Position numbers and translations under genes: made by a program. A DNA stretch of 64,000 nucleotides, from NCBI GenBank assembly GCA_049903315.1, contig JBNGBT010000008.1, forward strand, positions 1 to 64,000, given 5' to 3'. The notes under the pieces were generated by a model. That model was not told the origin of the DNA and did not search any database. It saw only the letters and a list, made by a program, of their open reading frames with translations. The stretch comes from Candidatus Cloacimonadota bacterium. Its GTDB lineage: Bacteria > Cloacimonadota > Cloacimonadia > JGIOTU-2. This document shows positions 1-64,000 of the stretch, piece by piece. The first letter of the stretch is position 1. Each line of letters opens with the position of its first letter.

Positions 1-681
1 AAGATTAACCGGGATTGAACCTTTATTCACTTCGTTGTTGGAGAATTCTAGATCAGTAACCTCACAGCCAACGTTGTTACCAAACGATCCACCGATCTTC
101 CATGGATTACAGATCTTGTCATCAGGTCCAAAGAATTTGTTGGCAAACATATATACATCAGAGATAGCTTGAGGAGAACTTCCTCCACCAATGTATACAC
201 CAACTGATGGACTGGTCGTAAGCGTGAATTCACAGTAAGTGATGTCCAGGTTATCAATAGGACCACCTGAGGAATTTACCAGCAGTGCAGTACCTGCACC
301 GTCGGGGTCAAACTCGAATAGGTGGAAAGACACGTCGCTTGCAGTGACTTCCTGTTCACCAAGAAGTGTTACTGCTTGCTTGACGTTTTCACCTTCAAGG
401 GAGACGCCAACATCAACTACGAAATCTTCTGTGAACGTACCAGCGTAACAGAATATCTCATCATAGAGGACCGCAGCATCGATTGCAGCCTGTATGGATG
501 AGAAGTATAAATAAGGGTCATCCTTAAACATTTGATGCAATTTCACAGGAGCAAAATCAACACCAGTTGCATATCCAGCATTTAACCATGGAACATAATC
601 AACATAGTCTGTAACAGGCATACCCTGTGCATCTACGTTGAAGGTGTTGCCGTCATGGTCAGGACCATTTACGCTATTCCA
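1..681 (-). pseudogene. In-frame continuation (227 open codons, runs off window edge) of the 682..3513 surface protein beyond an internal TGA
   Basis: Manual translation past the TGA at 682-684 gives WNSVNGPDHDGNTF...DYVDYVPW...YFSSIQAAIDAA...NPWKIGGSFGNNVGCEVTDLEF...SIPVNL with no stop to position 1. This repeats NGPDH/DHVDYVSW/YFSSFQTAIDAA and NPWKIGGYFGTPVGC...SIPINL in the upstream ORF. Confidence 0.85.
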
Positions 682-3513
682 TCAGTTAGATTCACAGTCA
701 GCAAGGACGGTAGTGGTATTAGTAACAGCTGAATTGATGCCCTTAATTAATGAGATCACAAAGTCGTTTTGTGTTATCTCGAGATCGGTTGTTAAACCGG
801 TAGCCAGCAAGATACCTTCATCACAATTTTCAAAGAGGTTGTATTGTATCGTTCCAGCCAGCGTACCAGTGGTCTCATGGGATTCTACCCAGATACCTCT
901 GGAGATAGCATACATTTCATTATATTCTATTACAACGTTAACATTATCATTACCATACCAGTCTATATAGCGTATGAAGGCTCGTTCTACGGTTGCGTCA
1001 TCACCATCAATTTCATTATATTGAACTGTTACATTGCTTGCATCGATAGCGATACCATAGTCGATATAACCCTCGAAAATGTTTCCATCAATGGTGACAC
1101 CGCTGATAAATTTACCAGGAACCGAGAATGGGCTGACATAGATACCTTCTGCACCATCAGTGCTTCCTTCATCCATGTCGAGGTAGAAGTAGTTATCTTC
1201 GATGTTAAGCCCAGTAATATCAATGGTGTAACCGGTTTGTATCATAGTACCATCACCGTAGAATTCGTTAAGGGAAATTTCTACACCGGAAACTTCTGCC
1301 GGACATAATACTTCGTCATATTCACCAACAGCAATACCGGTAAAGACACTTTCACGATCACCAAAGTCAAACACAAGGTCTGTGAATGTGGTATTTGAAG
1401 CGTAGATTTGCACATCATATATGCCTGCCGCTGGAGCTGCAGTAGGTTGGATAGTTGCGGTCTCACCAATATAACTCTGGAAGGTAAGATTTTCCACATC
1501 AACAGTGAACTGCTCATCGAAATAACCTACATGGGCGTAAATCATATCTCCAGCTGCAGCAGCATCTATCGCGGTTTGGAAGGATGAGAAGTAGGTAGTT
1601 GCTTTTACCGCATCATCTTTTTCGATAGGAGCGAAGAGTGCCCCTGTTGGATCCCAACCGACACCACCGGCATTCCATGTGCCAGAATCATACCAGCTGA
1701 CATAGTCAACATGATCGCTGACCGAACCGCCATGATGACTAGCAGGAGTTTCAAGATAAGTATTATCTACATGATCAGGACCATTGCCGCTTGCACCCCA
1801 GTAGTTCATGGAAGCATCGAGTACAAAGCCTGCTAATTGTGAGCGAATACTCACAACGCCAAAGTCATAAGCGCCAGCAATGCTATCGTCAAAGAAGTTA
1901 TAATTAATCGCAATACCGGAACCAAAGTTAACATCACCATAAACCGGAGGTGTGGCAGTATCGATTCCTATACCATAGGAATTATTGCCGTCAACCTGGT
2001 TGTGGGTAAATTCGAAGTTGGAAAGAACACCTGTCGGCGTTTCACCAGCATCATCCCACACGTACAGCACACCGTCAGTATCTGTAAAATTATTATAGGT
2101 AACTTCTATATTAGTAATATTTTCATCATGAAGATTGATAGGAATTGAAGCTTTGTCAACAACATTACCCTCGAACAGGAGATCATCAACGGCACAGCCC
2201 ACGGGTGTTCCGAAGTAACCACCGATTTTCCATGGATTTGCTGCTTTACCAGCAGGCCCTTGGAAGGTATTATCAATAATATCAATATCACTCACCGCAT
2301 TTGGTGTAGTGTAACCACCGACAAGGATACCAATTGCCCCACCATCAGCAAGATCAAAGTAACATTCGAAGACATCAATGTTATCAATTACCCCAGCGGA
2401 TGAGTTGATTGTAATAGCAATAGCATCAGGATCTAAAGTAAGGTTTTCGAACCAGACATTATCAGCAGTTACATCAAAATCACCGTATACAGTATATCCA
2501 TCCTTTGCGGGCTGATCTTTAGAAATAATCACAAGCCCCTTATCGATTGTTGGATCTTCAGTAATATCACTACATACGATAACATATCCATCAACAACAA
2601 CCGCATCGACACATTCGTTAATGGTGTTGAACACGTTCCACAGATATATTTGATCGTCTGTATCGCCAGGATACGGTGTGGGAAGTGTTGTTTCATCGAA
2701 ACTTGCTCCGACGTAGGTATAGGTAGGATCATAGTTTTTCACAGTAACGAATGATCCATCCGTGCCAGTATCTGTAGCAGCAAGGCTTCCCGAGTTTGCA
2801 TGTACATCCCAGAAAGTAGCGCTGACCGTTACTTTTCCATTCAGGTTTGAACCGGGAGCAGGAATGGTGTATTGAGCAGACCAGTGAAGGTTGTCTATAC
2901 CTTGGACTGCAGTAACGGTTTCTGTAACCTTCATCTCAGGTATTGTGAATGTTACCTGCGGTTCCACGGGAATTGCAGCAAGTGCTTCATCCGCGACAAA
3001 GGCAAAGGTGATCACATCACCGGCTTCACCGAGGAAAGGATTTGCATTATTAGAAGTAATTGTGTATGTGTCCAGTATAGGATCGACACCATCGTCAATA
3101 TTTATTGCCGTTGAGGTGTTCTGTAAATTTCCATTTTCAGTTACGATCGGAAATGCGGAGAGTCTGACATAATGCAATTTTAGATCATTTTTAGAAGGAC
3201 CAAATGGGTAGGCTGCCGTATTAAAGAAAAGATTGAAATAGTTGGCAGCGGGAACGCCGATGGTATTGATACTTGTGACAGGTATATTGGTGATACCATC
3301 GAGAATTTTAAAGTCGCCGATCACGTTATTCCAATCCCATCCAAGGGGGAGATCGAGATCGCTGTTCAGTTGAACGAGTATACTATCCACACTATCGTAT
3401 CCTTGGGTTTCAGAGCCGATTATATAGGCGACAGCCTTTTCGTCAGCGAGTGCTTGAGCTGAGAATGCAAGTACGAATAGTGCGATAAGTAAGATTGTAA
3501 TTTTAATTTTCAT
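682..3513 (-). CDS. Large secreted acidic surface protein with Ig-like and parallel beta-helix (pectin lyase-like) repeats
   Basis: Signal peptide MKIKITILLIALFVLAFSAQALA; RBS AAAGGAG; internal repeats (IxxNxF strands, NYWG, SFQTAIDAA). Confidence 0.8.
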   Translation of the reverse strand: MKIKITILLIALFVLAFSAQALADEKAVAYIIGSETQGYDSVDSILVQLNSDLDLPLGWDWNNVIGDFKILDGITNIPVTSINTIGVPAANYFNLFFNTAAYPFGPSKNDLKLHYVRLSAFPIVTENGNLQNTSTAINIDDGVDPILDTYTITSNNANPFLGEAGDVITFAFVADEALAAIPVEPQVTFTIPEMKVTETVTAVQGIDNLHWSAQYTIPAPGSNLNGKVTVSATFWDVHANSGSLAATDTGTDGSFVTVKNYDPTYTYVGASFDETTLPTPYPGDTDDQIYLWNVFNTINECVDAVVVDGYVIVCSDITEDPTIDKGLVIISKDQPAKDGYTVYGDFDVTADNVWFENLTLDPDAIAITINSSAGVIDNIDVFECYFDLADGGAIGILVGGYTTPNAVSDIDIIDNTFQGPAGKAANPWKIGGYFGTPVGCAVDDLLFEGNVVDKASIPINLHDENITNIEVTYNNFTDTDGVLYVWDDAGETPTGVLSNFEFTHNQVDGNNSYGIGIDTATPPVYGDVNFGSGIAINYNFFDDSIAGAYDFGVVSIRSQLAGFVLDASMNYWGASGNGPDHVDNTYLETPASHHGGSVSDHVDYVSWYDSGTWNAGGVGWDPTGALFAPIEKDDAVKATTYFSSFQTAIDAAAAGDMIYAHVGYFDEQFTVDVENLTFQSYIGETATIQPTAAPAAGIYDVQIYASNTTFTDLVFDFGDRESVFTGIAVGEYDEVLCPAEVSGVEISLNEFYGDGTMIQTGYTIDITGLNIEDNYFYLDMDEGSTDGAEGIYVSPFSVPGKFISGVTIDGNIFEGYIDYGIAIDASNVTVQYNEIDGDDATVERAFIRYIDWYGNDNVNVVIEYNEMYAISRGIWVESHETTGTLAGTIQYNLFENCDEGILLATGLTTDLEITQNDFVISLIKGINSAVTNTTTVLADCESN

Positions 3514-3585
3514 AATATATTTTCTCCTTTCAAAAATTCATTATGATTATTTTCATTTAGAAATTAATATAAATTTAATAAATTC

Positions 3586-3636
3586 CCTACTTGAGACATT
3601 AACATAATAATATAAATAAAACCTAATTGAGACATT
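3586..3636. repeat. 15-bp direct repeat pair in the AT-rich upstream region, candidate operator
   Basis: cctacttgagacatt (3586-3600) and cctaattgagacatt (3622-3636), 14/15 identical. Confidence 0.5.
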
Positions 3637-3900
3637 TTCTTTTTGTTTGTTTGTTTTTATTTTTTGCTTTTTCAAATTCAAAAAAAGTGTTACATTGGTC
3701 ATATAAATCAACAAGATTGAAATGTAAAATTAATTTCATTCTTTTTCGCATTGTACCCTTACATAATTATAGTTAATATATAAAAACCAGTTTAAGAAAT
3801 ATAAATACAACATCAGTATACTATTTAGAAAAACGATTTTTTTATTTGTCAAGTTTTTGTAAAATACTTAAATTCAATAAGGTAGTTATAAATCTTGAGC

Positions 3901-5121
3901 TTATACATCAAGTTGTTTCAAGGCTGTAACTGCAGTTTTATTTTTAACTTCAATACGGGAACCGAAGAAGTTGTTTTTGGTGATGATAAGACCGGATTTT
4001 CCTATTGTGGCAATATACACAAGTCCAACAGGTTTTTCCGTTGTTCCGCCATCGGGTCCAGCGATACCGGATACGGCTATTGCATAGTCGCTTCCCATAA
4101 ATTTCTGAACCCCGCAAACCATTTCTCTGACTGTTTCTTCACTCACTGCACCAAATTTTTCAAGCGTAGATGCCAGTACGTGTAATAGTCTCATTTTCGC
4201 TTCGTTGCTATAAGAAACCACGCCACCCAAGAAATATTCAGAACTTCCTGCATTGTCTGTGATGAGACTTTGTATAAGACCGCCCGTACAGGATTCTGCG
4301 GCAGAGACTGTTTTTCCGGAAGATAACATTTTCTTATGAAAATTTCCCTCAATGGTTTCATCATCAAAGCCATAAATATTTTGTGAAGGGATTATTTCAA
4401 TAAATTTTTGTGTGAGTTTTTCAATTTCGTGCTTAGACGTCCCATACACGCGAATATCCACCTTGCCGGATTTCGGCAAAAATGCAATGTTCGTCTCTGC
4501 GGTTTCTTGAACATTTTTAGTCTTTGTAAAGAGTATTGATTCTGGAATTCCAATAGTGCGTATTGTTTTCTGATATATTGGGTGCCTTATGATGTTTTTC
4601 AGCAAGTTTGGCATCACGTAGGAGATGAAGATGCTTTTCATCTCAGAAGGCACGCCCGGGAGAGCAAAAAAGTGTTTATTGTTTTCTGAATAATATAATC
4701 CGGGGGCGGTTCCAATTTTGTTAGGGAGTGGCGTAAATCCTTGCGGGATTTCAGATTGAGTTCTCACAATTTCGGGGATGGGAACATTTTTCACCTTATA
4801 CATTTTTTTAATATCAGCCCATGTTGAGTTATTAAATATGAGTTCCTTTTTGAAGAATTCAGCAATGGCGTATTTTGTGACATCATCATGTGTGGGTCCA
4901 AGACCGCCGCTCATGATAACCACATCAAAGTTGTCCCAACATTTTCCGATAGTTTCCAGTATCATCTTATTCTCATCTTTGATGGTTAAAGAGGTTTCGA
5001 GCGGCAGGCCTGCAGTTGAGAGGTGTTCCCCAATAAAGCTCTCATTTGTGTTTATTGTTTTACCTATCAATATTTCATTGCCAATTGCGACATATATGAT
5101 CTTTGCCATTTTTTGCTCCAT
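3901..5121 (-). CDS. cinA: CinA family competence/damage-inducible protein (MoCF-like domain plus PncC NMN deamidase)
   Basis: GNEILIG, SGGLGPTHDDVT, LPGVPSEM, AESCTGG, GAVSEE, SGIAGPDGG, KPVGLV. Confidence 0.95.
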   Translation of the reverse strand: MEQKMAKIIYVAIGNEILIGKTINTNESFIGEHLSTAGLPLETSLTIKDENKMILETIGKCWDNFDVVIMSGGLGPTHDDVTKYAIAEFFKKELIFNNSTWADIKKMYKVKNVPIPEIVRTQSEIPQGFTPLPNKIGTAPGLYYSENNKHFFALPGVPSEMKSIFISYVMPNLLKNIIRHPIYQKTIRTIGIPESILFTKTKNVQETAETNIAFLPKSGKVDIRVYGTSKHEIEKLTQKFIEIIPSQNIYGFDDETIEGNFHKKMLSSGKTVSAAESCTGGLIQSLITDNAGSSEYFLGGVVSYSNEAKMRLLHVLASTLEKFGAVSEETVREMVCGVQKFMGSDYAIAVSGIAGPDGGTTEKPVGLVYIATIGKSGLIITKNNFFGSRIEVKNKTAVTALKQLDV

Positions 5122-5265
5122 AAATCCATTATTTTGTATTGTCCGAAGCTAAAGAGAACATCGTTCAAATTACTTGACATCGAGAGATTCGTCAATGATT
5201 TCTTTCATCAATATTAGTTTTCAGTAAAAAAAATGAAATAAATGCTTTCTTTGAAAGGAGCAACT

Positions 5266-7404
5266 ATGATAACTAAGAGAAAAATTTTATTGCCCTTCAT
5301 TATTTTTTCACTCCTGTTTGTTGTCTTCCTTCATGCACAAGAGACGAAGCCCCATGCAGAAGTTATGAATCTGCAGGGAGAAGTCATATTAAATCATGAC
5401 CACCAGCTTTCACCCGCAGCAAAAGGTTCATTGCTTTATGATGGAGATATGATACTTACCAAAGAAAACTCTTTTGCGATCGTTAAATTTTCTGACAACG
5501 GTGCAATCTCAAAAGTATTTTCAAACAGCACTCTCACAATAAATTTGAGCCAGCGCGAGCAGAGCTTTATGAAGACACTCACCCTGGATGTCGGTAAGGT
5601 GTGGTCTGAAGTGACAAAGGGTAAAGGTGATTATTATATTCAAACACCAACCTCTGTTGCAGCGATCAAGGGAACTGGCTTTATGACAAATGTGGATGCC
5701 CAGACAGGTTTTACCACACTGCAGGTCTTCGAAGGCACAGTCGCATTCAGTAACGAATTCGGCAGTATTGAAGTGCCCGCAGGAAATCAGGGTTTCTCAA
5801 ACGGTATAGATCCCCCATCCTTCCAGATGATGGAAAATGTTCAAGCGCCTGAATCGCTTATGGAAACAATAATACCCGAAGAGCCAAGAATAGAATCTCC
5901 GGAACAGCAATATCAGCAGCAGGAAAAACCGGAAGTAGAACTTCAATCTGTGGACGAGCCAAAAGAAGAAACCAAACCGGATAAACCAAAAGCTCCCAGA
6001 AAATCCATCATGCCTGGATCCCTCGGCATTGGTACAGTTACTATTGATGGTGTGACATATACAAGGATTCGGTTAATGCCGGAAGTGCCGATCTGGAAGT
6101 TTAAAATCGGATTTGATTTTGATATTCTTATAGACGGCGATGGCGGTATTAGAAAGAAGGATTGGGATAATTTCAATGCATATCTTAATAAAATAATGTA
6201 TCTGGAATTTGCAAACAGGCATGACCCGCTTTATTTCCGACTCGGTGCATTTCCAAGCGTGAAATTCGGGCACGGACTCATCATGCGTGATTATACAAAT
6301 ATGCTGGACTATCCGGCAAAAAAACAACTTGGTGCAGAGGTCGCAGTCAACACAAAGACCTTTGGCTTAGGCGTGGATGTATTCTGCCCCAATGTTGACG
6401 AGCATAATATCTTTGCTGCGCGTGTGAAAGGCGTTCCTTTTGCAACAACAGGAATTCCGTTCCTAAATAACCTCGAAGTAGGGGTAACAGCAGTTACCGA
6501 CCTTAACGAACTCGGCGGCTTGAAGGACAACGATAAGGACGGTTATCCGAACACCTTTGATGATTATCCTGACGATCCCCACTATTGGGCAGATACAGAC
6601 GGAGACGGCTGGCCAGATCCTGCAAACGTAGATTCTGTCGGCAGTGTTACAATTGACCTCGATGCTGATAATAATAACGAGATCGATGTTAACCAAATAA
6701 TACCTGGATGGAATAACCTGGCTGATTATCTAAAAAATGTGTATAAATTAGGCAAAAAAGAAAGTGTCACGATCATTGGTGCTGATTACACACTTCCGCT
6801 CGTAAATACAAAACTTTTCAAGCTGTATCATTATGGCGAACTGGCACAAATTCTTGATTACGGCACGGGGGCAGTATTCCCAGGATTTGGTGCTAAATTC
6901 CTCATCTTTGATGCAACACTTGATTACCGTTTCTTTGGTGAGGATTTCGAGCCGAATTTCTTCAATTATCTCTATAATAATGAACGAGCACTCGTTGTTG
7001 GAGATTCTATTGTGACCAAGCGAAGCACGCTTAAAGGCATTAATAAATCTCAGGGATGGCGCGGAGAACTTGTTTCTCATCTCTTCAATATTATTGATTT
7101 AACTGTTGCCTACGAAGATATTCATGGAAAAGACTATAATATGGGTAAGTCAATTCTTGGTGAAGTCCGATTGAATAAAACATTTATTCCCGGCTTGGAT
7201 TATGCCTATGCCCGTTATTCCCAAACACAGGTAGAAAAATTTACGACATGGAAAAGCCCGAATGCAGTTATAGAAGCACAGATAGGCTATAAGATCACTC
7301 CCGTGACCCTCCTTGTTTGGGATTATAAAGTTTACTATATTGATAATGGCGGAGAGCTTGAAACAAAAAAGACATATAGTTTCGGGGTGCAGATAAAAAT
7401 ATAA
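5266..7404 (+). CDS. Secreted FecR-domain protein fused to a probable outer-membrane beta-barrel with TSP3-like Ca-binding loops
   Basis: RBS AAAGGAG before ATG 5266; signal peptide; FecR motif IQTPTSVAAIKGTGF..LQVFEGTV; P/E-rich linker; DNDKDGYPN and DTDGDGWPD; amphipathic strands ending YSFGVQIKI. Confidence 0.7.
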   Translation: MITKRKILLPFIIFSLLFVVFLHAQETKPHAEVMNLQGEVILNHDHQLSPAAKGSLLYDGDMILTKENSFAIVKFSDNGAISKVFSNSTLTINLSQREQSFMKTLTLDVGKVWSEVTKGKGDYYIQTPTSVAAIKGTGFMTNVDAQTGFTTLQVFEGTVAFSNEFGSIEVPAGNQGFSNGIDPPSFQMMENVQAPESLMETIIPEEPRIESPEQQYQQQEKPEVELQSVDEPKEETKPDKPKAPRKSIMPGSLGIGTVTIDGVTYTRIRLMPEVPIWKFKIGFDFDILIDGDGGIRKKDWDNFNAYLNKIMYLEFANRHDPLYFRLGAFPSVKFGHGLIMRDYTNMLDYPAKKQLGAEVAVNTKTFGLGVDVFCPNVDEHNIFAARVKGVPFATTGIPFLNNLEVGVTAVTDLNELGGLKDNDKDGYPNTFDDYPDDPHYWADTDGDGWPDPANVDSVGSVTIDLDADNNNEIDVNQIIPGWNNLADYLKNVYKLGKKESVTIIGADYTLPLVNTKLFKLYHYGELAQILDYGTGAVFPGFGAKFLIFDATLDYRFFGEDFEPNFFNYLYNNERALVVGDSIVTKRSTLKGINKSQGWRGELVSHLFNIIDLTVAYEDIHGKDYNMGKSILGEVRLNKTFIPGLDYAYARYSQTQVEKFTTWKSPNAVIEAQIGYKITPVTLLVWDYKVYYIDNGGELETKKTYSFGVQIKI

Positions 7405-7408
7405 ATAT

Positions 7409-8668
7409 ATGAAGGTTTTAATTATTGGGAGTGGCGGCAGAGAGCATGCCATCGCATGGAAATGTGCACAGAGCAAAAAGGTGGACGCTATCTTTGTTGC
7501 GCCTGGAAATCCAGGCATGGATGACATTGCTCAATGTATCCAGTTGCAGGATACCGGAGAACTGATCCGATTTGTGGAATCAGAAGGAATTCAGCTCACA
7601 ATTATTGGACCCGAACAACCACTTGCAGAAGGAATTGTTGACGAATTTATAAAAGAAGATCTTGCGGTAATTGGACCTTCAAAACTGGCTGCAGAGATCG
7701 AAGGCAGTAAAGTGTTTGCCAAAACCTTCATGAAAAAATATCGAATCCCAACTGCAGATTTTCAGGTTTTTGATGACATTGTATTTGCATTGACCCATAT
7801 TCGGGAAAAAGAATTTCCTCTTGTCATCAAAGCAGACGGGCTTGCTGCAGGTAAGGGAGTGTTCATCTGCAATAATTATACCGAAGCAGAAACGAGTCTC
7901 AATCACATTATGCACCACAATATTTTTGGTAACTCTGGGTCACAAGTTGTTATCGAAGATTGCCTTCGGGGTGAGGAAGCCTCCCTCTTTGCATTTACGG
8001 ATGGAAAGCATTTTGTCTCGACAATCCTTTCCCAGGATCATAAACAGCTCCTGGACGGAGATAAAGGACCCAATACCGGAGGCATGGGAGCATATGCACC
8101 TGCACGTTTCACGCCCGATCTGAAGAAACAGATCGATGATATGATCATTGCCCCTACCTTGAAGGGTATGCGAAAAGAAGGTAGAACCTTCAGGGGAGTG
8201 CTTTATACAGGTGTCATGCTCACAGAAAACGGTCCCAAAGTACTTGAATTTAATTGCCGGTTAGGCGATCCTGAAACACAAGTAATTCTTCCGCTTCTTG
8301 ACAACGATCTCATTGATGTGTGTGAAGCTATCCTAAATGAATGCATCGACGAGGTCGTTTTGAAATGGAAAAATAAAAGTGCAGTAAATGTGGTTATTGC
8401 CTCAGGTGGGTACCCGTCCGTTTATGAAAAAGGGTATCCTATCACAGGACTCGATAAAGTTTCTAACGACACGCTCATATTTTTTTCCGGAGTAAAAAAA
8501 GAGAAAGATTCTTTACTTACCGATGGGGGGAGAGTGTTATCCCTGACAGCACTGGGAAATGATCTTCAAGATGCAAAGGAAAAGGTGTATAAAGAAGCAA
8601 AAAAAATCTCCTTCGCACACAGCTATTACAGAACAGACATTGCACAAAAGGGAATACTCAAATTATGA
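7409..8668 (+). CDS. purD: Phosphoribosylamine-glycine ligase
   Basis: GSGGREHA, KADGLAAGKGV, QDHK..DGDKGPNTGGMGAY, EFNCRLGDPETQ. Confidence 0.98.
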   Translation: MKVLIIGSGGREHAIAWKCAQSKKVDAIFVAPGNPGMDDIAQCIQLQDTGELIRFVESEGIQLTIIGPEQPLAEGIVDEFIKEDLAVIGPSKLAAEIEGSKVFAKTFMKKYRIPTADFQVFDDIVFALTHIREKEFPLVIKADGLAAGKGVFICNNYTEAETSLNHIMHHNIFGNSGSQVVIEDCLRGEEASLFAFTDGKHFVSTILSQDHKQLLDGDKGPNTGGMGAYAPARFTPDLKKQIDDMIIAPTLKGMRKEGRTFRGVLYTGVMLTENGPKVLEFNCRLGDPETQVILPLLDNDLIDVCEAILNECIDEVVLKWKNKSAVNVVIASGGYPSVYEKGYPITGLDKVSNDTLIFFSGVKKEKDSLLTDGGRVLSLTALGNDLQDAKEKVYKEAKKISFAHSYYRTDIAQKGILKL

Positions 8669-8684
8669 AAGAAGTAGTTCATTG

Positions 8685-11600
8685 ATGAAGAAATTTTTAA
8701 CGGCAATTCTTTTCTGTTTTTTATCATCTGCGTTATGGGGAACAAACAGCTTTGAGATAGAGAAGGTGACCGAAGATTATATCCAGGTTCATCTCAAGAT
8801 AGATGAATACAATATTCCTCAAACATCGGACAGAACCACCGAAAGCCTTTCTTTACCAGATATTGAAACATATTTCCTAAACACAGAGGGCTTACCTAAG
8901 CTACCATTCATTTCAGAAAATATTGGAGTTCCACCAGAAGGAAAAGCGAGTGCAAGTATAATTTCCCAGCAATTTATTCTTCTACAAGGAGTATCTGTGC
9001 CGATCAACCATCCCTATAAAGATGAGGGCATACTTGTTCCCGATCAATCACGGCAGATCATTGAATTTCCTGTAAAAACATATTTTCCTGAACAAATCGT
9101 AGAAACTCAGGCAATTGGATATATGGGAAATAGACATCTCGGATCGTTCCGAATCTTTCCTATTCAATATAATCACTCACAAAAAACAGCGAAGCTCTAT
9201 ACCGACTTGGTAGTGCAGATCAATATCGCAGGTGATAAGACAAAGAATTACAGCCGGCACCCCAGTTATATAGACGGTTTTGCAGATAAGATGATTATCA
9301 ATAACGAGTTCTCAAAAAACTGGCGCAAAGAAAAAGAACCCGAAGCAACATCATACAAAAGAGAGAGCGAGACAGAAATATCGAAATTCAAATTTGTTAT
9401 AAATGAAAAAGGAATATACAAGATAAAATATAAGTATCTTAAAGACACTTTGCAAACCTGGATAGATTCACTTGAAACAGAATATGATGTGCTTCTGAAG
9501 ATCGATGAGATCAACCCGAAATATCTCCAGCTTTATAATATGGGCGAACGCATTCCGGTATATTTTTATGGGCAGGACGATGAGTCGTTTGACGAGGATG
9601 ATTATTTCGAATTTTATGCAGATATATCTCATGGTGAAGACTGCTTTTATAATCCTTTTTCCTGGGAAAATGTGTATTTTCTGAGTTATGAAGAGGGAGT
9701 ACTCGGCACACGTCTTGCAGTAGAAGATGGCGGCTTGTACGAAACAAATCCTTACAGCTATCGGAAAGTGTATAATTTTGACACAGATGTTCATTTTGAA
9801 AATCAAAGTATTTACTCAAAACTAAGTCAGGTGACGCAAGTGCGCGAAGACCTCTGGTTCTGGCAGCAGATCAGTGCACCCAATATGACGAATTTTTCAA
9901 TTAAATTATATAATCCTCTTCAAAGCAATGCAAGAAGTGCGGAAGTAGAGATTTGTTTCTTCGGGGAAACCTATGCGAGCGAGAATAATACCGGAGAGCA
10001 CCACTCATTATCCTACATCAATTCTTCGCAGATTGGTTCTGAGTTTTGGTATGGGCAGAATGAGAAAATCATGACCGGCACGATGAGCAATGACAAGCTC
10101 AATAATGGCAGCAATCAAATTTATATTTCACTTCCGGGAGATACAGACGCATCGTATGATAGAATTCTCTTGGATTACATCAATATAAATTATTGGCGTG
10201 AATGCATTGCTCATAATGATATGCTGGAATTCAATAAGCCCACATCATTCTCGCCAGGTCTTATGCAATTCGAAATCAATGAATTCACTATTCCGGATAT
10301 AGATGTATATAAACTGGGAGTGAGTAAATTTGAGAATCTCAGTATTGAGTCAGGATTGCCTGAAGGTGGTGCGCCTTATATACTCACATTTCAGGATCAG
10401 GTTTTGGACGACAAAACCCAATATATTGCGGTAAGCGATTCTCAGAAGCTTATACCCAAAGAAGTTTTCCCGGATTATCCAAGTAATATCAGAACACCAA
10501 ATGAGCAAGCGGATTATCTTGTGATATCAAAGCGGGAATTTCTTGAGGAGGATATCTTTTATGATTTTGCTGCGCACTGGTATGATGAAAAAGAACTGGT
10601 TGTAAAAACCATCTCCACAGAAGCTATTTATGATGAGTTTAATTATGGACTGCGTTCTGATCAGGCAATCAAAGATTTTATTTCTTATGCGTATAATAAT
10701 TGGCAGGAACCCGCGCCACAGTATGTTCTTTTACTCGGTGATGCATGTTATGACGAAAGACCGATTTCACCAAACAAAAAATATAGTATTGTACCTTCAC
10801 ATATGAGCTGGTCATACCATGTCGGCGCTACAGTTGATGATAACTGGTTTGTTTCCATAATCGGGGATGATGAGATTCCGGATCTCGCAATAGGCAGGAT
10901 TCCCATCTGGGAAACAGGGCAGATATTACCGGCTTTTGCAAAAACTATCCAGTATAATACACAGCCAAACTTCAATGATAACTGGCGTAATCATGTGATG
11001 CTTATCGCTGGCGGTTCCGGTGTGTTTGAAGATCAGAGTCAACGCTTAAACGAGAAGTACATTCCCAAAAACTATCGTGTGTCGCGCATTTATGCACAAT
11101 CCGATCATGATGATCCATATTGGGGCAGCACGACGAACATAAAAGACTATATTGACGATGGAACTGCGTTCATGCAGTTCATGGGGCACGGCGGGGGACA
11201 GATCTGGTCGGATCTTAATCTTATGAATCTTGGAGATATTTCTACGCTTTTTAATGATAATTATCCCATAATCAGCAGCTTGACCTGTTACACTTCAAAC
11301 TTTGAATATCCTGGCACAAGCTGCCTCGGTGAAGCGTTTGTACTGGAAGCCGGTAAGGGAGCGATCGGTTTCTTCGGAGGAGCAGGCAAGGGATTTCTTG
11401 ACCAGGATGAATATCTCGGGGCATATTTCCTACAGAGCATTTTCACGTTCGGCGAAAGAAATATTGCCACAATTTGCAATATTGCAAAAGCAGAATACGC
11501 ACTCAAATATCCGTGGGATAGTGCGCACCTTGTTTTCTTACGTTCATTTAATTATTTGGGTGATCCTGCAATTGATATTGTTCTGCCATCACAGGAGCTT

Positions 11601-13613
11601 GCTACGAGCCTTGACAGCTATCAATTCGTCAAAGGGGACACGATCTCAATATTTATTAATAATGAAAGTTCTACACTTAATCGAGTTTCCTATTATATAA
11701 CGGATGAAGAAGATCTTTTAAGAAATCCCTACAATCAGAGTGAGATGATACAGGTAGAATTGAATAATATTCAGAGAAAGTCATATACTCCAGCAGGTTA
11801 TGAGTATATTATTGATACTTTGGAAACAGCTTCCGAGTTTTCACGCATAGTGAGAACATATGGTTACGATTCATATTCAGACTATGTGGGACATACTGAG
11901 TTTAGTGTTGGAAAAGCTGCAATATTTCACATGAAGCCTTTGCCGGGAATTCCAGCAATTGGAGACTCAATTTATATATCAGCAAAAGTATATGATAAAG
12001 CAGGAATAGATTCCGTTAATTGTATCTGGTGGAAATATAATTCTCCACAATATCATTATACTTCACCAATGGAAAAATCTGCAGGAGATACGCTGGGATA
12101 CATCACAACTGAACCAATTGGTGTCTTTGATGCTGAAACAACTATTGAGTATCATATCGAAGTGATTGCTTCCGATGGTGACGTGACAACTTCCAACGAA
12201 GAATCTTTTGAGATATCGGGTCCAGACATTTCTATTGAAACCTATTCTATGAAATTTACTTCTGCCGGACCGGTTTTTGAAGTTGAGCTTTTCAATGTTG
12301 GTAAGTTGCCCACACCTCCAACGAAAATTATTCTCAAGGATAGTACATCAATTCTTGATACTCTGACGACAAATACAATAGAAGCGCTCGCCAAGGGAAA
12401 AGTGACCTTTAGCTGTGCTTTATCCCCATCTTTGTATAGTTTAACCGTTCATGCCAATCCGGATACTGCCTACCTTGAGCTGAATTATTATAATAATTAT
12501 TCTACGAAAAATTTCGAGATCAATGCCTTTGCTGTATTACATGATACTCCCCAAGTCCACACCAGTCTCGACTCCAACTTTGTTGCTTCCTTTACATCAG
12601 GTGTGGTTGATCAGGATGCAATGTTTTACATCCAGCCCTCAGTTCTGGATATAACAACTCTGCCGTCAGACGTAGAGGCAATTCCATTATTTTCTGGTTC
12701 GGTAATGAGTTACACAATTGCTCCATTTGATTCTACTTGCCCGACCGAGGAGAAAAAATTCAAGAAGGATATTTCTTTATTGTTCAATTATTCGCGTACA
12801 GATACGACAGTGCAGGAACTCGCAAAACTGGGTAATTTCAAGCTCTACCGATATAATGAGGACATTAAATGCTGGTTCATGATCGGTGGTGATACGAATC
12901 TTGATGAAAAGAATGTTTCCTATGCTTATATATCAAAACCCGGTTTATATAGTTTGTTCAACAACAATGATACAACTGTGCCATCTATCGATGTCAATGT
13001 CGAAGGGCAGGAATTCACGAACGGCGGCTATGTAGATAATAATGCCCAGTTCTCATTTATTATTCAGGACAAAAACGGTGTTGATACCGATAAGATAAGA
13101 ATATTCTTAAATGGCGAAGCAGTTGCCAACTATACTTTATCGACGAATAATATAAACTCCATCCCAGTAAAATACCAGATCGATGTTGATGCCGGTTCTT
13201 ATACACTTATTGTATCCGCAACTGACGTGAATGGAAATTATCATGAGAAGGTAGTGAATTTCACTGTTCAAAAAGAATTCAATATTATACATATCGGCAA
13301 TTATCCCAATCCGGTTTCTCTCGAAACAACCGATCCAAATAACGAAGGAAGAACCCGTTTTACCTACACTCTTACTGATGATGCTGATGAAGTAAAGATC
13401 GAGATATACACAGTTTCAGGACGACTGGTGAATGTGATAAAAGATATGCGCACAACCGTTGGCTACCACGAATATCCTCATGCGCTCAAGGGCTGGGAAT
13501 GTGTTGACCGGGATGGACGTAAGCTAGCAAACGGCGTGTATTTCTATAAGATAATTGCTCAAAAAGGAAACAAGAAAATAGAACATATTAAAAAAATGGC
13601 GATCCTGCGATGA
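8685..13613 (+). CDS. C25 (gingipain-like) cysteine peptidase, PorU-like, with propeptide and T9SS/FlgD-type C-terminal domain
   Basis: Signal peptide from MKKFL; IYDEFNYG, YVLLLGDA, LAIGRIP, catalytic FMGHG and LTCY, LGDP; C-terminus NYPNP...IYTVSGRLV...DRDGRKLANGVYFYKI. Confidence 0.88.
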   Translation: MKKFLTAILFCFLSSALWGTNSFEIEKVTEDYIQVHLKIDEYNIPQTSDRTTESLSLPDIETYFLNTEGLPKLPFISENIGVPPEGKASASIISQQFILLQGVSVPINHPYKDEGILVPDQSRQIIEFPVKTYFPEQIVETQAIGYMGNRHLGSFRIFPIQYNHSQKTAKLYTDLVVQINIAGDKTKNYSRHPSYIDGFADKMIINNEFSKNWRKEKEPEATSYKRESETEISKFKFVINEKGIYKIKYKYLKDTLQTWIDSLETEYDVLLKIDEINPKYLQLYNMGERIPVYFYGQDDESFDEDDYFEFYADISHGEDCFYNPFSWENVYFLSYEEGVLGTRLAVEDGGLYETNPYSYRKVYNFDTDVHFENQSIYSKLSQVTQVREDLWFWQQISAPNMTNFSIKLYNPLQSNARSAEVEICFFGETYASENNTGEHHSLSYINSSQIGSEFWYGQNEKIMTGTMSNDKLNNGSNQIYISLPGDTDASYDRILLDYININYWRECIAHNDMLEFNKPTSFSPGLMQFEINEFTIPDIDVYKLGVSKFENLSIESGLPEGGAPYILTFQDQVLDDKTQYIAVSDSQKLIPKEVFPDYPSNIRTPNEQADYLVISKREFLEEDIFYDFAAHWYDEKELVVKTISTEAIYDEFNYGLRSDQAIKDFISYAYNNWQEPAPQYVLLLGDACYDERPISPNKKYSIVPSHMSWSYHVGATVDDNWFVSIIGDDEIPDLAIGRIPIWETGQILPAFAKTIQYNTQPNFNDNWRNHVMLIAGGSGVFEDQSQRLNEKYIPKNYRVSRIYAQSDHDDPYWGSTTNIKDYIDDGTAFMQFMGHGGGQIWSDLNLMNLGDISTLFNDNYPIISSLTCYTSNFEYPGTSCLGEAFVLEAGKGAIGFFGGAGKGFLDQDEYLGAYFLQSIFTFGERNIATICNIAKAEYALKYPWDSAHLVFLRSFNYLGDPAIDIVLPSQELATSLDSYQFVKGDTISIFINNESSTLNRVSYYITDEEDLLRNPYNQSEMIQVELNNIQRKSYTPAGYEYIIDTLETASEFSRIVRTYGYDSYSDYVGHTEFSVGKAAIFHMKPLPGIPAIGDSIYISAKVYDKAGIDSVNCIWWKYNSPQYHYTSPMEKSAGDTLGYITTEPIGVFDAETTIEYHIEVIASDGDVTTSNEESFEISGPDISIETYSMKFTSAGPVFEVELFNVGKLPTPPTKIILKDSTSILDTLTTNTIEALAKGKVTFSCALSPSLYSLTVHANPDTAYLELNYYNNYSTKNFEINAFAVLHDTPQVHTSLDSNFVASFTSGVVDQDAMFYIQPSVLDITTLPSDVEAIPLFSGSVMSYTIAPFDSTCPTEEKKFKKDISLLFNYSRTDTTVQELAKLGNFKLYRYNEDIKCWFMIGGDTNLDEKNVSYAYISKPGLYSLFNNNDTTVPSIDVNVEGQEFTNGGYVDNNAQFSFIIQDKNGVDTDKIRIFLNGEAVANYTLSTNNINSIPVKYQIDVDAGSYTLIVSATDVNGNYHEKVVNFTVQKEFNIIHIGNYPNPVSLETTDPNNEGRTRFTYTLTDDADEVKIEIYTVSGRLVNVIKDMRTTVGYHEYPHALKGWECVDRDGRKLANGVYFYKIIAQKGNKKIEHIKKMAILR

Positions 13614-14623
13614 TGAAAAAAACTATAATATTACTTCTGCTCATTTTGTTGCCGTTGTCCTTGTTTGCTGGACGATACGCAGGAGATTTTATTTTGCTAG
13701 GAAGCGGTGTGCGACCTCTTGGAATGGGAGGTGCTTTCTCCGCAGTTGCAGATAATGGGAGCGCTATTTATTGGAATGCATCGGGAATTGCCCAGATCAC
13801 TGATATAGAAGCACAGTTCATGCACGCGTTTCTTTTTGATAATTTAGCCGCATATGATTTCTTTTCTTTCTGTATTCCACTGCCAGCGAGTACCACTATT
13901 GGCATCAGCTTCACACAGCTCTCTGTAGACAATATTCCATTTTATGATGAGAAATGGATCAAGAACTCGAATGTTTTTATTCGCTCATCCAATGTGGATC
14001 TACAACTTACAGGCATTCCAGACGGATATTTTACGAGCTCAGACCAATTATTTGAATTTGCTTTTGCAAAGAATTTCTCAAAAATTATAAATCTTGGCTG
14101 GGAATTATTTGATCTCCCGATTGATTATTATATCGGCGGGGTATTTAAATATATCAAGCGCGATGTGTATGAAAATATCGGTACAGGCATGGGGGGAGAC
14201 TTCTCATTCATGGTGCGTACTGATTTTGGTATGCTGACAGAAGTTCCCTGGCTCGGGAAGATCAAAGTTGCTTTCAATCTGCAGGATATTGGAGGCACAA
14301 AGATCACATGGGATACGCGTTCCAAGCATGTTGATGAGATCGTTACCACGCCAAGATTTGGTCTTGCGCTTGATCAACCGCTTTCCTTTATTGATTCGAG
14401 AATGATCCTTGCTTTTGACTGGAGTGATGTGTATGAATATTCGAAAAATCTTGGGTTGGAATTTACATATAAAAATATTTTATCGGTACGATCTGGATTA
14501 TATGAGCAGCATTTTACTGCAGGACTGGGATTTCGTTACAGACAGTTCATGATAAATTATGCTCTGATTACACATACTGATCTGGGAAATTCTCACAGGA
14601 TAGGGATTACAGCGAATTTCTAA
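13610..14623 (+). CDS. PorV/PorQ family (UPF0164) outer-membrane beta-barrel
   Basis: GVRPLGMGGAFSAVADNGSAIYWNASG motif; C-terminal LGNSHRIGITANF; overlaps stop of the C25 gene. Confidence 0.85.
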   Translation: MMKKTIILLLLILLPLSLFAGRYAGDFILLGSGVRPLGMGGAFSAVADNGSAIYWNASGIAQITDIEAQFMHAFLFDNLAAYDFFSFCIPLPASTTIGISFTQLSVDNIPFYDEKWIKNSNVFIRSSNVDLQLTGIPDGYFTSSDQLFEFAFAKNFSKIINLGWELFDLPIDYYIGGVFKYIKRDVYENIGTGMGGDFSFMVRTDFGMLTEVPWLGKIKVAFNLQDIGGTKITWDTRSKHVDEIVTTPRFGLALDQPLSFIDSRMILAFDWSDVYEYSKNLGLEFTYKNILSVRSGLYEQHFTAGLGFRYRQFMINYALITHTDLGNSHRIGITANF

Positions 14624-14659
14624 ATCCTAATTTCTAATCAAAGTTTTACTAATTCTCTA

Positions 14660-15097
14660 TTACAAATATTGAATAATATCTTCTGGTTTATGAATTTGAA
14701 TTATTCCATCAATATTATGAGTCTTAAATCCCAGGATAGTCTTTCCAAAATCGAGGCAGTATGCAATTTCAGAAAGCGTTCCATATTTGCCGTCTATCGC
14801 AATGGCAAGATCACATGTTCGTGCAATGATCGAATTCCTTGCAGTTGATATTCCTGTGATAATAGGTATGGAAATGTAGGGATTAGCATCCTTTTTCTCA
14901 AAACCTGGTAGAATTCCAATCGTTGTACCACCATTTTCGAAAGCACCTTTTGCAACTGCTTCCATAACTCCGCTGAGTCCTCCGCATACAAGAATGCACT
15001 TATATTGAGCGATGAGCTTTCCAATCCGATACGCGAAATCATAAAAATTATTATCAATTGAATTTCCGCCGATTACAGCAATAAGCTTATGATTCAT
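14660..15097 (-). CDS. TIGR00725/LOG-family Rossmann-fold nucleotide-binding protein
   Basis: CGGLSGVMEA, GILPG, ANPY, ARNSII, GKYGTLSEIA. Confidence 0.85.
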   Translation of the reverse strand: MNHKLIAVIGGNSIDNNFYDFAYRIGKLIAQYKCILVCGGLSGVMEAVAKGAFENGGTTIGILPGFEKKDANPYISIPIITGISTARNSIIARTCDLAIAIDGKYGTLSEIAYCLDFGKTILGFKTHNIDGIIQIHKPEDIIQYL

Positions 15098-15098
15098 A

Positions 15099-16295
15099 TT
15101 ATACAAACACTAGAGAAACCAGAAACGCAGTTGTCAGAGAAATAAATGCAGGCCAAAATAATTTCTTATAAAAGCCCTTGAGATTTGAACCGAAAAATTC
15201 AAGCGATACGGATACGCAAGGATGTATGGGAGAAACAATATATCCCATGTAAGTCGAGAAGAACATAATTGCAAACAGGAGATAGGACATTGCATCAGTG
15301 CCGAAACGCGAGTAGAAAATGGGGAGGACTATTGCAAAAGGCATTTGGACTCTTCCTGTCACAAAACCAAGGAATGCTGCAATGAACACTATTGTGAAAG
15401 TCTTTGAAATAGCTATTTGGGCAATGATTGCAGATATATTCGAAGCTACAAATATGTTAAGAAAGAGAAACATCCCGATGATAATTAAAAAGTATTTAAG
15501 GGGTTTCATTTTTTTTATAACTGGGAACAGATCGAGAAATTTCATCTTTCCAAGCAGCATTGCAAGAATAAGACTAACAGAAACACCAATAATAAGAGGG
15601 ATTTCTGTAAGAATGTTTGGAAAGAGGATCATCAATAATAGATGGATCAGCGGAGCTGCAAGAATAATCCCAATAGGAGTAAAGAGAGCTTTATAATTAA
15701 GGTATTTTTGTGTGGGAAGATTACCCCCGATCCCCTTCAGTAAGAATATCCAGCCGAGTACAATCATAAGCAGGAATCCCGGAATAAGAAACAATAATGC
15801 CTTATACAAGTATAAACCCGCCATCTTACTTGTAACAAGCAAAGCTCCAAGGGGATATATAAGTATCAGCGCATGGCGGAACCACACGTTGATGGCCGTG
15901 TATTGTTTGTCTGAAATATCTTCTCCTGCTCTCAGCAAGAGTGGAGCGGAAAGAAGAGCACCCCCGGGCATGGGCAACATTCCCAGAAATGCAGGTCCGA
16001 AAATTAAGAACAATTTACGCTTCAAACGAAGGTTCTTAAATAAGCCCTCCATTAGACCGGATCGTTCTAAAACACCACCTATGAGAGAGATAATCCCGAC
16101 TGCAAGTCCAAGTAAAAGTATTGCAGGATCAAGCACAGTGCCTTTAATCTGATGAAAGATAACAATTGGTTTAAGATTTATAATTCCTAATATGAGCGCT
16201 CCTGCAATGAAACCGAGCCACAAGTTTTTTTTCGCGACAAGAATCATTACAAAAAGCGAAAAGAAAAATCCAAGCCAAATAAAAATGGGGGACAC
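15099..16295 (-). CDS. DUF401-family multi-pass membrane protein
   Basis: GMLPMPGGALLSAP, NVWFRH, YPL, SPIHPC; about 10 hydrophobic segments. Confidence 0.8.
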   Translation of the reverse strand: MSPIFIWLGFFFSLFVMILVAKKNLWLGFIAGALILGIINLKPIVIFHQIKGTVLDPAILLLGLAVGIISLIGGVLERSGLMEGLFKNLRLKRKLFLIFGPAFLGMLPMPGGALLSAPLLLRAGEDISDKQYTAINVWFRHALILIYPLGALLVTSKMAGLYLYKALLFLIPGFLLMIVLGWIFLLKGIGGNLPTQKYLNYKALFTPIGIILAAPLIHLLLMILFPNILTEIPLIIGVSVSLILAMLLGKMKFLDLFPVIKKMKPLKYFLIIIGMFLFLNIFVASNISAIIAQIAISKTFTIVFIAAFLGFVTGRVQMPFAIVLPIFYSRFGTDAMSYLLFAIMFFSTYMGYIVSPIHPCVSVSLEFFGSNLKGFYKKLFWPAFISLTTAFLVSLVFV

Positions 16296-16302
16296 AGTAG
16301 AA

Positions 16303-17241
16303 CTATACCTTTGATTTAAAGAATATACCGCGGAGTTTCTTCACTGCCTTAATACGCCCTTTTTCATGCAATGTATCAAGGTATTTGTTCAGTTCGGCAA
16401 TGTGGATATCCAGAATTTCTGAAAGATCATCAGCGGTGCATGGACGCCGGGATATGGTAGAAAGAATGGCATCCTCGATCTTAAGATTGTACGATTTGAC
16501 CTTCTCTCTTTTTTGATAATTACTAATTGTGACAATCGGTAAGTCTTCGAATTTGTTTTTGATTTTTATAAGAGTTTCCTTATCAGCCGGAATGACCCAA
16601 TTTTCTGTGCCGGGTCTATCAAGTGAATTTAGTTGTATGAGATCTGGCCTGCTCTTTTTAAGCACAGCATGGAATTTTTTCATCTCATCATCAGTATCAT
16701 TGATGCCGGGTATAATAAATATTTCCAGCCATATTTTTCCCGTATATTCTTTGCGGAAATCCATTAATCCCTGCAATACATCTTTTATGTTGATCCCTGG
16801 TGCGGGTCTGTTTATTTTTTTGTATATGTTCTCTGTAACTGCATCTAACGAGGGCATAATTACGTCTGCTAGCAAAAGTTCTTTACGAACCTCAGCATCA
16901 GAGAACAGAGAGCTGTTTGTGAGTACAGCGATCTTATACTGTGGATATTTTTGTTTGAGGAAGGAAATAATTTTTCCTAATCCGATATTCAAAGTAGGCT
17001 CACCCGAACCGGAAAAAGTTATATAATCAAGCGTTGGATTGGTTAAGAGAAAGGAGTCGAGTTCTGAAATGATTTCAGAAACAGGAATATATTCTTTGCG
17101 GGTTTTTGTAAGTTGTGTGGTTGCTCCGCATTCACAATACACACAATCGAATGAGCAGGTTTTAAAGGGTATAGGGTCAATTCCGAGTGACAATCCAAGC
17201 CGTCGGGATGGAACTGGTCCAAAGAGATGTTTGTATTTCAT
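16303..17241 (-). CDS. Radical SAM protein with C-terminal winged helix
   Basis: FGPVPSRRLGLSLG, CSFDCVYC, FSGSGEPTL; start trimmed to MKYKHL, directly after the upstream stop. Confidence 0.9.
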   Translation of the reverse strand: MKYKHLFGPVPSRRLGLSLGIDPIPFKTCSFDCVYCECGATTQLTKTRKEYIPVSEIISELDSFLLTNPTLDYITFSGSGEPTLNIGLGKIISFLKQKYPQYKIAVLTNSSLFSDAEVRKELLLADVIMPSLDAVTENIYKKINRPAPGINIKDVLQGLMDFRKEYTGKIWLEIFIIPGINDTDDEMKKFHAVLKKSRPDLIQLNSLDRPGTENWVIPADKETLIKIKNKFEDLPIVTISNYQKREKVKSYNLKIEDAILSTISRRPCTADDLSEILDIHIAELNKYLDTLHEKGRIKAVKKLRGIFFKSKV

Positions 17242-17242
17242 T

Positions 17243-17452
17243 TTACACGATGGAAATAAGAATTCCGGCAATTCCGCCAAACCCGAGTGAGTACAGGTAG
17301 TTTGATGCGATCGGGCATGCTCCGGAACGGCATCCGACAACTTTATACCAGATGAAACCTGCAAGCAGACCAAAAAGAAAGCCGAGAATTATCCTCACGG
17401 CTATAGGAAGACGAGTATGCTTTTTTTTAGTTGATTTATTTTCTTTTATCAT
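17243..17452 (-). CDS. Small membrane protein with GCxxGxCPI motif (DUF6132-like)
   Basis: Two hydrophobic helices flanking GCRSGACPI; start trimmed to lie outside the SRP RNA. Confidence 0.7.
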   Translation of the reverse strand: MIKENKSTKKKHTRLPIAVRIILGFLFGLLAGFIWYKVVGCRSGACPIASNYLYSLGFGGIAGILISIV

Positions 17453-17461
17453 AATAAGAGT

Positions 17462-17729
17462 GGGTGTGCACCGCACATTGAAATTCTATTCTGAGAGGTG
17501 ATTTGTAGTTAGCTCAAGCCAAGATTACTCACGGCACATCAGACGAACTGCTTATTGCTGCTACCTTCCGGTCCTGACAAGATTCGCAGAGCCCGATTGC
17601 GTCAGACTTGACTCTCAACACCACTTGCATACCACACAGACAGACATCAAATCTCGCAGATTGGAATTCAGCCCTGCTATAGCGGATTGCAGGTTACAGG
17701 ACACCGCTGGCTTCCCGCCTAGCACACCC
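17462..17729 (-). ncRNA. ffs: Large (Alu-domain) bacterial signal recognition particle RNA, about 268 nt
   Basis: Minus strand has the S-domain TCAGGACCGGAAGGTAGCAGC; 5' GTGCTAGGCGGGAAGCCAGCGGTGTCCTGTAACCTGCAATCCGCTATAGCAGGGC resembles the Bacillus scRNA Alu domain; terminal helix GGGTGTGC/GCACACCC. Confidence 0.95.
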
Positions 17730-17739
17730 TATATTTTAT

Positions 17740-19371
17740 TTATTTCTTTTTATCTACTATGTTTTCCTGTGAAAGCGACTGGGTCTTTTTACGGATTGAA
17801 AGCTGCTCAAGCACAGAAAGTATATTATAAGTAAACCAGTAAAGAACTAGTCCGGCGGGGAGAGATTTGAAGATAAACACAAAGAAAATTGGCATTCCAT
17901 ACATCATGAATTTCTGAGTTTTAAGCTGCGCAAGCTGCTTTTCATCCATGTTCGGACTTGGTTTCTGGGACATCAGTTTTTGTTGAAAGAACATCGTGAT
18001 ACCCATAAGGATAGGTAAGATGTAAAGAGGATCAGGAATAGAGAGATCCTTCAACCAAAAGATAAAACCCGCGTGCCGGAGTTCAATGGTGGATTGAAGA
18101 ACAGGATAAAGAGCAAAAAGGAATGGGAACTGTATGAGCAGGGGCAGACACCCGCCCAGGGGGCTCACACCATGTTCTTTATAAAGCTTCATTGTTTCTT
18201 GCTGAACTTTCTGTGGATTGCCTTTATACTTTGCCTGTACTTCTTTTAAGAGCGGTTGTACCTGCTGCATCTTCTGTGCGGAACTGAAGCTCTTATGGGT
18301 CAAAGGATAGAAAACAAACTTAATGATGATAGAAAGGATAATGATCGCTATGCCGTAATTTGGAATGAGAGAATAGATGAATTTCAATAATTTGAGGATC
18401 AATTTACTGATAGGACGAAGAAGCTTCCATCCAAAATTCATGGCATCTTCCAGTCCGATATTAAAAGCACGCAGTTCATCATAATCGACGGGACCGCAGT
18501 AAAATTGGAACGAATGATCAATGGAATTTCTTCCAACTTCAATTTGTGCATTTTCAAGAATTGAATTATTGTCTGTCGCTAAAAGAATTTCTCTTAATTT
18601 GACAGTTCTCTCCGGAATTAATGCAACCATAAAGTATTTTGATTTTATTGTTGTCCATGCAATATTGCCATATTGAGCAGCACCGGTTGAGGCTTTTTTC
18701 AGAGAGATCTTATTGATGTTATTATCAACATAGGAAACAACATCAATGTAGGTATTGAAACGCTTGTCTCCAGCCTGATCATAGTATATGCCTGCATCAA
18801 GCTGAATGTCGTATACATCGATAAAACCCATATCTTCAGCTTTAATTGTTATATTCACGGTGTAGTCATTATAAATGGAATATTGCTTCTCGAAAATCCT
18901 TATATTGTCTTTCTCAATAAAGAAAGTTACTGTGAACTCATCATGTTTATAGTCAAGGTTCTGTTTTCTGAAATTAATTGTATCACTGCTTGTATAAAAT
19001 ACGGTATTGAACATGCCTTTTTCTTTGATAAAGAGATTTACTGCCTCTTCCTGAGTTTCGTTTTTGATATTTTTCAGTACAACCTGTTTTATATTGCCGC
19101 CACGGTTTGTGAGAATTACTTTGATATCATTATTTTCAAGGACAATATCATTGTTCAAGGGGATGTCTGACGGGATATCTAATAAAGCAGAACCAATTTC
19201 AGTTTCTTCATCTTTAGGCGCAGGAGTTCTTGGTGTTTTTGCCGCCTGTTGCACATTTTCTACAGGAGATTGCTGTGCCTGAGGTGGTACAGGTTGTTTC
19301 CAAAAGAATTTGCTGCTCAAATAAAATACAACAAATATCAAAATAAGGGCAATGATTGTTTTTTTATCCAT
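17740..19371 (-). CDS. yidC: Membrane protein insertase YidC
   Basis: NYGIAII, YPLT, GGCLPLLIQFP, WLKDLS.PDP, PAGLVLYW; large periplasmic domain. Confidence 0.97.
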   Translation of the reverse strand: MDKKTIIALILIFVVFYLSSKFFWKQPVPPQAQQSPVENVQQAAKTPRTPAPKDEETEIGSALLDIPSDIPLNNDIVLENNDIKVILTNRGGNIKQVVLKNIKNETQEEAVNLFIKEKGMFNTVFYTSSDTINFRKQNLDYKHDEFTVTFFIEKDNIRIFEKQYSIYNDYTVNITIKAEDMGFIDVYDIQLDAGIYYDQAGDKRFNTYIDVVSYVDNNINKISLKKASTGAAQYGNIAWTTIKSKYFMVALIPERTVKLREILLATDNNSILENAQIEVGRNSIDHSFQFYCGPVDYDELRAFNIGLEDAMNFGWKLLRPISKLILKLLKFIYSLIPNYGIAIIILSIIIKFVFYPLTHKSFSSAQKMQQVQPLLKEVQAKYKGNPQKVQQETMKLYKEHGVSPLGGCLPLLIQFPFLFALYPVLQSTIELRHAGFIFWLKDLSIPDPLYILPILMGITMFFQQKLMSQKPSPNMDEKQLAQLKTQKFMMYGMPIFFVFIFKSLPAGLVLYWFTYNILSVLEQLSIRKKTQSLSQENIVDKKK

Positions 19372-19385
19372 AATTTACTTATCCT

Positions 19386-19616
19386 TTAAGGTAGTGGATC
19401 AAATCCTCCTCTTGACCAGGGATTACACCTGAGAATTCGCCAGGAAGATAAATATACTGCTTTTAAAAAACCATATTTCAGAAATGCATTCTTTGCATAA
19501 GTGGAACAGGATGGGTAAAAGCGGCAGGAATCAGGGAAAATCGGGGAAATGATTTTTTGATAAATAGTTATTAAAAGTATGAAAAATTGATTTATAGTCT
19601 TATTCATGATTTCCAA
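19386..19616 (-). CDS. yidD: Membrane protein insertion efficiency factor YidD
   Basis: YQKIISP, CRFYPSCSTY, RILRCNPW..GGFDP. Confidence 0.95.
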   Translation of the reverse strand: MEIMNKTINQFFILLITIYQKIISPIFPDSCRFYPSCSTYAKNAFLKYGFLKAVYLSSWRILRCNPWSRGGFDPLP

Positions 19617-19920
19617 GAATTCTTTCTAGATCATGATAAATTTTATCGCGGCCATGCTCATAAATACCCTGTTTGGTTATTATGAGATAGATATGATTAA
19701 TACGAAAAAAATCAATATGAGTATGAGCATAATTCTTAATCCAGCGCTTGATCTTATTTCTTTTCACGGCATTTGCGACTTTCTTTGAAACAATAACGGC
19801 AAGCCCGAAATCGTTTCCTTTATTAACTGCGCATGAGATAAGGTCAAAATACTGAGTACGTGTTCGTGTACCATGCTTCTTGAGCTCATTAAATTCTGCT
19901 TGAGATGTAATTCTCTTCAC
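19600..19920 (-). CDS. rnpA: Ribonuclease P protein component
   Basis: VSKKVANAVKRNKIKR motif; position between rpmH and yidD. Confidence 0.9.
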   Translation of the reverse strand: MKRITSQAEFNELKKHGTRTRTQYFDLISCAVNKGNDFGLAVIVSKKVANAVKRNKIKRWIKNYAHTHIDFFRINHIYLIITKQGIYEHGRDKIYHDLERILGNHE

Positions 19921-19926
19921 GCGTCA

Positions 19927-20061
19927 TTATATAGACAGTCTTTTGCGGCGTTTTGCACGACGTCGTTTAAATATTGCTCGACCATCTTTGGTTTTCATTC
20001 TTTTACGAAAACCATGAGAACTTTTCTTTGGTTTATTATGCGGCTGAAACGTTCTTTTCAC
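19927..20061 (-). CDS. rpmH: 50S ribosomal protein L34 (44 aa, absent from ORF track)
   Basis: GTG start after GGAGG; translation [44 protein letters not shown]. Confidence 0.97.
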
Positions 20062-20169
20062 AGCTAAACCTCCAGATGTACTTTAGAATGTGCAATTCTG
20101 AGAGCCCTGATTTGGTGTCAAGTTTTTGACGTCTCGAATTACATGTATTAGTAATGTAAGAAATTAATA

Positions 20170-20952
20170 TTATTCGTAAAATTCTTTTCTTCTGTCCCGG
20201 AACAAGTGATTCTTCTCGGTGATCATTTTATTTTTTGCAGTTGTAGGATCTATATCGACAGCCATAAGTATTTCATCCGTTTCGTTTGCTTGGACTAAAA
20301 TATTTCCATGTGGGTCAATTATCTGACTCATTCCTGTAAAAGTAAGTGCTTGATGAGCATTTCTTTCAGTTCCGATCCGATTGCATGTTATTGAATATAC
20401 ATGATTTTCAATGGATCGGGTTATCATAGCTTTTTGACAGAAAGGCAATACAAGATTTGCAGAGTGACAAATAATATCTGCACCCATAACTGACAGCGTG
20501 CGGGCTGATTCCGGGAATATCCAGTCGAAGCAAACCATCAGTCCGAGAAAAGTCTCACCATACTTTGTAATTTTAAAACCAGAATCTCCTGCCGAGAAAA
20601 GATCCTTTTCGTTTAAGAAAAGATGGATTTTCCGATAGATTGTTTGAGTGCCGGAAGGATCAACACAAATTTGGGAATTGTAATATCGCTCTCCGTCTTT
20701 TTCAAGAAAACCTGCAACTATAGCAGTATCTTCTCGCTTTGCAATATGTTTAAAGAAATCTGGAATTCTCCCGCTGGATGTCGAAGAAATGGGTTCCATT
20801 TCATGTTTGGATGTGAATAAATATCCGCTTGTGCAAAGTTCAGGAAGAACTAAAAGATCAGTACAGCAATTATTCACCATCCTAGAAATTTTCTCGAGGT
20901 TCTGTTTCTCGTGAAACAATTCTGGCTTACACTGGAGAAACCCTACACGCAT
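20170..20952 (-). CDS. Carbon-nitrogen hydrolase (nitrilase superfamily)
   Basis: E-K-C triad in LPEL, YRKIHL, VCFDWIFPE. Confidence 0.93.
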   Translation of the reverse strand: MRVGFLQCKPELFHEKQNLEKISRMVNNCCTDLLVLPELCTSGYLFTSKHEMEPISSTSSGRIPDFFKHIAKREDTAIVAGFLEKDGERYYNSQICVDPSGTQTIYRKIHLFLNEKDLFSAGDSGFKITKYGETFLGLMVCFDWIFPESARTLSVMGADIICHSANLVLPFCQKAMITRSIENHVYSITCNRIGTERNAHQALTFTGMSQIIDPHGNILVQANETDEILMAVDIDPTTAKNKMITEKNHLFRDRRKEFYE

Positions 20953-20954
20953 CT

Positions 20955-22292
20955 TTATCCGCTGATTGAGAGATTATCAACAAGAATAGAGGGAGAGCCG
21001 GTTGCAGAAAGTTTAAATTTGAGATCATCTGCAACCCCAACTATGCGCTTCATCAGCTGAAAGAAGTTGCCGGATACAGTAAAATTGTGAATTGGATATT
21101 TTCTTTGTCCATCCTTGCAGTAAAAGCCCTGAGCACCCATTGAAAAATCTCCGGAAATCGTATTACAACCGCTGTGCATGCCCGACAACTGAACAATTTC
21201 CACACACTCTGGAAACATGGAATAAAGTGCTTTTTTAGATGTCGAACCGGATTTGATGAATAAATTTGAAGGTGAAATGTTGATAGAAGTTTTAAACGAT
21301 CGGCTTGCGTTACCGGTCGAAGTAGTGCTATCTTTTAAAGCGGTCATTGTGTTGTGAAGAAAGGACTGCAATTTCCCGTCAGAAACCAAAACTGTTTTTT
21401 GAGAAGAATATCCTTCATCATCAAAGGGGCGTGTATTATAGCCACCAGAGAGCAATGCGTCGTCGATAATACTTACGATCGGGTTTGCAATATTCTGATC
21501 AAGCTGACCCTTCAGAAGAGATTGACCTTCCTGCACATTCTTTGCCGAAAAGATATTCCAGAATGTACTTAAAAGTGTTGCCGACATTTCATTGCTAAAC
21601 AGGATTGGATAATTACCAGAATCTATCTCTCGAGCACCTATTAGTTCAAGCGCTTTTTGCACAGCCTCATTACTTATTTTAATGGGATTAATGTCATCAA
21701 AGTTTCGGGACATAGTATCAGACAAACCGGATTTTGTTTCATTATCATCTTTTGCAAGGCAAAACGAAAGACCATAGCACGCATTGGTTGAATATTCTTT
21801 GTTCAAACCGTTTGAATTCGCAATTTTGAAAAAAGATTCGTTATCACCGATAAGTGCATGAGGTACATTAATGATTCTTTTATCTAAGCCCAATGCAATC
21901 TTCTCAATTTCTTTCGCTTTTTTTATCTTGTTCTCAACCGGAATTTGCTCTATTTTATCGTTGTAAATATCGAGGTTTTGGTTGATAGAAGGATAGTTCT
22001 TCAAGATCACTTTTTCTTTATAATCAACGTTTCTTGCATTATCCTTAGCGCTTAATAGAGCCAAACTGAGAGATTCTTTATCTAATTTTTCTGAATATGA
22101 ATAACCGGTACTGCCATCAATGATCACTCTTATTCCAAGACCAATTGAATCCGAGTAATTATACGCATCAATATCCTGACGGAATATCTTCACCGAAAAG
22201 GACTTAGATTTAGAAAGATACACATCATAATCTTTGATATCATGAGTTTTAGCGAGATCATGTATGTTCTGAAATTCTTTTTTAAACATCAT
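20955..22292 (-). CDS. pmbA: TldE/PmbA family protein
   Basis: RPFDDEG, STGNASR, SGDFS; no HExxxH; coupled to tldD. Confidence 0.9.
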   Translation of the reverse strand: MMFKKEFQNIHDLAKTHDIKDYDVYLSKSKSFSVKIFRQDIDAYNYSDSIGLGIRVIIDGSTGYSYSEKLDKESLSLALLSAKDNARNVDYKEKVILKNYPSINQNLDIYNDKIEQIPVENKIKKAKEIEKIALGLDKRIINVPHALIGDNESFFKIANSNGLNKEYSTNACYGLSFCLAKDDNETKSGLSDTMSRNFDDINPIKISNEAVQKALELIGAREIDSGNYPILFSNEMSATLLSTFWNIFSAKNVQEGQSLLKGQLDQNIANPIVSIIDDALLSGGYNTRPFDDEGYSSQKTVLVSDGKLQSFLHNTMTALKDSTTSTGNASRSFKTSINISPSNLFIKSGSTSKKALYSMFPECVEIVQLSGMHSGCNTISGDFSMGAQGFYCKDGQRKYPIHNFTVSGNFFQLMKRIVGVADDLKFKLSATGSPSILVDNLSISG

Positions 22293-23677
22293 TTCTCCTT
22301 TCGTCCACCGACAACAATCTCATCAACTTTGATTGTCGGCTGCCCCACACAAGTTGGTATACTTCCACTTTGAGAGCCGCACATACCCTCAGCAAGCTCA
22401 AGATCGTCGCTGACCATACTGATTTTATTAAGAATGTCTTTGCCATTACCTATCAATGTAGCGCCACGAACGGGTTTTGTAATCTTACCACCTTCAATAA
22501 TATAACCTTCTCCCACCGAGAAATTGAAATCACCTGTTCCCGGCTGAACAGAACCACCCCCCATCTTTTTAGCGTATAATCCATACTCTATTGAAGATAT
22601 CATATCATCAATTGTATCTGATCCAATATCAATGTACGTATTTCTCATGCGAGAGGTTGGCGCGAATTTGTAAGATTGCCTTCTCCCACTTCCAGTTGAA
22701 GGAATACCAATTTTCATACCACCAAGTTTGTCGATCATAAATGACTTGAGTATACCCTTATCTATGAGAACTGTCCTTTGTGTTGTATTACCCTCGTCAT
22801 CAATAGTTGTGGATCCCCATCTGTTTGGCATTGTCCCATCATCAATTGCGGTAACACACGGATTTGCAATTTGAGTATTCAGCTTATCCGCAAACACTGA
22901 AGCACCCTTTGCAACAGATGTTGTTTCAAGAGAATGTCCGCATGCCTCGTGGAATATGACACCGCCAAATGCATTTCCGATAATAACAGGAAATTTACCG
23001 CTTGGAGCATACTCAGCGAGAAGCATTTTTACAGCTCTTTCTGCAGTCGTTCTCCCAAGTTCTTCAGGATCTAGGTTCTTGAAGAATTCATAACCCATGA
23101 GAGCTCCGGGACCTTCTGAACCAGTTTGCATCTGGTTATCCTTGTGAGCAATAGAGCTGACATATACGCGAGCATACGTTCTCTGATCAGGAGTTGATAA
23201 ACCTTCACTATTCGCTATCAGGACATTCTGAACTTTTTCCATATAAGTGATACTCACTTGAGAGATATACTCTGAGAAATTTCTGGAAGCAGCATCAATT
23301 AAATGAACAAAAGCGACTTTATCATTATTGGGTATAGAGTTGAATTGCGTGATAATCTTATGTGGGGAATCAAATACTGTTTTAATAAGGTTAACTACTT
23401 GAAGGGATTTATCACCGATTTCAGCTTTACTCACGACTTCTGCTGCTTTGAGAAGACCTTTTTCTGAGACATCATTTGTATAAGCATAGATCGCCTTGTG
23501 TCCATAAAAAACTCTTATGCCAGCACCACAATCATTTCCGGTAATAGATTTTACTATCATACTATCAAGCAGTTGCATCGTCGAACTTGTAGAATCTTCG
23601 AAGAACAGTTCGGAAAAATCAGCACCATTTGAAAGCGCTTTTTGAAGAACGCGTTCAATTATTGAATCTTTAATCAT
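22289..23677 (-). CDS. tldD: TldD metalloprotease
   Basis: HEACGH, DDEG, SRMRNT, GMCG. Confidence 0.95.
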   Translation of the reverse strand: MIKDSIIERVLQKALSNGADFSELFFEDSTSSTMQLLDSMIVKSITGNDCGAGIRVFYGHKAIYAYTNDVSEKGLLKAAEVVSKAEIGDKSLQVVNLIKTVFDSPHKIITQFNSIPNNDKVAFVHLIDAASRNFSEYISQVSITYMEKVQNVLIANSEGLSTPDQRTYARVYVSSIAHKDNQMQTGSEGPGALMGYEFFKNLDPEELGRTTAERAVKMLLAEYAPSGKFPVIIGNAFGGVIFHEACGHSLETTSVAKGASVFADKLNTQIANPCVTAIDDGTMPNRWGSTTIDDEGNTTQRTVLIDKGILKSFMIDKLGGMKIGIPSTGSGRRQSYKFAPTSRMRNTYIDIGSDTIDDMISSIEYGLYAKKMGGGSVQPGTGDFNFSVGEGYIIEGGKITKPVRGATLIGNGKDILNKISMVSDDLELAEGMCGSQSGSIPTCVGQPTIKVDEIVVGGRKEK

Positions 23678-23789
23678 GTGACCTCCATGACGTTACTCAG
23701 GCTTAAAATATGTTCAGTGATGTCAAGAAAGTGTAGAAAATTTTGACAACAAATTTCAATAATAAATAAGCTCATATGTTGAGGTAGCT

Positions 23790-24167
23790 ATGTTTATTAT
23801 TAATATTAAAAGTAATTTCAGCGCCGCACACAATCTTGTGGGCTATAAAGGCGACTGCGCAAAAGTGCATGGACACAACTGGAACGTGCGTCTTGCATTG
23901 AGATGTAATAAAATTGATGAAGTTGGAATGACCATAGATTTCAAAATACTGAAAAATGATTTCAATAAATTATTGGAAGAATTTGATCATGAAAATTTGA
24001 ATACGCTTGAATGCTTCGATAATTGCAATCCCACTTCTGAATCAATTGCACAAAAACTATACGAGAAAGCTCAATTGGTTTTTAATAATGAAAGCACATC
24101 TGTGTTTGAAATAGAAGTAAGTGAATCAGAAAAATATTCTGTAATATATAGACCAGATGAAAATTAG
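23790..24167 (+). CDS. queD: 6-carboxy-5,6,7,8-tetrahydropterin synthase
   Basis: FSAAH, C..VHGHNW, DF, DH.NLN, NPTSE. Confidence 0.93.
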   Translation: MFIINIKSNFSAAHNLVGYKGDCAKVHGHNWNVRLALRCNKIDEVGMTIDFKILKNDFNKLLEEFDHENLNTLECFDNCNPTSESIAQKLYEKAQLVFNNESTSVFEIEVSESEKYSVIYRPDEN

Positions 24168-24789
24168 CGATTCAAAATTTGTCCAAAGCGCTTATAAATT
24201 CACAGATCTCTCGAATAGTGAATTTCCTGAAATTGCCTTTATTGGTCGTTCCAATGTGGGTAAATCATCCTTGATAAACACGTTGCTTCAAAGAAAAAAT
24301 ATTGCTCAAATTAGCAAGAAACCGGGGAAAACCCGCACGATAAACATTTTTGAGGTGTCGTGTAAATGTAATGATCAAAAAGAGAAAATGAATTTTGCGG
24401 ATCTTCCTGGATACGGATATGCAAAAATATCAGAGAAAACCCAGCAGGCATGGAAAGTACTTATCGAAGATTACATTTCAAAGAGGAGAAATCTTTGTGG
24501 TTTAATATTGATTGTGGATATAAGGCACAATGCAGATAAAAAGGATATTGATGCAAAGGACTGGATTACTTCTCATATGATAGAAATGTTGGTAGTTCCC
24601 ACAAAAGCTGATAAATTAAGCAAGTCACAAGCAGCCATAAAGATAAGGATGTTAAAGGATCAATTTTTATTGTCGCCAAATCAAGATATTATTGGATTCT
24701 CTTCGAAAACAAGGTTTGGAAGAGAAAAAATTTTGGAATGGATTGAACAGCTCATTTCGTCTGTTAAGAACGGAGATGATATATGTTAG
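24157..24789 (+). CDS. engB: Ribosome biogenesis GTPase YihA/YsxC
   Basis: GRSNVGKSS, PGKT, DLPGYG, TKADK. Confidence 0.96.
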   Translation: MKISDSKFVQSAYKFTDLSNSEFPEIAFIGRSNVGKSSLINTLLQRKNIAQISKKPGKTRTINIFEVSCKCNDQKEKMNFADLPGYGYAKISEKTQQAWKVLIEDYISKRRNLCGLILIVDIRHNADKKDIDAKDWITSHMIEMLVVPTKADKLSKSQAAIKIRMLKDQFLLSPNQDIIGFSSKTRFGREKILEWIEQLISSVKNGDDIC

Positions 24790-26651
24790 AAAAAGTACAG
24801 AATCCAGAAGCAATTAAAAAATTGGATCTGTTAGAATTGAAACAATTATGCAAAGATGTACGGCATAGAATAATTGAAGTAACCTCAAAAACTGGCGGAC
24901 ATCTTGCCCCAAGTCTTGGTGTAGTGGAACTCACAGTGGCACTGCTCAATGTATTTGACCCATTAAAGAATAGAATTATATGGGATGTTGGGCACCAATC
25001 ATATGCATACAAAATTTTAACCGAAAGAAATGAAAAATTTGATGATTTACGACAATACAGGGGAATAAGTGGTTTTAATTCCATTTCAGAGAGCAAGTAT
25101 GACGCCTTCGGCGTGGGACATAGCAGCACATCACTCTCTGCTGCTCTTGGGATTTCAATAGCAAAAGAGCACAAACAAAAACCCGATAAGACAATTGTCG
25201 TTATTGGAGACGGAGCACTCACTGCAGGTGAAGCATACGAAGGATTGAATAATATTGGTGGTCTTAAAAAAGATATTATTGTAATTCTTAATGATAATTC
25301 GATGTCTATATCAAAAAATGTAGGTGGGATGCATCACTATCTCGCAAATGTGCTTTCAGGAAGGCATTATAACCGTATCAAAAATGACGTTTGGGACATG
25401 GTGCAGACGTTGCCAAGGGGTGTAAAAAATAAAATTATTACTGGTGCTCGAAGATTTGAAGAAAGCATCCTGAATATGATCATACCCAATAGTCTTTTTG
25501 AAGATCTTGGATTCAGATATATAGGCCCAATTAACGGTCATGATCTCCCGACTGCTATTAAAATACTCAAACAAGTTCGGAATAATATTAGTGAACCTGT
25601 ACTTTTGCACGTCATCACTAAAAAGGGAAAGGGCTACGAGTTTGCAGAAAAAGATGCGACAAAATTTCACGGTATTTCATCTTTTAATAATATTACGGGT
25701 GAAATAAATAAGAAAAGGGCAAAATACCCGAAACCTTCATATTCAAAGCTTTTTGGAGACACGCTCACAGAAATTGCCCAGAATGACAAAGATGTGGTTG
25801 CAATTACTGCTGCTATGTGTGACGGGACAGGACTTAATGAATTCAGGAACAAATTTTCTGATAGATTCTATGATGTCGGAATCGCAGAGCAGCATGCTGT
25901 GACATTTGCTGCAGGAATAGCCTCAGAGGGGTTGAAACCTTATGTGGCAATATATTCCACTTTTCTTCAGCGCGCTTTTGACCAGATCATCCATGATGTA
26001 GCTCTTCAAAAATTACCTGTTAGATTCGCAATCGATAGAGGTGGACTTGTGGGAGAAGATGGTCCAACTCACCACGGTGCCTTCGACCTTTCTTACTTAA
26101 GGTGCATTCCCAATATGGTTATCATGGCTCCAAAAGATGGAGATGAACTTAAAAGAATGCTTTTATTTATGAATAAATATGACAAAGGTCCGATTACAGT
26201 CCGATATCCTCGGGGCGTAATTGACGATTACGATCTAAAAAAAGAGAGAATTCGATTGGGTAAATTTGAAGTAGTATATGAGGGACAAAAAACAGCTATC
26301 ATATGTGCAGGCACAAGTTTCAAAATTGGATATGAAGTTTATCAAAAGCTAAAGATGAAAAATATTAATCCATTCCTGATAAATGCTCGATTTATCAAAC
26401 CAATTGATGAGGATGTATTAAAAGAACTATACAAAAAGAAAATAAAGAATATCATCACAATCGAGGAAAATGCCCTTTATGGGGGTTTCGGTACTGCAAT
26501 TCTGGAAAAATGCAATGAATTGAAAACTAATTTTAACATTAACCGTTTTGGGCTCCCCGATGAATTTGTCACTTATGGCAATGCAGATATTTTAAGAAAA
26601 AAGATTGGGTTGACAGTTAAAGATATTTATTCATTAATACTTAATCTATGA
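24783..26651 (+). CDS. dxs: 1-deoxy-D-xylulose-5-phosphate synthase
   Basis: GGHLAPSLG, WDVGHQ, GDGALT..EGLNN, IAEQHA, DGPTHHG. Confidence 0.98.
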   Translation: MLEKVQNPEAIKKLDLLELKQLCKDVRHRIIEVTSKTGGHLAPSLGVVELTVALLNVFDPLKNRIIWDVGHQSYAYKILTERNEKFDDLRQYRGISGFNSISESKYDAFGVGHSSTSLSAALGISIAKEHKQKPDKTIVVIGDGALTAGEAYEGLNNIGGLKKDIIVILNDNSMSISKNVGGMHHYLANVLSGRHYNRIKNDVWDMVQTLPRGVKNKIITGARRFEESILNMIIPNSLFEDLGFRYIGPINGHDLPTAIKILKQVRNNISEPVLLHVITKKGKGYEFAEKDATKFHGISSFNNITGEINKKRAKYPKPSYSKLFGDTLTEIAQNDKDVVAITAAMCDGTGLNEFRNKFSDRFYDVGIAEQHAVTFAAGIASEGLKPYVAIYSTFLQRAFDQIIHDVALQKLPVRFAIDRGGLVGEDGPTHHGAFDLSYLRCIPNMVIMAPKDGDELKRMLLFMNKYDKGPITVRYPRGVIDDYDLKKERIRLGKFEVVYEGQKTAIICAGTSFKIGYEVYQKLKMKNINPFLINARFIKPIDEDVLKELYKKKIKNIITIEENALYGGFGTAILEKCNELKTNFNINRFGLPDEFVTYGNADILRKKIGLTVKDIYSLILNL

Positions 26652-27988
26652 CCCATCACAATGACACTATTGTAGCAGTTTCTACCCCTCCGGGCATTGG
26701 CGGTATATCTGTTATAAGAATAAGCGGGGCAGAATGTTTTGCAATTCTTGAAAAGGTATTTATTTCTCAGATCTCTGTTACAGAGTTGAAATCTCATCAT
26801 ATTTATTATGGCAAGATTTATAGTGAAAATCTATTAATAGATGAAGTACTTGTTTCAGTTTTCAAAAATCCAAACAGCTTCACGGGTGAAGATGTTGTTG
26901 AAATAAGCTGCCATGGGGGAGCATTTGTGACACAGAGTGTTCTCCAGACCATCTTGAAAAACGGTGCGAGACATGCAGAAAAGGGAGAATTTACAAAAAG
27001 GGCATTTCTCAATGGTAAGATGGACCTCACAGAAGCAGAGGCTGTCATAGATCTAATTCACGCATCAACGAAACACTCTTTAGAATCCGCGATATATCAA
27101 CTTGAAGGAAAATTGTATAATTCAATCAATCAGATCTTGAAGGATATAACTTCAGTGCGATCAGAAATAGAATTGGATATTGATTTTTCAGATCAAGGAT
27201 TGGAACATAAGAAATACCAGGATTATCTCTCTATTTTATTGGAAATTAAATCAAGAATCGAAAAGCTGATCACATCAGCAAAAGAGGGGCTTATACTTCA
27301 TGATGGGTTTCGGGTAGTTATTGCTGGACCACCAAATGCAGGCAAATCAAGCGTATTCAATAGAATTATTGAAAACGAAAGAGCAATCGTGACGGATGTT
27401 CCTGGCACAACGAGAGATTACATTGAAGAGGACATTGCACTTGAAGGATATTTAGTGAAGCTTTTTGATACTGCCGGATTAAGAGAAAAACCAGAAAAAA
27501 TAGAGCAATTCGGTATAGAGAAGGCATATAAGATTTTGAAAGACGCACATCTTATTTTGTGGATCGAGGATTGTTCTGTTTCACGAGAAACATCTCTGCC
27601 CAATTTTGAGGGAATAGAAACAATATCTGTGCTTAATAAGTCAGATCTGATAAGAAAAGGCAATGCAGTAAGCTCAGATTCAATTTTTGTTTCAGCTAAA
27701 ACAGGAAGCGGAATTGAAGAGTTAAAGAAAATGATTGTAGATAATATTGATGTAAGCGGAGAAGATCTCGCTGATGGATTGATTACTAACTCACGACAGC
27801 TTGGTGCTGCAGAAAAAAGTCTGAGCGCATTAACTCAGGCAGTTGAAACTACAAAATCGAAAAGAGGTCTCGAGTTCATTGCTTTTGATCTTCATGAAGC
27901 AAGTGAATATCTAGAGGAAATAATAGGGAAAATCAGCAATGAGGATATTATAAATTCAATATTTGATCGCTTCTGCGTAGGAAAGTGA
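26648..27988 (+). CDS. mnmE: tRNA modification GTPase MnmE
   Basis: GEFTKRAFLNGKMDL, GPPNAGKSS, GTTRD, DTAG, C-terminal FCVGK. Confidence 0.98.
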   Translation: MTHHNDTIVAVSTPPGIGGISVIRISGAECFAILEKVFISQISVTELKSHHIYYGKIYSENLLIDEVLVSVFKNPNSFTGEDVVEISCHGGAFVTQSVLQTILKNGARHAEKGEFTKRAFLNGKMDLTEAEAVIDLIHASTKHSLESAIYQLEGKLYNSINQILKDITSVRSEIELDIDFSDQGLEHKKYQDYLSILLEIKSRIEKLITSAKEGLILHDGFRVVIAGPPNAGKSSVFNRIIENERAIVTDVPGTTRDYIEEDIALEGYLVKLFDTAGLREKPEKIEQFGIEKAYKILKDAHLILWIEDCSVSRETSLPNFEGIETISVLNKSDLIRKGNAVSSDSIFVSAKTGSGIEELKKMIVDNIDVSGEDLADGLITNSRQLGAAEKSLSALTQAVETTKSKRGLEFIAFDLHEASEYLEEIIGKISNEDIINSIFDRFCVGK

Positions 27989-27993
27989 AGAAT

Positions 27994-29571
27994 TTATAAT
28001 TGAAGAACTTCTCTCACCTTTTCCACGAGAGAATCAGGCGAGAATGGTTTTTGAATAAAGTTAGTACCCGGTTCCAGAACTCCTCTATTTCGCATCTCCT
28101 CACCAGTATAGCCAGACATGAAAAGAATTTTAAGCTGTGGTTTTTCAACCATGATTCTTTCAGCTAATTCTCTCCCATTCATCTCAGGCATGATGACATC
28201 TGTCAGCATAAGGTCGATCTGATCTGTATACTCTTTTGAAACCTCAAGTGCATTTAACCCATTATTTGCAGTAATAACCTTGAATCCTTCATCTTCTAAT
28301 ATTTCCGTAACAAGGTCTTGAACCATCTCTTGATCTTCGACAAGGAGTATGGTGTATTGCTTGTCAATTGAAGTTTGTTTAACTGGTTCAGCCTCAGGTT
28401 TTTGGGGTTCAATAATCTGTTCTTCGACATGTTCACATCGAGGGAAATATATTTTGAAAGTTGTACCTTCACCAAGTTCGCTTTCAACCTCAATCCCGCC
28501 ATCTCCCTGCTTGATGATACCATAAACAGTGGCGAGGCCAAGCCCGGTTCCTTTACCCACCTCTTTTGTTGTAAAGAAAGGCTCAAATATCCTAGAAATC
28601 GTTTCTTTACTCATTCCAGTTCCGGTATCACATACTTCAATTATTGCATATTCTCCAGGGCTAAGCGGTTCGATTTCCCCTATAACATCATTCTCATGAA
28701 TTTCTGAAGATAGAGTTCTTATCGTAAGTTTGCCGCCATTTTGTATGGCATCTCTTGCATTCACTGCCATGTTCATAAGAATTTGGTCGATCTGATTACT
28801 GTCAGCTTTGATAAATATATCGTCAGCAAATTCGGTATTTAGAACTATGTCTTCACCAATCAAGCGTTGCAGCATATCTCGAACATCATCAATTGCTTTG
28901 TTGAGATTGAGTATCTTTGGTTCAATTATTTGCTGCCTGCTGAAAGTAAGAAGCTGCCCTGTCAAAGATGCAGCCCTGCCGCCGGCTTTACGTATTTCTT
29001 TGAGATCATTATATATAGGATTTGATTCATCTAACTTGCGAAGAAGAAGGTCACAACGACCATTGATCGCTGTAAGAAGATTGTTGAAATCATGTGCAAT
29101 TCCACCTGCAAGACGCCCAATAGTGTCCATCTTTTGTGTTTGCCGAAGCTTTTCTTCACTGTCCTTCAATTCCTGCTCGAGTTTTTTGGATTCAGTAATG
29201 TCTTCACATATGGTCACAACTGCAATTGGCAGACCCTCAGCATTTCTAACGATATCAGAAACAAGACGTACAGGAAAAGAATCTCCATTTTGTTTAATGT
29301 TAGTACTTTCGCGAATCATTCCTTTCCATTTCATTACCTGATCAATTACCCATGGCTGCAATTTCTTTGTTGTGGCAAAAATGCGTACATCTTTACCAAG
29401 TAATTCATTGGGTTCCCATCCATGCATATGTGCATCAGCCGGATTTGTATATATTATCTCACCCTTTGTATTGGAGATAGTAACCCCAAGCTTCATGGTC
29501 TCTATAGCTTTTTTTAACTGGAGATATTCATCATCCGTACTGACAAATGGAGGTTGATTAATTTCACTCAT
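27994..29571 (-). CDS. Cytoplasmic PAS hybrid sensor histidine kinase (PAS-HisKA-HATPase-REC)
   Basis: AHDFNNLL, NARDA, DTGTG, FEPFFTTK, GTGLGL; REC with TDVIMP, MSGY, KPF. Confidence 0.95.
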   Translation of the reverse strand: MSEINQPPFVSTDDEYLQLKKAIETMKLGVTISNTKGEIIYTNPADAHMHGWEPNELLGKDVRIFATTKKLQPWVIDQVMKWKGMIRESTNIKQNGDSFPVRLVSDIVRNAEGLPIAVVTICEDITESKKLEQELKDSEEKLRQTQKMDTIGRLAGGIAHDFNNLLTAINGRCDLLLRKLDESNPIYNDLKEIRKAGGRAASLTGQLLTFSRQQIIEPKILNLNKAIDDVRDMLQRLIGEDIVLNTEFADDIFIKADSNQIDQILMNMAVNARDAIQNGGKLTIRTLSSEIHENDVIGEIEPLSPGEYAIIEVCDTGTGMSKETISRIFEPFFTTKEVGKGTGLGLATVYGIIKQGDGGIEVESELGEGTTFKIYFPRCEHVEEQIIEPQKPEAEPVKQTSIDKQYTILLVEDQEMVQDLVTEILEDEGFKVITANNGLNALEVSKEYTDQIDLMLTDVIMPEMNGRELAERIMVEKPQLKILFMSGYTGEEMRNRGVLEPGTNFIQKPFSPDSLVEKVREVLQL

Positions 29572-29617
29572 TGATAACCTTTAAATTATAATTTTGAAAA
29601 AAAGAACAAAAGTTATA

Positions 29618-31822
29618 CTATTTGAAGTATATAATTTTTCCAAACGAGCTCAAGCCTTTTGTCTCAATTTTATAGAAATATATTCCTGCCGGAATTGATG
29701 TCCCATTTAGATATTTTCCTGTCCAGCTTAAAATATTTGAGTTGTTGAAATCGTTATATGTAAATTTTCTTATCAAATGACCCCGGACATCATAAATTTC
29801 AAGATGCTCAATTTTATCATGTAGTGATGAGAAATCAAATGTAATTTTATCATTAAATGGATTGGGGTATGGCGAGAGCAATAGCAGGTTGATATCAGGC
29901 GTGTTAACTCCCGTAGGAAAAGCTGTAAGATCATGAGGATTAAAAGGATCACCAAGTGTGGTGTTGTCTTCAAAAGTAATTGTTTCTATGCAATTATATA
30001 AAGAATCTGATGTCTCGTGATAAATTTTAAAAGAGATTATTTCACCATTATCGTTGCCGACAATAGTAAAGTACCAATAACCATCCCAATATGGTGGATT
30101 CGCAGCTTGCCATAATGCGATTGAGCGACAGTCTGATTCTCCGCCCGGACCAAAAGCACCAGCAGCATTTTGATCCACCCCACCTTCAAAAGAGATTCCG
30201 TTATAGGTTATGCGCGCCATTACTATCATGGAATACTGAGTGCCGGGAATGATTTGCCAATCTGGCGGATTAGCTCTATAGATTGCTTTATTTTGCGATT
30301 TGATCTCTGAACTTGATGGATATATAAGCTCGTCAGAAGAGGTCATTTTAATCTTATAGCCCACATTAGGCTCCATGAGAGTAAGATTACCAACCCATGC
30401 ACTAGGTGGCTCATAGTATGTTGCAGACTGAGTTTGATTCTTGATCTGAAAAACATGAGGGGTGATTCCTTGAAGGGCATATTCTACAGGTAAAGCTTCT
30501 TGAGGATAATATGCAATCCAATTCCAATTCTCAGTTAAAGGAATAGGTGTAAAAGTCTCAACCGGCATACCTGAAACAGAGAATGAATCAACAGTATTGT
30601 TCATAGAAAGAAGATAGGCACTATCAACAGTAATATTTGTGAGATTTCCCACCCATGTGCCGGGAGGTTCATAGTATGTTGCAGACTGAGTTTGATTCTT
30701 GATTTGATAGATATCTGCACCTAATTGGGAGAAAACCGAGTCTAATGAAGAGTTTTTCGGATAAATATTAAAAGAAATCCAGTTCCAGTTTTCAGTTAAT
30801 TGAAAAATCTGCTCATATCCTACAGAGAGTTGAAAAGGATTGTCAGGGCTCCCAATCGTTTCATTATTTTGAAAAACAACTGTCGGGAGGCACGTGTAAA
30901 TTGAAGCAGTATTCTCGTCATAAACGTTGAAAAATATCTCTTCACCATTTATGTCACCCAAGATATTAAGATACCAATAGCCATCCCAGTATGGCGGATT
31001 AGGAATTTCCCAGGAGCCGATTGCGCGGCAATCATCATTTCCACCCGGACCAAATGCTGCGATCAAATTATTGCTCATCCCGGAGAGTTCATTTCCATTA
31101 ACATCAACTTCACCCATTACGACCATACTGTATTGGGTGCCCGTGATCTGTTCCCAATCAATTAATGTTGCGTTAGTACTATCTGTAACCAGGTTTTCAT
31201 GGACAATGATATCATACAATATGACAGTTGTATGTCCAGCAAGTGTGAAAGCCAAATCATAGACCCCCGGAGGAAGCATAAGCTGATAATATCCATCAGC
31301 GTCTGGAGACGTAGAAATTGCGCCAAATGAAATCTGTACTTCTTCAATATTACCCACAGGAGGTGTGTTAGTGATCAGAGTTACTTTACCGGCAATAGAC
31401 CCCATTTCTGCTGTTATTAAGTATGGATTTTCAGGAGAACCATACGTTTGACCATCCTGAAAGACAAGCTCTTCATTGCAGTTATATACAGTATCAGTTA
31501 CGGAATCATATATTTTGAAATGAATCTCATCACCATTTGTGTTTCCCACAATAGTGAAATACCAATAGCCATCCCAATAAGGGGGATTGTCCGGCTGCCA
31601 CATTGCCAATGATCTACAATCTGATTCTCCACCAGGACCGAATGCCGCAGCAATATTAATCGAATCTATACCTGTAAAAGGTTCATCATACAAATAAATA
31701 TCACCCAAAACAACCATTGAGTATTGAGTGCCTTGAACTGGATGCCAGTCTGGGGGTGTGGCTAAAAGTATTGATACATCAAGAGTGAGGAGTATGAGAA
31801 TAATAAGGACTTTTCTTTTCAT
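29618..31822 (-). CDS. Secreted repeat protein with T9SS-type C-terminal sorting domain
   Basis: Signal peptide; 3x module GTQYSM..AFGPGG..DCR..NPPYWDGYWY; 2x LTENWNWI; CTD YPNPFN...IYDVRG...GIYFYKI. Confidence 0.85.
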   Translation of the reverse strand: MKRKVLIILILLTLDVSILLATPPDWHPVQGTQYSMVVLGDIYLYDEPFTGIDSINIAAAFGPGGESDCRSLAMWQPDNPPYWDGYWYFTIVGNTNGDEIHFKIYDSVTDTVYNCNEELVFQDGQTYGSPENPYLITAEMGSIAGKVTLITNTPPVGNIEEVQISFGAISTSPDADGYYQLMLPPGVYDLAFTLAGHTTVILYDIIVHENLVTDSTNATLIDWEQITGTQYSMVVMGEVDVNGNELSGMSNNLIAAFGPGGNDDCRAIGSWEIPNPPYWDGYWYLNILGDINGEEIFFNVYDENTASIYTCLPTVVFQNNETIGSPDNPFQLSVGYEQIFQLTENWNWISFNIYPKNSSLDSVFSQLGADIYQIKNQTQSATYYEPPGTWVGNLTNITVDSAYLLSMNNTVDSFSVSGMPVETFTPIPLTENWNWIAYYPQEALPVEYALQGITPHVFQIKNQTQSATYYEPPSAWVGNLTLMEPNVGYKIKMTSSDELIYPSSSEIKSQNKAIYRANPPDWQIIPGTQYSMIVMARITYNGISFEGGVDQNAAGAFGPGGESDCRSIALWQAANPPYWDGYWYFTIVGNDNGEIISFKIYHETSDSLYNCIETITFEDNTTLGDPFNPHDLTAFPTGVNTPDINLLLLSPYPNPFNDKITFDFSSLHDKIEHLEIYDVRGHLIRKFTYNDFNNSNILSWTGKYLNGTSIPAGIYFYKIETKGLSSFGKIIYFK
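30411..30703. repeat. 35-bp exact intragenic direct repeat
   Basis: tcatagtatgttgcagactgagtttgattcttgat at 30411-30445 and 30669-30703 (encodes IKNQTQSATYY). Confidence 0.85.
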
Positions 31823-31833
31823 GATTGTCCATT

Positions 31834-31869
31834 AAAAAAAGAGGGAAGGAAGTATGAGCTTCCTTCCCT
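31834..31869 (-). terminator. Rho-independent terminator
   Basis: Stem AGGGAAGGAAG/CTTCCTTCCCT followed by a T7 tract on the minus strand. Confidence 0.85.
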
Positions 31870-31877
31870 ATTAATAT

Positions 31878-34800
31878 TTATTGCACCATAAGCATCTTTC
31901 TTACAACAGAAGATGTGCCGGTCGTTAGTTTATAGAAATAAATTCCGTTTGAAAGACGATTGCCCGTGTCGGATAAACCATCCCAGATAAGCGTATATTC
32001 ACCCGGATTCTGATTGGTAGAAACAAGAGTTTTGATTTTCTGACCAAGGATGTTATAGATAGTGAGTTCAACATGTGAAGATTCAGGAATATAATATCGA
32101 ATTGATGTGGAATGATTGAACGGATTAGGCTGGTTTCGATACAGTTGCATCATATTATCTGGATGCTGAATTTGCTCTAGGGTAATATCAATAGGATCGC
32201 CAATTTTTCCAAGAATGACATCATTTTGGAAGCTAATATTTTGACTTCCGATTAAATATTCACCGGTATCACTGTTGATTGCTTCAAAATGAAGTGTCTG
32301 AGCTTCACCGCCTACAACCGTAAAGTACCAGCTATCGTTTTGATAAGATCCAATTGAATGGCATTTACCCTGTTCGTCAAAAACTCCGATTGATAGTGAT
32401 GAAGGATTATCGATGCCGACAACATCAACGATTACGATCATATTCTTGTCAAATCCAGTAAGAACTTTCCAGGCGAGAGGATTTGATTCGTTAGAAGTTG
32501 GCAAATCATTCTTTGTAACAGCTGCAATTGGATAGGTAAGTGTATCGGCAGCTCCCATGTTTATCTTGTAACTCACTCCCGGCTGCATAGCCAGAAGATC
32601 TCCAGTCCAGATACCATTGACATATATTGCGGACTTTGACTGCGTTTTCACAGCAATAACACTACTGCCGAGACTCGCAAGCGCTTCATCAAGAGTCAGT
32701 TCTGCATTTGGATAATACCCGACCCAGTTCCAGTTGTAAGCCAGAGTTGAGTCGTATTCCAACGGGAGATAGTGTGTTTCAGGATTTATCAGATATCCTG
32801 TCACAGTAAAAGGATCAAGAGGATTCAACATATTAAGAAGATATCCGTCCCCATCAGTAATATCGGAGAGGGTACCCACCCAGATACCGGGAGGATCGGT
32901 GTAAGTAGCAGATTCTGTCTGATCTTTTATCTGGAAACCATCGCTTCCAAGAGGGGCAAGAACCGCATCAATAGAAACATCTGCAGGATGAACATTAAAA
33001 GAAATCCAATTCCATTCAGCATTAAGAGAGAAATCTTGATCCACATCATTCTGTGCCACTACATCAAGCGGTACAATCGTGCAATCCTCAAAGATAATAG
33101 TCTCATAACAATCATATATACTGTCGGTAACAGTATCATACATCATGAAGCTGATAGTATCTGTTCCAGAGTTATTATTACTTACCATTGTAAGATACCA
33201 GTATCCGTCAAGATCATAATAGCCTTCCCAAAGAGGATGATTGCCTTCTTGCCAGGTAGCAATTCCACGGCAATCTGATGTTCCTCCAGATCCAAATGCG
33301 CCAACCTGATTGCTTCCGGTTTTTATTAGATATTCACCATCCAATGATGTCGTGGCATATGCAATCATTGTGTATTGCGTACCCGGGATCACTTCCCAGT
33401 TTAAAAGAGTTATATAAACAGTCGTGGTGTCATTTGCAATTACCTCTACATCATAGATCGTGACGGTCGTATAATCATCTAGAGATGCAGTAACATCATA
33501 TGTTCCATTTTCGAGAAGTATCTCATAATATCCTGTTGGATCGGGATTAACAGACGCAGTATCTGAGACAACTTGAACGTCTGTGACAACACCTGCACCA
33601 TCTTTAAGAGTAATAGTACCAGAAATCCACCCATCATATTTAATGAGAAGAAGGAAGAAATTTATATTGGTCGTCTGGTTTCCGGACACCACAACCACAT
33701 CAGTAATTGTTGAATCTTGATATCCGGCTTTCGTAGCCGCAACGTCATAGGTACCTTGAGGTAACTCTAGCAAGTATTCATAGTACATAACAAGTCCAGA
33801 ATAAGGGTCATAGACCGGATAAGGATGTGTGCTTTCGCCACCGGCACTTACTAATACTTCTGCCGGATCTCCCAATCCCTCAAGATCAACTTGTCCAACA
33901 ATTTCACCCGGCAAGATTTCATTCAATGTAATGTCTGTACCTGTAGTTACCTGACCAAGATTCACAATAACTCCTGTGACAGGATCCGCAGAGTAGCCCT
34001 CTAAGATTGCTGTTACTGTATATGTACCAGGTGCCAGATTGATAAGATATTCACCAGCCGCATCAGGATTAACAGTGATTCCACCTGCGCTTACGTCAAC
34101 GTTTTGTACATTTCCAGTTCCACCCTGAAGAGTAATTGTTCCGCTAATACCAGATTGGAGGTAAGGCAACGCACCCATATCAGCACGAGTGCCGTCAGGG
34201 TCAGGTGGAGAAGCGGGATCGCCAGTATTGATACAAGGAGATTTTGTTACATCCTGAACAGGAAAATTCGCCCACGTTATTTGGTAGTCATCATTTGCAG
34301 GATCTGCAAACAGAGGATCAATCGCAATACATCCAGTCCCAAAATATGTCTGTCCTGTTCCGTTCATAATGTCTGAATAAGTAGCCGATAGGCTACTGCC
34401 AGATTCAACACTGATTCCATTTGTTGCATTATTCCATATTATACAATTAAGAATGGTAACGTCAGAATTGTAGAGGACTGCGAGTGCAGACCCGCTCTGG
34501 AATGCAAGGTTGTTGCTGAAAGTTGTATTTTGAATAAAGGGAGCAGAATTGTTATAACAGGAAATTCCAGCACCATTCCACTGCGTTGTGTTGCTGTAGA
34601 TTTGAGACCATGAGAGCGTAGGGCTGGAGTTGAAGCAATTTATACCACCGCCATCATAAGTTGCAGTATTATTCGAGATGATCACTTCATTAAGCACAGG
34701 ATCGGAGTTGTAGAGATAAATACCTCCACCAGCACCACTTGCAGTATTGTCTGAAATAATTACGCCATCTATGACAACATCGGAACCTGATAGATAGATA

Positions 34801-35288
34801 CCACCGCCATTGCTGAGTGCCGAATTATCGAATAATATCGAGCTCTGAATGAGGACATCAGATGAGTTTAAGCAATAGACCGCGCCACCACGATAATCAG
34901 GGGACGTTCCCGTTGCTTTTCCGTCTTCTATTGTGCAAAAAACAACTTTTGAACTATCCTGCCCATTTGTGTTCGTGTCAATGAATCGCAATCCATGCCA
35001 ACCAGTTGCGGGTGTTTGGGCAGCGAAAGTAATCATGTTTCCGACTGAACCTTCTGCGAGCAGACGCCCATAAATAATGAACTTATAGTGTCCGGAAAAT
35101 CCAACAGCCACACCAGGATCGATCGTTAATTGATCACCGGATATGATCTGTATCTCTCCATCAATAATGTATGGACTTCCTGCTACATTCCATGTGCCGC
35201 TTACATTACCGGCAGGTATATGGGTTTGAGCTGCAAGAAATGAGACCAAAAGGAAGGTCATACTAACGAATAAAATTAATTTTTTCAT
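31878..35288 (-). CDS. Secreted beta-helix (GGAI/Pmp-like repeat) and carboxypeptidase-regulatory-like repeat protein with T9SS-type C-terminal domain
   Basis: GGAGG RBS; signal peptide; GGAVY/GGGIY repeats; SPCINTGDP..DPDGTRADMGA; 3 Ig-like repeats; CTD NQPNPFN..IYNILGQKI..WDG..NGIYFYKL. Confidence 0.88.
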   Translation of the reverse strand: MKKLILFVSMTFLLVSFLAAQTHIPAGNVSGTWNVAGSPYIIDGEIQIISGDQLTIDPGVAVGFSGHYKFIIYGRLLAEGSVGNMITFAAQTPATGWHGLRFIDTNTNGQDSSKVVFCTIEDGKATGTSPDYRGGAVYCLNSSDVLIQSSILFDNSALSNGGGIYLSGSDVVIDGVIISDNTASGAGGGIYLYNSDPVLNEVIISNNTATYDGGGINCFNSSPTLSWSQIYSNTTQWNGAGISCYNNSAPFIQNTTFSNNLAFQSGSALAVLYNSDVTILNCIIWNNATNGISVESGSSLSATYSDIMNGTGQTYFGTGCIAIDPLFADPANDDYQITWANFPVQDVTKSPCINTGDPASPPDPDGTRADMGALPYLQSGISGTITLQGGTGNVQNVDVSAGGITVNPDAAGEYLINLAPGTYTVTAILEGYSADPVTGVIVNLGQVTTGTDITLNEILPGEIVGQVDLEGLGDPAEVLVSAGGESTHPYPVYDPYSGLVMYYEYLLELPQGTYDVAATKAGYQDSTITDVVVVSGNQTTNINFFLLLIKYDGWISGTITLKDGAGVVTDVQVVSDTASVNPDPTGYYEILLENGTYDVTASLDDYTTVTIYDVEVIANDTTTVYITLLNWEVIPGTQYTMIAYATTSLDGEYLIKTGSNQVGAFGSGGTSDCRGIATWQEGNHPLWEGYYDLDGYWYLTMVSNNNSGTDTISFMMYDTVTDSIYDCYETIIFEDCTIVPLDVVAQNDVDQDFSLNAEWNWISFNVHPADVSIDAVLAPLGSDGFQIKDQTESATYTDPPGIWVGTLSDITDGDGYLLNMLNPLDPFTVTGYLINPETHYLPLEYDSTLAYNWNWVGYYPNAELTLDEALASLGSSVIAVKTQSKSAIYVNGIWTGDLLAMQPGVSYKINMGAADTLTYPIAAVTKNDLPTSNESNPLAWKVLTGFDKNMIVIVDVVGIDNPSSLSIGVFDEQGKCHSIGSYQNDSWYFTVVGGEAQTLHFEAINSDTGEYLIGSQNISFQNDVILGKIGDPIDITLEQIQHPDNMMQLYRNQPNPFNHSTSIRYYIPESSHVELTIYNILGQKIKTLVSTNQNPGEYTLIWDGLSDTGNRLSNGIYFYKLTTGTSSVVRKMLMVQ

Positions 35289-35318
35289 CGCATCCTCCAG
35301 GATATTTTTTATAAACAT

Positions 35319-37151
35319 TTAAGGGCTAATTTGTACGATCTTCATACCCTCATTATCGATAAGCAGTTCATAACTGCCAAAATGAGTTAGTGAAGAAGGT
35401 TCTGTGGTCATTACATAATAACCGAGAATAAATGGATCTATAATTGAAGAAATATCAATTGTGATCAAGCCAATTTCGGAATCAGAAACATATGCATAGG
35501 AGTTAGTTACGTGAACTCCATTAACAAATCCATCAGTTTCTACCTCTGCTGTGTATGCAGGAGATGAAGGATTTGAGACATCAAGAATCAAGAGACCATC
35601 CTCGCTGTTTGCAATAAAAGCGTAGTTATTTTGAACAAAAATATCTTTCGCACCCGAAGTTGTATACGTGGAACTCAGGGTAGGATTATAGGGATCTGAG
35701 ATATCAAAAATTGCTATTCCATCTAAGCCCTGTGCAACATACGCGTGAGTTCCATCAACATAAATACTTTGAGCGTGACCGCCTGTTGTAATATTTGTCA
35801 CGGAATCAGGTGTTGAATTTGAAATGAAGAAAACGGTCAAACCATTGTCACCATCAGCTATGTACGCAAAATCTCCGACTACTTCAATATCGTATGGGAT
35901 GCCGGAAGTAGAGCTGCTTCCTGATAATTGAGGATTCAATGGGTTTGTGATATCAACCGTTGATATGATACCCGGAGCAGTACTGCCGCTATGACTTGTT
36001 ACATATAAAAAATTGTCCTCTACGTCAGAAGAAAGAACGCGGTCCTCAAAATCAAACATCGTATGCACAATATCAGGATTTTCAGGATTCCCAAAATATA
36101 TAATCTGCAAGCCTTCATAATTGTCCGGAACATAGGCATACCAGCCGGACGTGATAATATCCTGAGCAATACCTGGGGTGTTTACAAAACCGATGAGATC
36201 AAGAAGGACATTGGTCTGAGCTTCTTCGCTGTTTGCAGAAGTATAAATGCCGGAATATGCATTCACACGATAAGAGAATGTGCCGCATGGTTCTGTGATG
36301 TTGTCAATAAAGGAAATTGTGTTGCTATCGACCGTTGCATAATTGGTCACCCAATCTGTACCGCCGATCTTTTTATCAATATTAAAACCGACCTCTCCTT
36401 CACTGTTATCCTGCCATGTGAGTTTTATCTTGTTTTGATCGAGTTTCTGCAATGCAAGATTCGATGGGGCTAAAAGCGTAGGCACGATAGAATTTTCGAT
36501 TGATGAAGATGTCGTTGTGCCGACAAATGCTGAAACACGATAGAAGACCTCCTCAAAAAGATTAACGTCATCTATAAAAGAAGTAGCGCTCGCATTGAGA
36601 GTTCTGTATTTGCTTGTCCAGTTGCCTGTGCCTATTTTTTTATCAATATAAAAACCCTCATCACCAATACAATGGTCTTTCCAGCTTACTTCAACACGCG
36701 ATTGCGTTTTCTGTTCGATGATGAGATCGGTAGGATCACAATAGGTGGACATGTAAGCAACGACTTTTGAATAGGGAGAGGATTCATCAGTTGATTTATT
36801 GAGAAATTTTATCTTATATGCGTACACAAGACTGTCGTTTGTGGGAATGTTATCAAGATAAGTGAAAAATTGAGTTGAAATATTTTGATAACTATCGTTC
36901 CAGCTTCCTGTACCGACTCTTTTACCGATCACAAAATAGAGCGTATCAGAATCTGCATGATCAGGAATTTGATATGTCCAAGTAATTTCGACTCTACCCT
37001 CATCTGTTTTTTTGATCTTGAGGTTTGAAGGTGCATCAGAGAGATCGGGATCGGTCAAAGTGAGGTCACAGCTTGCAAGGAATAAGAAAATACCCGCAAA
37101 GAGAAGCAGCACGAGCAGGAGGGCGGATTTATTTGTTCTTTTTATCATCAT
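35319..37151 (-). CDS. Lipoprotein with fibronectin type III domains and LVIVD repeats
   Basis: Lipobox LASC; APSNL..LTWQDNS FN3 repeats; YAYVA..GL.I.DISDP repeats. Confidence 0.85.
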   Translation of the reverse strand: MMIKRTNKSALLLVLLLFAGIFLFLASCDLTLTDPDLSDAPSNLKIKKTDEGRVEITWTYQIPDHADSDTLYFVIGKRVGTGSWNDSYQNISTQFFTYLDNIPTNDSLVYAYKIKFLNKSTDESSPYSKVVAYMSTYCDPTDLIIEQKTQSRVEVSWKDHCIGDEGFYIDKKIGTGNWTSKYRTLNASATSFIDDVNLFEEVFYRVSAFVGTTTSSSIENSIVPTLLAPSNLALQKLDQNKIKLTWQDNSEGEVGFNIDKKIGGTDWVTNYATVDSNTISFIDNITEPCGTFSYRVNAYSGIYTSANSEEAQTNVLLDLIGFVNTPGIAQDIITSGWYAYVPDNYEGLQIIYFGNPENPDIVHTMFDFEDRVLSSDVEDNFLYVTSHSGSTAPGIISTVDITNPLNPQLSGSSSTSGIPYDIEVVGDFAYIADGDNGLTVFFISNSTPDSVTNITTGGHAQSIYVDGTHAYVAQGLDGIAIFDISDPYNPTLSSTYTTSGAKDIFVQNNYAFIANSEDGLLILDVSNPSSPAYTAEVETDGFVNGVHVTNSYAYVSDSEIGLITIDISSIIDPFILGYYVMTTEPSSLTHFGSYELLIDNEGMKIVQISP

Positions 37152-38325
37152 TATCCTCATCATTATTAAAAAGGTTTGACGCATCTTGGTTCTTTATACG
37201 ATGTTCCTCGATCTGTTGCTGCGTGGATAAGGCTTCTTTCTTACGGTCGTTGATAGGTTTAGAGATTTCCGCTTTAATAATAACAATCATTTCTCGCACA
37301 TTCGTCTCATACCTGTTTGATCCAGTAAGATAACGTATGCCAAGCACCCACCAGGGAAGATCTTTCAAGATTGGGATGCCAACCCGCGTCACAGTTTCGT
37401 CTGTATCGTATAAGCCACCGATAACTGTTTCCTCTCCATCATAGAGCAAAACTTCTGTCGAAGATTCGCTTTTATTAATGATGGTGCTGAGTTCACCTGG
37501 AGTTGCCGAGCTTTTTTGTACGCTTGCAACAAGATGAATAGCTTCGATATTTTCGTCCTCAACAACTGTCGGGGTCACAGTCATGATCACACCCGTCTGG
37601 AAAAACTCGTCAGTAACATTGCCGGCATCATCTTTCTTTTTCACAGAGAAATCTTGTCCGACCTGTATTTCACCTGTTTTACCGGAGATAACTATTACAG
37701 AAGGGCGTGCGATAATAGTGCCCTTCTGGTGTGATTCAAGAATAGTGAAAAGGGTATTAATATCGATGGAGACATCTCCGGACTCAAGCTTTGTCGCAGC
37801 AGATGCATTAAAGATATCCTGTCCGACACCAGCTCCCTTGAAATTTATCGATGCAACAACTTTTCCGTTGAAAAGGGTTGACCAGTCGATCCCGATACTG
37901 TTAAGAACAGATTTATCCGCTTTGAAAAATATGGAAGATATCTTAACCTGCTTTGTGTCGGGTGTGATATCTGCCTCCTCTCCCAATTCTTCTTGGAGTT
38001 CTTCAGCGGCATCTTTGATCACATAGGATCCGGGAAGGTCTTCAAGCACAAGATCATTAAAATTAATGATAAGAAAGAGAGCATTTTTCCAATATACTTC
38101 TTTAACGGGTACACCGATCGTTCCGGTAAATGAGCTCATATTAATGATCTTTTTTCCTTCAAATTGGATAGACATTACTTCGAGCGCACGAACCGCTTCC
38201 GGGAAAGGTGTGTCACGGGTCATTGAGACCAGTTCCTTATATGAAAATTCGTCATAGACCCATTGGGCGAATAAGGAAACTGTGGTGAATGAAAAAATTA
38301 AAAGTAATAGAATTATTTTTTTCAT
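37129..38325 (-). CDS. pilQ: Secretin (PilQ/GspD family), compact form
   Basis: IGIDW, IIARPSV..SG..G.I.VG, TGV.M.VTP, DGEETVIGGL, GIPILKDLP. Confidence 0.85.
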   Translation of the reverse strand: MKKIILLLLIFSFTTVSLFAQWVYDEFSYKELVSMTRDTPFPEAVRALEVMSIQFEGKKIINMSSFTGTIGVPVKEVYWKNALFLIINFNDLVLEDLPGSYVIKDAAEELQEELGEEADITPDTKQVKISSIFFKADKSVLNSIGIDWSTLFNGKVVASINFKGAGVGQDIFNASAATKLESGDVSIDINTLFTILESHQKGTIIARPSVIVISGKTGEIQVGQDFSVKKKDDAGNVTDEFFQTGVIMTVTPTVVEDENIEAIHLVASVQKSSATPGELSTIINKSESSTEVLLYDGEETVIGGLYDTDETVTRVGIPILKDLPWWVLGIRYLTGSNRYETNVREMIVIIKAEISKPINDRKKEALSTQQQIEEHRIKNQDASNLFNNDEDNDDKKNK

Positions 38326-39197
38326 AATTCATTTCCCTGTAAATACATTTTAACTTCTTGGTTAATACCAATTCGATTAATATTAAATACAGCGCATTGC
38401 TGTTTCCAGTTTATATAGTTGAGATAACCGTATGCAACCCGTGAGCCGGGCACAAGAGTCACAATTTGTCCGTTCATATCCCTGAGGAAGACCTTATCCG
38501 GAGTAAGACCTATGATAACAGAAGCATTTATATTGATGTATTTTTCTTCTTCAGTTCTGTCGAACGGTGCATGGATTTGTGAATAGAAAGGATTATATGT
38601 AAGATTTGAATAACTAAAACTCCGGAATGGTATCTCAGAGATTTGAGTACCGGTTTTCTTGTCATAATACACATTCAGCTTAAGAGAGAAATCAACGGTA
38701 TCTTTGAGGGCAGCTGAGGTTTCTGAAATTCGTATAGTTTCGATTACATAGAGAGGGGCTTGATATTCAACCTGATAGAGAAAGAAATGAAGTAATTCAA
38801 TATTTCCCGCCCCGTTCAAGGTATACGAATTAAAAGGAAGGTCTCCTTTTTTGCCACCCTGAGCGACCTTGAAATCAAAATTAAGACCCGGAGTAAAAGT
38901 CTCAGTGATATCAATAAGGTATTGGTATGTTTGACTGGGATTGTCTGTTTTCAGTATTATTTTATTATTTTCCAGAGCTTTTTTCTTCATTTCTTCAAGA
39001 GAGGCGATTATTTCATCTGTTTTATCAAGATCGGGATTGGTCTTTTTGAGCTGATTGAGTGTTTGTTGGTTTTCCTGAAAAACCCTTTCGCTCTTGTCAA
39101 GCCGCTTTACGGATTGAGAATTTGAGAGCATACCCACGAAGAAAACGAGGATGAGTAGTACACCAAGGATGATAGAGTTTCTTATTGCATAGGGCAT
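38322..39197 (-). CDS. PilO-like inner-membrane alignment protein with PilP-like C-terminal beta domain
   Basis: N-terminal TM, coiled coil, ferredoxin-like pattern; tail IIGL..KVFLRD.NG.IV.L.PG.RV.YG; directly upstream of secretin. Confidence 0.6.
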   Translation of the reverse strand: MPYAIRNSIILGVLLILVFFVGMLSNSQSVKRLDKSERVFQENQQTLNQLKKTNPDLDKTDEIIASLEEMKKKALENNKIILKTDNPSQTYQYLIDITETFTPGLNFDFKVAQGGKKGDLPFNSYTLNGAGNIELLHFFLYQVEYQAPLYVIETIRISETSAALKDTVDFSLKLNVYYDKKTGTQISEIPFRSFSYSNLTYNPFYSQIHAPFDRTEEEKYININASVIIGLTPDKVFLRDMNGQIVTLVPGSRVAYGYLNYINWKQQCAVFNINRIGINQEVKMYLQGNEL

Positions 39198-39201
39198 TGC
39201 A

Positions 39202-42066
39202 TCAATCCTTTACTTCTATTGCTTTGAGCTGAGCAATATCAGCGAGACGATTGTGGGGATAACGGGATATCAGCTCGTTCCAGTAATAAAGAGCTTTGTC
39301 CTTATCATCGAGCCGATAATATGAATTGCCAAGCATCATCAGGGCATCAGGCGATTTAACAGAATTGTTTTCAACAACAGCGCTGAAAATTGTAATTGCT
39401 TCCGGAATATTGCCCATTTGGTACTGAGCTTCTCCGGTAAAATATTCGGCATGTGATGCGAGTTCACTGTCTGGATATTTCCTTAGAAATGAACAAAAAT
39501 CATCATATGCGCCCCGAAGATCATTCGCAAAATATTTATCTAGAATGGCGGAGTACGTATTTTGAATTTCTTCCTGATTGTTCACCTTTGGCTCTTCTAC
39601 AGTTTTATCAACCGATTCATGTGCGACATCAACCTTCGTGATCCAAAAATCATGATAGGCATTCTGCTGCATGCTGATCTTCTGTCCAAGGTCAAGTGCT
39701 TCATTTCCGGAAAGTAGATTATCAATCCGAAGTCTGTAAATAACACCCTGACTGGTAGATACTGGAATAATTTTAGTATCAAATCCAGCTAATTTGAGTT
39801 TTTTCTGTTCGTCAAGAACAGTAGCATAGTTGCCATCAGCATACAATTGAAGCTCATATTGTGTCTCAAGCTGATTTTCCTGAACTTGGATTTTCTTTGT
39901 TTGTTCAAGTTGAGATTCAGTTTGAGAATATTGGTTCATTTTTTCATTTGCAATTGACGCCAAACGATTATTGGGATATTCATGAATTATCCGATTCCAA
40001 TAAAATTTTGCCTGCTCAACATTGTTGTTTTTTGCATAGGCATTTCCGAGCATCATAAGAGCATCCGGAGTTTTAATACCATTCTGAGTAACAACTTTAT
40101 CAAAAACGAGAATTGCCTGATCGATATCATCCATTTGATACAAACACTCACCCAAAAGATAGCTTGCACTGTGAGAATACTTGCTCTCCGGGAAGTCAGA
40201 AAGGAATTCCTTGAATTGGTCATATGCTTTCTGGAAATTTCCGGAAAAATAGAGCTCAATTATCTGATTATACCGGGTTTTATCATTATTTGAAAAAGTC
40301 TGAGGTTTCTTCACAGGCTCTTCTTGATTCTCTTCAGCTGGAGTGAAATTTTCTATTTGAACCTGGGGCGATTTAAGGTGCTCTTTATTTTTTATGAATT
40401 CAATACCTGGGCCACCTTCCTTTTTTTGCTTTGCTATTTCAATGGGATCAGGATATCCAAAAGTGATATCGTATTGCCAAATCTGTACATTTTGTATAGT
40501 GTTTTCAGTAACCTTCTCAACATTGCCATTTGGGAAAAGATTCGAAAACGGGATCACATTCCTTTTTCGTGTAGTAAAACCACTCACCTTGAACGTTTTA
40601 TCCTGGCTATTCAGAGAGGTGAGCCAGCTAATCTTGTGGTCTTTAAATGAATTTGAAATAACATTTAATATATAGTACCACTGATTTTTATTACCAATTA
40701 GTTTATCAACTTTTTTTAGATTTTCCTGAAGGACTTCGATATCACCCTTAACTTGTTGAAGTTTGATAACGATGGCGCGGTTCTTCCTCAATTCAAGTTC
40801 GACCTGACTATTTTCTCGGTTAATCTCGATAATTTCTTTTCCAACATTAAGATTTTTAAAAGTTGCAGAGAAGGCAACATAGAAGATAGCAGTAAGTACA
40901 ATAAAACCGTGCCAGGCAATTTTAAAGGGTTTTTGGTTTTCAATTATTTTGGACGGAAGAAGATTACAGGGATAGAAATTTCTGTTTCGTCCCTCAAGAG
41001 ATTTCCAGGCGAGGGCAATCGGAATACAGTAATCTGCAATGCGCTCTGGCGGAAAAGTTTCTTCTTTTGCCTGAGGAATGTGCAACTTTTCAAGGGAGAT
41101 GCGAGAAATTTGAGCACCGGAATTGATCCTGTTGCGGAAAAATTCAACATCGTCATCTTTTGCCATTTCACCAGTCAGAATGATATTGCTTGTGATATTT
41201 ACATTTGAAGTATCTTGCTCAAGAATTATCTTTGAGTAGATCACTTGTCTCATGTGCTCGAGGTCGGACTCAGGGACGATAAGAGGGAAGTTCTTTACGA
41301 AATCGTTCCCCTTCATTACAATACCGAATTTGGTGTCGATGCCGATATAGATCAACAATACATATTCATCAGCCGAAAAATCGTAATTATTGCGAACAAG
41401 ATTCATGAGAGAAACTTCAATTGGTTCGATAAAGCTGTAGAAGAATCTCTTCTTGGAAATGAGCGGATTTATATCCTGTAAGGCATGAAGTATATCATTA
41501 CTGCCTGTTTCTGTAAAGGAGAGAATAGAGTTATCTTTATTTTTTATAAAATCAAAGGTATTATCTTTATTTTTCTGCTCTTCTTTTGAGAGGAGCTCGT
41601 CCTTTAGTTTCTTTTTGATTTTGGACCGGGAATGCGACTGGGAAAAGGTTTCATCAAACTGAGTAAATGAGATGTCTTCTTCAAGAGCATTCATTGATAT
41701 TCTGCATGTATCAAGAGGAAATTGTGAGATAAGTTTTTGAAATTCCTGCTTACCCGTCATTATGGGTTCTGCTTCTTCGGCAGATCCATAATCAGCTTCT
41801 TCTAGCTCTGCAAGGTCAGGGATCTTAAAATCCTCAGAAAAGTCTGCGAGATCTGGAATTGGTTCTTCATCTTCAGATTCGATATGTAATTCAGTTTCGG
41901 GTTCATCATGTTTTTCCTCATGGGGGTATAGAGGAAAAGAAAGAGTCGTTTCTGTAAGCTCTGTGAGACTTATCTTCCCATTAATAACCGATAGCTGGGC
42001 GGCTTTAATGGTCAAGCCATCCTGGTAAATACCAAGTGCAGTTTTTCCGTTTTTAATTAATTTCAT
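39202..42066 (-). CDS. PilM-PilN-like fusion with two CpoB/YbgF-like TPR domains and a SPOR-like domain
   Basis: ALGIYQDG..IKAAQL actin-like start; NLLP motif then TM and coiled coil; 2x Y..GE..YQM...PDALMMLGN.Y...YP.NRLA; YELQL...GF...GVIYRLRI. Confidence 0.7.
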   Translation of the reverse strand: MKLIKNGKTALGIYQDGLTIKAAQLSVINGKISLTELTETTLSFPLYPHEEKHDEPETELHIESEDEEPIPDLADFSEDFKIPDLAELEEADYGSAEEAEPIMTGKQEFQKLISQFPLDTCRISMNALEEDISFTQFDETFSQSHSRSKIKKKLKDELLSKEEQKNKDNTFDFIKNKDNSILSFTETGSNDILHALQDINPLISKKRFFYSFIEPIEVSLMNLVRNNYDFSADEYVLLIYIGIDTKFGIVMKGNDFVKNFPLIVPESDLEHMRQVIYSKIILEQDTSNVNITSNIILTGEMAKDDDVEFFRNRINSGAQISRISLEKLHIPQAKEETFPPERIADYCIPIALAWKSLEGRNRNFYPCNLLPSKIIENQKPFKIAWHGFIVLTAIFYVAFSATFKNLNVGKEIIEINRENSQVELELRKNRAIVIKLQQVKGDIEVLQENLKKVDKLIGNKNQWYYILNVISNSFKDHKISWLTSLNSQDKTFKVSGFTTRKRNVIPFSNLFPNGNVEKVTENTIQNVQIWQYDITFGYPDPIEIAKQKKEGGPGIEFIKNKEHLKSPQVQIENFTPAEENQEEPVKKPQTFSNNDKTRYNQIIELYFSGNFQKAYDQFKEFLSDFPESKYSHSASYLLGECLYQMDDIDQAILVFDKVVTQNGIKTPDALMMLGNAYAKNNNVEQAKFYWNRIIHEYPNNRLASIANEKMNQYSQTESQLEQTKKIQVQENQLETQYELQLYADGNYATVLDEQKKLKLAGFDTKIIPVSTSQGVIYRLRIDNLLSGNEALDLGQKISMQQNAYHDFWITKVDVAHESVDKTVEEPKVNNQEEIQNTYSAILDKYFANDLRGAYDDFCSFLRKYPDSELASHAEYFTGEAQYQMGNIPEAITIFSAVVENNSVKSPDALMMLGNSYYRLDDKDKALYYWNELISRYPHNRLADIAQLKAIEVKD

Positions 42067-42080
42067 TATTTATTGAGCAA

Positions 42081-43295
42081 TTATGAATATGTAAGAAGCT
42101 GCTCCATTCTCTTTCTATTATTGGAGTAGTTTAGAGCCACTTCTTTTGTGATTTCACCTTTCTTGTAGAGATTGAAAAGGTCTTGTTCCAGGGTTATCAT
42201 CCCATATTTCTTACCTTCAGTGATCATCTGGTAGATTTCACTAATGTTTTGATTTCGAATCGCAGCTTTAACAGAAGGGGTTACAGAAAGAATTTCTTTT
42301 GCGAGACTTCGTTTACCTTCTTTATTTGGAACTAATTTTTGTGAAAGTATTACAGAGAGTGTATCAGCAAGACGGAGACGAATTCGTTCTTGTTCCCGGG
42401 TTGGGAATTCGCCGACTATTCTGTGAAGACTGTCGACAGCTGAGCTTGTGTGAAGAGTAGAGAACGCTTTATGTCCGCTGTCTGTTGCTTCCAGGACTCT
42501 CGCGATAGTATCGGGATCTCTCATCTCGCCAACTATTATCACATCAGGATCCTGACGCAACGCCTGCACAACACCATTTTTAAAAGAAAGCACATCTTCC
42601 CCAACCTCTCTGTGGCGGAGTATACACCTGTCAGATTTATGAACATATTCAATAGGTGCACCGATGATAATAATATGTGCATCATTATTATGATTGTTCA
42701 TATCTATAATCGAATCCAAAGTGCTACTCTTTCCCGAACCCGTAATACCGGTAATGAGAATTAGACCTGATTTCTCATATTGCAGATCCATTCTTTGAAT
42801 GATCGGTTCAGGAAATCCGAGGACTTCAATTTTCAAGAGATTCTGATTGATTCTGCGGAAATTACCTACAAGCACATTGCTTTCATAATAGATATCACTA
42901 CGAAATCTGCTGGGACGCTCACCTTCTTCAAGAACCATTCCGACAGAAAGGTCAACATTTTTATCTTTAAAAAGAAGAACTTTCTGATCATCCGATAACA
43001 CGCTGAGAAGAATAGCGGTAACCTCATCATTATTATAATGTGGCATCTCAGCATTCGGGGATTTATTTCCGTAAATCCTGTACCAGACATTGTTGTTCGA
43101 GCCGGGTCCGCCGATATCAAGGTCAGAAGCATCTATTTCCCGCATGTACTTCAGGAGCTTGCGAAGGTGTTCATATGCCTCTTCCCGCCATGCTGCATTG
43201 TAAGTTATGATTTTATTAATGTTCTGAAAACGGCTTGTTCCAGTTAAATATTCTGGTAAACCAACAAGCATTTCCGGAGTAAATGATAAGCCCAT
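42081..43295 (-). CDS. pilT: PilT/PilU family retraction ATPase
   Basis: GITGSGKS, ALRQDPDVIIVGEMRD, GH..FSTLHT, GMITLEQDL. Confidence 0.88.
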   Translation of the reverse strand: MGLSFTPEMLVGLPEYLTGTSRFQNINKIITYNAAWREEAYEHLRKLLKYMREIDASDLDIGGPGSNNNVWYRIYGNKSPNAEMPHYNNDEVTAILLSVLSDDQKVLLFKDKNVDLSVGMVLEEGERPSRFRSDIYYESNVLVGNFRRINQNLLKIEVLGFPEPIIQRMDLQYEKSGLILITGITGSGKSSTLDSIIDMNNHNNDAHIIIIGAPIEYVHKSDRCILRHREVGEDVLSFKNGVVQALRQDPDVIIVGEMRDPDTIARVLEATDSGHKAFSTLHTSSAVDSLHRIVGEFPTREQERIRLRLADTLSVILSQKLVPNKEGKRSLAKEILSVTPSVKAAIRNQNISEIYQMITEGKKYGMITLEQDLFNLYKKGEITKEVALNYSNNRKRMEQLLTYS

Positions 43296-43362
43296 AGCTG
43301 TCCTGCCTATGCTTTTTTATTGTTGATGATCATGATCACTATAAAAATCTTGTTGAAAAATA

Positions 43363-44214
43363 CTATTTCTCGCCGGTTACGAGTTTGAGCATGACAATAC
43401 GCTGAATAGATTTTCTCCATTTTGAAAAGAGACAATTAATGAGGTTGATCATGAAGCGTTTCATAAGACGTTCACCTTTGTAGGCGAAAAAGTCGAGAAG
43501 CTTCTTCCGTTCGAAAAAGCGGATTTTACACGTAGTTTCGGACCGAAGGGTCGTGAATGTTGAACTTGCAAGTATGAAGTTTTCTTCAGCCCAGCTATCG
43601 TTCTTTCGAAGGTAGTCGACAGTAGTATTGCTCAACCAGATAGAGACTTCGCCATCTTCTACCAATACGATCGAGTTGGCGTTTTCATTATCAAGAGTAA
43701 TATTTTGTCCTGCTTCGAATTTGCGTATCCTTCCAAGAGCCATGAAATCATCTTTTTCTTCTTTCGTGAAGCCGTGAAGTATTGCCGGTTCATTTTTTGT
43801 GCCTTCCGTACCTGGCTCAAAAGCTTTTTGGAGAGGACCATACAGATCTTCTCCATACTGCAATCCTTTTTTCACTGCCTCGAGAAGCTCTTCTGCATTG
43901 ATGGGTTTAGAAAGATACTGGAAGGCTCCTGCGTGAACCGCCTTGACCGCACCCTCAATGCTGGAAAATCCCGTAGTGATGATGATTACGGCAAGGGGTT
44001 GTTTTTTCTTGATGCGTTTCATGGTTTCAAGCCCGTCCAATCTCGGCATGACCATATCAACCATGTAGAGGTCAAAGTCATCATAGTTCATCTTATCAAG
44101 GCCGTCCTGTCCGTCCACAGCAAGAGTGACCTTGTAGCCCTCTTCTTCTAAGAACTCTTTGCACAGCTCTCTGATGCTTTCCTCGTCATCAATGATTAAA
44201 ATGTGTTTTTGCAT
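43363..44214 (-). CDS. Response regulator: receiver plus cyclic-nucleotide-binding-like domain
   Basis: IDDE, VDMVMP, TTGF, SKP; C-terminal RKFEAGQNI...IVLVEDGEVSI..DYL..NDSWAE cNMP-fold pattern. Confidence 0.8.
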   Translation of the reverse strand: MQKHILIIDDEESIRELCKEFLEEEGYKVTLAVDGQDGLDKMNYDDFDLYMVDMVMPRLDGLETMKRIKKKQPLAVIIITTGFSSIEGAVKAVHAGAFQYLSKPINAEELLEAVKKGLQYGEDLYGPLQKAFEPGTEGTKNEPAILHGFTKEEKDDFMALGRIRKFEAGQNITLDNENANSIVLVEDGEVSIWLSNTTVDYLRKNDSWAEENFILASSTFTTLRSETTCKIRFFERKKLLDFFAYKGERLMKRFMINLINCLFSKWRKSIQRIVMLKLVTGEK

Positions 44215-44231
44215 ATACTAACCTGCTATAT

Positions 44232-45131
44232 TTATTTATTTCTCGCGTTCTTTATAAGAGTAAGACGTTTTAATTCTTGCAAACGGGCGAGGATGCCATT
44301 GATCTTATTTATAGCTTCCGAAATCTGATTGCTAGACTTGTGAAGTTTTTCATCATTGTATTCACTCGCTGCTTTTTTTACTCTGCTGAGTGAAAGCGAA
44401 ATAATACTCAGAGGATTATTGATATCATGATCTATACCTGCAAGAGATGCTGATACTGCAACAACTTCCTGATAGTCCTTCAACATTTTTTCATCCGAAA
44501 CGATCCTGCTTTCCTTATCTTTAAGGAAATCTTCCTGGTTTTTAAGTTTGTCATTCGCCTCGAGTACCTTGAGTGAGAGCTGTCTGACCATACCACTAAT
44601 GTAGCTCGAAATGAAAGCAATCACAGTAAACAGCCCGGTGTAAGAAATAAGAAAGATCGTTTGGGTTGCCACATCAGGATCATAGGCTAGCCCGTTAACA
44701 GGGCTCAGCAAACCAAAGTTATAACAAAGTATAAGAAGCAATAAGCTCATGCTTCCTATCATTGCAGCTATAAATCCACCTGCTTTTTCGATTGATAAAC
44801 TTGCAGTGACAACCGCCACAAGGTATATCCAAACGAAAGAGCTTTCGAGACCACCGGTAAGATGAACAACGATCGTGCCAAAAATAATATCAAGTATTAT
44901 TTGCGCTGCCCCAACCAGGTTGCTCGATGTAATTATTTGAAGATGAAACAGTATATTCAGCACACTGATGCCGAGAAATGCCCCGACAAAAGCGATTATA
45001 GGAACGGTTTGATGTACCATACCTATGCGAAGGAGACCGATCGCAAAAAGTATGAGTACAATAAACCAGCGAATCTTCAACCACCAGGAAAACATGAGTT
45101 TTTCCGAGTCTAATAATCTTATTTGCTCCAT
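44232..45131 (-). CDS. PilS-like membrane sensor with HisKA (DHp) domain but no ATPase domain
   Basis: About 6 TM segments incl. QIILD..VHLTGGLESSF..IY; H-box HDINNPL; ORF ends with no N/G1/F/G2 boxes. Confidence 0.75.
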   Translation of the reverse strand: MEQIRLLDSEKLMFSWWLKIRWFIVLILFAIGLLRIGMVHQTVPIIAFVGAFLGISVLNILFHLQIITSSNLVGAAQIILDIIFGTIVVHLTGGLESSFVWIYLVAVVTASLSIEKAGGFIAAMIGSMSLLLLILCYNFGLLSPVNGLAYDPDVATQTIFLISYTGLFTVIAFISSYISGMVRQLSLKVLEANDKLKNQEDFLKDKESRIVSDEKMLKDYQEVVAVSASLAGIDHDINNPLSIISLSLSRVKKAASEYNDEKLHKSSNQISEAINKINGILARLQELKRLTLIKNARNK

Positions 45132-45155
45132 ATGTCTATCCTTATATGTTTTTTT

Positions 45156-46046
45156 TTATCCTTCATTCCATTCAAATATTTCAATTGATATATCTATTGG
45201 AAAAGCATTAAAGGCATCTCTCACGACATCTGCGTCGAAGGATACCTCGGCATGAGCCCCCAATGATGAATCACCAATCACATACACTGCGCCGGTTATA
45301 TTGGAATGCGCACCAAAATTCACATCACCAAAAACAACTAAAATGCCACTAAAATCAATTTGAGCTGTTGCATTAAGATCTCCATTAATAATGAGGATCC
45401 CTGCACCAGACCAGAAAGATTGAACACGTAAATTGTTGTCCATCCAGGTCAGGCTATCGGGCATTGGTTCATTATTCGCAGGAGTTTCTATGTATGAGCC
45501 CAAGGACACACACTCATCCATAATTTCTTGTTCTGTAAAACCGAAAACCTCTTCAAAATTGAATATGGAATCTTCAACAACAGTTCCATTTACTACAGCA
45601 TGAGCTTTAATCGTTATTGAGCCGCCAGTGACAATTGCAGCAGTTATATTAGAAACAGTTCCTTCGTCGGTATAAAATCCAAATCGTGCAAATGCGTGAT
45701 GAGTTGCATGAGATTCAAGCTCTTGATAGCTTACATAAGAATCCAAACGTACCGTACCACCGGACATTCTGGAATAGGTGATACTATCAATCGAGCCGTC
45801 AAAAACATTCATTGGCACGAAGTTATCAATCGAACCGTGAGTACTGTCCGTAAATGTGACATTTCCTTTGAGAAGTTCGCTCATACCATACTGAAGAGCA
45901 TAATTCGAAAGAGATCGTGCTTGACTGTTTGCAACATCATCGGTGACAATCACCGGCACTTTATCGCTACCCTTGCTGCTTGAGACAACGATTACTACTA
46001 CTATAGCGAGTAGTAGAAGCGAAATGATAAGGATAGCTTTTCCCAT
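45156..46046 (-). CDS. PilX-like minor pilin with short beta-helix domain
   Basis: MGKAILIISLLLL hydrophobic N-terminus; ARSLSNYAL helix; GILIINGD/GILVVFGD/GAVYVIGD repeats. Confidence 0.65.
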   Translation of the reverse strand: MGKAILIISLLLLAIVVVIVVSSSKGSDKVPVIVTDDVANSQARSLSNYALQYGMSELLKGNVTFTDSTHGSIDNFVPMNVFDGSIDSITYSRMSGGTVRLDSYVSYQELESHATHHAFARFGFYTDEGTVSNITAAIVTGGSITIKAHAVVNGTVVEDSIFNFEEVFGFTEQEIMDECVSLGSYIETPANNEPMPDSLTWMDNNLRVQSFWSGAGILIINGDLNATAQIDFSGILVVFGDVNFGAHSNITGAVYVIGDSSLGAHAEVSFDADVVRDAFNAFPIDISIEIFEWNEG

Positions 46047-46050
46047 GATA

Positions 46051-47961
46051 TTACGGCATCCAGTAAAGTATCTCTATATCCTCGAGCTCACCTGCTTCTG
46101 CTGATTCCTCGTCCATTGGTTCAGGTTCGGACTCTGGCTCTGGTTCAGGTTCGGGAAGTCCCGGATCGGGTGAAACTGTCGGTTCATTACAGATTATCTC
46201 AATCCACCAATGACCCATTGCGTTGCCGGGTCCTCCGACATTTCTCAAATTAACTGTCATATCATCTGAGGTTATAGTATAGGTAGTCCCTGTTGCCATA
46301 GAAATTACTGTTTCATTCACAATAATAGTATTTCCACCGGATTTAGCACGCAATCGAATTTCAGTAGCTGCTCCAGCATAGGTATACGATGAACCACCTG
46401 ATAGAAGTGTTGCTCTATCAATCTGACCGCTTGGTGTTTGCATTCTGAAACTTCGTGAGGAGTTGTTTGTAGGATTGATATTAAGATCAGCTTCCATTGA
46501 GAGTGCTGGAGTTTCTTCTTCATCTTCAGGTTCTCCGCCACCATCTACTTCATCACCGCCACCGGAATAGCTGACGAGAATTGTTGCAAAGCTTGTATGA
46601 TCATTTTCGTTCCCATATTCATCTTCACTGACAAGAGCTGTGATATCAACCTGTACAGTATATGCACCAGTCACAACAGGGGTTTCTTCTTCAGTGTCCT
46701 CGATGTCGGGAACAGGATCTGTCCAGCTGGTACTTGCAGTTATATTTCCACTTCCGGTAATACTAAGAGTGTTTGCTACAAGTATGCCGCTGATACTTCC
46801 GGATCCGGTAATTGAAGCTGCTGCATTTGGTGCATACAGAGCTCGAACATATGCATTTGCCGCTCCGTTCACATCAAGCGTAGAACCTCCGCATATGATG
46901 TGACCCGTAATACCTCCAGAGCCGCCGATACGAAGATTAGCAGATTCGATATACATAGAGCCATTGTACGTCGTGGCGCCAGCAAGATTAATATCTGTTG
47001 CACCGGAATAGTACATGTGAACCTTGCTTGCGTCTCCACCGGTATTTATGATGCTGCTTCCTGTGAGGGAAAATGAGTTTTCAACATAAAATATCAAATT
47101 GCCGGTTCCCTGGAGTTCAATAAAACCCTGTCCAACACTCAAGGTGCCAACAACGATCCTTCTCGTTCCGGAGCCGACATCTATAGTAATTGTTCGTCCA
47201 CTCGTAGCGCTGATAGAGGAATAATATCCATCATCATCAATAAGATAAACACCAGAAGAAGACCATGGCGTACTGAAGGCACCCCGGTCAGTAAGCTCGG
47301 GGAAGTCCGGATATGTGGGAAGTGGATATGTGCGGGCTGCAGGAAGATTCGAAATGGTTCCGGTAATATTATCTTCAGGGGTGCGCCCCCAGCCGGCTGA
47401 GTTTATCACGTCATTATAGTCAGCACCAGGACCGACATAAAAATCTCCATCCACCTGAGTACTCCATGCAAAATTGACACTGTTTGTGGCAGTGGAATTC
47501 GTTCCTGTCGTTCCGTCGATGCTTGCACTGCCACTAAGAGTAATAGCACCGTTTGAAAAGATCATATCTAGAGCTGGTATGGTAACAGATTCCCCTTCCT
47601 CTTCCTCCTCTTCTTCCTCTCCTTCTTCACCTCCTCCTTCTGTTGTTACGGGGTCTCCAAAATCATAGGTGATCATATCTATACTTCCGTCAAGAGCAGG
47701 AACATCAAAAAATGCATAATGGTACGAGCCACTTTCGTCATCAAAAATAGATGAGTTTGACTCGGTGATAACTTCGTTACGGACCTGTTTAATAGCCCAC
47801 TTGAGTGCATATGCCCCGAGATTTATAAGATCTGACCGCACTTCTTTTTGTGAGATCTTTTCAGGAATCACATCAGCTTTTCGTTCAACAGAGAGAGTAA
47901 CAGACGCAATAACGACGATAACAGCAAGAAGTAATGCCATTATTAAAACTGCTTTGCCCAT
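46051..47961 (-). CDS. Large PilX-like minor pilin/adhesin with inserted beta-helix domain
   Basis: AGGAGG RBS before ATG 47961; MGKAVLIMALLL; paralogous to 45156..46046; (L/I)xGS repeats, LYAPNA; acidic linkers. Confidence 0.65.
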   Translation of the reverse strand: MGKAVLIMALLLAVIVVIASVTLSVERKADVIPEKISQKEVRSDLINLGAYALKWAIKQVRNEVITESNSSIFDDESGSYHYAFFDVPALDGSIDMITYDFGDPVTTEGGGEEGEEEEEEEEGESVTIPALDMIFSNGAITLSGSASIDGTTGTNSTATNSVNFAWSTQVDGDFYVGPGADYNDVINSAGWGRTPEDNITGTISNLPAARTYPLPTYPDFPELTDRGAFSTPWSSSGVYLIDDDGYYSSISATSGRTITIDVGSGTRRIVVGTLSVGQGFIELQGTGNLIFYVENSFSLTGSSIINTGGDASKVHMYYSGATDINLAGATTYNGSMYIESANLRIGGSGGITGHIICGGSTLDVNGAANAYVRALYAPNAAASITGSGSISGILVANTLSITGSGNITASTSWTDPVPDIEDTEEETPVVTGAYTVQVDITALVSEDEYGNENDHTSFATILVSYSGGGDEVDGGGEPEDEEETPALSMEADLNINPTNNSSRSFRMQTPSGQIDRATLLSGGSSYTYAGAATEIRLRAKSGGNTIIVNETVISMATGTTYTITSDDMTVNLRNVGGPGNAMGHWWIEIICNEPTVSPDPGLPEPEPEPESEPEPMDEESAEAGELEDIEILYWMP

Positions 47962-48050
47962 GGGCACCTCCTGACCAAAAATTTTTTTCTTCCAGCAAAA
48001 AACAACTTATTTTGCCTTTTTGTCAATACTTTTAATAATTATTATAAATA

Positions 48051-48599
48051 CTATATATATAGATTCTTAAAATATTTCCAAATTTGGATACGATGCAGGA
48101 TAAATCTTTTATCAATATCTTCACGAAAGGTATCATATTGAAATTCCATAATCATTTGAACATAGCGAACAAGAGAATCAGCTGGATTAGGATTATCATT
48201 GACATCATAATAAGTGAACTGAATACCAAAATCCGAGAGCTCAAATGGACCAAGAACAGGTGTGACACTTCCGTCAACATAAACAGCGAGTTGTTTATTA
48301 TCGGCAAGATCTTCCTGTGCCATATTCACAATATGCCTGGCGCCGCCCACACTATCAGCATAGGAAAAGGTAAAGAGCGTATCCTGTGTAGAGATGACAG
48401 CAGAATCTGCAACACCAGCTCCCACGAGAGAAAGATAACTCTCTATTACTGATACAACATCTTCAGAGATTTCGACCAACTCAATCTGTTCATTTATATT
48501 AACACCGGCTGCATGAAGATTAATAATTGATGTGATCATAGTAAGAATGAAAATTCCACCAATTATTGTTGCACCAATTGCTTCTAATATCGCAGCCAT
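48051..48599 (-). CDS. Minor pilin-like protein (PilW-like position)
   Basis: N-terminal hydrophobic helix MAAILEAIGATIIGGIFILTMI; IQFTYYD motif; context. Confidence 0.6.
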   Translation of the reverse strand: MAAILEAIGATIIGGIFILTMITSIINLHAAGVNINEQIELVEISEDVVSVIESYLSLVGAGVADSAVISTQDTLFTFSYADSVGGARHIVNMAQEDLADNKQLAVYVDGSVTPVLGPFELSDFGIQFTYYDVNDNPNPADSLVRYVQMIMEFQYDTFREDIDKRFILHRIQIWKYFKNLYI

Positions 48600-48601
48600 A
48601 A

Positions 48602-49036
48602 TTAATAATATAAATCCACAAACACTTTGCTTATTGGATATTGCGGCATACCGATCCAGAGAGTATCACCATCCGGATGGAGAGCCCACATGCTCATATC
48701 AACCCGAATAAATTCGGGAGTTACTGTAGCCGTGTCAGCTCCGGTTACTGTGCAGGGAGTTGTAGTAATGTTAAGATGATAAACCAAATCAGACACAGTT
48801 AGAGAATCGGAGCGACCATTATATGAGGTCTGAAGTCCATCAAATGGTAAAATGTTACCCAAAATCTTTGCCTCTATCTCTTGAAAGTATTTATCAAGTA
48901 TTTTTTGTCCGTTTAAAAGATACATTCCTTTATATGCAAGATCAGCCTGGTCGAAAAGGCTATTATATGTTGTCAGATATATGGTGGAAAACAGTACCAT
49001 TGCAAGAAGGATAAGGAATATCTGTCCGTAGGTCAT
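48602..49036 (-). CDS. Minor pilin-like protein (PilV-like position)
   Basis: MTYGQIFLILLAMVLFS hydrophobic start; 144 aa; directly after pilB. Confidence 0.6.
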   Translation of the reverse strand: MTYGQIFLILLAMVLFSTIYLTTYNSLFDQADLAYKGMYLLNGQKILDKYFQEIEAKILGNILPFDGLQTSYNGRSDSLTVSDLVYHLNITTTPCTVTGADTATVTPEFIRVDMSMWALHPDGDTLWIGMPQYPISKVFVDLYY

Positions 49037-49038
49037 TA

Positions 49039-50823
49039 TTAACCCTCAGATGTCGCATAGGACACTTCAGAAACTGATGTCAGCCCTTTGCGTATCCTAT
49101 CCAATCCTGAATCAAGAAGAGAAAGCATGCCCTGTGTTTCTGCAATTTTGCGTATTTTGTCTTCATCGATATCATCGCCGGATTCCATGATAGCTTTTCG
49201 TATTTCATCTGTGAAGTAGAGTGCCTCGCAGATATTTACACGGCCTTTATAACCGTTCATGCATTTTTTGCAGCCATTACCGGCTTCATACACTAAGCCC
49301 TTTTTTAGATCTTCTTCTGTCAGTCCAAGTTCAAGAGCTCCTTTATACTTGTCTCGGGAAAGAGGGCGTCTACACTCTGGACAGAGTTTTCTTACCAGAC
49401 GCTGGGCGATAATTATGTTCATTGCATAGGCAAGAAGGAAGGTTTCGACCCCCATTTTATAAAGCCGTGATATTGCACTTGGTGCATCATTTGTATGAAG
49501 TGTAGAGAATGTTAAATGACCCGTGTTTGCCAATTTTACGGCTACATCAGCAGTGATCTTATCGCGGATCTCACCCACCATTACAATATCAGGGTCATGA
49601 CGGAGAATTGAACGAATCGCCTGATCAAAGGTCATTTTTGCGCCGATCTTTAATTGTCGTGCTCCTTTGATAACATACTCAACCGGGTCTTCACAGGTGA
49701 GCACATTTTTGGAGGGATCAATCACATGATGAAGGGCAGCCATAAGAGTCGTACTTTTACCACTGCCGGTAGGACCAGTGAGTAAAATAATCCCTTTGGA
49801 TTTATTAACAGCCTTGAGGAAATCTGATTCCGCCTGTTTTTGTAGACCCAATTTTTGAAGATCAGTAATTACATTTCGGTCATCAATAACACGGATCACA
49901 ATACTTTCAAACCGGCGTTCATACTCAGAAGAAATAATTGGAAGCACAGACACACGAAAACGGATCAAATAACCGTCAACAATTCGCTGCGCAAAACCAT
50001 CCTGAGCATTGTCTCTTTCAAACCTATCGATTCCGCTTGTTCGGTCTTTCACAACTGCGGCAATAGCTTCAGGAGAGGTTTTTTCCTGGCGGTGCCATTG
50101 AATCAGTTTGCCATCAACACGGAACAGAAAATCAACATTGGAACGTTGATAAGGTATGATATGAATATCACTTGCCCCTTTTCGAACTGCCTCGATAAGG
50201 CTTCCTTCAAAAAGGTTGACGAGTAAGCTTTTGTTGATCTCATCATCAAGAGCATATTCGTCTAGCCCCTCTTCTTTTCCTTCTTCCGGAACTTCCTCGA
50301 TCTGCTCGCCGGCTTCACTGAGAATTTCCAAAAATTCGTTTTTTTGAGGAGCGATTATCTTTATGAGTTCCTCGACAGTAGATAAAGGGCAGTAGGCTAC
50401 CTCGTATTTTTTAAACTCAGTATTCAGCGGGATTTTTTCCACAATTTTATCAGTCGGATCAGCAGCAAGAATCACTAAAGTAGTGCGTCTTCCTTGTGCG
50501 ATTTGATAAGGAAGCACCTTCCTATACAGCAATTCACGTTTCAGATCATCAGGAAACTTTGAAAGTATATCTCTCGTATGTTTTATTTGAGTTTGATCCA
50601 GCTTATCTACATTGATTTCTACTTTTCTAAAAGCATAAAGATCGGCAAGAAGTCCATAGACATCATCATGTTTGACCTTAAGGTCAGCAACCAGAATGTC
50701 CTCCAATCTTCTGGGATTGGATGGATCTTCATCTGCCTGAATGATAAGAGCTTTATTTAAGACATCTTTATCAATAACGCCTTTATCAACTAATAGTTTG
50801 CCTAAGCGTGATTTTCCTAACAT
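49039..50823 (-). CDS. pilB: PilB/GspE assembly ATPase with N-terminal MshEN motif
   Basis: ASDIHI, GPTGSGKST, EDPVEY, LRHDPDIVMVGEIRD, STLHTND, CPEC...CKKC zinc site. Confidence 0.95.
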   Translation of the reverse strand: MLGKSRLGKLLVDKGVIDKDVLNKALIIQADEDPSNPRRLEDILVADLKVKHDDVYGLLADLYAFRKVEINVDKLDQTQIKHTRDILSKFPDDLKRELLYRKVLPYQIAQGRRTTLVILAADPTDKIVEKIPLNTEFKKYEVAYCPLSTVEELIKIIAPQKNEFLEILSEAGEQIEEVPEEGKEEGLDEYALDDEINKSLLVNLFEGSLIEAVRKGASDIHIIPYQRSNVDFLFRVDGKLIQWHRQEKTSPEAIAAVVKDRTSGIDRFERDNAQDGFAQRIVDGYLIRFRVSVLPIISSEYERRFESIVIRVIDDRNVITDLQKLGLQKQAESDFLKAVNKSKGIILLTGPTGSGKSTTLMAALHHVIDPSKNVLTCEDPVEYVIKGARQLKIGAKMTFDQAIRSILRHDPDIVMVGEIRDKITADVAVKLANTGHLTFSTLHTNDAPSAISRLYKMGVETFLLAYAMNIIIAQRLVRKLCPECRRPLSRDKYKGALELGLTEEDLKKGLVYEAGNGCKKCMNGYKGRVNICEALYFTDEIRKAIMESGDDIDEDKIRKIAETQGMLSLLDSGLDRIRKGLTSVSEVSYATSEG

Positions 50824-50839
50824 ATATTTTCCTTAACTA

Positions 50840-52183
50840 TTACATACCGGGTGTTTTGGGCGAAACTGTTGCGATTTCTGCAGAAACAACAGTTAATGCT
50901 GTTATAACAATACCAATAAATGCTCCTATAAGTGTTTGAATAGATGAAATCAGATTTTGCATTTTGTAGGTTGTTTCTTTTTCATAAAATTTTGCGATCT
51001 GTTGAGCCGCAGTCAGCACATTACCGGTTTCCGAACCTGTTTTGAATCTACTTAAGGTTGTTTGATTAAACACCTTTGCTGCGGCAAGTGCAGGCACAAG
51101 GGACATCCCTTCCTTAAGCATCAGCGGTATTGTTATTTCTTTAATATTTTTTTCCATGTGTGCATTTCTACACGCCTCAGCAGACGCTTGAATTGTTTCA
51201 ATGTTGTTTTCAGCGCCAGAATATATTGCTGCGAATACACGACAGAAAATTTCTATGCTGGATTTATGTAGGAGTTTGCCAATAACAGGAAGCTTGATAA
51301 TCATAGCATCACGCCAAACGCGGCCATCAGGTGTCCGCCACCAAATACCTAAACCAATGATTGGTATAATTACCATGAATGCCATCCACCACCAATTGGC
51401 TGCAAAGAAATCACTCATCTGAAGTGTGGCAGCAGTAAGCTTTGGCACCTCAACACCGGATTTTATAAATAATTCCGCAGTAGTGGGAAAGATAGAAATA
51501 ATATAATAAAGCACAGCTGCGATCATTGCCAGAACAGTGAACATCGGTGTCATCAATGCCTGTTTCAAGCTCTTTTTATATTCCATATCCCGTTCCATGA
51601 ACTTCGCAGTTGCATCATACACTTCTGCCATGTTACCACTTTTGGTAGCAAGACCAAGCATATAAGCGGGGAATTTACCAAAGACATCAGCATATCGGTT
51701 AAAAACCTCTGTTCCTTCTTTACCCTTTTTAAGTTCACTTTCAATTTTTTTCAGCGTGGATCTTAGTGTCGGGTTTGTTTCTTCTTCAGCAAGCATACGT
51801 AGAATTTTATCATAGCTCATTTGTTCCTTGAGCAGGAAGGAGCTGAGATTGACGAACATAAGGATATTTGCAAAGGATGGTTTGGATTGAAAGTCAAAAA
51901 TTACGGGCTCGATCTTCGCATTAGTATATCCAATTCTTGCAAGCGCTTGTGCGAGTTCTAGCTTAGAAAAAGCAACTTGTTTTCCCTTAACCTTTTTACC
52001 GCTTGGTAGTTTTATTTTATAGATGAAGTTTGTTTTTTGGTCAATTTGATTTACAGAAATATTCTGCTTTATTTCAGTATCATGAATGAGCTTTTTGGCG
52101 TTTGATTTGGAGCTTGCAAGAACAACGCCCTGAACAGAATTACCTGATTGGTTAATTCCTGTATAGCGAAATTCTTTTAACAT
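50840..52183 (-). CDS. pilC: PilC/GspF platform protein
   Basis: Two T2SSF-like domains (KSGNM, GSETGNV), KLPVIG, LPKLT-like VPKLT, 3 TM. Confidence 0.9.
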   Translation of the reverse strand: MLKEFRYTGINQSGNSVQGVVLASSKSNAKKLIHDTEIKQNISVNQIDQKTNFIYKIKLPSGKKVKGKQVAFSKLELAQALARIGYTNAKIEPVIFDFQSKPSFANILMFVNLSSFLLKEQMSYDKILRMLAEEETNPTLRSTLKKIESELKKGKEGTEVFNRYADVFGKFPAYMLGLATKSGNMAEVYDATAKFMERDMEYKKSLKQALMTPMFTVLAMIAAVLYYIISIFPTTAELFIKSGVEVPKLTAATLQMSDFFAANWWWMAFMVIIPIIGLGIWWRTPDGRVWRDAMIIKLPVIGKLLHKSSIEIFCRVFAAIYSGAENNIETIQASAEACRNAHMEKNIKEITIPLMLKEGMSLVPALAAAKVFNQTTLSRFKTGSETGNVLTAAQQIAKFYEKETTYKMQNLISSIQTLIGAFIGIVITALTVVSAEIATVSPKTPGM

Positions 52184-52196
52184 GATAGGGGATTAT

Positions 52197-52240
52197 GAAA
52201 AATCAGGGAGGTATACGTTATAAAACTATACCTCCCAGAT
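52197..52240 (-). terminator. Stem-loop terminator/attenuator between pilin and pilC
   Basis: GGGAGGTATA...TATACCTCCC inverted repeat followed by TGATTTTT on the minus strand. Confidence 0.75.
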
Positions 52241-52262
52241 ATTACATTAAATAGAAATACGA

Positions 52263-52685
52263 TTAGTTATCGATAACCATCGCAACAGGGTCCGTGGAAG
52301 TGGCAACAACAGTGGCAGTAATTTTTGTGTTAGTAGCAGAGCTATTACCCGGTTCAGTACCAGTTCCAACAATTGTGATTGTACTCGCGTTCGTACGGGT
52401 GAGTGTATAGGTGCCGTTGTCATTGGTGTATGTATTGTCACCATTAAATCCAATCCATACAACAAGTGTGTCCATAGAAGCTTCGAATGTTCTTCCGCCA
52501 CCACCATGTGATGTAGGGGTTTTGTAATAAGCGATCATTTGAGATGCAAAGTTGTTTGCATCTGCAACCAAAGCTTGACGGTTAGCATTTTGTGCCTGGG
52601 TATTAAACATTGTAATACCTACTGCAACGGCAATACCTACGATAATAACGCTCAATACGATGAGCAGAATTTGTTGAGTTCCCAT
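52263..52685 (-). CDS. Probable major pilin, non-canonical (leaderless)
   Basis: 140 aa; AGGAGG RBS; MGTQQILLIVLSVIIVGIAVAVGITMF then amphipathic helix and beta-rich head; own promoter and terminator; first gene of the pil cluster. Confidence 0.8.
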   Translation of the reverse strand: MGTQQILLIVLSVIIVGIAVAVGITMFNTQAQNANRQALVADANNFASQMIAYYKTPTSHGGGGRTFEASMDTLVVWIGFNGDNTYTNDNGTYTLTRTNASTITIVGTGTEPGNSSATNTKITATVVATSTDPVAMVIDN

Positions 52686-52758
52686 GGGATCCTCCTGGGT
52701 TTTTTATTGTTCGTAACTTACAAACTTCACGTCTATAAAACAATTCATAATTTTATAG

Positions 52759-52774
52759 AACAAGTTTCGTGCCA
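52759..52774 (-). promoter_or_regulatory. Sigma-54 (-24/-12) promoter of the pilin gene
   Basis: Minus strand TGGCACGAAACTTGTT vs consensus TGGCACG-N4-TTGC(A/T); one mismatch at -12. Confidence 0.75.
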
Positions 52775-52883
52775 AAGTTCTAAAAGCTGAAATATAATAT
52801 TCAGAACTTACCAAGTGACCGATAGTTGTGTGCGAGAATTATTATAATTGAAAAATAATAGCCTATTTCAAAAACACAGAACG

Positions 52884-52932
52884 CGTAACAAAAAGATAAC
52901 AGAACCGCCATCGGCGTAATAAAAAAATGACA
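52884..52932. promoter_or_regulatory. Two tandem 18-bp candidate enhancer (bEBP) sites
   Basis: cgtaacaaaaagataaca (52884-52901) and cgtaataaaaaaatgaca (52915-52932), 15/18 identical, 31 bp apart, 110-160 bp upstream of the -24 box. Confidence 0.65.
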
Positions 52933-52938
52933 CGGATA

Positions 52939-55245
52939 CTATTTGTTTTCAAGAGCTTTTAAGAAGGATTTTGGGATTGTAATGCCTAATTTTTCTGCTT
53001 TTTGAATATCCTCTCTTGCATTATCATATTTTCCGAGAAAATAAAAAGACACTGCCCTTTTCTGATACAAAATACCGCAGTCAGGCTCAATATTGATCGC
53101 TTCGGTATACGATTGTGCTGATTCTGAAAATAATTTCTCTTTGCTTAAAATATCACCTTTGGTGATAAGAATTTCTATATTATTCTCTGCGAGAGAGATG
53201 GCTGTGTTAATGTCATTTATTGCCTGCTCAAAGTGCCCTATTTCAGAGTAAAGAAGAGCTCTCTTAATATAAGCATTCACAAAAGTATCATCAAGCAACA
53301 GGGCTTGATTGTAGTCTTCAAGAGCAGCAGCATAATTCTTTTCAACAAAGTTAACTTTACCTCGCAAATAATAGGTTTGCGATCTTTGAGGATTCAGTTC
53401 TATGGCTTTTGAAAAGTCATCTATAGCTTGAGAAAAGTTCCCAGTATCAAAATATAAGATGCCCCGATTACTATAAGCCATTTCATCATATGGATCAATT
53501 TGGAGAACCAGGTTATAATTTTCAAGAGCTATGTCATACCGTTTCATTCCAGCGTACGCAATGCCGCGATTAAGATAGGCTGCTGTGTAATTTGGTAATT
53601 GCGCAATAGCCTTATTGTAATATACGATAGCAGAATCAGGATTATCATTTTCTGCATATGTGAGACCAATGTTATAATAGGATTTAGGTTGGGAGGAGTT
53701 CAGTAATAGTGATTTCTTATAATCTTCCAACGCACTTACAACATCCCCTTTTCCTTTGAGTGCATTACCCCGATTGATATAAACTTCATAGTAAGATGGG
53801 TTAAATTCGAGAGCTTTATTAAAATCATTAAGCGCTTCTTCGTTTTGATCCGATTGCAAAAAAGAAAATCCCCTGTTATTATACGAAGACGCATCCTGGG
53901 GATTTATTTCAAGTGCACGATTAAAATCAATGATAGCCTTATCATATTGCTGCAGCTTATTATATGCAGCACCTCGATTATTATATGCAAAAGTGTTGGG
54001 TTTGCCATAGTTCAAAGCATGTGTCCAAAGTGAAAGAGAATTTTTCCACACTGGAATTTGAACAAAACCGGTGAGGATCGTAAAGCATAGAATTAAGCAA
54101 ATTGTCGGGACCCACACTTTTTGAGTTTTATACGTGCTAAGCAACCAGCCCACCACTAAGGCAATGCCGAACAAGGAGAAGTACATATACCTATCGGCGA
54201 CATTCGACCATTTTTGAAAGTTAAAGGATACTAAACCGAAAACAGGCATAAATCCTACGATAAATATAATCAGTGAGAGAAGTATAAATGAATTCTTTTT
54301 ATATAATTTTACTGCAAAGAACACAAGCAAGACAGGTATTACCCATTCGAGGTAAAACAAGAATTTCGATATAAGAGTCTGGAATGTCCTTGTATAAGTA
54401 ACAACTAAAGGATAGGGAATGAGCGTCTTCAAGAAATAGAAATTAATCGTATCCATCCAGATAAAAAAGCGAGACCAGAGCGGAGCAATTTCTGTATGAT
54501 AGGAAGCTGGTTGAACAAATCGGAGTATTAAAACAAAAGGGATGGTAGCGATGATGAACGGAATAATCTTTTTGAGGGAATGCCATAAATTTTCTTTAAA
54601 ATATAAAAAATAGATAAGGAATGCAAAAGCTGGAATCACAACAACTGAGGGTTTGGAGAGCATGCCCAAAACAAATAGGATAAGTGAATTAATATACCGA
54701 ATCGTGCAGCATCTCTTAGAAATACTCTTCTTTAAGAATTCATTTTTTATTAATATGTAAAGTGAAGAAAATCCAAAGAAGGCAGCAAGCAAACCCCGGA
54801 ATTCTGTGATCCATACAACTGGCTCAACCTGTAGAGGGTGAAGGATAAAAATCAGTGTCCCAAAGAAAGCGGACCATTCATTATTAATAAGCAATTTCAG
54901 GATTCTGAAAACGAAAAGTCCATTGAAAATATGAAAAAGAATGCTAAACAAATGAAAAGCAAAGGGATTAAATCCATCAACTCTTTGTCCCCAAGGAATA
55001 AGTGTGCCTATCTCTTTTATTAATGCCCATGCTGTATAAGGCATCGGAATGTACATTTGTGCATATGGCTTTGTCCAGAAATGAAGAACATTCTTGAAAG
55101 AAGTATATTGAAGATACCGATTCTCGATAAGATTAGGATCCTTATCATCCCACACAAATTCATAAGATGTGCACTGCCAGTAGACAGCAAGAGGGATCAA
55201 AATAAGCAGCAGGTAAATGAGTAATCGGGATTTCGACTCTTTCAT
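52939..55245 (-). CDS. TMTC-like GT-C membrane glycosyltransferase with long TPR array
   Basis: FVWDD, HPLQVEPVVWI, SKP, ADRYMY, WKNSLSLW; about ten AYxNRG-type TPRs. Confidence 0.8.
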   Translation of the reverse strand: MKESKSRLLIYLLLILIPLAVYWQCTSYEFVWDDKDPNLIENRYLQYTSFKNVLHFWTKPYAQMYIPMPYTAWALIKEIGTLIPWGQRVDGFNPFAFHLFSILFHIFNGLFVFRILKLLINNEWSAFFGTLIFILHPLQVEPVVWITEFRGLLAAFFGFSSLYILIKNEFLKKSISKRCCTIRYINSLILFVLGMLSKPSVVVIPAFAFLIYFLYFKENLWHSLKKIIPFIIATIPFVLILRFVQPASYHTEIAPLWSRFFIWMDTINFYFLKTLIPYPLVVTYTRTFQTLISKFLFYLEWVIPVLLVFFAVKLYKKNSFILLSLIIFIVGFMPVFGLVSFNFQKWSNVADRYMYFSLFGIALVVGWLLSTYKTQKVWVPTICLILCFTILTGFVQIPVWKNSLSLWTHALNYGKPNTFAYNNRGAAYNKLQQYDKAIIDFNRALEINPQDASSYNNRGFSFLQSDQNEEALNDFNKALEFNPSYYEVYINRGNALKGKGDVVSALEDYKKSLLLNSSQPKSYYNIGLTYAENDNPDSAIVYYNKAIAQLPNYTAAYLNRGIAYAGMKRYDIALENYNLVLQIDPYDEMAYSNRGILYFDTGNFSQAIDDFSKAIELNPQRSQTYYLRGKVNFVEKNYAAALEDYNQALLLDDTFVNAYIKRALLYSEIGHFEQAINDINTAISLAENNIEILITKGDILSKEKLFSESAQSYTEAINIEPDCGILYQKRAVSFYFLGKYDNAREDIQKAEKLGITIPKSFLKALENK

Positions 55246-55246
55246 A

Positions 55247-56842
55247 CTATTTTTCCTGTGATGCTTTTGCTAACGTTTTCATGAAATGGCTATTGACCTC
55301 TATGCCACGGATCTGCGCTTTACGAATTTCATCCCACGCTTTATCATATTCTTTAAGGTAATAATACACAACCGCCTTACTAATATAAGCAATTGCAAAC
55401 TCTGAGTCGATTTTGAGGACAGAATTAAAATATTCAAGGGCTTCATCAAAATTTTTCTGTCCGAGCAAGAGATATCCTTTTTTATACAAAGCTTTTGTAA
55501 AGCCAGTATCATAAGTTACAGCATTTTCAAAGTCCGCATTTGCCGCATCATACATTTTTAAACGCATGAAAGCGTTACCCCTATTATAATATGCATTTGC
55601 CTCAATAGGAGTTTTCTCAATACAATGGCTCCACAGAGTAAGATTATTTTTCCAAACTGGCACCTGGATCAATGCTGTGTCTGCAGCAAGAAGCGCAATA
55701 AGAGCGATTATCAAAAATTTCAAAGGTTTATAAGAAAAATATCTATACACTGCACCAACAAGTAGTGCCATTCCTATCATTGATATGTATATATATCTAT
55801 CTGCAACTGTTGACCAATTTTGAAAGATAAAGGGGACAAGTCCGGAAACCGGCAAGAATCCTATTATAAAAACGAAATATGCAAAACTTACATTCTTTAT
55901 TCTTTTACGATACGCAATAAGTAATATCAAAAAAATCAAAGGAATTATCCAGATGACGTAAGGCATCCAGGAAGAAAGAACGCGCTGTGTTGTACGTGCA
56001 TAAGAGGGAGAAAAGTTAAGAGGAATAAAAATTTTCTTAAGATAGAAAACAAGGGAGTCCATCCAGATAAAAAAACGCGAAAACAGAGGGACTTCATTCT
56101 TTAGAATAAAAGCAGGCTGGAATAATTTTGTGATGTACACGACAAAAAGCGATATGAAAATATACGGAATTGATCGCTTGATGATCTGTTCCAAACGAAG
56201 TCCCTTGAACATAAGTGCATAAATGAAAAAGATTGGAAAGAAAACAACTCCGATTGGTTTCGATAAAACAGAAAATAAAAATAGGACAATGCAAAGAAGT
56301 GTATCAAAAACATTTTTCTTGATTTGAGACAGCGATTTGTCTGCTGCAAGAAAAAACAGTAAACCCCAAAATGTCGAAAAGAGACCGCGGAACTCTGTCA
56401 CCATCGAAACCGCTTCAGCCTGGATGGGGTGAGCAAGGAAAATAAGTGTTCCAATGAACGCAGCAGAAGTATTTTTGAGAATTTTTCGTAGAAAATAAAA
56501 AACAAGAATGCAATTTATACAGTGAAAAAGCACATTAAAAAAATGGAAAAAAGAAGTATTAAAAGGAAATCCTGTTAAAAATTTACTGATTAATGTTATA
56601 ACAAAAATTGCAGTGTATGAGATTGGAATGTACATACCCTGATATGGCTCGGTCCAGAAGTGGAGAAGATTCTGAAATGAAAGTTTTTCTAGATAGGGAT
56701 TCTGTACAAGATGAGGTCCGTTGTCATCCCATACAAAATCATAAGTGAGAGTTTGTCCGTAGATGATAGATGTAAAAATGATCAGCAGGAGCACAAGAAG
56801 TGCAACAGAAGTTCTCTTTGTATCTAATGCACCTTTTTTCAT
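55247..56842 (-). CDS. TMTC-like GT-C membrane glycosyltransferase with short TPR array (paralog)
   Basis: FVWDD, HPIQAEAV, SKP, ADRYIY, WKNNLTLW; about three TPRs. Confidence 0.8.
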   Translation of the reverse strand: MKKGALDTKRTSVALLVLLLIIFTSIIYGQTLTYDFVWDDNGPHLVQNPYLEKLSFQNLLHFWTEPYQGMYIPISYTAIFVITLISKFLTGFPFNTSFFHFFNVLFHCINCILVFYFLRKILKNTSAAFIGTLIFLAHPIQAEAVSMVTEFRGLFSTFWGLLFFLAADKSLSQIKKNVFDTLLCIVLFLFSVLSKPIGVVFFPIFFIYALMFKGLRLEQIIKRSIPYIFISLFVVYITKLFQPAFILKNEVPLFSRFFIWMDSLVFYLKKIFIPLNFSPSYARTTQRVLSSWMPYVIWIIPLIFLILLIAYRKRIKNVSFAYFVFIIGFLPVSGLVPFIFQNWSTVADRYIYISMIGMALLVGAVYRYFSYKPLKFLIIALIALLAADTALIQVPVWKNNLTLWSHCIEKTPIEANAYYNRGNAFMRLKMYDAANADFENAVTYDTGFTKALYKKGYLLLGQKNFDEALEYFNSVLKIDSEFAIAYISKAVVYYYLKEYDKAWDEIRKAQIRGIEVNSHFMKTLAKASQEK

Positions 56843-56852
56843 AGAAAAGAGA

Positions 56853-58280
56853 TTATGAATTGTTTCGGAAAGTATTCACATCTATTTTGTGTTTATTGAA
56901 TTTTTCATAGAGATTTGGACGTTTTATACCTGACAGCTCTGCTGCTTTTGACACATCCCCACCACATTTTACCAGCAGCTTCTCGACGTAATTCTTTTCG
57001 AAGGCATCTTTAGCATCTGCAAAAGGAATATCTGTATGATTGTGCAAAGCCTTATCTCCGTTTTCATCTTTTTTCTTGTATACCGTACCGGGAAGATCTT
57101 CGAGCACTATCTTATTATGAGTTGCCATCGCAACCGCATGCTCAATAGTATTTTTGAGTTCACGAATATTTCCTTCCCATTCACAAGAAAGGAGTACAGA
57201 CATCACCGTATCAGAGATCTCGAGGTTTGGTTTATCATATTTTTCACCAAATTCTCGAACAAATGCATTCGTAAGAAGCAGAATATCCTCCGACCTTTCA
57301 CGAAGAGGTGGGATGTCAAGGCGGATGACATTGAGACGGTAGTATAGATCTCTGCGGAAATTGCCTTCTTTAACCTCTTCTTCAATATTTTTGTTTGTTG
57401 AAGCTATAACACGCACATCAACCTCAATGTCCATATCTCCACCAACCTGACGTATGGCACTTTTTTCCAGGACACGCAGGAGTTTAACCTGAAAAGTTTT
57501 GGTGGTTTCTGTTATTTCATCCAGGAAAAGAGTTCCGCCATCTGCCTCCTGAAAATAACCGACTTTATCTCTTATTGCATCAGTAAAAGACCCTTTTTTG
57601 TGACCAAAAAGCATACTTTCAAGAAGATTCTCCGGCAGACCGCCACAATTGACTGCGACGAATTTTTGGTTTTTTCTTTTGCTATTTCGATAGATAAGAT
57701 CAGCAAAAAGATCTTTACCGACCCCCGTTTCACCGGTTATAAGAATAGTTGTATCAAGAGGGGCGATCCTTTTGACTTTTTCCATGACCTTCTGGATCGA
57801 AAGGCTATTTCCGATGATCTGTGTCCTGTCAAATTCATGTGCGAGGATACTTCTTAAGCGCTTAATTTCTTCTTGCTGCCATTTAGTTTTGAGTATTTTT
57901 TTTATGATGATCTTGAGCAGATCAAGGTCTTCTACAGGCTTTTCTATAAACTCTTCAGCGCCGATTTTCATTGCTTCGACAGCCATACCTATTGAAGCCT
58001 TCCCGCTTATGACGATCACTGCAACATGGGGCCAGCGTTTCTTTATTTGAGTGAGAAGCTCGATCCCGTCAGTACCCGGCATTACCATATCAGTCATCGC
58101 AATATGAAATTTGTTATTTCCCAGCTTTTCAAGTGCTTCATCTGCCGAATGGGCGATGTCAATGTTATATTCATCTTCAAGGTGGCGGCGGAAAATATCC
58201 AAGGTATCCTGCTCATCATCGACGATCAGTATTTTGGCATTTTGTTTAAAAAATTCTGTCTGAAGTATTTCATTTTCCAT
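56853..58280 (-). CDS. Sigma-54-dependent response regulator (NtrC/PilR family)
   Basis: REC; GETGVGKD; ESMLFGHKKGSFTDA; GGTLFLDEI; FRRDLYYRL; WEGNIREL; Fis-type HTH. Confidence 0.95.
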   Translation of the reverse strand: MENEILQTEFFKQNAKILIVDDEQDTLDIFRRHLEDEYNIDIAHSADEALEKLGNNKFHIAMTDMVMPGTDGIELLTQIKKRWPHVAVIVISGKASIGMAVEAMKIGAEEFIEKPVEDLDLLKIIIKKILKTKWQQEEIKRLRSILAHEFDRTQIIGNSLSIQKVMEKVKRIAPLDTTILITGETGVGKDLFADLIYRNSKRKNQKFVAVNCGGLPENLLESMLFGHKKGSFTDAIRDKVGYFQEADGGTLFLDEITETTKTFQVKLLRVLEKSAIRQVGGDMDIEVDVRVIASTNKNIEEEVKEGNFRRDLYYRLNVIRLDIPPLRERSEDILLLTNAFVREFGEKYDKPNLEISDTVMSVLLSCEWEGNIRELKNTIEHAVAMATHNKIVLEDLPGTVYKKKDENGDKALHNHTDIPFADAKDAFEKNYVEKLLVKCGGDVSKAAELSGIKRPNLYEKFNKHKIDVNTFRNNS

Positions 58281-58283
58281 GTA

Positions 58284-60401
58284 TTAATTTTTCCTGTTGT
58301 TTAAAGGAAGAAATATTGTAAAAGTGCTCCCTTTATCGCGTTCTGAATGCACGGTTATATATCCGCCATAGCGTTCGGCTACGTTTTTACAGATCGCAAG
58401 CCCAAGTCCGAATCCGCCCTGTTCTTTTTCCTTTTTTGATGTGTAATAAGGTTCAAATATAGCAGTAAGGTATCTCTCTTCAATTCCCTCTCCGCTGTCC
58501 CGCACTTCTATTGCTACCATATCCGAGGTTTGATATGTGCGCACCCAGATATTACGTTCTTTACTATCATGCAAAGATTCTATCGCATTATTAACAAGGT
58601 TAGTAAAACTTTGGCTTATATCGCTATATACAGCTTTAACTGAGGGAAGATCAGCAGAAAGATCAGTTTGTAACACAACATAATGTTTAAAGAAGAGATT
58701 ATGTTTAAGAAGTTCGAGTTCTTGTTCGATGAGCAGGTTTATATCAATCGGCCGCATCATCGAAATATTATCCTGTTGAACCTTTCGTAAAAGTGTTTTG
58801 ACTGCATGAGAAATATTCTTGGCAGCATTAATAATTTTATCGACATCTTCATTATCTTTATAATCTTTTTTCACAAGTTGTGCATAACCGAGAATTGAAT
58901 TGAGTGGAGAATTCATATTATGTACGACGCCTTCTACCCGTCTTCCGATCTCAGCTAACTTATTGCTCTTTATGATCTCCATCTCAAGCGCTTCACGCGC
59001 CTTTTTTTCATTAATCTCGCGTGTGATATCTGTCATGGTTGCGACCATGCGCAAGCCGATAGTGTCATCAACCGCTTTAATATTGAGGATAACAAATTTT
59101 ACGAACTTCTTTATTCCTGGAAGATTTATTTCGAGACGGGGAAGGGTCAAGCTGTCCTCATGGGCTTTTGATATGAGGTTCTCATCCAACCGGATAAATT
59201 CTGAAAGGTTCTTACCGATAATTTTATCAGGAGAGATCAGTTCAAAAATATCCATCGCACTTGGATTGCAAATCAGGATGTTCATCTTCGAATCCATCCA
59301 CAGCACACCAATATCAATATTGTCAGTAAGGACTTTATATTCAAGCAAAGATTTGTGATATTCTACAAGGGATTTATTCATCGAGCTGAAAGCCGAAACC
59401 ATATTGCTGAGCTCGCCCCCATATTCGTCTTCAATATGTTCTATACCAAGGGGGTTCTTCTCAATCCTCTGCATTTTTTCGCTTATCTGTTTGACGGGTT
59501 GCATTATTTTTTTGGAGAACCAATTACTCAAAAAACTAACTATAACTAAGGTCGAAGCAGCAAGAATAAGAAAGAAGAAGAACATGCTCTGTTTATAGAA
59601 TTTATTAAACTCTCTCTCATAAAGATAAACAGTGAGCGATGCAGGATCATCGAAGATATTATAATTAATGAGAAGACCAACGGCAATTTCCCCACTTATA
59701 CGAATCACCGACTCATTATTTTTAGTTTTTAACACAGCGGGAAGTTTCTTTTCGAACTCGGGAAGAATTTTTTTAAGAACATCCTGCTCGGGATTGAGTG
59801 GTTTAGAGAATGGCAAAAGGAATATTTGGGGATTTTGAGCAATTCCTATATCGGAAGAAGTTATCTGGTTGACATTGAGAAGAAAGCCGAGAAATTTTTT
59901 CTTTTGGTCATTTTCAGAATAAAGTGGGAAGTAAGAGAAGTAATATATTTTGTTTGAAAAATTTGCAGAGAAGCCCTGTGTTGAATTCTGTTTTGCCAGT
60001 AAAAGCATTTTGGGGAGAAAGGATTCAACGAGTTCCCATTGCTCGCCATAGAGCACATTGCCTTGAGCATCGAAGAGAGCCATATATGTTGCAAAAGAAC
60101 GATCATCATATGATTTGAGTATTGTTTGGATCTCTGCAAAATCGCGACTTTCTACAGCAGAAGTAAGCACAGGATCATTTGATATTTCAGAAGTAAAATT
60201 ATTCAGGTTGTTGGTGTAATCGAGCTGAAGGGTTTTCAGCCCGGTAAGCATGCGGGAAATTCTCTCATATTCAAATTCTGAAATGCCAAATTTTGTAAGC
60301 TGCCAAATGCTGAATATCAAAAGGAATACAAGTGAAAATGTAAATATGAAATAGAGGGCTAATATCTGTTTTTGTAGTCCTCTTTTTTTCTTTTTCATCA
60401 A
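58284..60401 (-). CDS. Membrane sensor histidine kinase (periplasmic sensor-HAMP-PAS-HisKA-HATPase)
   Basis: 2 TM; HAMP; PAS; HNMNSPL; NLVNNA, DSGEGI, FEPYYTSK, GFGLGL. Confidence 0.92.
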   Translation of the reverse strand: MMKKKKRGLQKQILALYFIFTFSLVFLLIFSIWQLTKFGISEFEYERISRMLTGLKTLQLDYTNNLNNFTSEISNDPVLTSAVESRDFAEIQTILKSYDDRSFATYMALFDAQGNVLYGEQWELVESFLPKMLLLAKQNSTQGFSANFSNKIYYFSYFPLYSENDQKKKFLGFLLNVNQITSSDIGIAQNPQIFLLPFSKPLNPEQDVLKKILPEFEKKLPAVLKTKNNESVIRISGEIAVGLLINYNIFDDPASLTVYLYEREFNKFYKQSMFFFFLILAASTLVIVSFLSNWFSKKIMQPVKQISEKMQRIEKNPLGIEHIEDEYGGELSNMVSAFSSMNKSLVEYHKSLLEYKVLTDNIDIGVLWMDSKMNILICNPSAMDIFELISPDKIIGKNLSEFIRLDENLISKAHEDSLTLPRLEINLPGIKKFVKFVILNIKAVDDTIGLRMVATMTDITREINEKKAREALEMEIIKSNKLAEIGRRVEGVVHNMNSPLNSILGYAQLVKKDYKDNEDVDKIINAAKNISHAVKTLLRKVQQDNISMMRPIDINLLIEQELELLKHNLFFKHYVVLQTDLSADLPSVKAVYSDISQSFTNLVNNAIESLHDSKERNIWVRTYQTSDMVAIEVRDSGEGIEERYLTAIFEPYYTSKKEKEQGGFGLGLAICKNVAERYGGYITVHSERDKGSTFTIFLPLNNRKN

Positions 60402-60460
60402 ATTATGACAGAATTCTTACTCGTCCAAAAATAATAAATGCAAACCAATAACGGTTTGAA

Positions 60461-60859
60461 TTACAAACCGAGTATTTGGCTTACGGTTTTATGAAATTCT
60501 TCGGGTTCAACAGGTTTATCAATAAAAGCATCGGGTTCTGATCCAAGTGTGATACCCATGTCTTTTGCGTCATATCTCAGTCCGGTAGTTGTTGCGATAC
60601 CTGTAAGCATGATGACGGGAATATTTTCAGTAACATCTTTTCTTTTAAGCTCTTTAAAAACCTGAAAGCCGTTCATGACCGGCATCTGTACATCCAGTAT
60701 GATGAGATCAGGTATGATCGCTTCGGCTTTTTGTAATCCTTCAAGACCATTTTTTGCTGTCTCAATCTCAAAATCTCCAAGCTCGGAAAGCATTGCTTCT
60801 GAAAACGCAGTCGCGTCTGGTTCGTCATCAATAATGAGTATCTTTTTATTTTCTGCCAT
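60461..60859 (-). CDS. Single-domain response regulator
   Basis: GGAGG RBS before MAENK; IDDE, LDVQMP, MLT, KP. Confidence 0.92.
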   Translation of the reverse strand: MAENKKILIIDDEPDATAFSEAMLSELGDFEIETAKNGLEGLQKAEAIIPDLIILDVQMPVMNGFQVFKELKRKDVTENIPVIMLTGIATTTGLRYDAKDMGITLGSEPDAFIDKPVEPEEFHKTVSQILGL

Positions 60860-60878
60860 TATATACCTCCGGCGGTAA

Positions 60879-62090
60879 TTATTTTTTTCTTTTCTTTGGC
60901 AACGTAATTGTGAATTTTGTGCCTTTCCCCTTTTCTGAGTCAACAGAAATGTTTCCCCCATGCTCTTTTATGATCTTGTAAGAAACTGCAAGACCAAGCC
61001 CCGTCCCCTTTGATCCCTTTGTGCTGAAAAAAACCTGGAATAGTTTTGCTTGAGTTTCCGGCGACATGCCTATGCCTGAATCCACAACATGGATTTTGAA
61101 AGTCTTTCCCTTTGTTGATTGTACAGAAACTTCGACATTGCCCTTGGCAGATTCTTCGCACGCATCAATGGCATTGGAAACAAGATTAAGCACACAGCGC
61201 TTCACTCCTTTTGCATCGATCTCAACTTCGTCAAGCGATTCTTCCGGTAAGAATTTCATTGAAACATTTTTCTCTTTCCCCTTTTGCTCCATGAGATCGC
61301 ACACGCTTTTCACCAGTTCATTTACATCGGCAGTTACATATTCAGGTTCACGCTCTTTGGAATATGAAAGCATGTCAAGAACAAGTTCTTTCATGAAGAT
61401 GTTATTCTTTTTTACGATATTCCAGCCCTTATCAACATTTGAGAAATTCTCTTTCTTCAGCCCGAGGTCAAGAATATAAGATCCGCCCTGGATTCCATTA
61501 AGTACGTTTTTTATGCAATGAGCAAGTCCCGAAACAGTTTGTCCTACTGCAGCAAGACGCTCATTTTTTACAATATGCTCGTGGAGTTTTGCGTTTTCGA
61601 TGGCAATTGCAGCTTGTGAAGCAATTGCATCGAGAAAGATCCGGTCCGCATCATCAAATTTTTCGTCGTTCATTTTATTGATAACTTCGACAGCACCGAG
61701 GCATTTATCAGGAGTGCTCATCGGCACACAGAGGATTGATTTTGTAATGAAGCCACTTTTCTTATCCGCAGCTTTGTAGAAGCGCCTGTCTTTGGATACA
61801 TCATTTACGAGTACCGGCTTACCTTCTTTGATTACCCAACCGACAATGCCTTCACCCGCTTTCATCCGTATGGTTTTAATAATCTTAGCTTTTTCACCTT
61901 CAGTCACGTGGAAGAGAAGCTCATTCGTTTCTTCATCGATAAGTACAAGGGAAGATGCCTCCACTTGCATCGCCTGGGTGGTGACGTCCATGACGGATTT
62001 CAGGACCTTATCAAGATCAAGATGAGAGTTAATTGTCTGTATGATCTTGAGGATCGCATCCGATTGAGCAGTGTCTATTTTTTCTGGCAT
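60879..62090 (-). CDS. Cytoplasmic GAF-domain histidine kinase
   Basis: GAF (GEGIVGWV, SILCVP, NK..FDD.D, AIENAKL); AHCIKN; NAIDA, DSGIGM, GTGLGL. Confidence 0.93.
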   Translation of the reverse strand: MPEKIDTAQSDAILKIIQTINSHLDLDKVLKSVMDVTTQAMQVEASSLVLIDEETNELLFHVTEGEKAKIIKTIRMKAGEGIVGWVIKEGKPVLVNDVSKDRRFYKAADKKSGFITKSILCVPMSTPDKCLGAVEVINKMNDEKFDDADRIFLDAIASQAAIAIENAKLHEHIVKNERLAAVGQTVSGLAHCIKNVLNGIQGGSYILDLGLKKENFSNVDKGWNIVKKNNIFMKELVLDMLSYSKEREPEYVTADVNELVKSVCDLMEQKGKEKNVSMKFLPEESLDEVEIDAKGVKRCVLNLVSNAIDACEESAKGNVEVSVQSTKGKTFKIHVVDSGIGMSPETQAKLFQVFFSTKGSKGTGLGLAVSYKIIKEHGGNISVDSEKGKGTKFTITLPKKRKK

Positions 62091-62125
62091 AATTTTTACC
62101 AAATTATTAATAAATGGACTTAGCG

Positions 62126-62143
62126 TGTAATATTTTTGTTACG
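62126..62143. promoter_or_regulatory. Third copy of the 18-bp motif, abutting a TTGACG -35-like hexamer upstream of the regulator cluster
   Basis: tgtaatatttttgttacg is 16/18 identical to the reverse complement of 52884-52901 (tgttatctttttgttacg). Confidence 0.55.
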
Positions 62144-62471
62144 TCAAGTTTTTTGCTTTTTGTGAGCGAGAGATAAAAATGTTCTGTAAAGAAATAGCAG
62201 GCAGAAAACGCAGATCGAGCAGATGGGTGCAGATAGGAAACAAACAAAGTAAAATAAGATTCCAATCTTGTTTAGATGGAATAAATGAGTTCAGATATTA
62301 TTAAATACACAATGAAACATTTTTTGAAATCTCATAACGTCAGGAAATGGTCCCTGACCACTCAGTTCATTCATTAATTAGAAGTTAAATGAATTCAGTG
62401 TTGATAATAGTTGACGAAAAAACGGTCTGAAAAAAACTGCGTTACACAGAATAACAGGTAGAAATATACTC

Positions 62472-64000
62472 ATGCATTCAAAAATCTATGATGTGATCGT
62501 AATCGGTGCAGGACATGCTGGCTGCGAAGCAGCACTTGCATCTGCAAAGATGGGTGCCGATACCCTCATGTTCGTCATCAAGCTGGAGACGATCGGCAGG
62601 ATGTCCTGCAATCCCGCAGTTGGAGGACTTGCAAAAGGTCATCTTACAAGAGAGGTTGATGCTCTTGGAGGTGCCATCGGGCAGGTCATTGATAAAACGG
62701 GTATTCACTTCAGGATGCTGAACAGGAGTAAGGGACCGGCAGTCTGGGCTCCACGTGCTCAGGCAGACAGGATCGCATACCAGATCGAGATGCGGTCTGT
62801 AGTCGAGCACCAGGAGAATCTTGAAATAAAAGAAGCATTGGTCGAAGAACTCATTGTTGAAGAGGATCATATAAAGGGAGTCTTAACACAATACGGACAG
62901 ACCTATTATGCTAAAACTGTCATTATTGCAGCTGGTACATTTCTTAATGGTACGATTCATATAGGAAAGAATAATTATTCTGCAGGCAGAGCAGGCGAAT
63001 TTGCATCTATAAAGCTGTCGGATTCTCTGAAAAAGTGCGGATTCCCACTTGTAAGATTTAAAACAGGCACACCTGCGCGACTCGATTCCCGAACACTTGA
63101 TTATTCAAAGCTGGAAGAACAAAAACCGGATGAACCACCCCCCAAATTTTCTTATTATACCGATATTCATCCGAAAAATTATGTAAGTTGTTTTCTCACT
63201 TATACGAACAAAAGCACACACAAAATAATTGCTGATAACATTACCGAATCTTCATTGTTCAGTGGAAATATTACAGGAATTGGTGCGCGGTATTGTCCTT
63301 CTATAGAAGATAAAATAAAAAAATTTCCTGAAAAAGACAGGCATCAGGTTTTTATAGAACCGGAAGGTATCAATACCTTTGAAATGTATGCAAACGGACT
63401 GCCCACAAGCTTTCCTCCGCAGGTGCAGCTTGATATGATTCACTCTGTCGAAGGACTTGAAAAGGCAAAGTTGATGCGCTACGGATATGCGATCGAATAT
63501 GACTGCATCCCAACAGAATATATCCAATACAGCTTAGAAACAAAGTTGGTAAAAGGACTGTTCTTTGCAGGGCAGATCAATGGCACTTCCGGTTATGAGG
63601 AAGCTGCTGCGCAAGGAATTATCGCAGGAATCAACGCGGTGAAATATGTGCAGAAAAAAGACCCAATTATTATGCATCGTGATAATTCATATATCGGAGT
63701 TTTAATCGATGACCTTGTAACCAAAGGAGTCGATGAGCCCTATCGAATGTTCACTGCACGAGCAGAGTATCGTCTTCATTTGCGGCAGGATAATGCAGAT
63801 GAGAGGCTCATGCCACTGGGATATGAGTTGGGACTAATCGATAAATATAGGTACAAACAATTTACCGATGCTCTAAAAATCAAAAATAGAGAGATCAAGA
63901 AATTGTTGAAGGAAAATGCAATATCTGACTCAGAAAAATCATATAAAATGATAGATATTCTCCGAAGACCAGAAATTGCTTACGGCGATCTTGCAAAATT
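62472..64000 (+). CDS. mnmG: tRNA uridine-5-carboxymethylaminomethyl modification enzyme MnmG (3' partial, absent from ORF track)
   Basis: MHSKIYDVIVIGAGHAGCEAA, MSCNPAVGG, RFKTGTP, RYCPSIEDK, AGQINGTSGYEEAAAQG. Confidence 0.98.
   Translation, partial: MHSKIYDVIVIGAGHAGCEAALASAKMGADTLMFVIKLETIGRMSCNPAVGGLAKGHLTREVDALGGAIGQVIDKTGIHFRMLNRSKGPAVWAPRAQADRIAYQIEMRSVVEHQENLEIKEALVEELIVEEDHIKGVLTQYGQTYYAKTVIIAAGTFLNGTIHIGKNNYSAGRAGEFASIKLSDSLKKCGFPLVRFKTGTPARLDSRTLDYSKLEEQKPDEPPPKFSYYTDIHPKNYVSCFLTYTNKSTHKIIADNITESSLFSGNITGIGARYCPSIEDKIKKFPEKDRHQVFIEPEGINTFEMYANGLPTSFPPQVQLDMIHSVEGLEKAKLMRYGYAIEYDCIPTEYIQYSLETKLVKGLFFAGQINGTSGYEEAAAQGIIAGINAVKYVQKKDPIIMHRDNSYIGVLIDDLVTKGVDEPYRMFTARAEYRLHLRQDNADERLMPLGYELGLIDKYRYKQFTDALKIKNREIKKLLKENAISDSEKSYKMIDILRRPEIAYGDLAK

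Follow-up and report, generated by a model that had tools for sequence, protein, structure and literature searches.

Prepilins are described as invariably carrying a class III signal peptide, a hydrophilic leader ending in Gly/Ala and often with Glu5, and the prepilin peptidase is counted as one of four proteins in every type IV filament system (Pelicic 2023, PMC10191384). MSHA pilus loci are reported to lack a prepilin peptidase gene, and in every genome that carries them a further system supplies one (Denise 2019, PMC6668835). For the cultured Melioribacter roseus, the gene account lists pilT, pilQ, pilB and pilC as found and pilA and pilD as not found; its authors judged the pilus cluster probably incomplete and leaderless pilins were not recognised there (PMC3534657). 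In Caldithrix abyssi a 'Pili IV cluster' was named with no detail (PMC5317091). As far as these gene accounts go, both clusters probably belong to the system described here. In a literature search covering mainly the main texts of open-access papers, we found no account of type IV pilins that are leaderless or independent of a peptidase; the supplementary tables of Denise 2019 might list these loci as generic systems.

We analysed a 64-kb stretch of DNA (the window) from a Candidatus Cloacimonadota bacterium. It contains a pilus locus with all genes on the minus strand, in the order pilin-pilC-pilB-four minor pilins-sensor/regulator-pilT-PilM(?)N-PilOP-secretin, which agrees with the co-oriented arrangement given in the original prediction. 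The features are the following:

52761..52774, minus strand: sigma-54-type -24/-12 motif preceding the pilin gene (sequence motif, putative function)
52691..52696, minus strand: Shine-Dalgarno AGGAGG, 5 bases before the pilin ATG, which sets the leaderless start
52263..52685, minus strand: major pilin, 140 aa, MGTQQ plus 22 hydrophobic residues, predicted type IV pilin fold
50840..52183, minus strand: PilC platform protein with N-terminal extension (T2SSF x2)
49039..50823, minus strand: PilB extension ATPase with Walker A, Asp box, two CxxC and a weak MshEN-like match
48602..49036, minus strand: putative PilV/GspI-like minor pilin, labelled by position
48051..48599, minus strand: putative PilW/GspJ-like minor pilin (tentative label), MAAILE start
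46051..47961, minus strand: large PilX/GspK-like minor pilin, MGK start at ATG 47961, DUF7305 domain; candidate tip adhesin
45156..46046, minus strand: second PilX/GspK-like minor pilin, MGK start
44232..45131, minus strand: PilS-like membrane sensor (HisKA found, no HATPase match)
43363..44214, minus strand: response regulator with cNMP-binding-like domain
42081..43295, minus strand: PilT retraction-type ATPase, extended at the N-terminus, Asp box altered
39202..42066, minus strand: fused PilM(likely)-TM-PilN, plus CpoB/YbgF-like TPRs and a weak SPOR match
38322..39197, minus strand: fused PilO-PilP (predicted-model fold comparison)
37129..38325, minus strand: short secretin, 398 aa (PF00263)
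52939..55245, minus strand: multi-TM and TPR protein, TMTC-like putative O-mannosyltransferase; accessory
55247..56842, minus strand: second TMTC-like putative glycosyltransferase; accessory
56853..58280, minus strand: PilR-like sigma-54 activator, beyond the stretch considered in the original prediction
58284..60401, minus strand: sensor histidine kinase, partner of the PilR-like activator

The PilS-like sensor keeps its position in the host family and the PilR-like activator its place in relatives. A sigma-54-type pattern also precedes many pilin genes in Cloacimonadota, at a distance of about 90-100 nt, and the PilR-like activator is the probable regulator of the pilin promoter.

The locus is like the T4aP of Myxococcus, Geobacter, Thermus and Pseudomonas in its PilB, PilC, PilT and PilN/O/P folds, its secretin, a pilin fold with Gly14 and aromatic-24 equivalents, and a sigma-54 promoter with a PilR-like activator. 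In contrast to them, its pilins are devoid of a class III leader, Phe1 and Glu5, its operon has no peptidase and usually none is detected in the genome, PilMN and PilOP are fused, PilB falls in a separate long-stem clade of a quick tree and the PilT Asp box is altered. PilC contains the two T2SSF domains of a platform protein. PilB, identified as the extension ATPase by PF00437, had type IV-A PilB as its best NCBIfam model (404 bits, below the cut-off of 675), ahead of GspE (375 bits); likewise, the secretin scored higher with the PilQ model than with GspD (85 versus 62.5). The family match of PilT to the T4aP retraction ATPases was just over threshold (TIGR01420, 321 bits against a cut-off of 319.1), and its Asp box reads GAPIE instead of EDPIE family-wide, a loss of conserved residues that counts against a working filament of uncut pilins. 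The PilN half of the 954-aa fusion was confirmed (E 3.4e-10). Its N-terminal half is likely PilM, though weakly supported: the nearest named Atlas clusters were PilM_2 (score 0.88-0.90), no Pfam or PDB HMM matched and hhalign against two canonical PilM was negative. Predicted models placed the PilO half close to 2rjz (Z 11.3, rmsd 2.2, 92 aligned) and the PilP half close to the GspC HR domain 3oss (Z 8.4) and PilP 2y4x (Z 7.7). The proposed fused alignment complex thus stands for PilN, PilO and PilP and is weaker for PilM. In the secretin, whose 398 aa compare with a family median of 422 aa, the secretin domain spans residues 196-354, and AMIN, STN and Secretin_N all gave no match. A minimal secretin had been put forward as a special trait, which did not hold, as the canonical Cloacimonadota PilQ has 479 aa and likewise no AMIN match. 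The canonical T4aP locus of the phylum (G010, G003 and G043) shares the part classes and the short secretin with the window system and differs in having G|FxLxE pilins, in encoding PilM, PilN, PilO and PilP as individual proteins and, usually, in including a PilD; the window PilC, PilB, PilT and PilQ are only 23-38% identical to it. The host genome (G000) does not carry this canonical locus, and many relatives have both systems.

A machine of this composition might also build a short periplasmic pseudopilus that drives protein or DNA substrates across the secretin in T2SS or competence style, instead of a long surface pilus. The short secretin, the tight single operon, the GspC HR match of the PilP half and published accounts of cultured carriers that describe no filament are in its favour. 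However, a T2SS would have GspE/GspD/GspL-type parts and no PilT, and here PilT lies within the operon; PilB is nearest to T4aP PilB among solved structures, the minor pilins include large tip-type proteins, and the pilin is among the fastest-changing genes and reaches 13 copies in one genome, like surface antigens. We therefore regard a pseudopilus as unlikely.

Genome comparisons showed that the same operon recurs in at least eight FCB-type lineages with its order conserved. In a quick PilB tree (8 named references, long-branch warnings), the 31 rows of the family grouped as a separate clade (SH-aLRT 100) on a stem of 1.47, and branched outside a group (support 88) that unites proteobacterial PilB with GspE and the rows from canonical FCB systems. 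In a sample of 101 Ignavibacteria-class genomes, the pilin was found in 54, full clade-type PilB in 54 and both in 53, that is, in 53 of the 55 genomes with either one. One genome, G148, has pilins and a truncated PilB and was dropped as an example for that reason. These comparative data support the predicted distinct FCB-lineage subfamily, overlooked by pilin signatures. They also bear on a rival view, in which the machine is a relic, decaying or unable to assemble, and its pilins never leave the membrane. The altered PilT Asp box and G148 would fit such decay, but pilB, pilC and pilT are under strong purifying selection (dN/dS 0.015-0.035), and the joint occurrence of pilin and PilB and the conserved gene order make a relic very improbable. 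In a metatranscriptome (word share 0.06), contigs of a relative 90-95% alike extended over 27 of 30 bins; such contigs cannot show transcription or rank genes.

Adjacent glycosyltransferases had also been proposed. The adjacency is present in the host for two putative enzymes, named after their homologues, and did not extend to the system as a whole. The TMTC-like proteins have 9 predicted TM segments plus TPRs, with no Pfam GT match on either and no Pfam or PDB match for the membrane part; among 120 homologues listed, 4 bear the JGI name 'protein O-mannosyl-transferase' and one has a PMT_2 match. Glycosyltransferase-like genes as a general part of the pilus system were rejected, since they appeared in 0 of 35 near-complete operon loci and, among 4 host-genus genomes inspected, only in G000 and G062.

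The major pilin starts with M-G-x-Q-Q directly followed by a hydrophobic helix, with no leader, Phe1 or Glu5. At most the two residues M-G could count as a leader; neither a class III signal peptide nor the T4aP N-methyl motif G|F-x-x-x-E5 is present. The leaderless start, which is fixed by the position of the Shine-Dalgarno sequence, had been predicted and was confirmed in homologues: of 148 homologous pilin starts, 141 are preceded by a Shine-Dalgarno-like word and 134 are the first possible start in their reading frame, for which reason a longer leader hidden by the annotated start was rejected. An M-G start was found in 255 of 268 major-pilin homologues; these have Gln5 in 254 cases, Gln4 in 250 and no Lys/Arg within residues 1-10, and residue 3 varies (Thr 192, Gln 40, others). 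PF07963 had zero matches in the whole host genome, and neither the major pilin nor either of the short minor pilins matched a pilin family. The major pilin model (pLDDT 89.4) gave PAK pilin as its top Foldseek row (TM 0.62, but E 0.11) and, in VIA comparisons with six known pilins or pseudopilins, Z scores of 8.0-8.4 with 79-113 aligned at rmsd 2.4-3.7. These scores are moderate, but every top row is a pilin. The predicted structure thus has the type IV pilin fold. Against the PDB, the major-pilin profile came no closer than E 0.014-0.11, to pilins of Geobacter and Thermus, hhalign against four canonical pilins was negative and a search of plasmids yielded no match. The family comprises 1856 clusters at 50% identity (E<=0.001).

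Minor pilins often offer PilD nothing to cut, judging from their N-termini. V-like homologues have Gln/Glu/Asp at residue 4-5 counted from the initiator Met, 13 of 30 have no Gly in residues 2-5, and several start M-N-M-M-E, resembling a mature pilin with Met replacing Phe1. Similarly, 25 of 33 W-like pilins have no Gly ahead of the acidic residue, and the host W-like pilin has none ahead of its helix. In three W-like pilins, all of them from A24-negative genomes, the N-terminus reads MG-FST-L-[LI]-D; this resembles a cleavage site and argues against pilins being used uncut. V-like and W-like alignment HMMs gave no significant match to the PDB; the W-like pilin matched Thermus pilin TTHA1219 weakly (E 1.8). 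A predicted V/W/X2 complex scored 0.78 and a control 0.74, which is evidence neither way. V/W were absent from the examined stretch in 24 of 35 near-complete operon loci; operons needing no minor pilins were rejected, as V/W were found elsewhere in 5 of 5 such genomes tested.

We searched for peptidases of the families PF01478, PF06750, PF06847 and PF06550 in genomes that are mostly MAGs. The absence of a prepilin peptidase noted for the window was confirmed there and does not extend to the genome, which has an unlinked, intact orphan PilD (A24) at G000:C55:7694-8452. The argument for PilD-independence must therefore rest on other genomes. In the host PilD, the two catalytic Asp residues and the C4 finger are intact and the N-terminal GSF motif has decayed; the dN/dS of this gene, 0.07 (one unsaturated pair), indicates purifying selection. 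This selection counts against uncut pilins, as do the 0 matches of a canonical pilin substrate search of G000 (control 13 of 15 loci), the presence of A24 with no PF07963 match in the host and 6 other genomes of its family, and the presence of A24 in 85 of 86 pilin-positive Cloacimonadota genomes. An orphan PilD might have been kept in the host lineage to trim MG-pilins, with other lineages doing without; the intact, selected enzyme in a genome with no canonical pilin or second machine, and the same pattern in the 6 relatives, would agree with this. Nevertheless, G081, from the same family, has the pilin and first operon genes and no A24 match (94% complete, 190 contigs), G090, from another family, has PilD in an identical unlinked position, which is therefore inherited, the dN of PilD (0.19-0.30) exceeds that of neighbours (0.04-0.14) and pilus ATPases (0.03-0.06), its GSF motif is decayed and the host W-like pilin offers no Gly. 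Trimming by this enzyme accordingly seems improbable.

Where A24 was found, it mostly accompanies canonical pilins. Among 38 pilin-positive non-Cloacimonadota genomes, 15 had both A24 and canonical pilins, 19 neither, and 2 and 2 were discordant. In G201, G192, G132 and the Cloacimonadota genome G010, PilD lies within a separate canonical locus. In a Marinimicrobia-phylum sample, A24 was detected in 7 of 13 pilin-positive and 42 of 68 pilin-negative genomes. The 101 Ignavibacteria-class genomes had A24 in just 4 (controls positive in 12 of 14), and no A24 was detectable in 49 of the 53 with the pilin and its PilB. All 4 A24-positive genomes are pilin-positive, which points the other way (p 0.12). 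Since most Ignavibacteria carriers show no gene for the cutting enzyme, prepilin cleavage is probably dispensable here, and this pattern supports the PilD-independence that had been suspected. Unlike MSHA carriers, most Ignavibacteria-class carriers have no detected peptidase, and the system includes PilT. Assembly without Glu5 is possible, as in archaeal type IV filaments, yet the pilins there are still cut by PibD/FlaK; here, five A24-negative genomes had no PF06550, no over-cut-off PF06847 and no PF01478 at E<=1, and a single-protein PilD search of five genomes, run without a positive control, was empty. A weak A24_N match in G148 was rejected as a peptidase, being radical-SAM-like by sequence; G156 has a similar match.

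The pilins could instead be cut after Gly2 by a non-A24 peptidase (an unrecognised membrane protease, or Met aminopeptidase plus a second aminopeptidase), and would then be PilD-independent without being processing-independent. Gly2, found in the 255 M-G major pilins and most X-like ones, is near-invariant beyond what Met removal alone demands, which speaks against uncut pilins, and the W-like MG-FSTLLD, minus MG, has the same mature length as MSSLLD. Conversely, the residue that would follow the cut is variable in major pilins and Lys/Arg in X-like ones, an early Gly is missing from many V- and W-like pilins and operon maps contain no conserved peptidase-like gene. Such cutting is doubtful.

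The most probable explanation, held with fair confidence, is a surface filament of T4aP-like kind that extends and retracts, made by FCB-type bacteria from near-mature pilins with no need for a prepilin peptidase. It is built on the parts list, the pilin fold, the true start codon, operon conservation and A24 non-dependence across genomes, from which we infer filament formation and retraction. Acting as a signal anchor, the pilin would insert into the inner membrane and leave its short uncharged cap MGTQQ in the cytoplasm; any trimming would be limited to deformylase and Met aminopeptidase, both housekeeping enzymes. As no charged leader has to come off first, PilB/PilC could pull the pilin out, invariant Gln5 replacing Glu5. 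V/W/X-like minor pilins may prime the tip, fused PilMN and PilOP would bridge to the short secretin and the divergent PilT would retract the filament. Its likely use is in attachment to surfaces, shielded by variation of the pilin and by local glycosylation. We also lean, somewhat less firmly, towards a filament clade across many FCB-type phyla in which the peptidase step was abolished outright, the N-terminus being initiator (formyl-)Met or Gly2, and Glu5 having become Gln, maybe with no free amine left to neutralise. Formyl retention is the weakest link, because the pilins are N-in and N-in proteins are more often deformylated (PMC5454389).

If true, type IV filaments would share three core proteins instead of the 'four core proteins' now counted, and unannotated pilin genes would number in the thousands, a large family overlooked by pilin signatures. 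Such a system would also explain 'incomplete' pilus clusters in published genomes. Cultured carriers are probably available, and a system without leader or peptidase would test the roles of leader cleavage, N-methylation and Glu5 in membrane escape versus docking.

The pilus genes occupied a 20-kb stretch in which all were co-oriented on the minus strand, confirming the pilin-to-secretin gene order claimed beforehand. The host genome (G000, 96% complete) contained no other type IV machine. Family models recognised PilC, PilB, PilT and the secretin; PilT exceeded the TIGR01420 cut-off and the top-scoring model for PilB was type IV-A. Against solved structures, PilB entries that we take, from their codes, to be of Geobacter and Myxococcus ranked above GspE. 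Regarding the predicted fused alignment complex, the 291-aa protein was a genuine PilO-PilP fusion and the 954-aa protein had a single TM segment at residue 381 followed by PilN, but the PilM half, which probably precedes the TM segment, gave one weak PilM match and one empty comparison. The TPR/SPOR tail of the latter protein was a local addition, most homologues having about 510-540 aa. The secretin was indeed short, but the canonical Cloacimonadota secretin is likewise short. At locus L076:6052-8064, a secretin of the same family (670 aa) carried a fused C-terminal outer-membrane beta-barrel domain. Immediately after the window secretin, and in relatives too, lay a putative Fn3/LVIVD-repeat lipoprotein (35319-37184, minus strand), a possible pilotin or adhesin; the gene after pilQ was also lipoprotein-like or large in the canonical Cloacimonadota locus and in several Ignavibacteria operons. 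In some Ignavibacteria-class genomes, the pilin genes were immediately preceded by another PilB paralogue, a divergent one.

Second PilB paralogues in Ignavibacteria-class genomes
G159:C49:28152-29798, second PilB paralogue
G208:C5:8128-9783, second PilB paralogue
G217:C42:47800-49434, second PilB paralogue

Structure prediction and structure comparison assigned the type IV pilin fold to the 140-aa major pilin (52263..52685, minus strand), whose named homologues were from Cloacimonadota. In structure and profile alignments its Gly17 and Phe27 matched the canonical Gly14 and aromatic residue 24, which corresponds to an offset of three. At the N-terminus the register was ambiguous (offsets 0, 1 and 3 all occurred) and the G↓F...E5 motif was absent in every one of them. 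SD-like words were found at 141 of 148 pilin starts, chosen by motif within the loci, and 134 of these starts lacked an upstream in-frame start codon, indicating that the start is real. An M-G start was present in 255 of 268 homologues, the 13 left out being truncated starts and longer proteins of unrelated look. Among the 255, Gln4 and Gln5 were almost fixed, residue 3 was variable and Lys or Arg never appeared within residues 1-10, in agreement with the leaderless pilins of the original prediction. Six longer proteins (P0176, P0202, P0222, P0229, P0263 and P0267) contained a C-terminal pilin-like globular region; by eye, one was Ser/Thr kinase-like and the others lipoprotein- or zinc-ribbon-like. 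Pilin copies were scattered or in tandem arrays (e.g. G012:C2:711024-715793), with up to 13 matches per genome, and this multiplicity suggests antigenic or phage-driven variation.

The Ser/Thr-rich pilin head (28/113 residues), the TMTC-like genes adjoining the window locus and a PMT_2 gene beside the pilin array of one genome (G252) suggest pilin glycosylation of a patchy kind; the putative glycosyltransferases adjacent to the locus were not a fixed part of the system. Two large co-oriented proteins (29618-35318, minus strand), each bearing a T9SS-type C-terminal sorting domain, shared a repeated module of no Pfam family, starting with W-x-x-x-x-GTQY-S/T-M. The window also encoded a gingipain-like Peptidase_C25 of 1684 aa (8559-13613, plus strand), a type of protein ordinary in Cloacimonadota.

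The leaderless pilus system is real and widespread. Pilin profile matches formed 1856 clusters at 50% identity, and the pilin was found in 86 of 121 Cloacimonadota genomes, 54 of 101 from the class of an Ignavibacterium genome and 13 of 81 from the phylum of a Marinimicrobia genome, as well as, by record title, in Kryptonia, Calditrichota, KSB1, Latescibacterota and Gemmatimonadota. Across these lineages the genes were consistently arranged as pilA-C-B-(minors)-T-MN-OP-Q. In a quick maximum-likelihood tree (66 rows, few references), the 31 operon PilBs formed one long-stemmed clade (SH-aLRT 100), separate from canonical FCB PilB, proteobacterial PilB and GspE rows, which supports the proposed distinct FCB-lineage subfamily.

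No prepilin peptidase was encoded in the window, as claimed, but a whole-genome A24 search revealed a complete PilD on another contig of G000. A24 was present in 112 and canonical N-methyl pilins in 103 of the 121 Cloacimonadota genomes; these pilins belonged to a second, ordinary T4aP locus, closed by pilD in G010 and G043. Since most Cloacimonadota carry PilD alongside canonical pilins, they are uninformative on peptidase need. Six small (1.5-1.6 Mb) single-contig genomes of family f3 had no leaderless pilin, canonical pilin or A24 over the cut-off and, judged by gene content, have lost both pilus systems. Counted against independence from PilD is its retention in the host genus, where the orphan PilD (G000:C55:7694-8452; L001, L074) was intact and under purifying selection although no canonical prepilin substrate was detectable in G000. 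However, this PilD evolved faster than its neighbouring genes and had lost the GSF motif, and none was seen in G081, from the same family as the host.

Other lineages were more telling. In the Ignavibacteria-class sample, drawn with a requested completeness filter of 95, pilin and full clade-type PilB occurred together in 53 genomes, only 4 of which had an A24 match, 3 of them with canonical pilins beside it; PilD independence was thereby upheld as probable. The whole operon was present in 12 of 16 regions inspected, 10 of the 12 from A24-negative genomes, including G233, whose 3.15-Mb contig is nearly all of its 3.2-Mb genome. Among 38 pilin-positive mixed-phylum genomes, A24 tracked PF07963, the canonical N-methyl pilin motif (15 both, 19 neither, 2 + 2 discordant; Fisher p 1e-6, overstated since related genomes are not independent). 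In the Marinimicrobia-phylum sample A24 showed no association with the pilin (7/13 with versus 42/68 without). A search of five test genomes detected no peptidase of the archaeal-type or SPP-type families. For M. roseus, the publication on its complete genome reports pilT, pilQ, pilB and pilC, and neither pilA nor pilD (PMC3534657). Outside Cloacimonadota, this gene distribution clearly favours no need of A24.

The minor pilins sorted into three families, inferred from position and pattern to be V-, W- and X-like. Among 30 distinct V-like starts (7 of 39 rows failed the trimming pattern), Gln, Glu or Asp stood at residue 5 (24) or 4 (6). Only 11 had a Gly ahead of this residue, and some had the sequence M-N-M-M-E, equivalent to a mature pilin in which Met takes the place of Phe1. 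Glu and Gln thus interchange at that site. In 32/33 W-like pilins (9 of 43 rows untrimmed), the acidic residue lay six positions from the Met closest to it, and in 8 it followed a Gly; X-like pilins mostly began M-G-K/R. Where Ignavibacteria-class genomes had unlinked minor-pilin loci, the acid stood at residue 8 in 5 of 6 W-like genes and three began MG-FST, which would be a vestigial leader or else a cleavage site. These MG-FST starts and the conserved Gly2 leave room for another trimming enzyme acting on the pilins.

The canonical leader is hydrophilic and cytoplasmic and has to be removed for assembly to proceed; Glu5 forms a pair with the N-terminal amine of the neighbouring pilin (PMC10191384). 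An uncharged five-residue cap would do little to anchor the pilin in the membrane, so that cutting would be unnecessary. If Met is removed, in line with the preference of the Met-removing enzyme, Gly2 would become the pilin N-terminus; at the tip, the W-like acid might pair with the X-like Lys/Arg. Instead of Met removal, SRP binding might leave the formyl group on the pilin, which would account for the change of Glu to Gln; formyl retention was shown for signal-anchor proteins, less frequently with N-in topology (PMC5454389).

Upstream of the pilin lay a sigma-54 motif as well as a PilR-like pair, which suggests ordinary pilA-type control. Retraction by PilT (window 42081-43295) is only likely, because its Asp box was altered family-wide from EDPIE to G/A-S/H/A/D-P-I/V-E (53 homologues in loci); the family also shared an extension of roughly 60 residues at the N-terminus. 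The system would work like T4aP, but its pilin failed the signal-peptide test and we therefore regard it as a T4aP variant rather than a plain member. A literature search found no published description of this leaderless pilus system, which is apparently undescribed in print. It is probably the first type IV filament whose assembly involves no prepilin peptidase.
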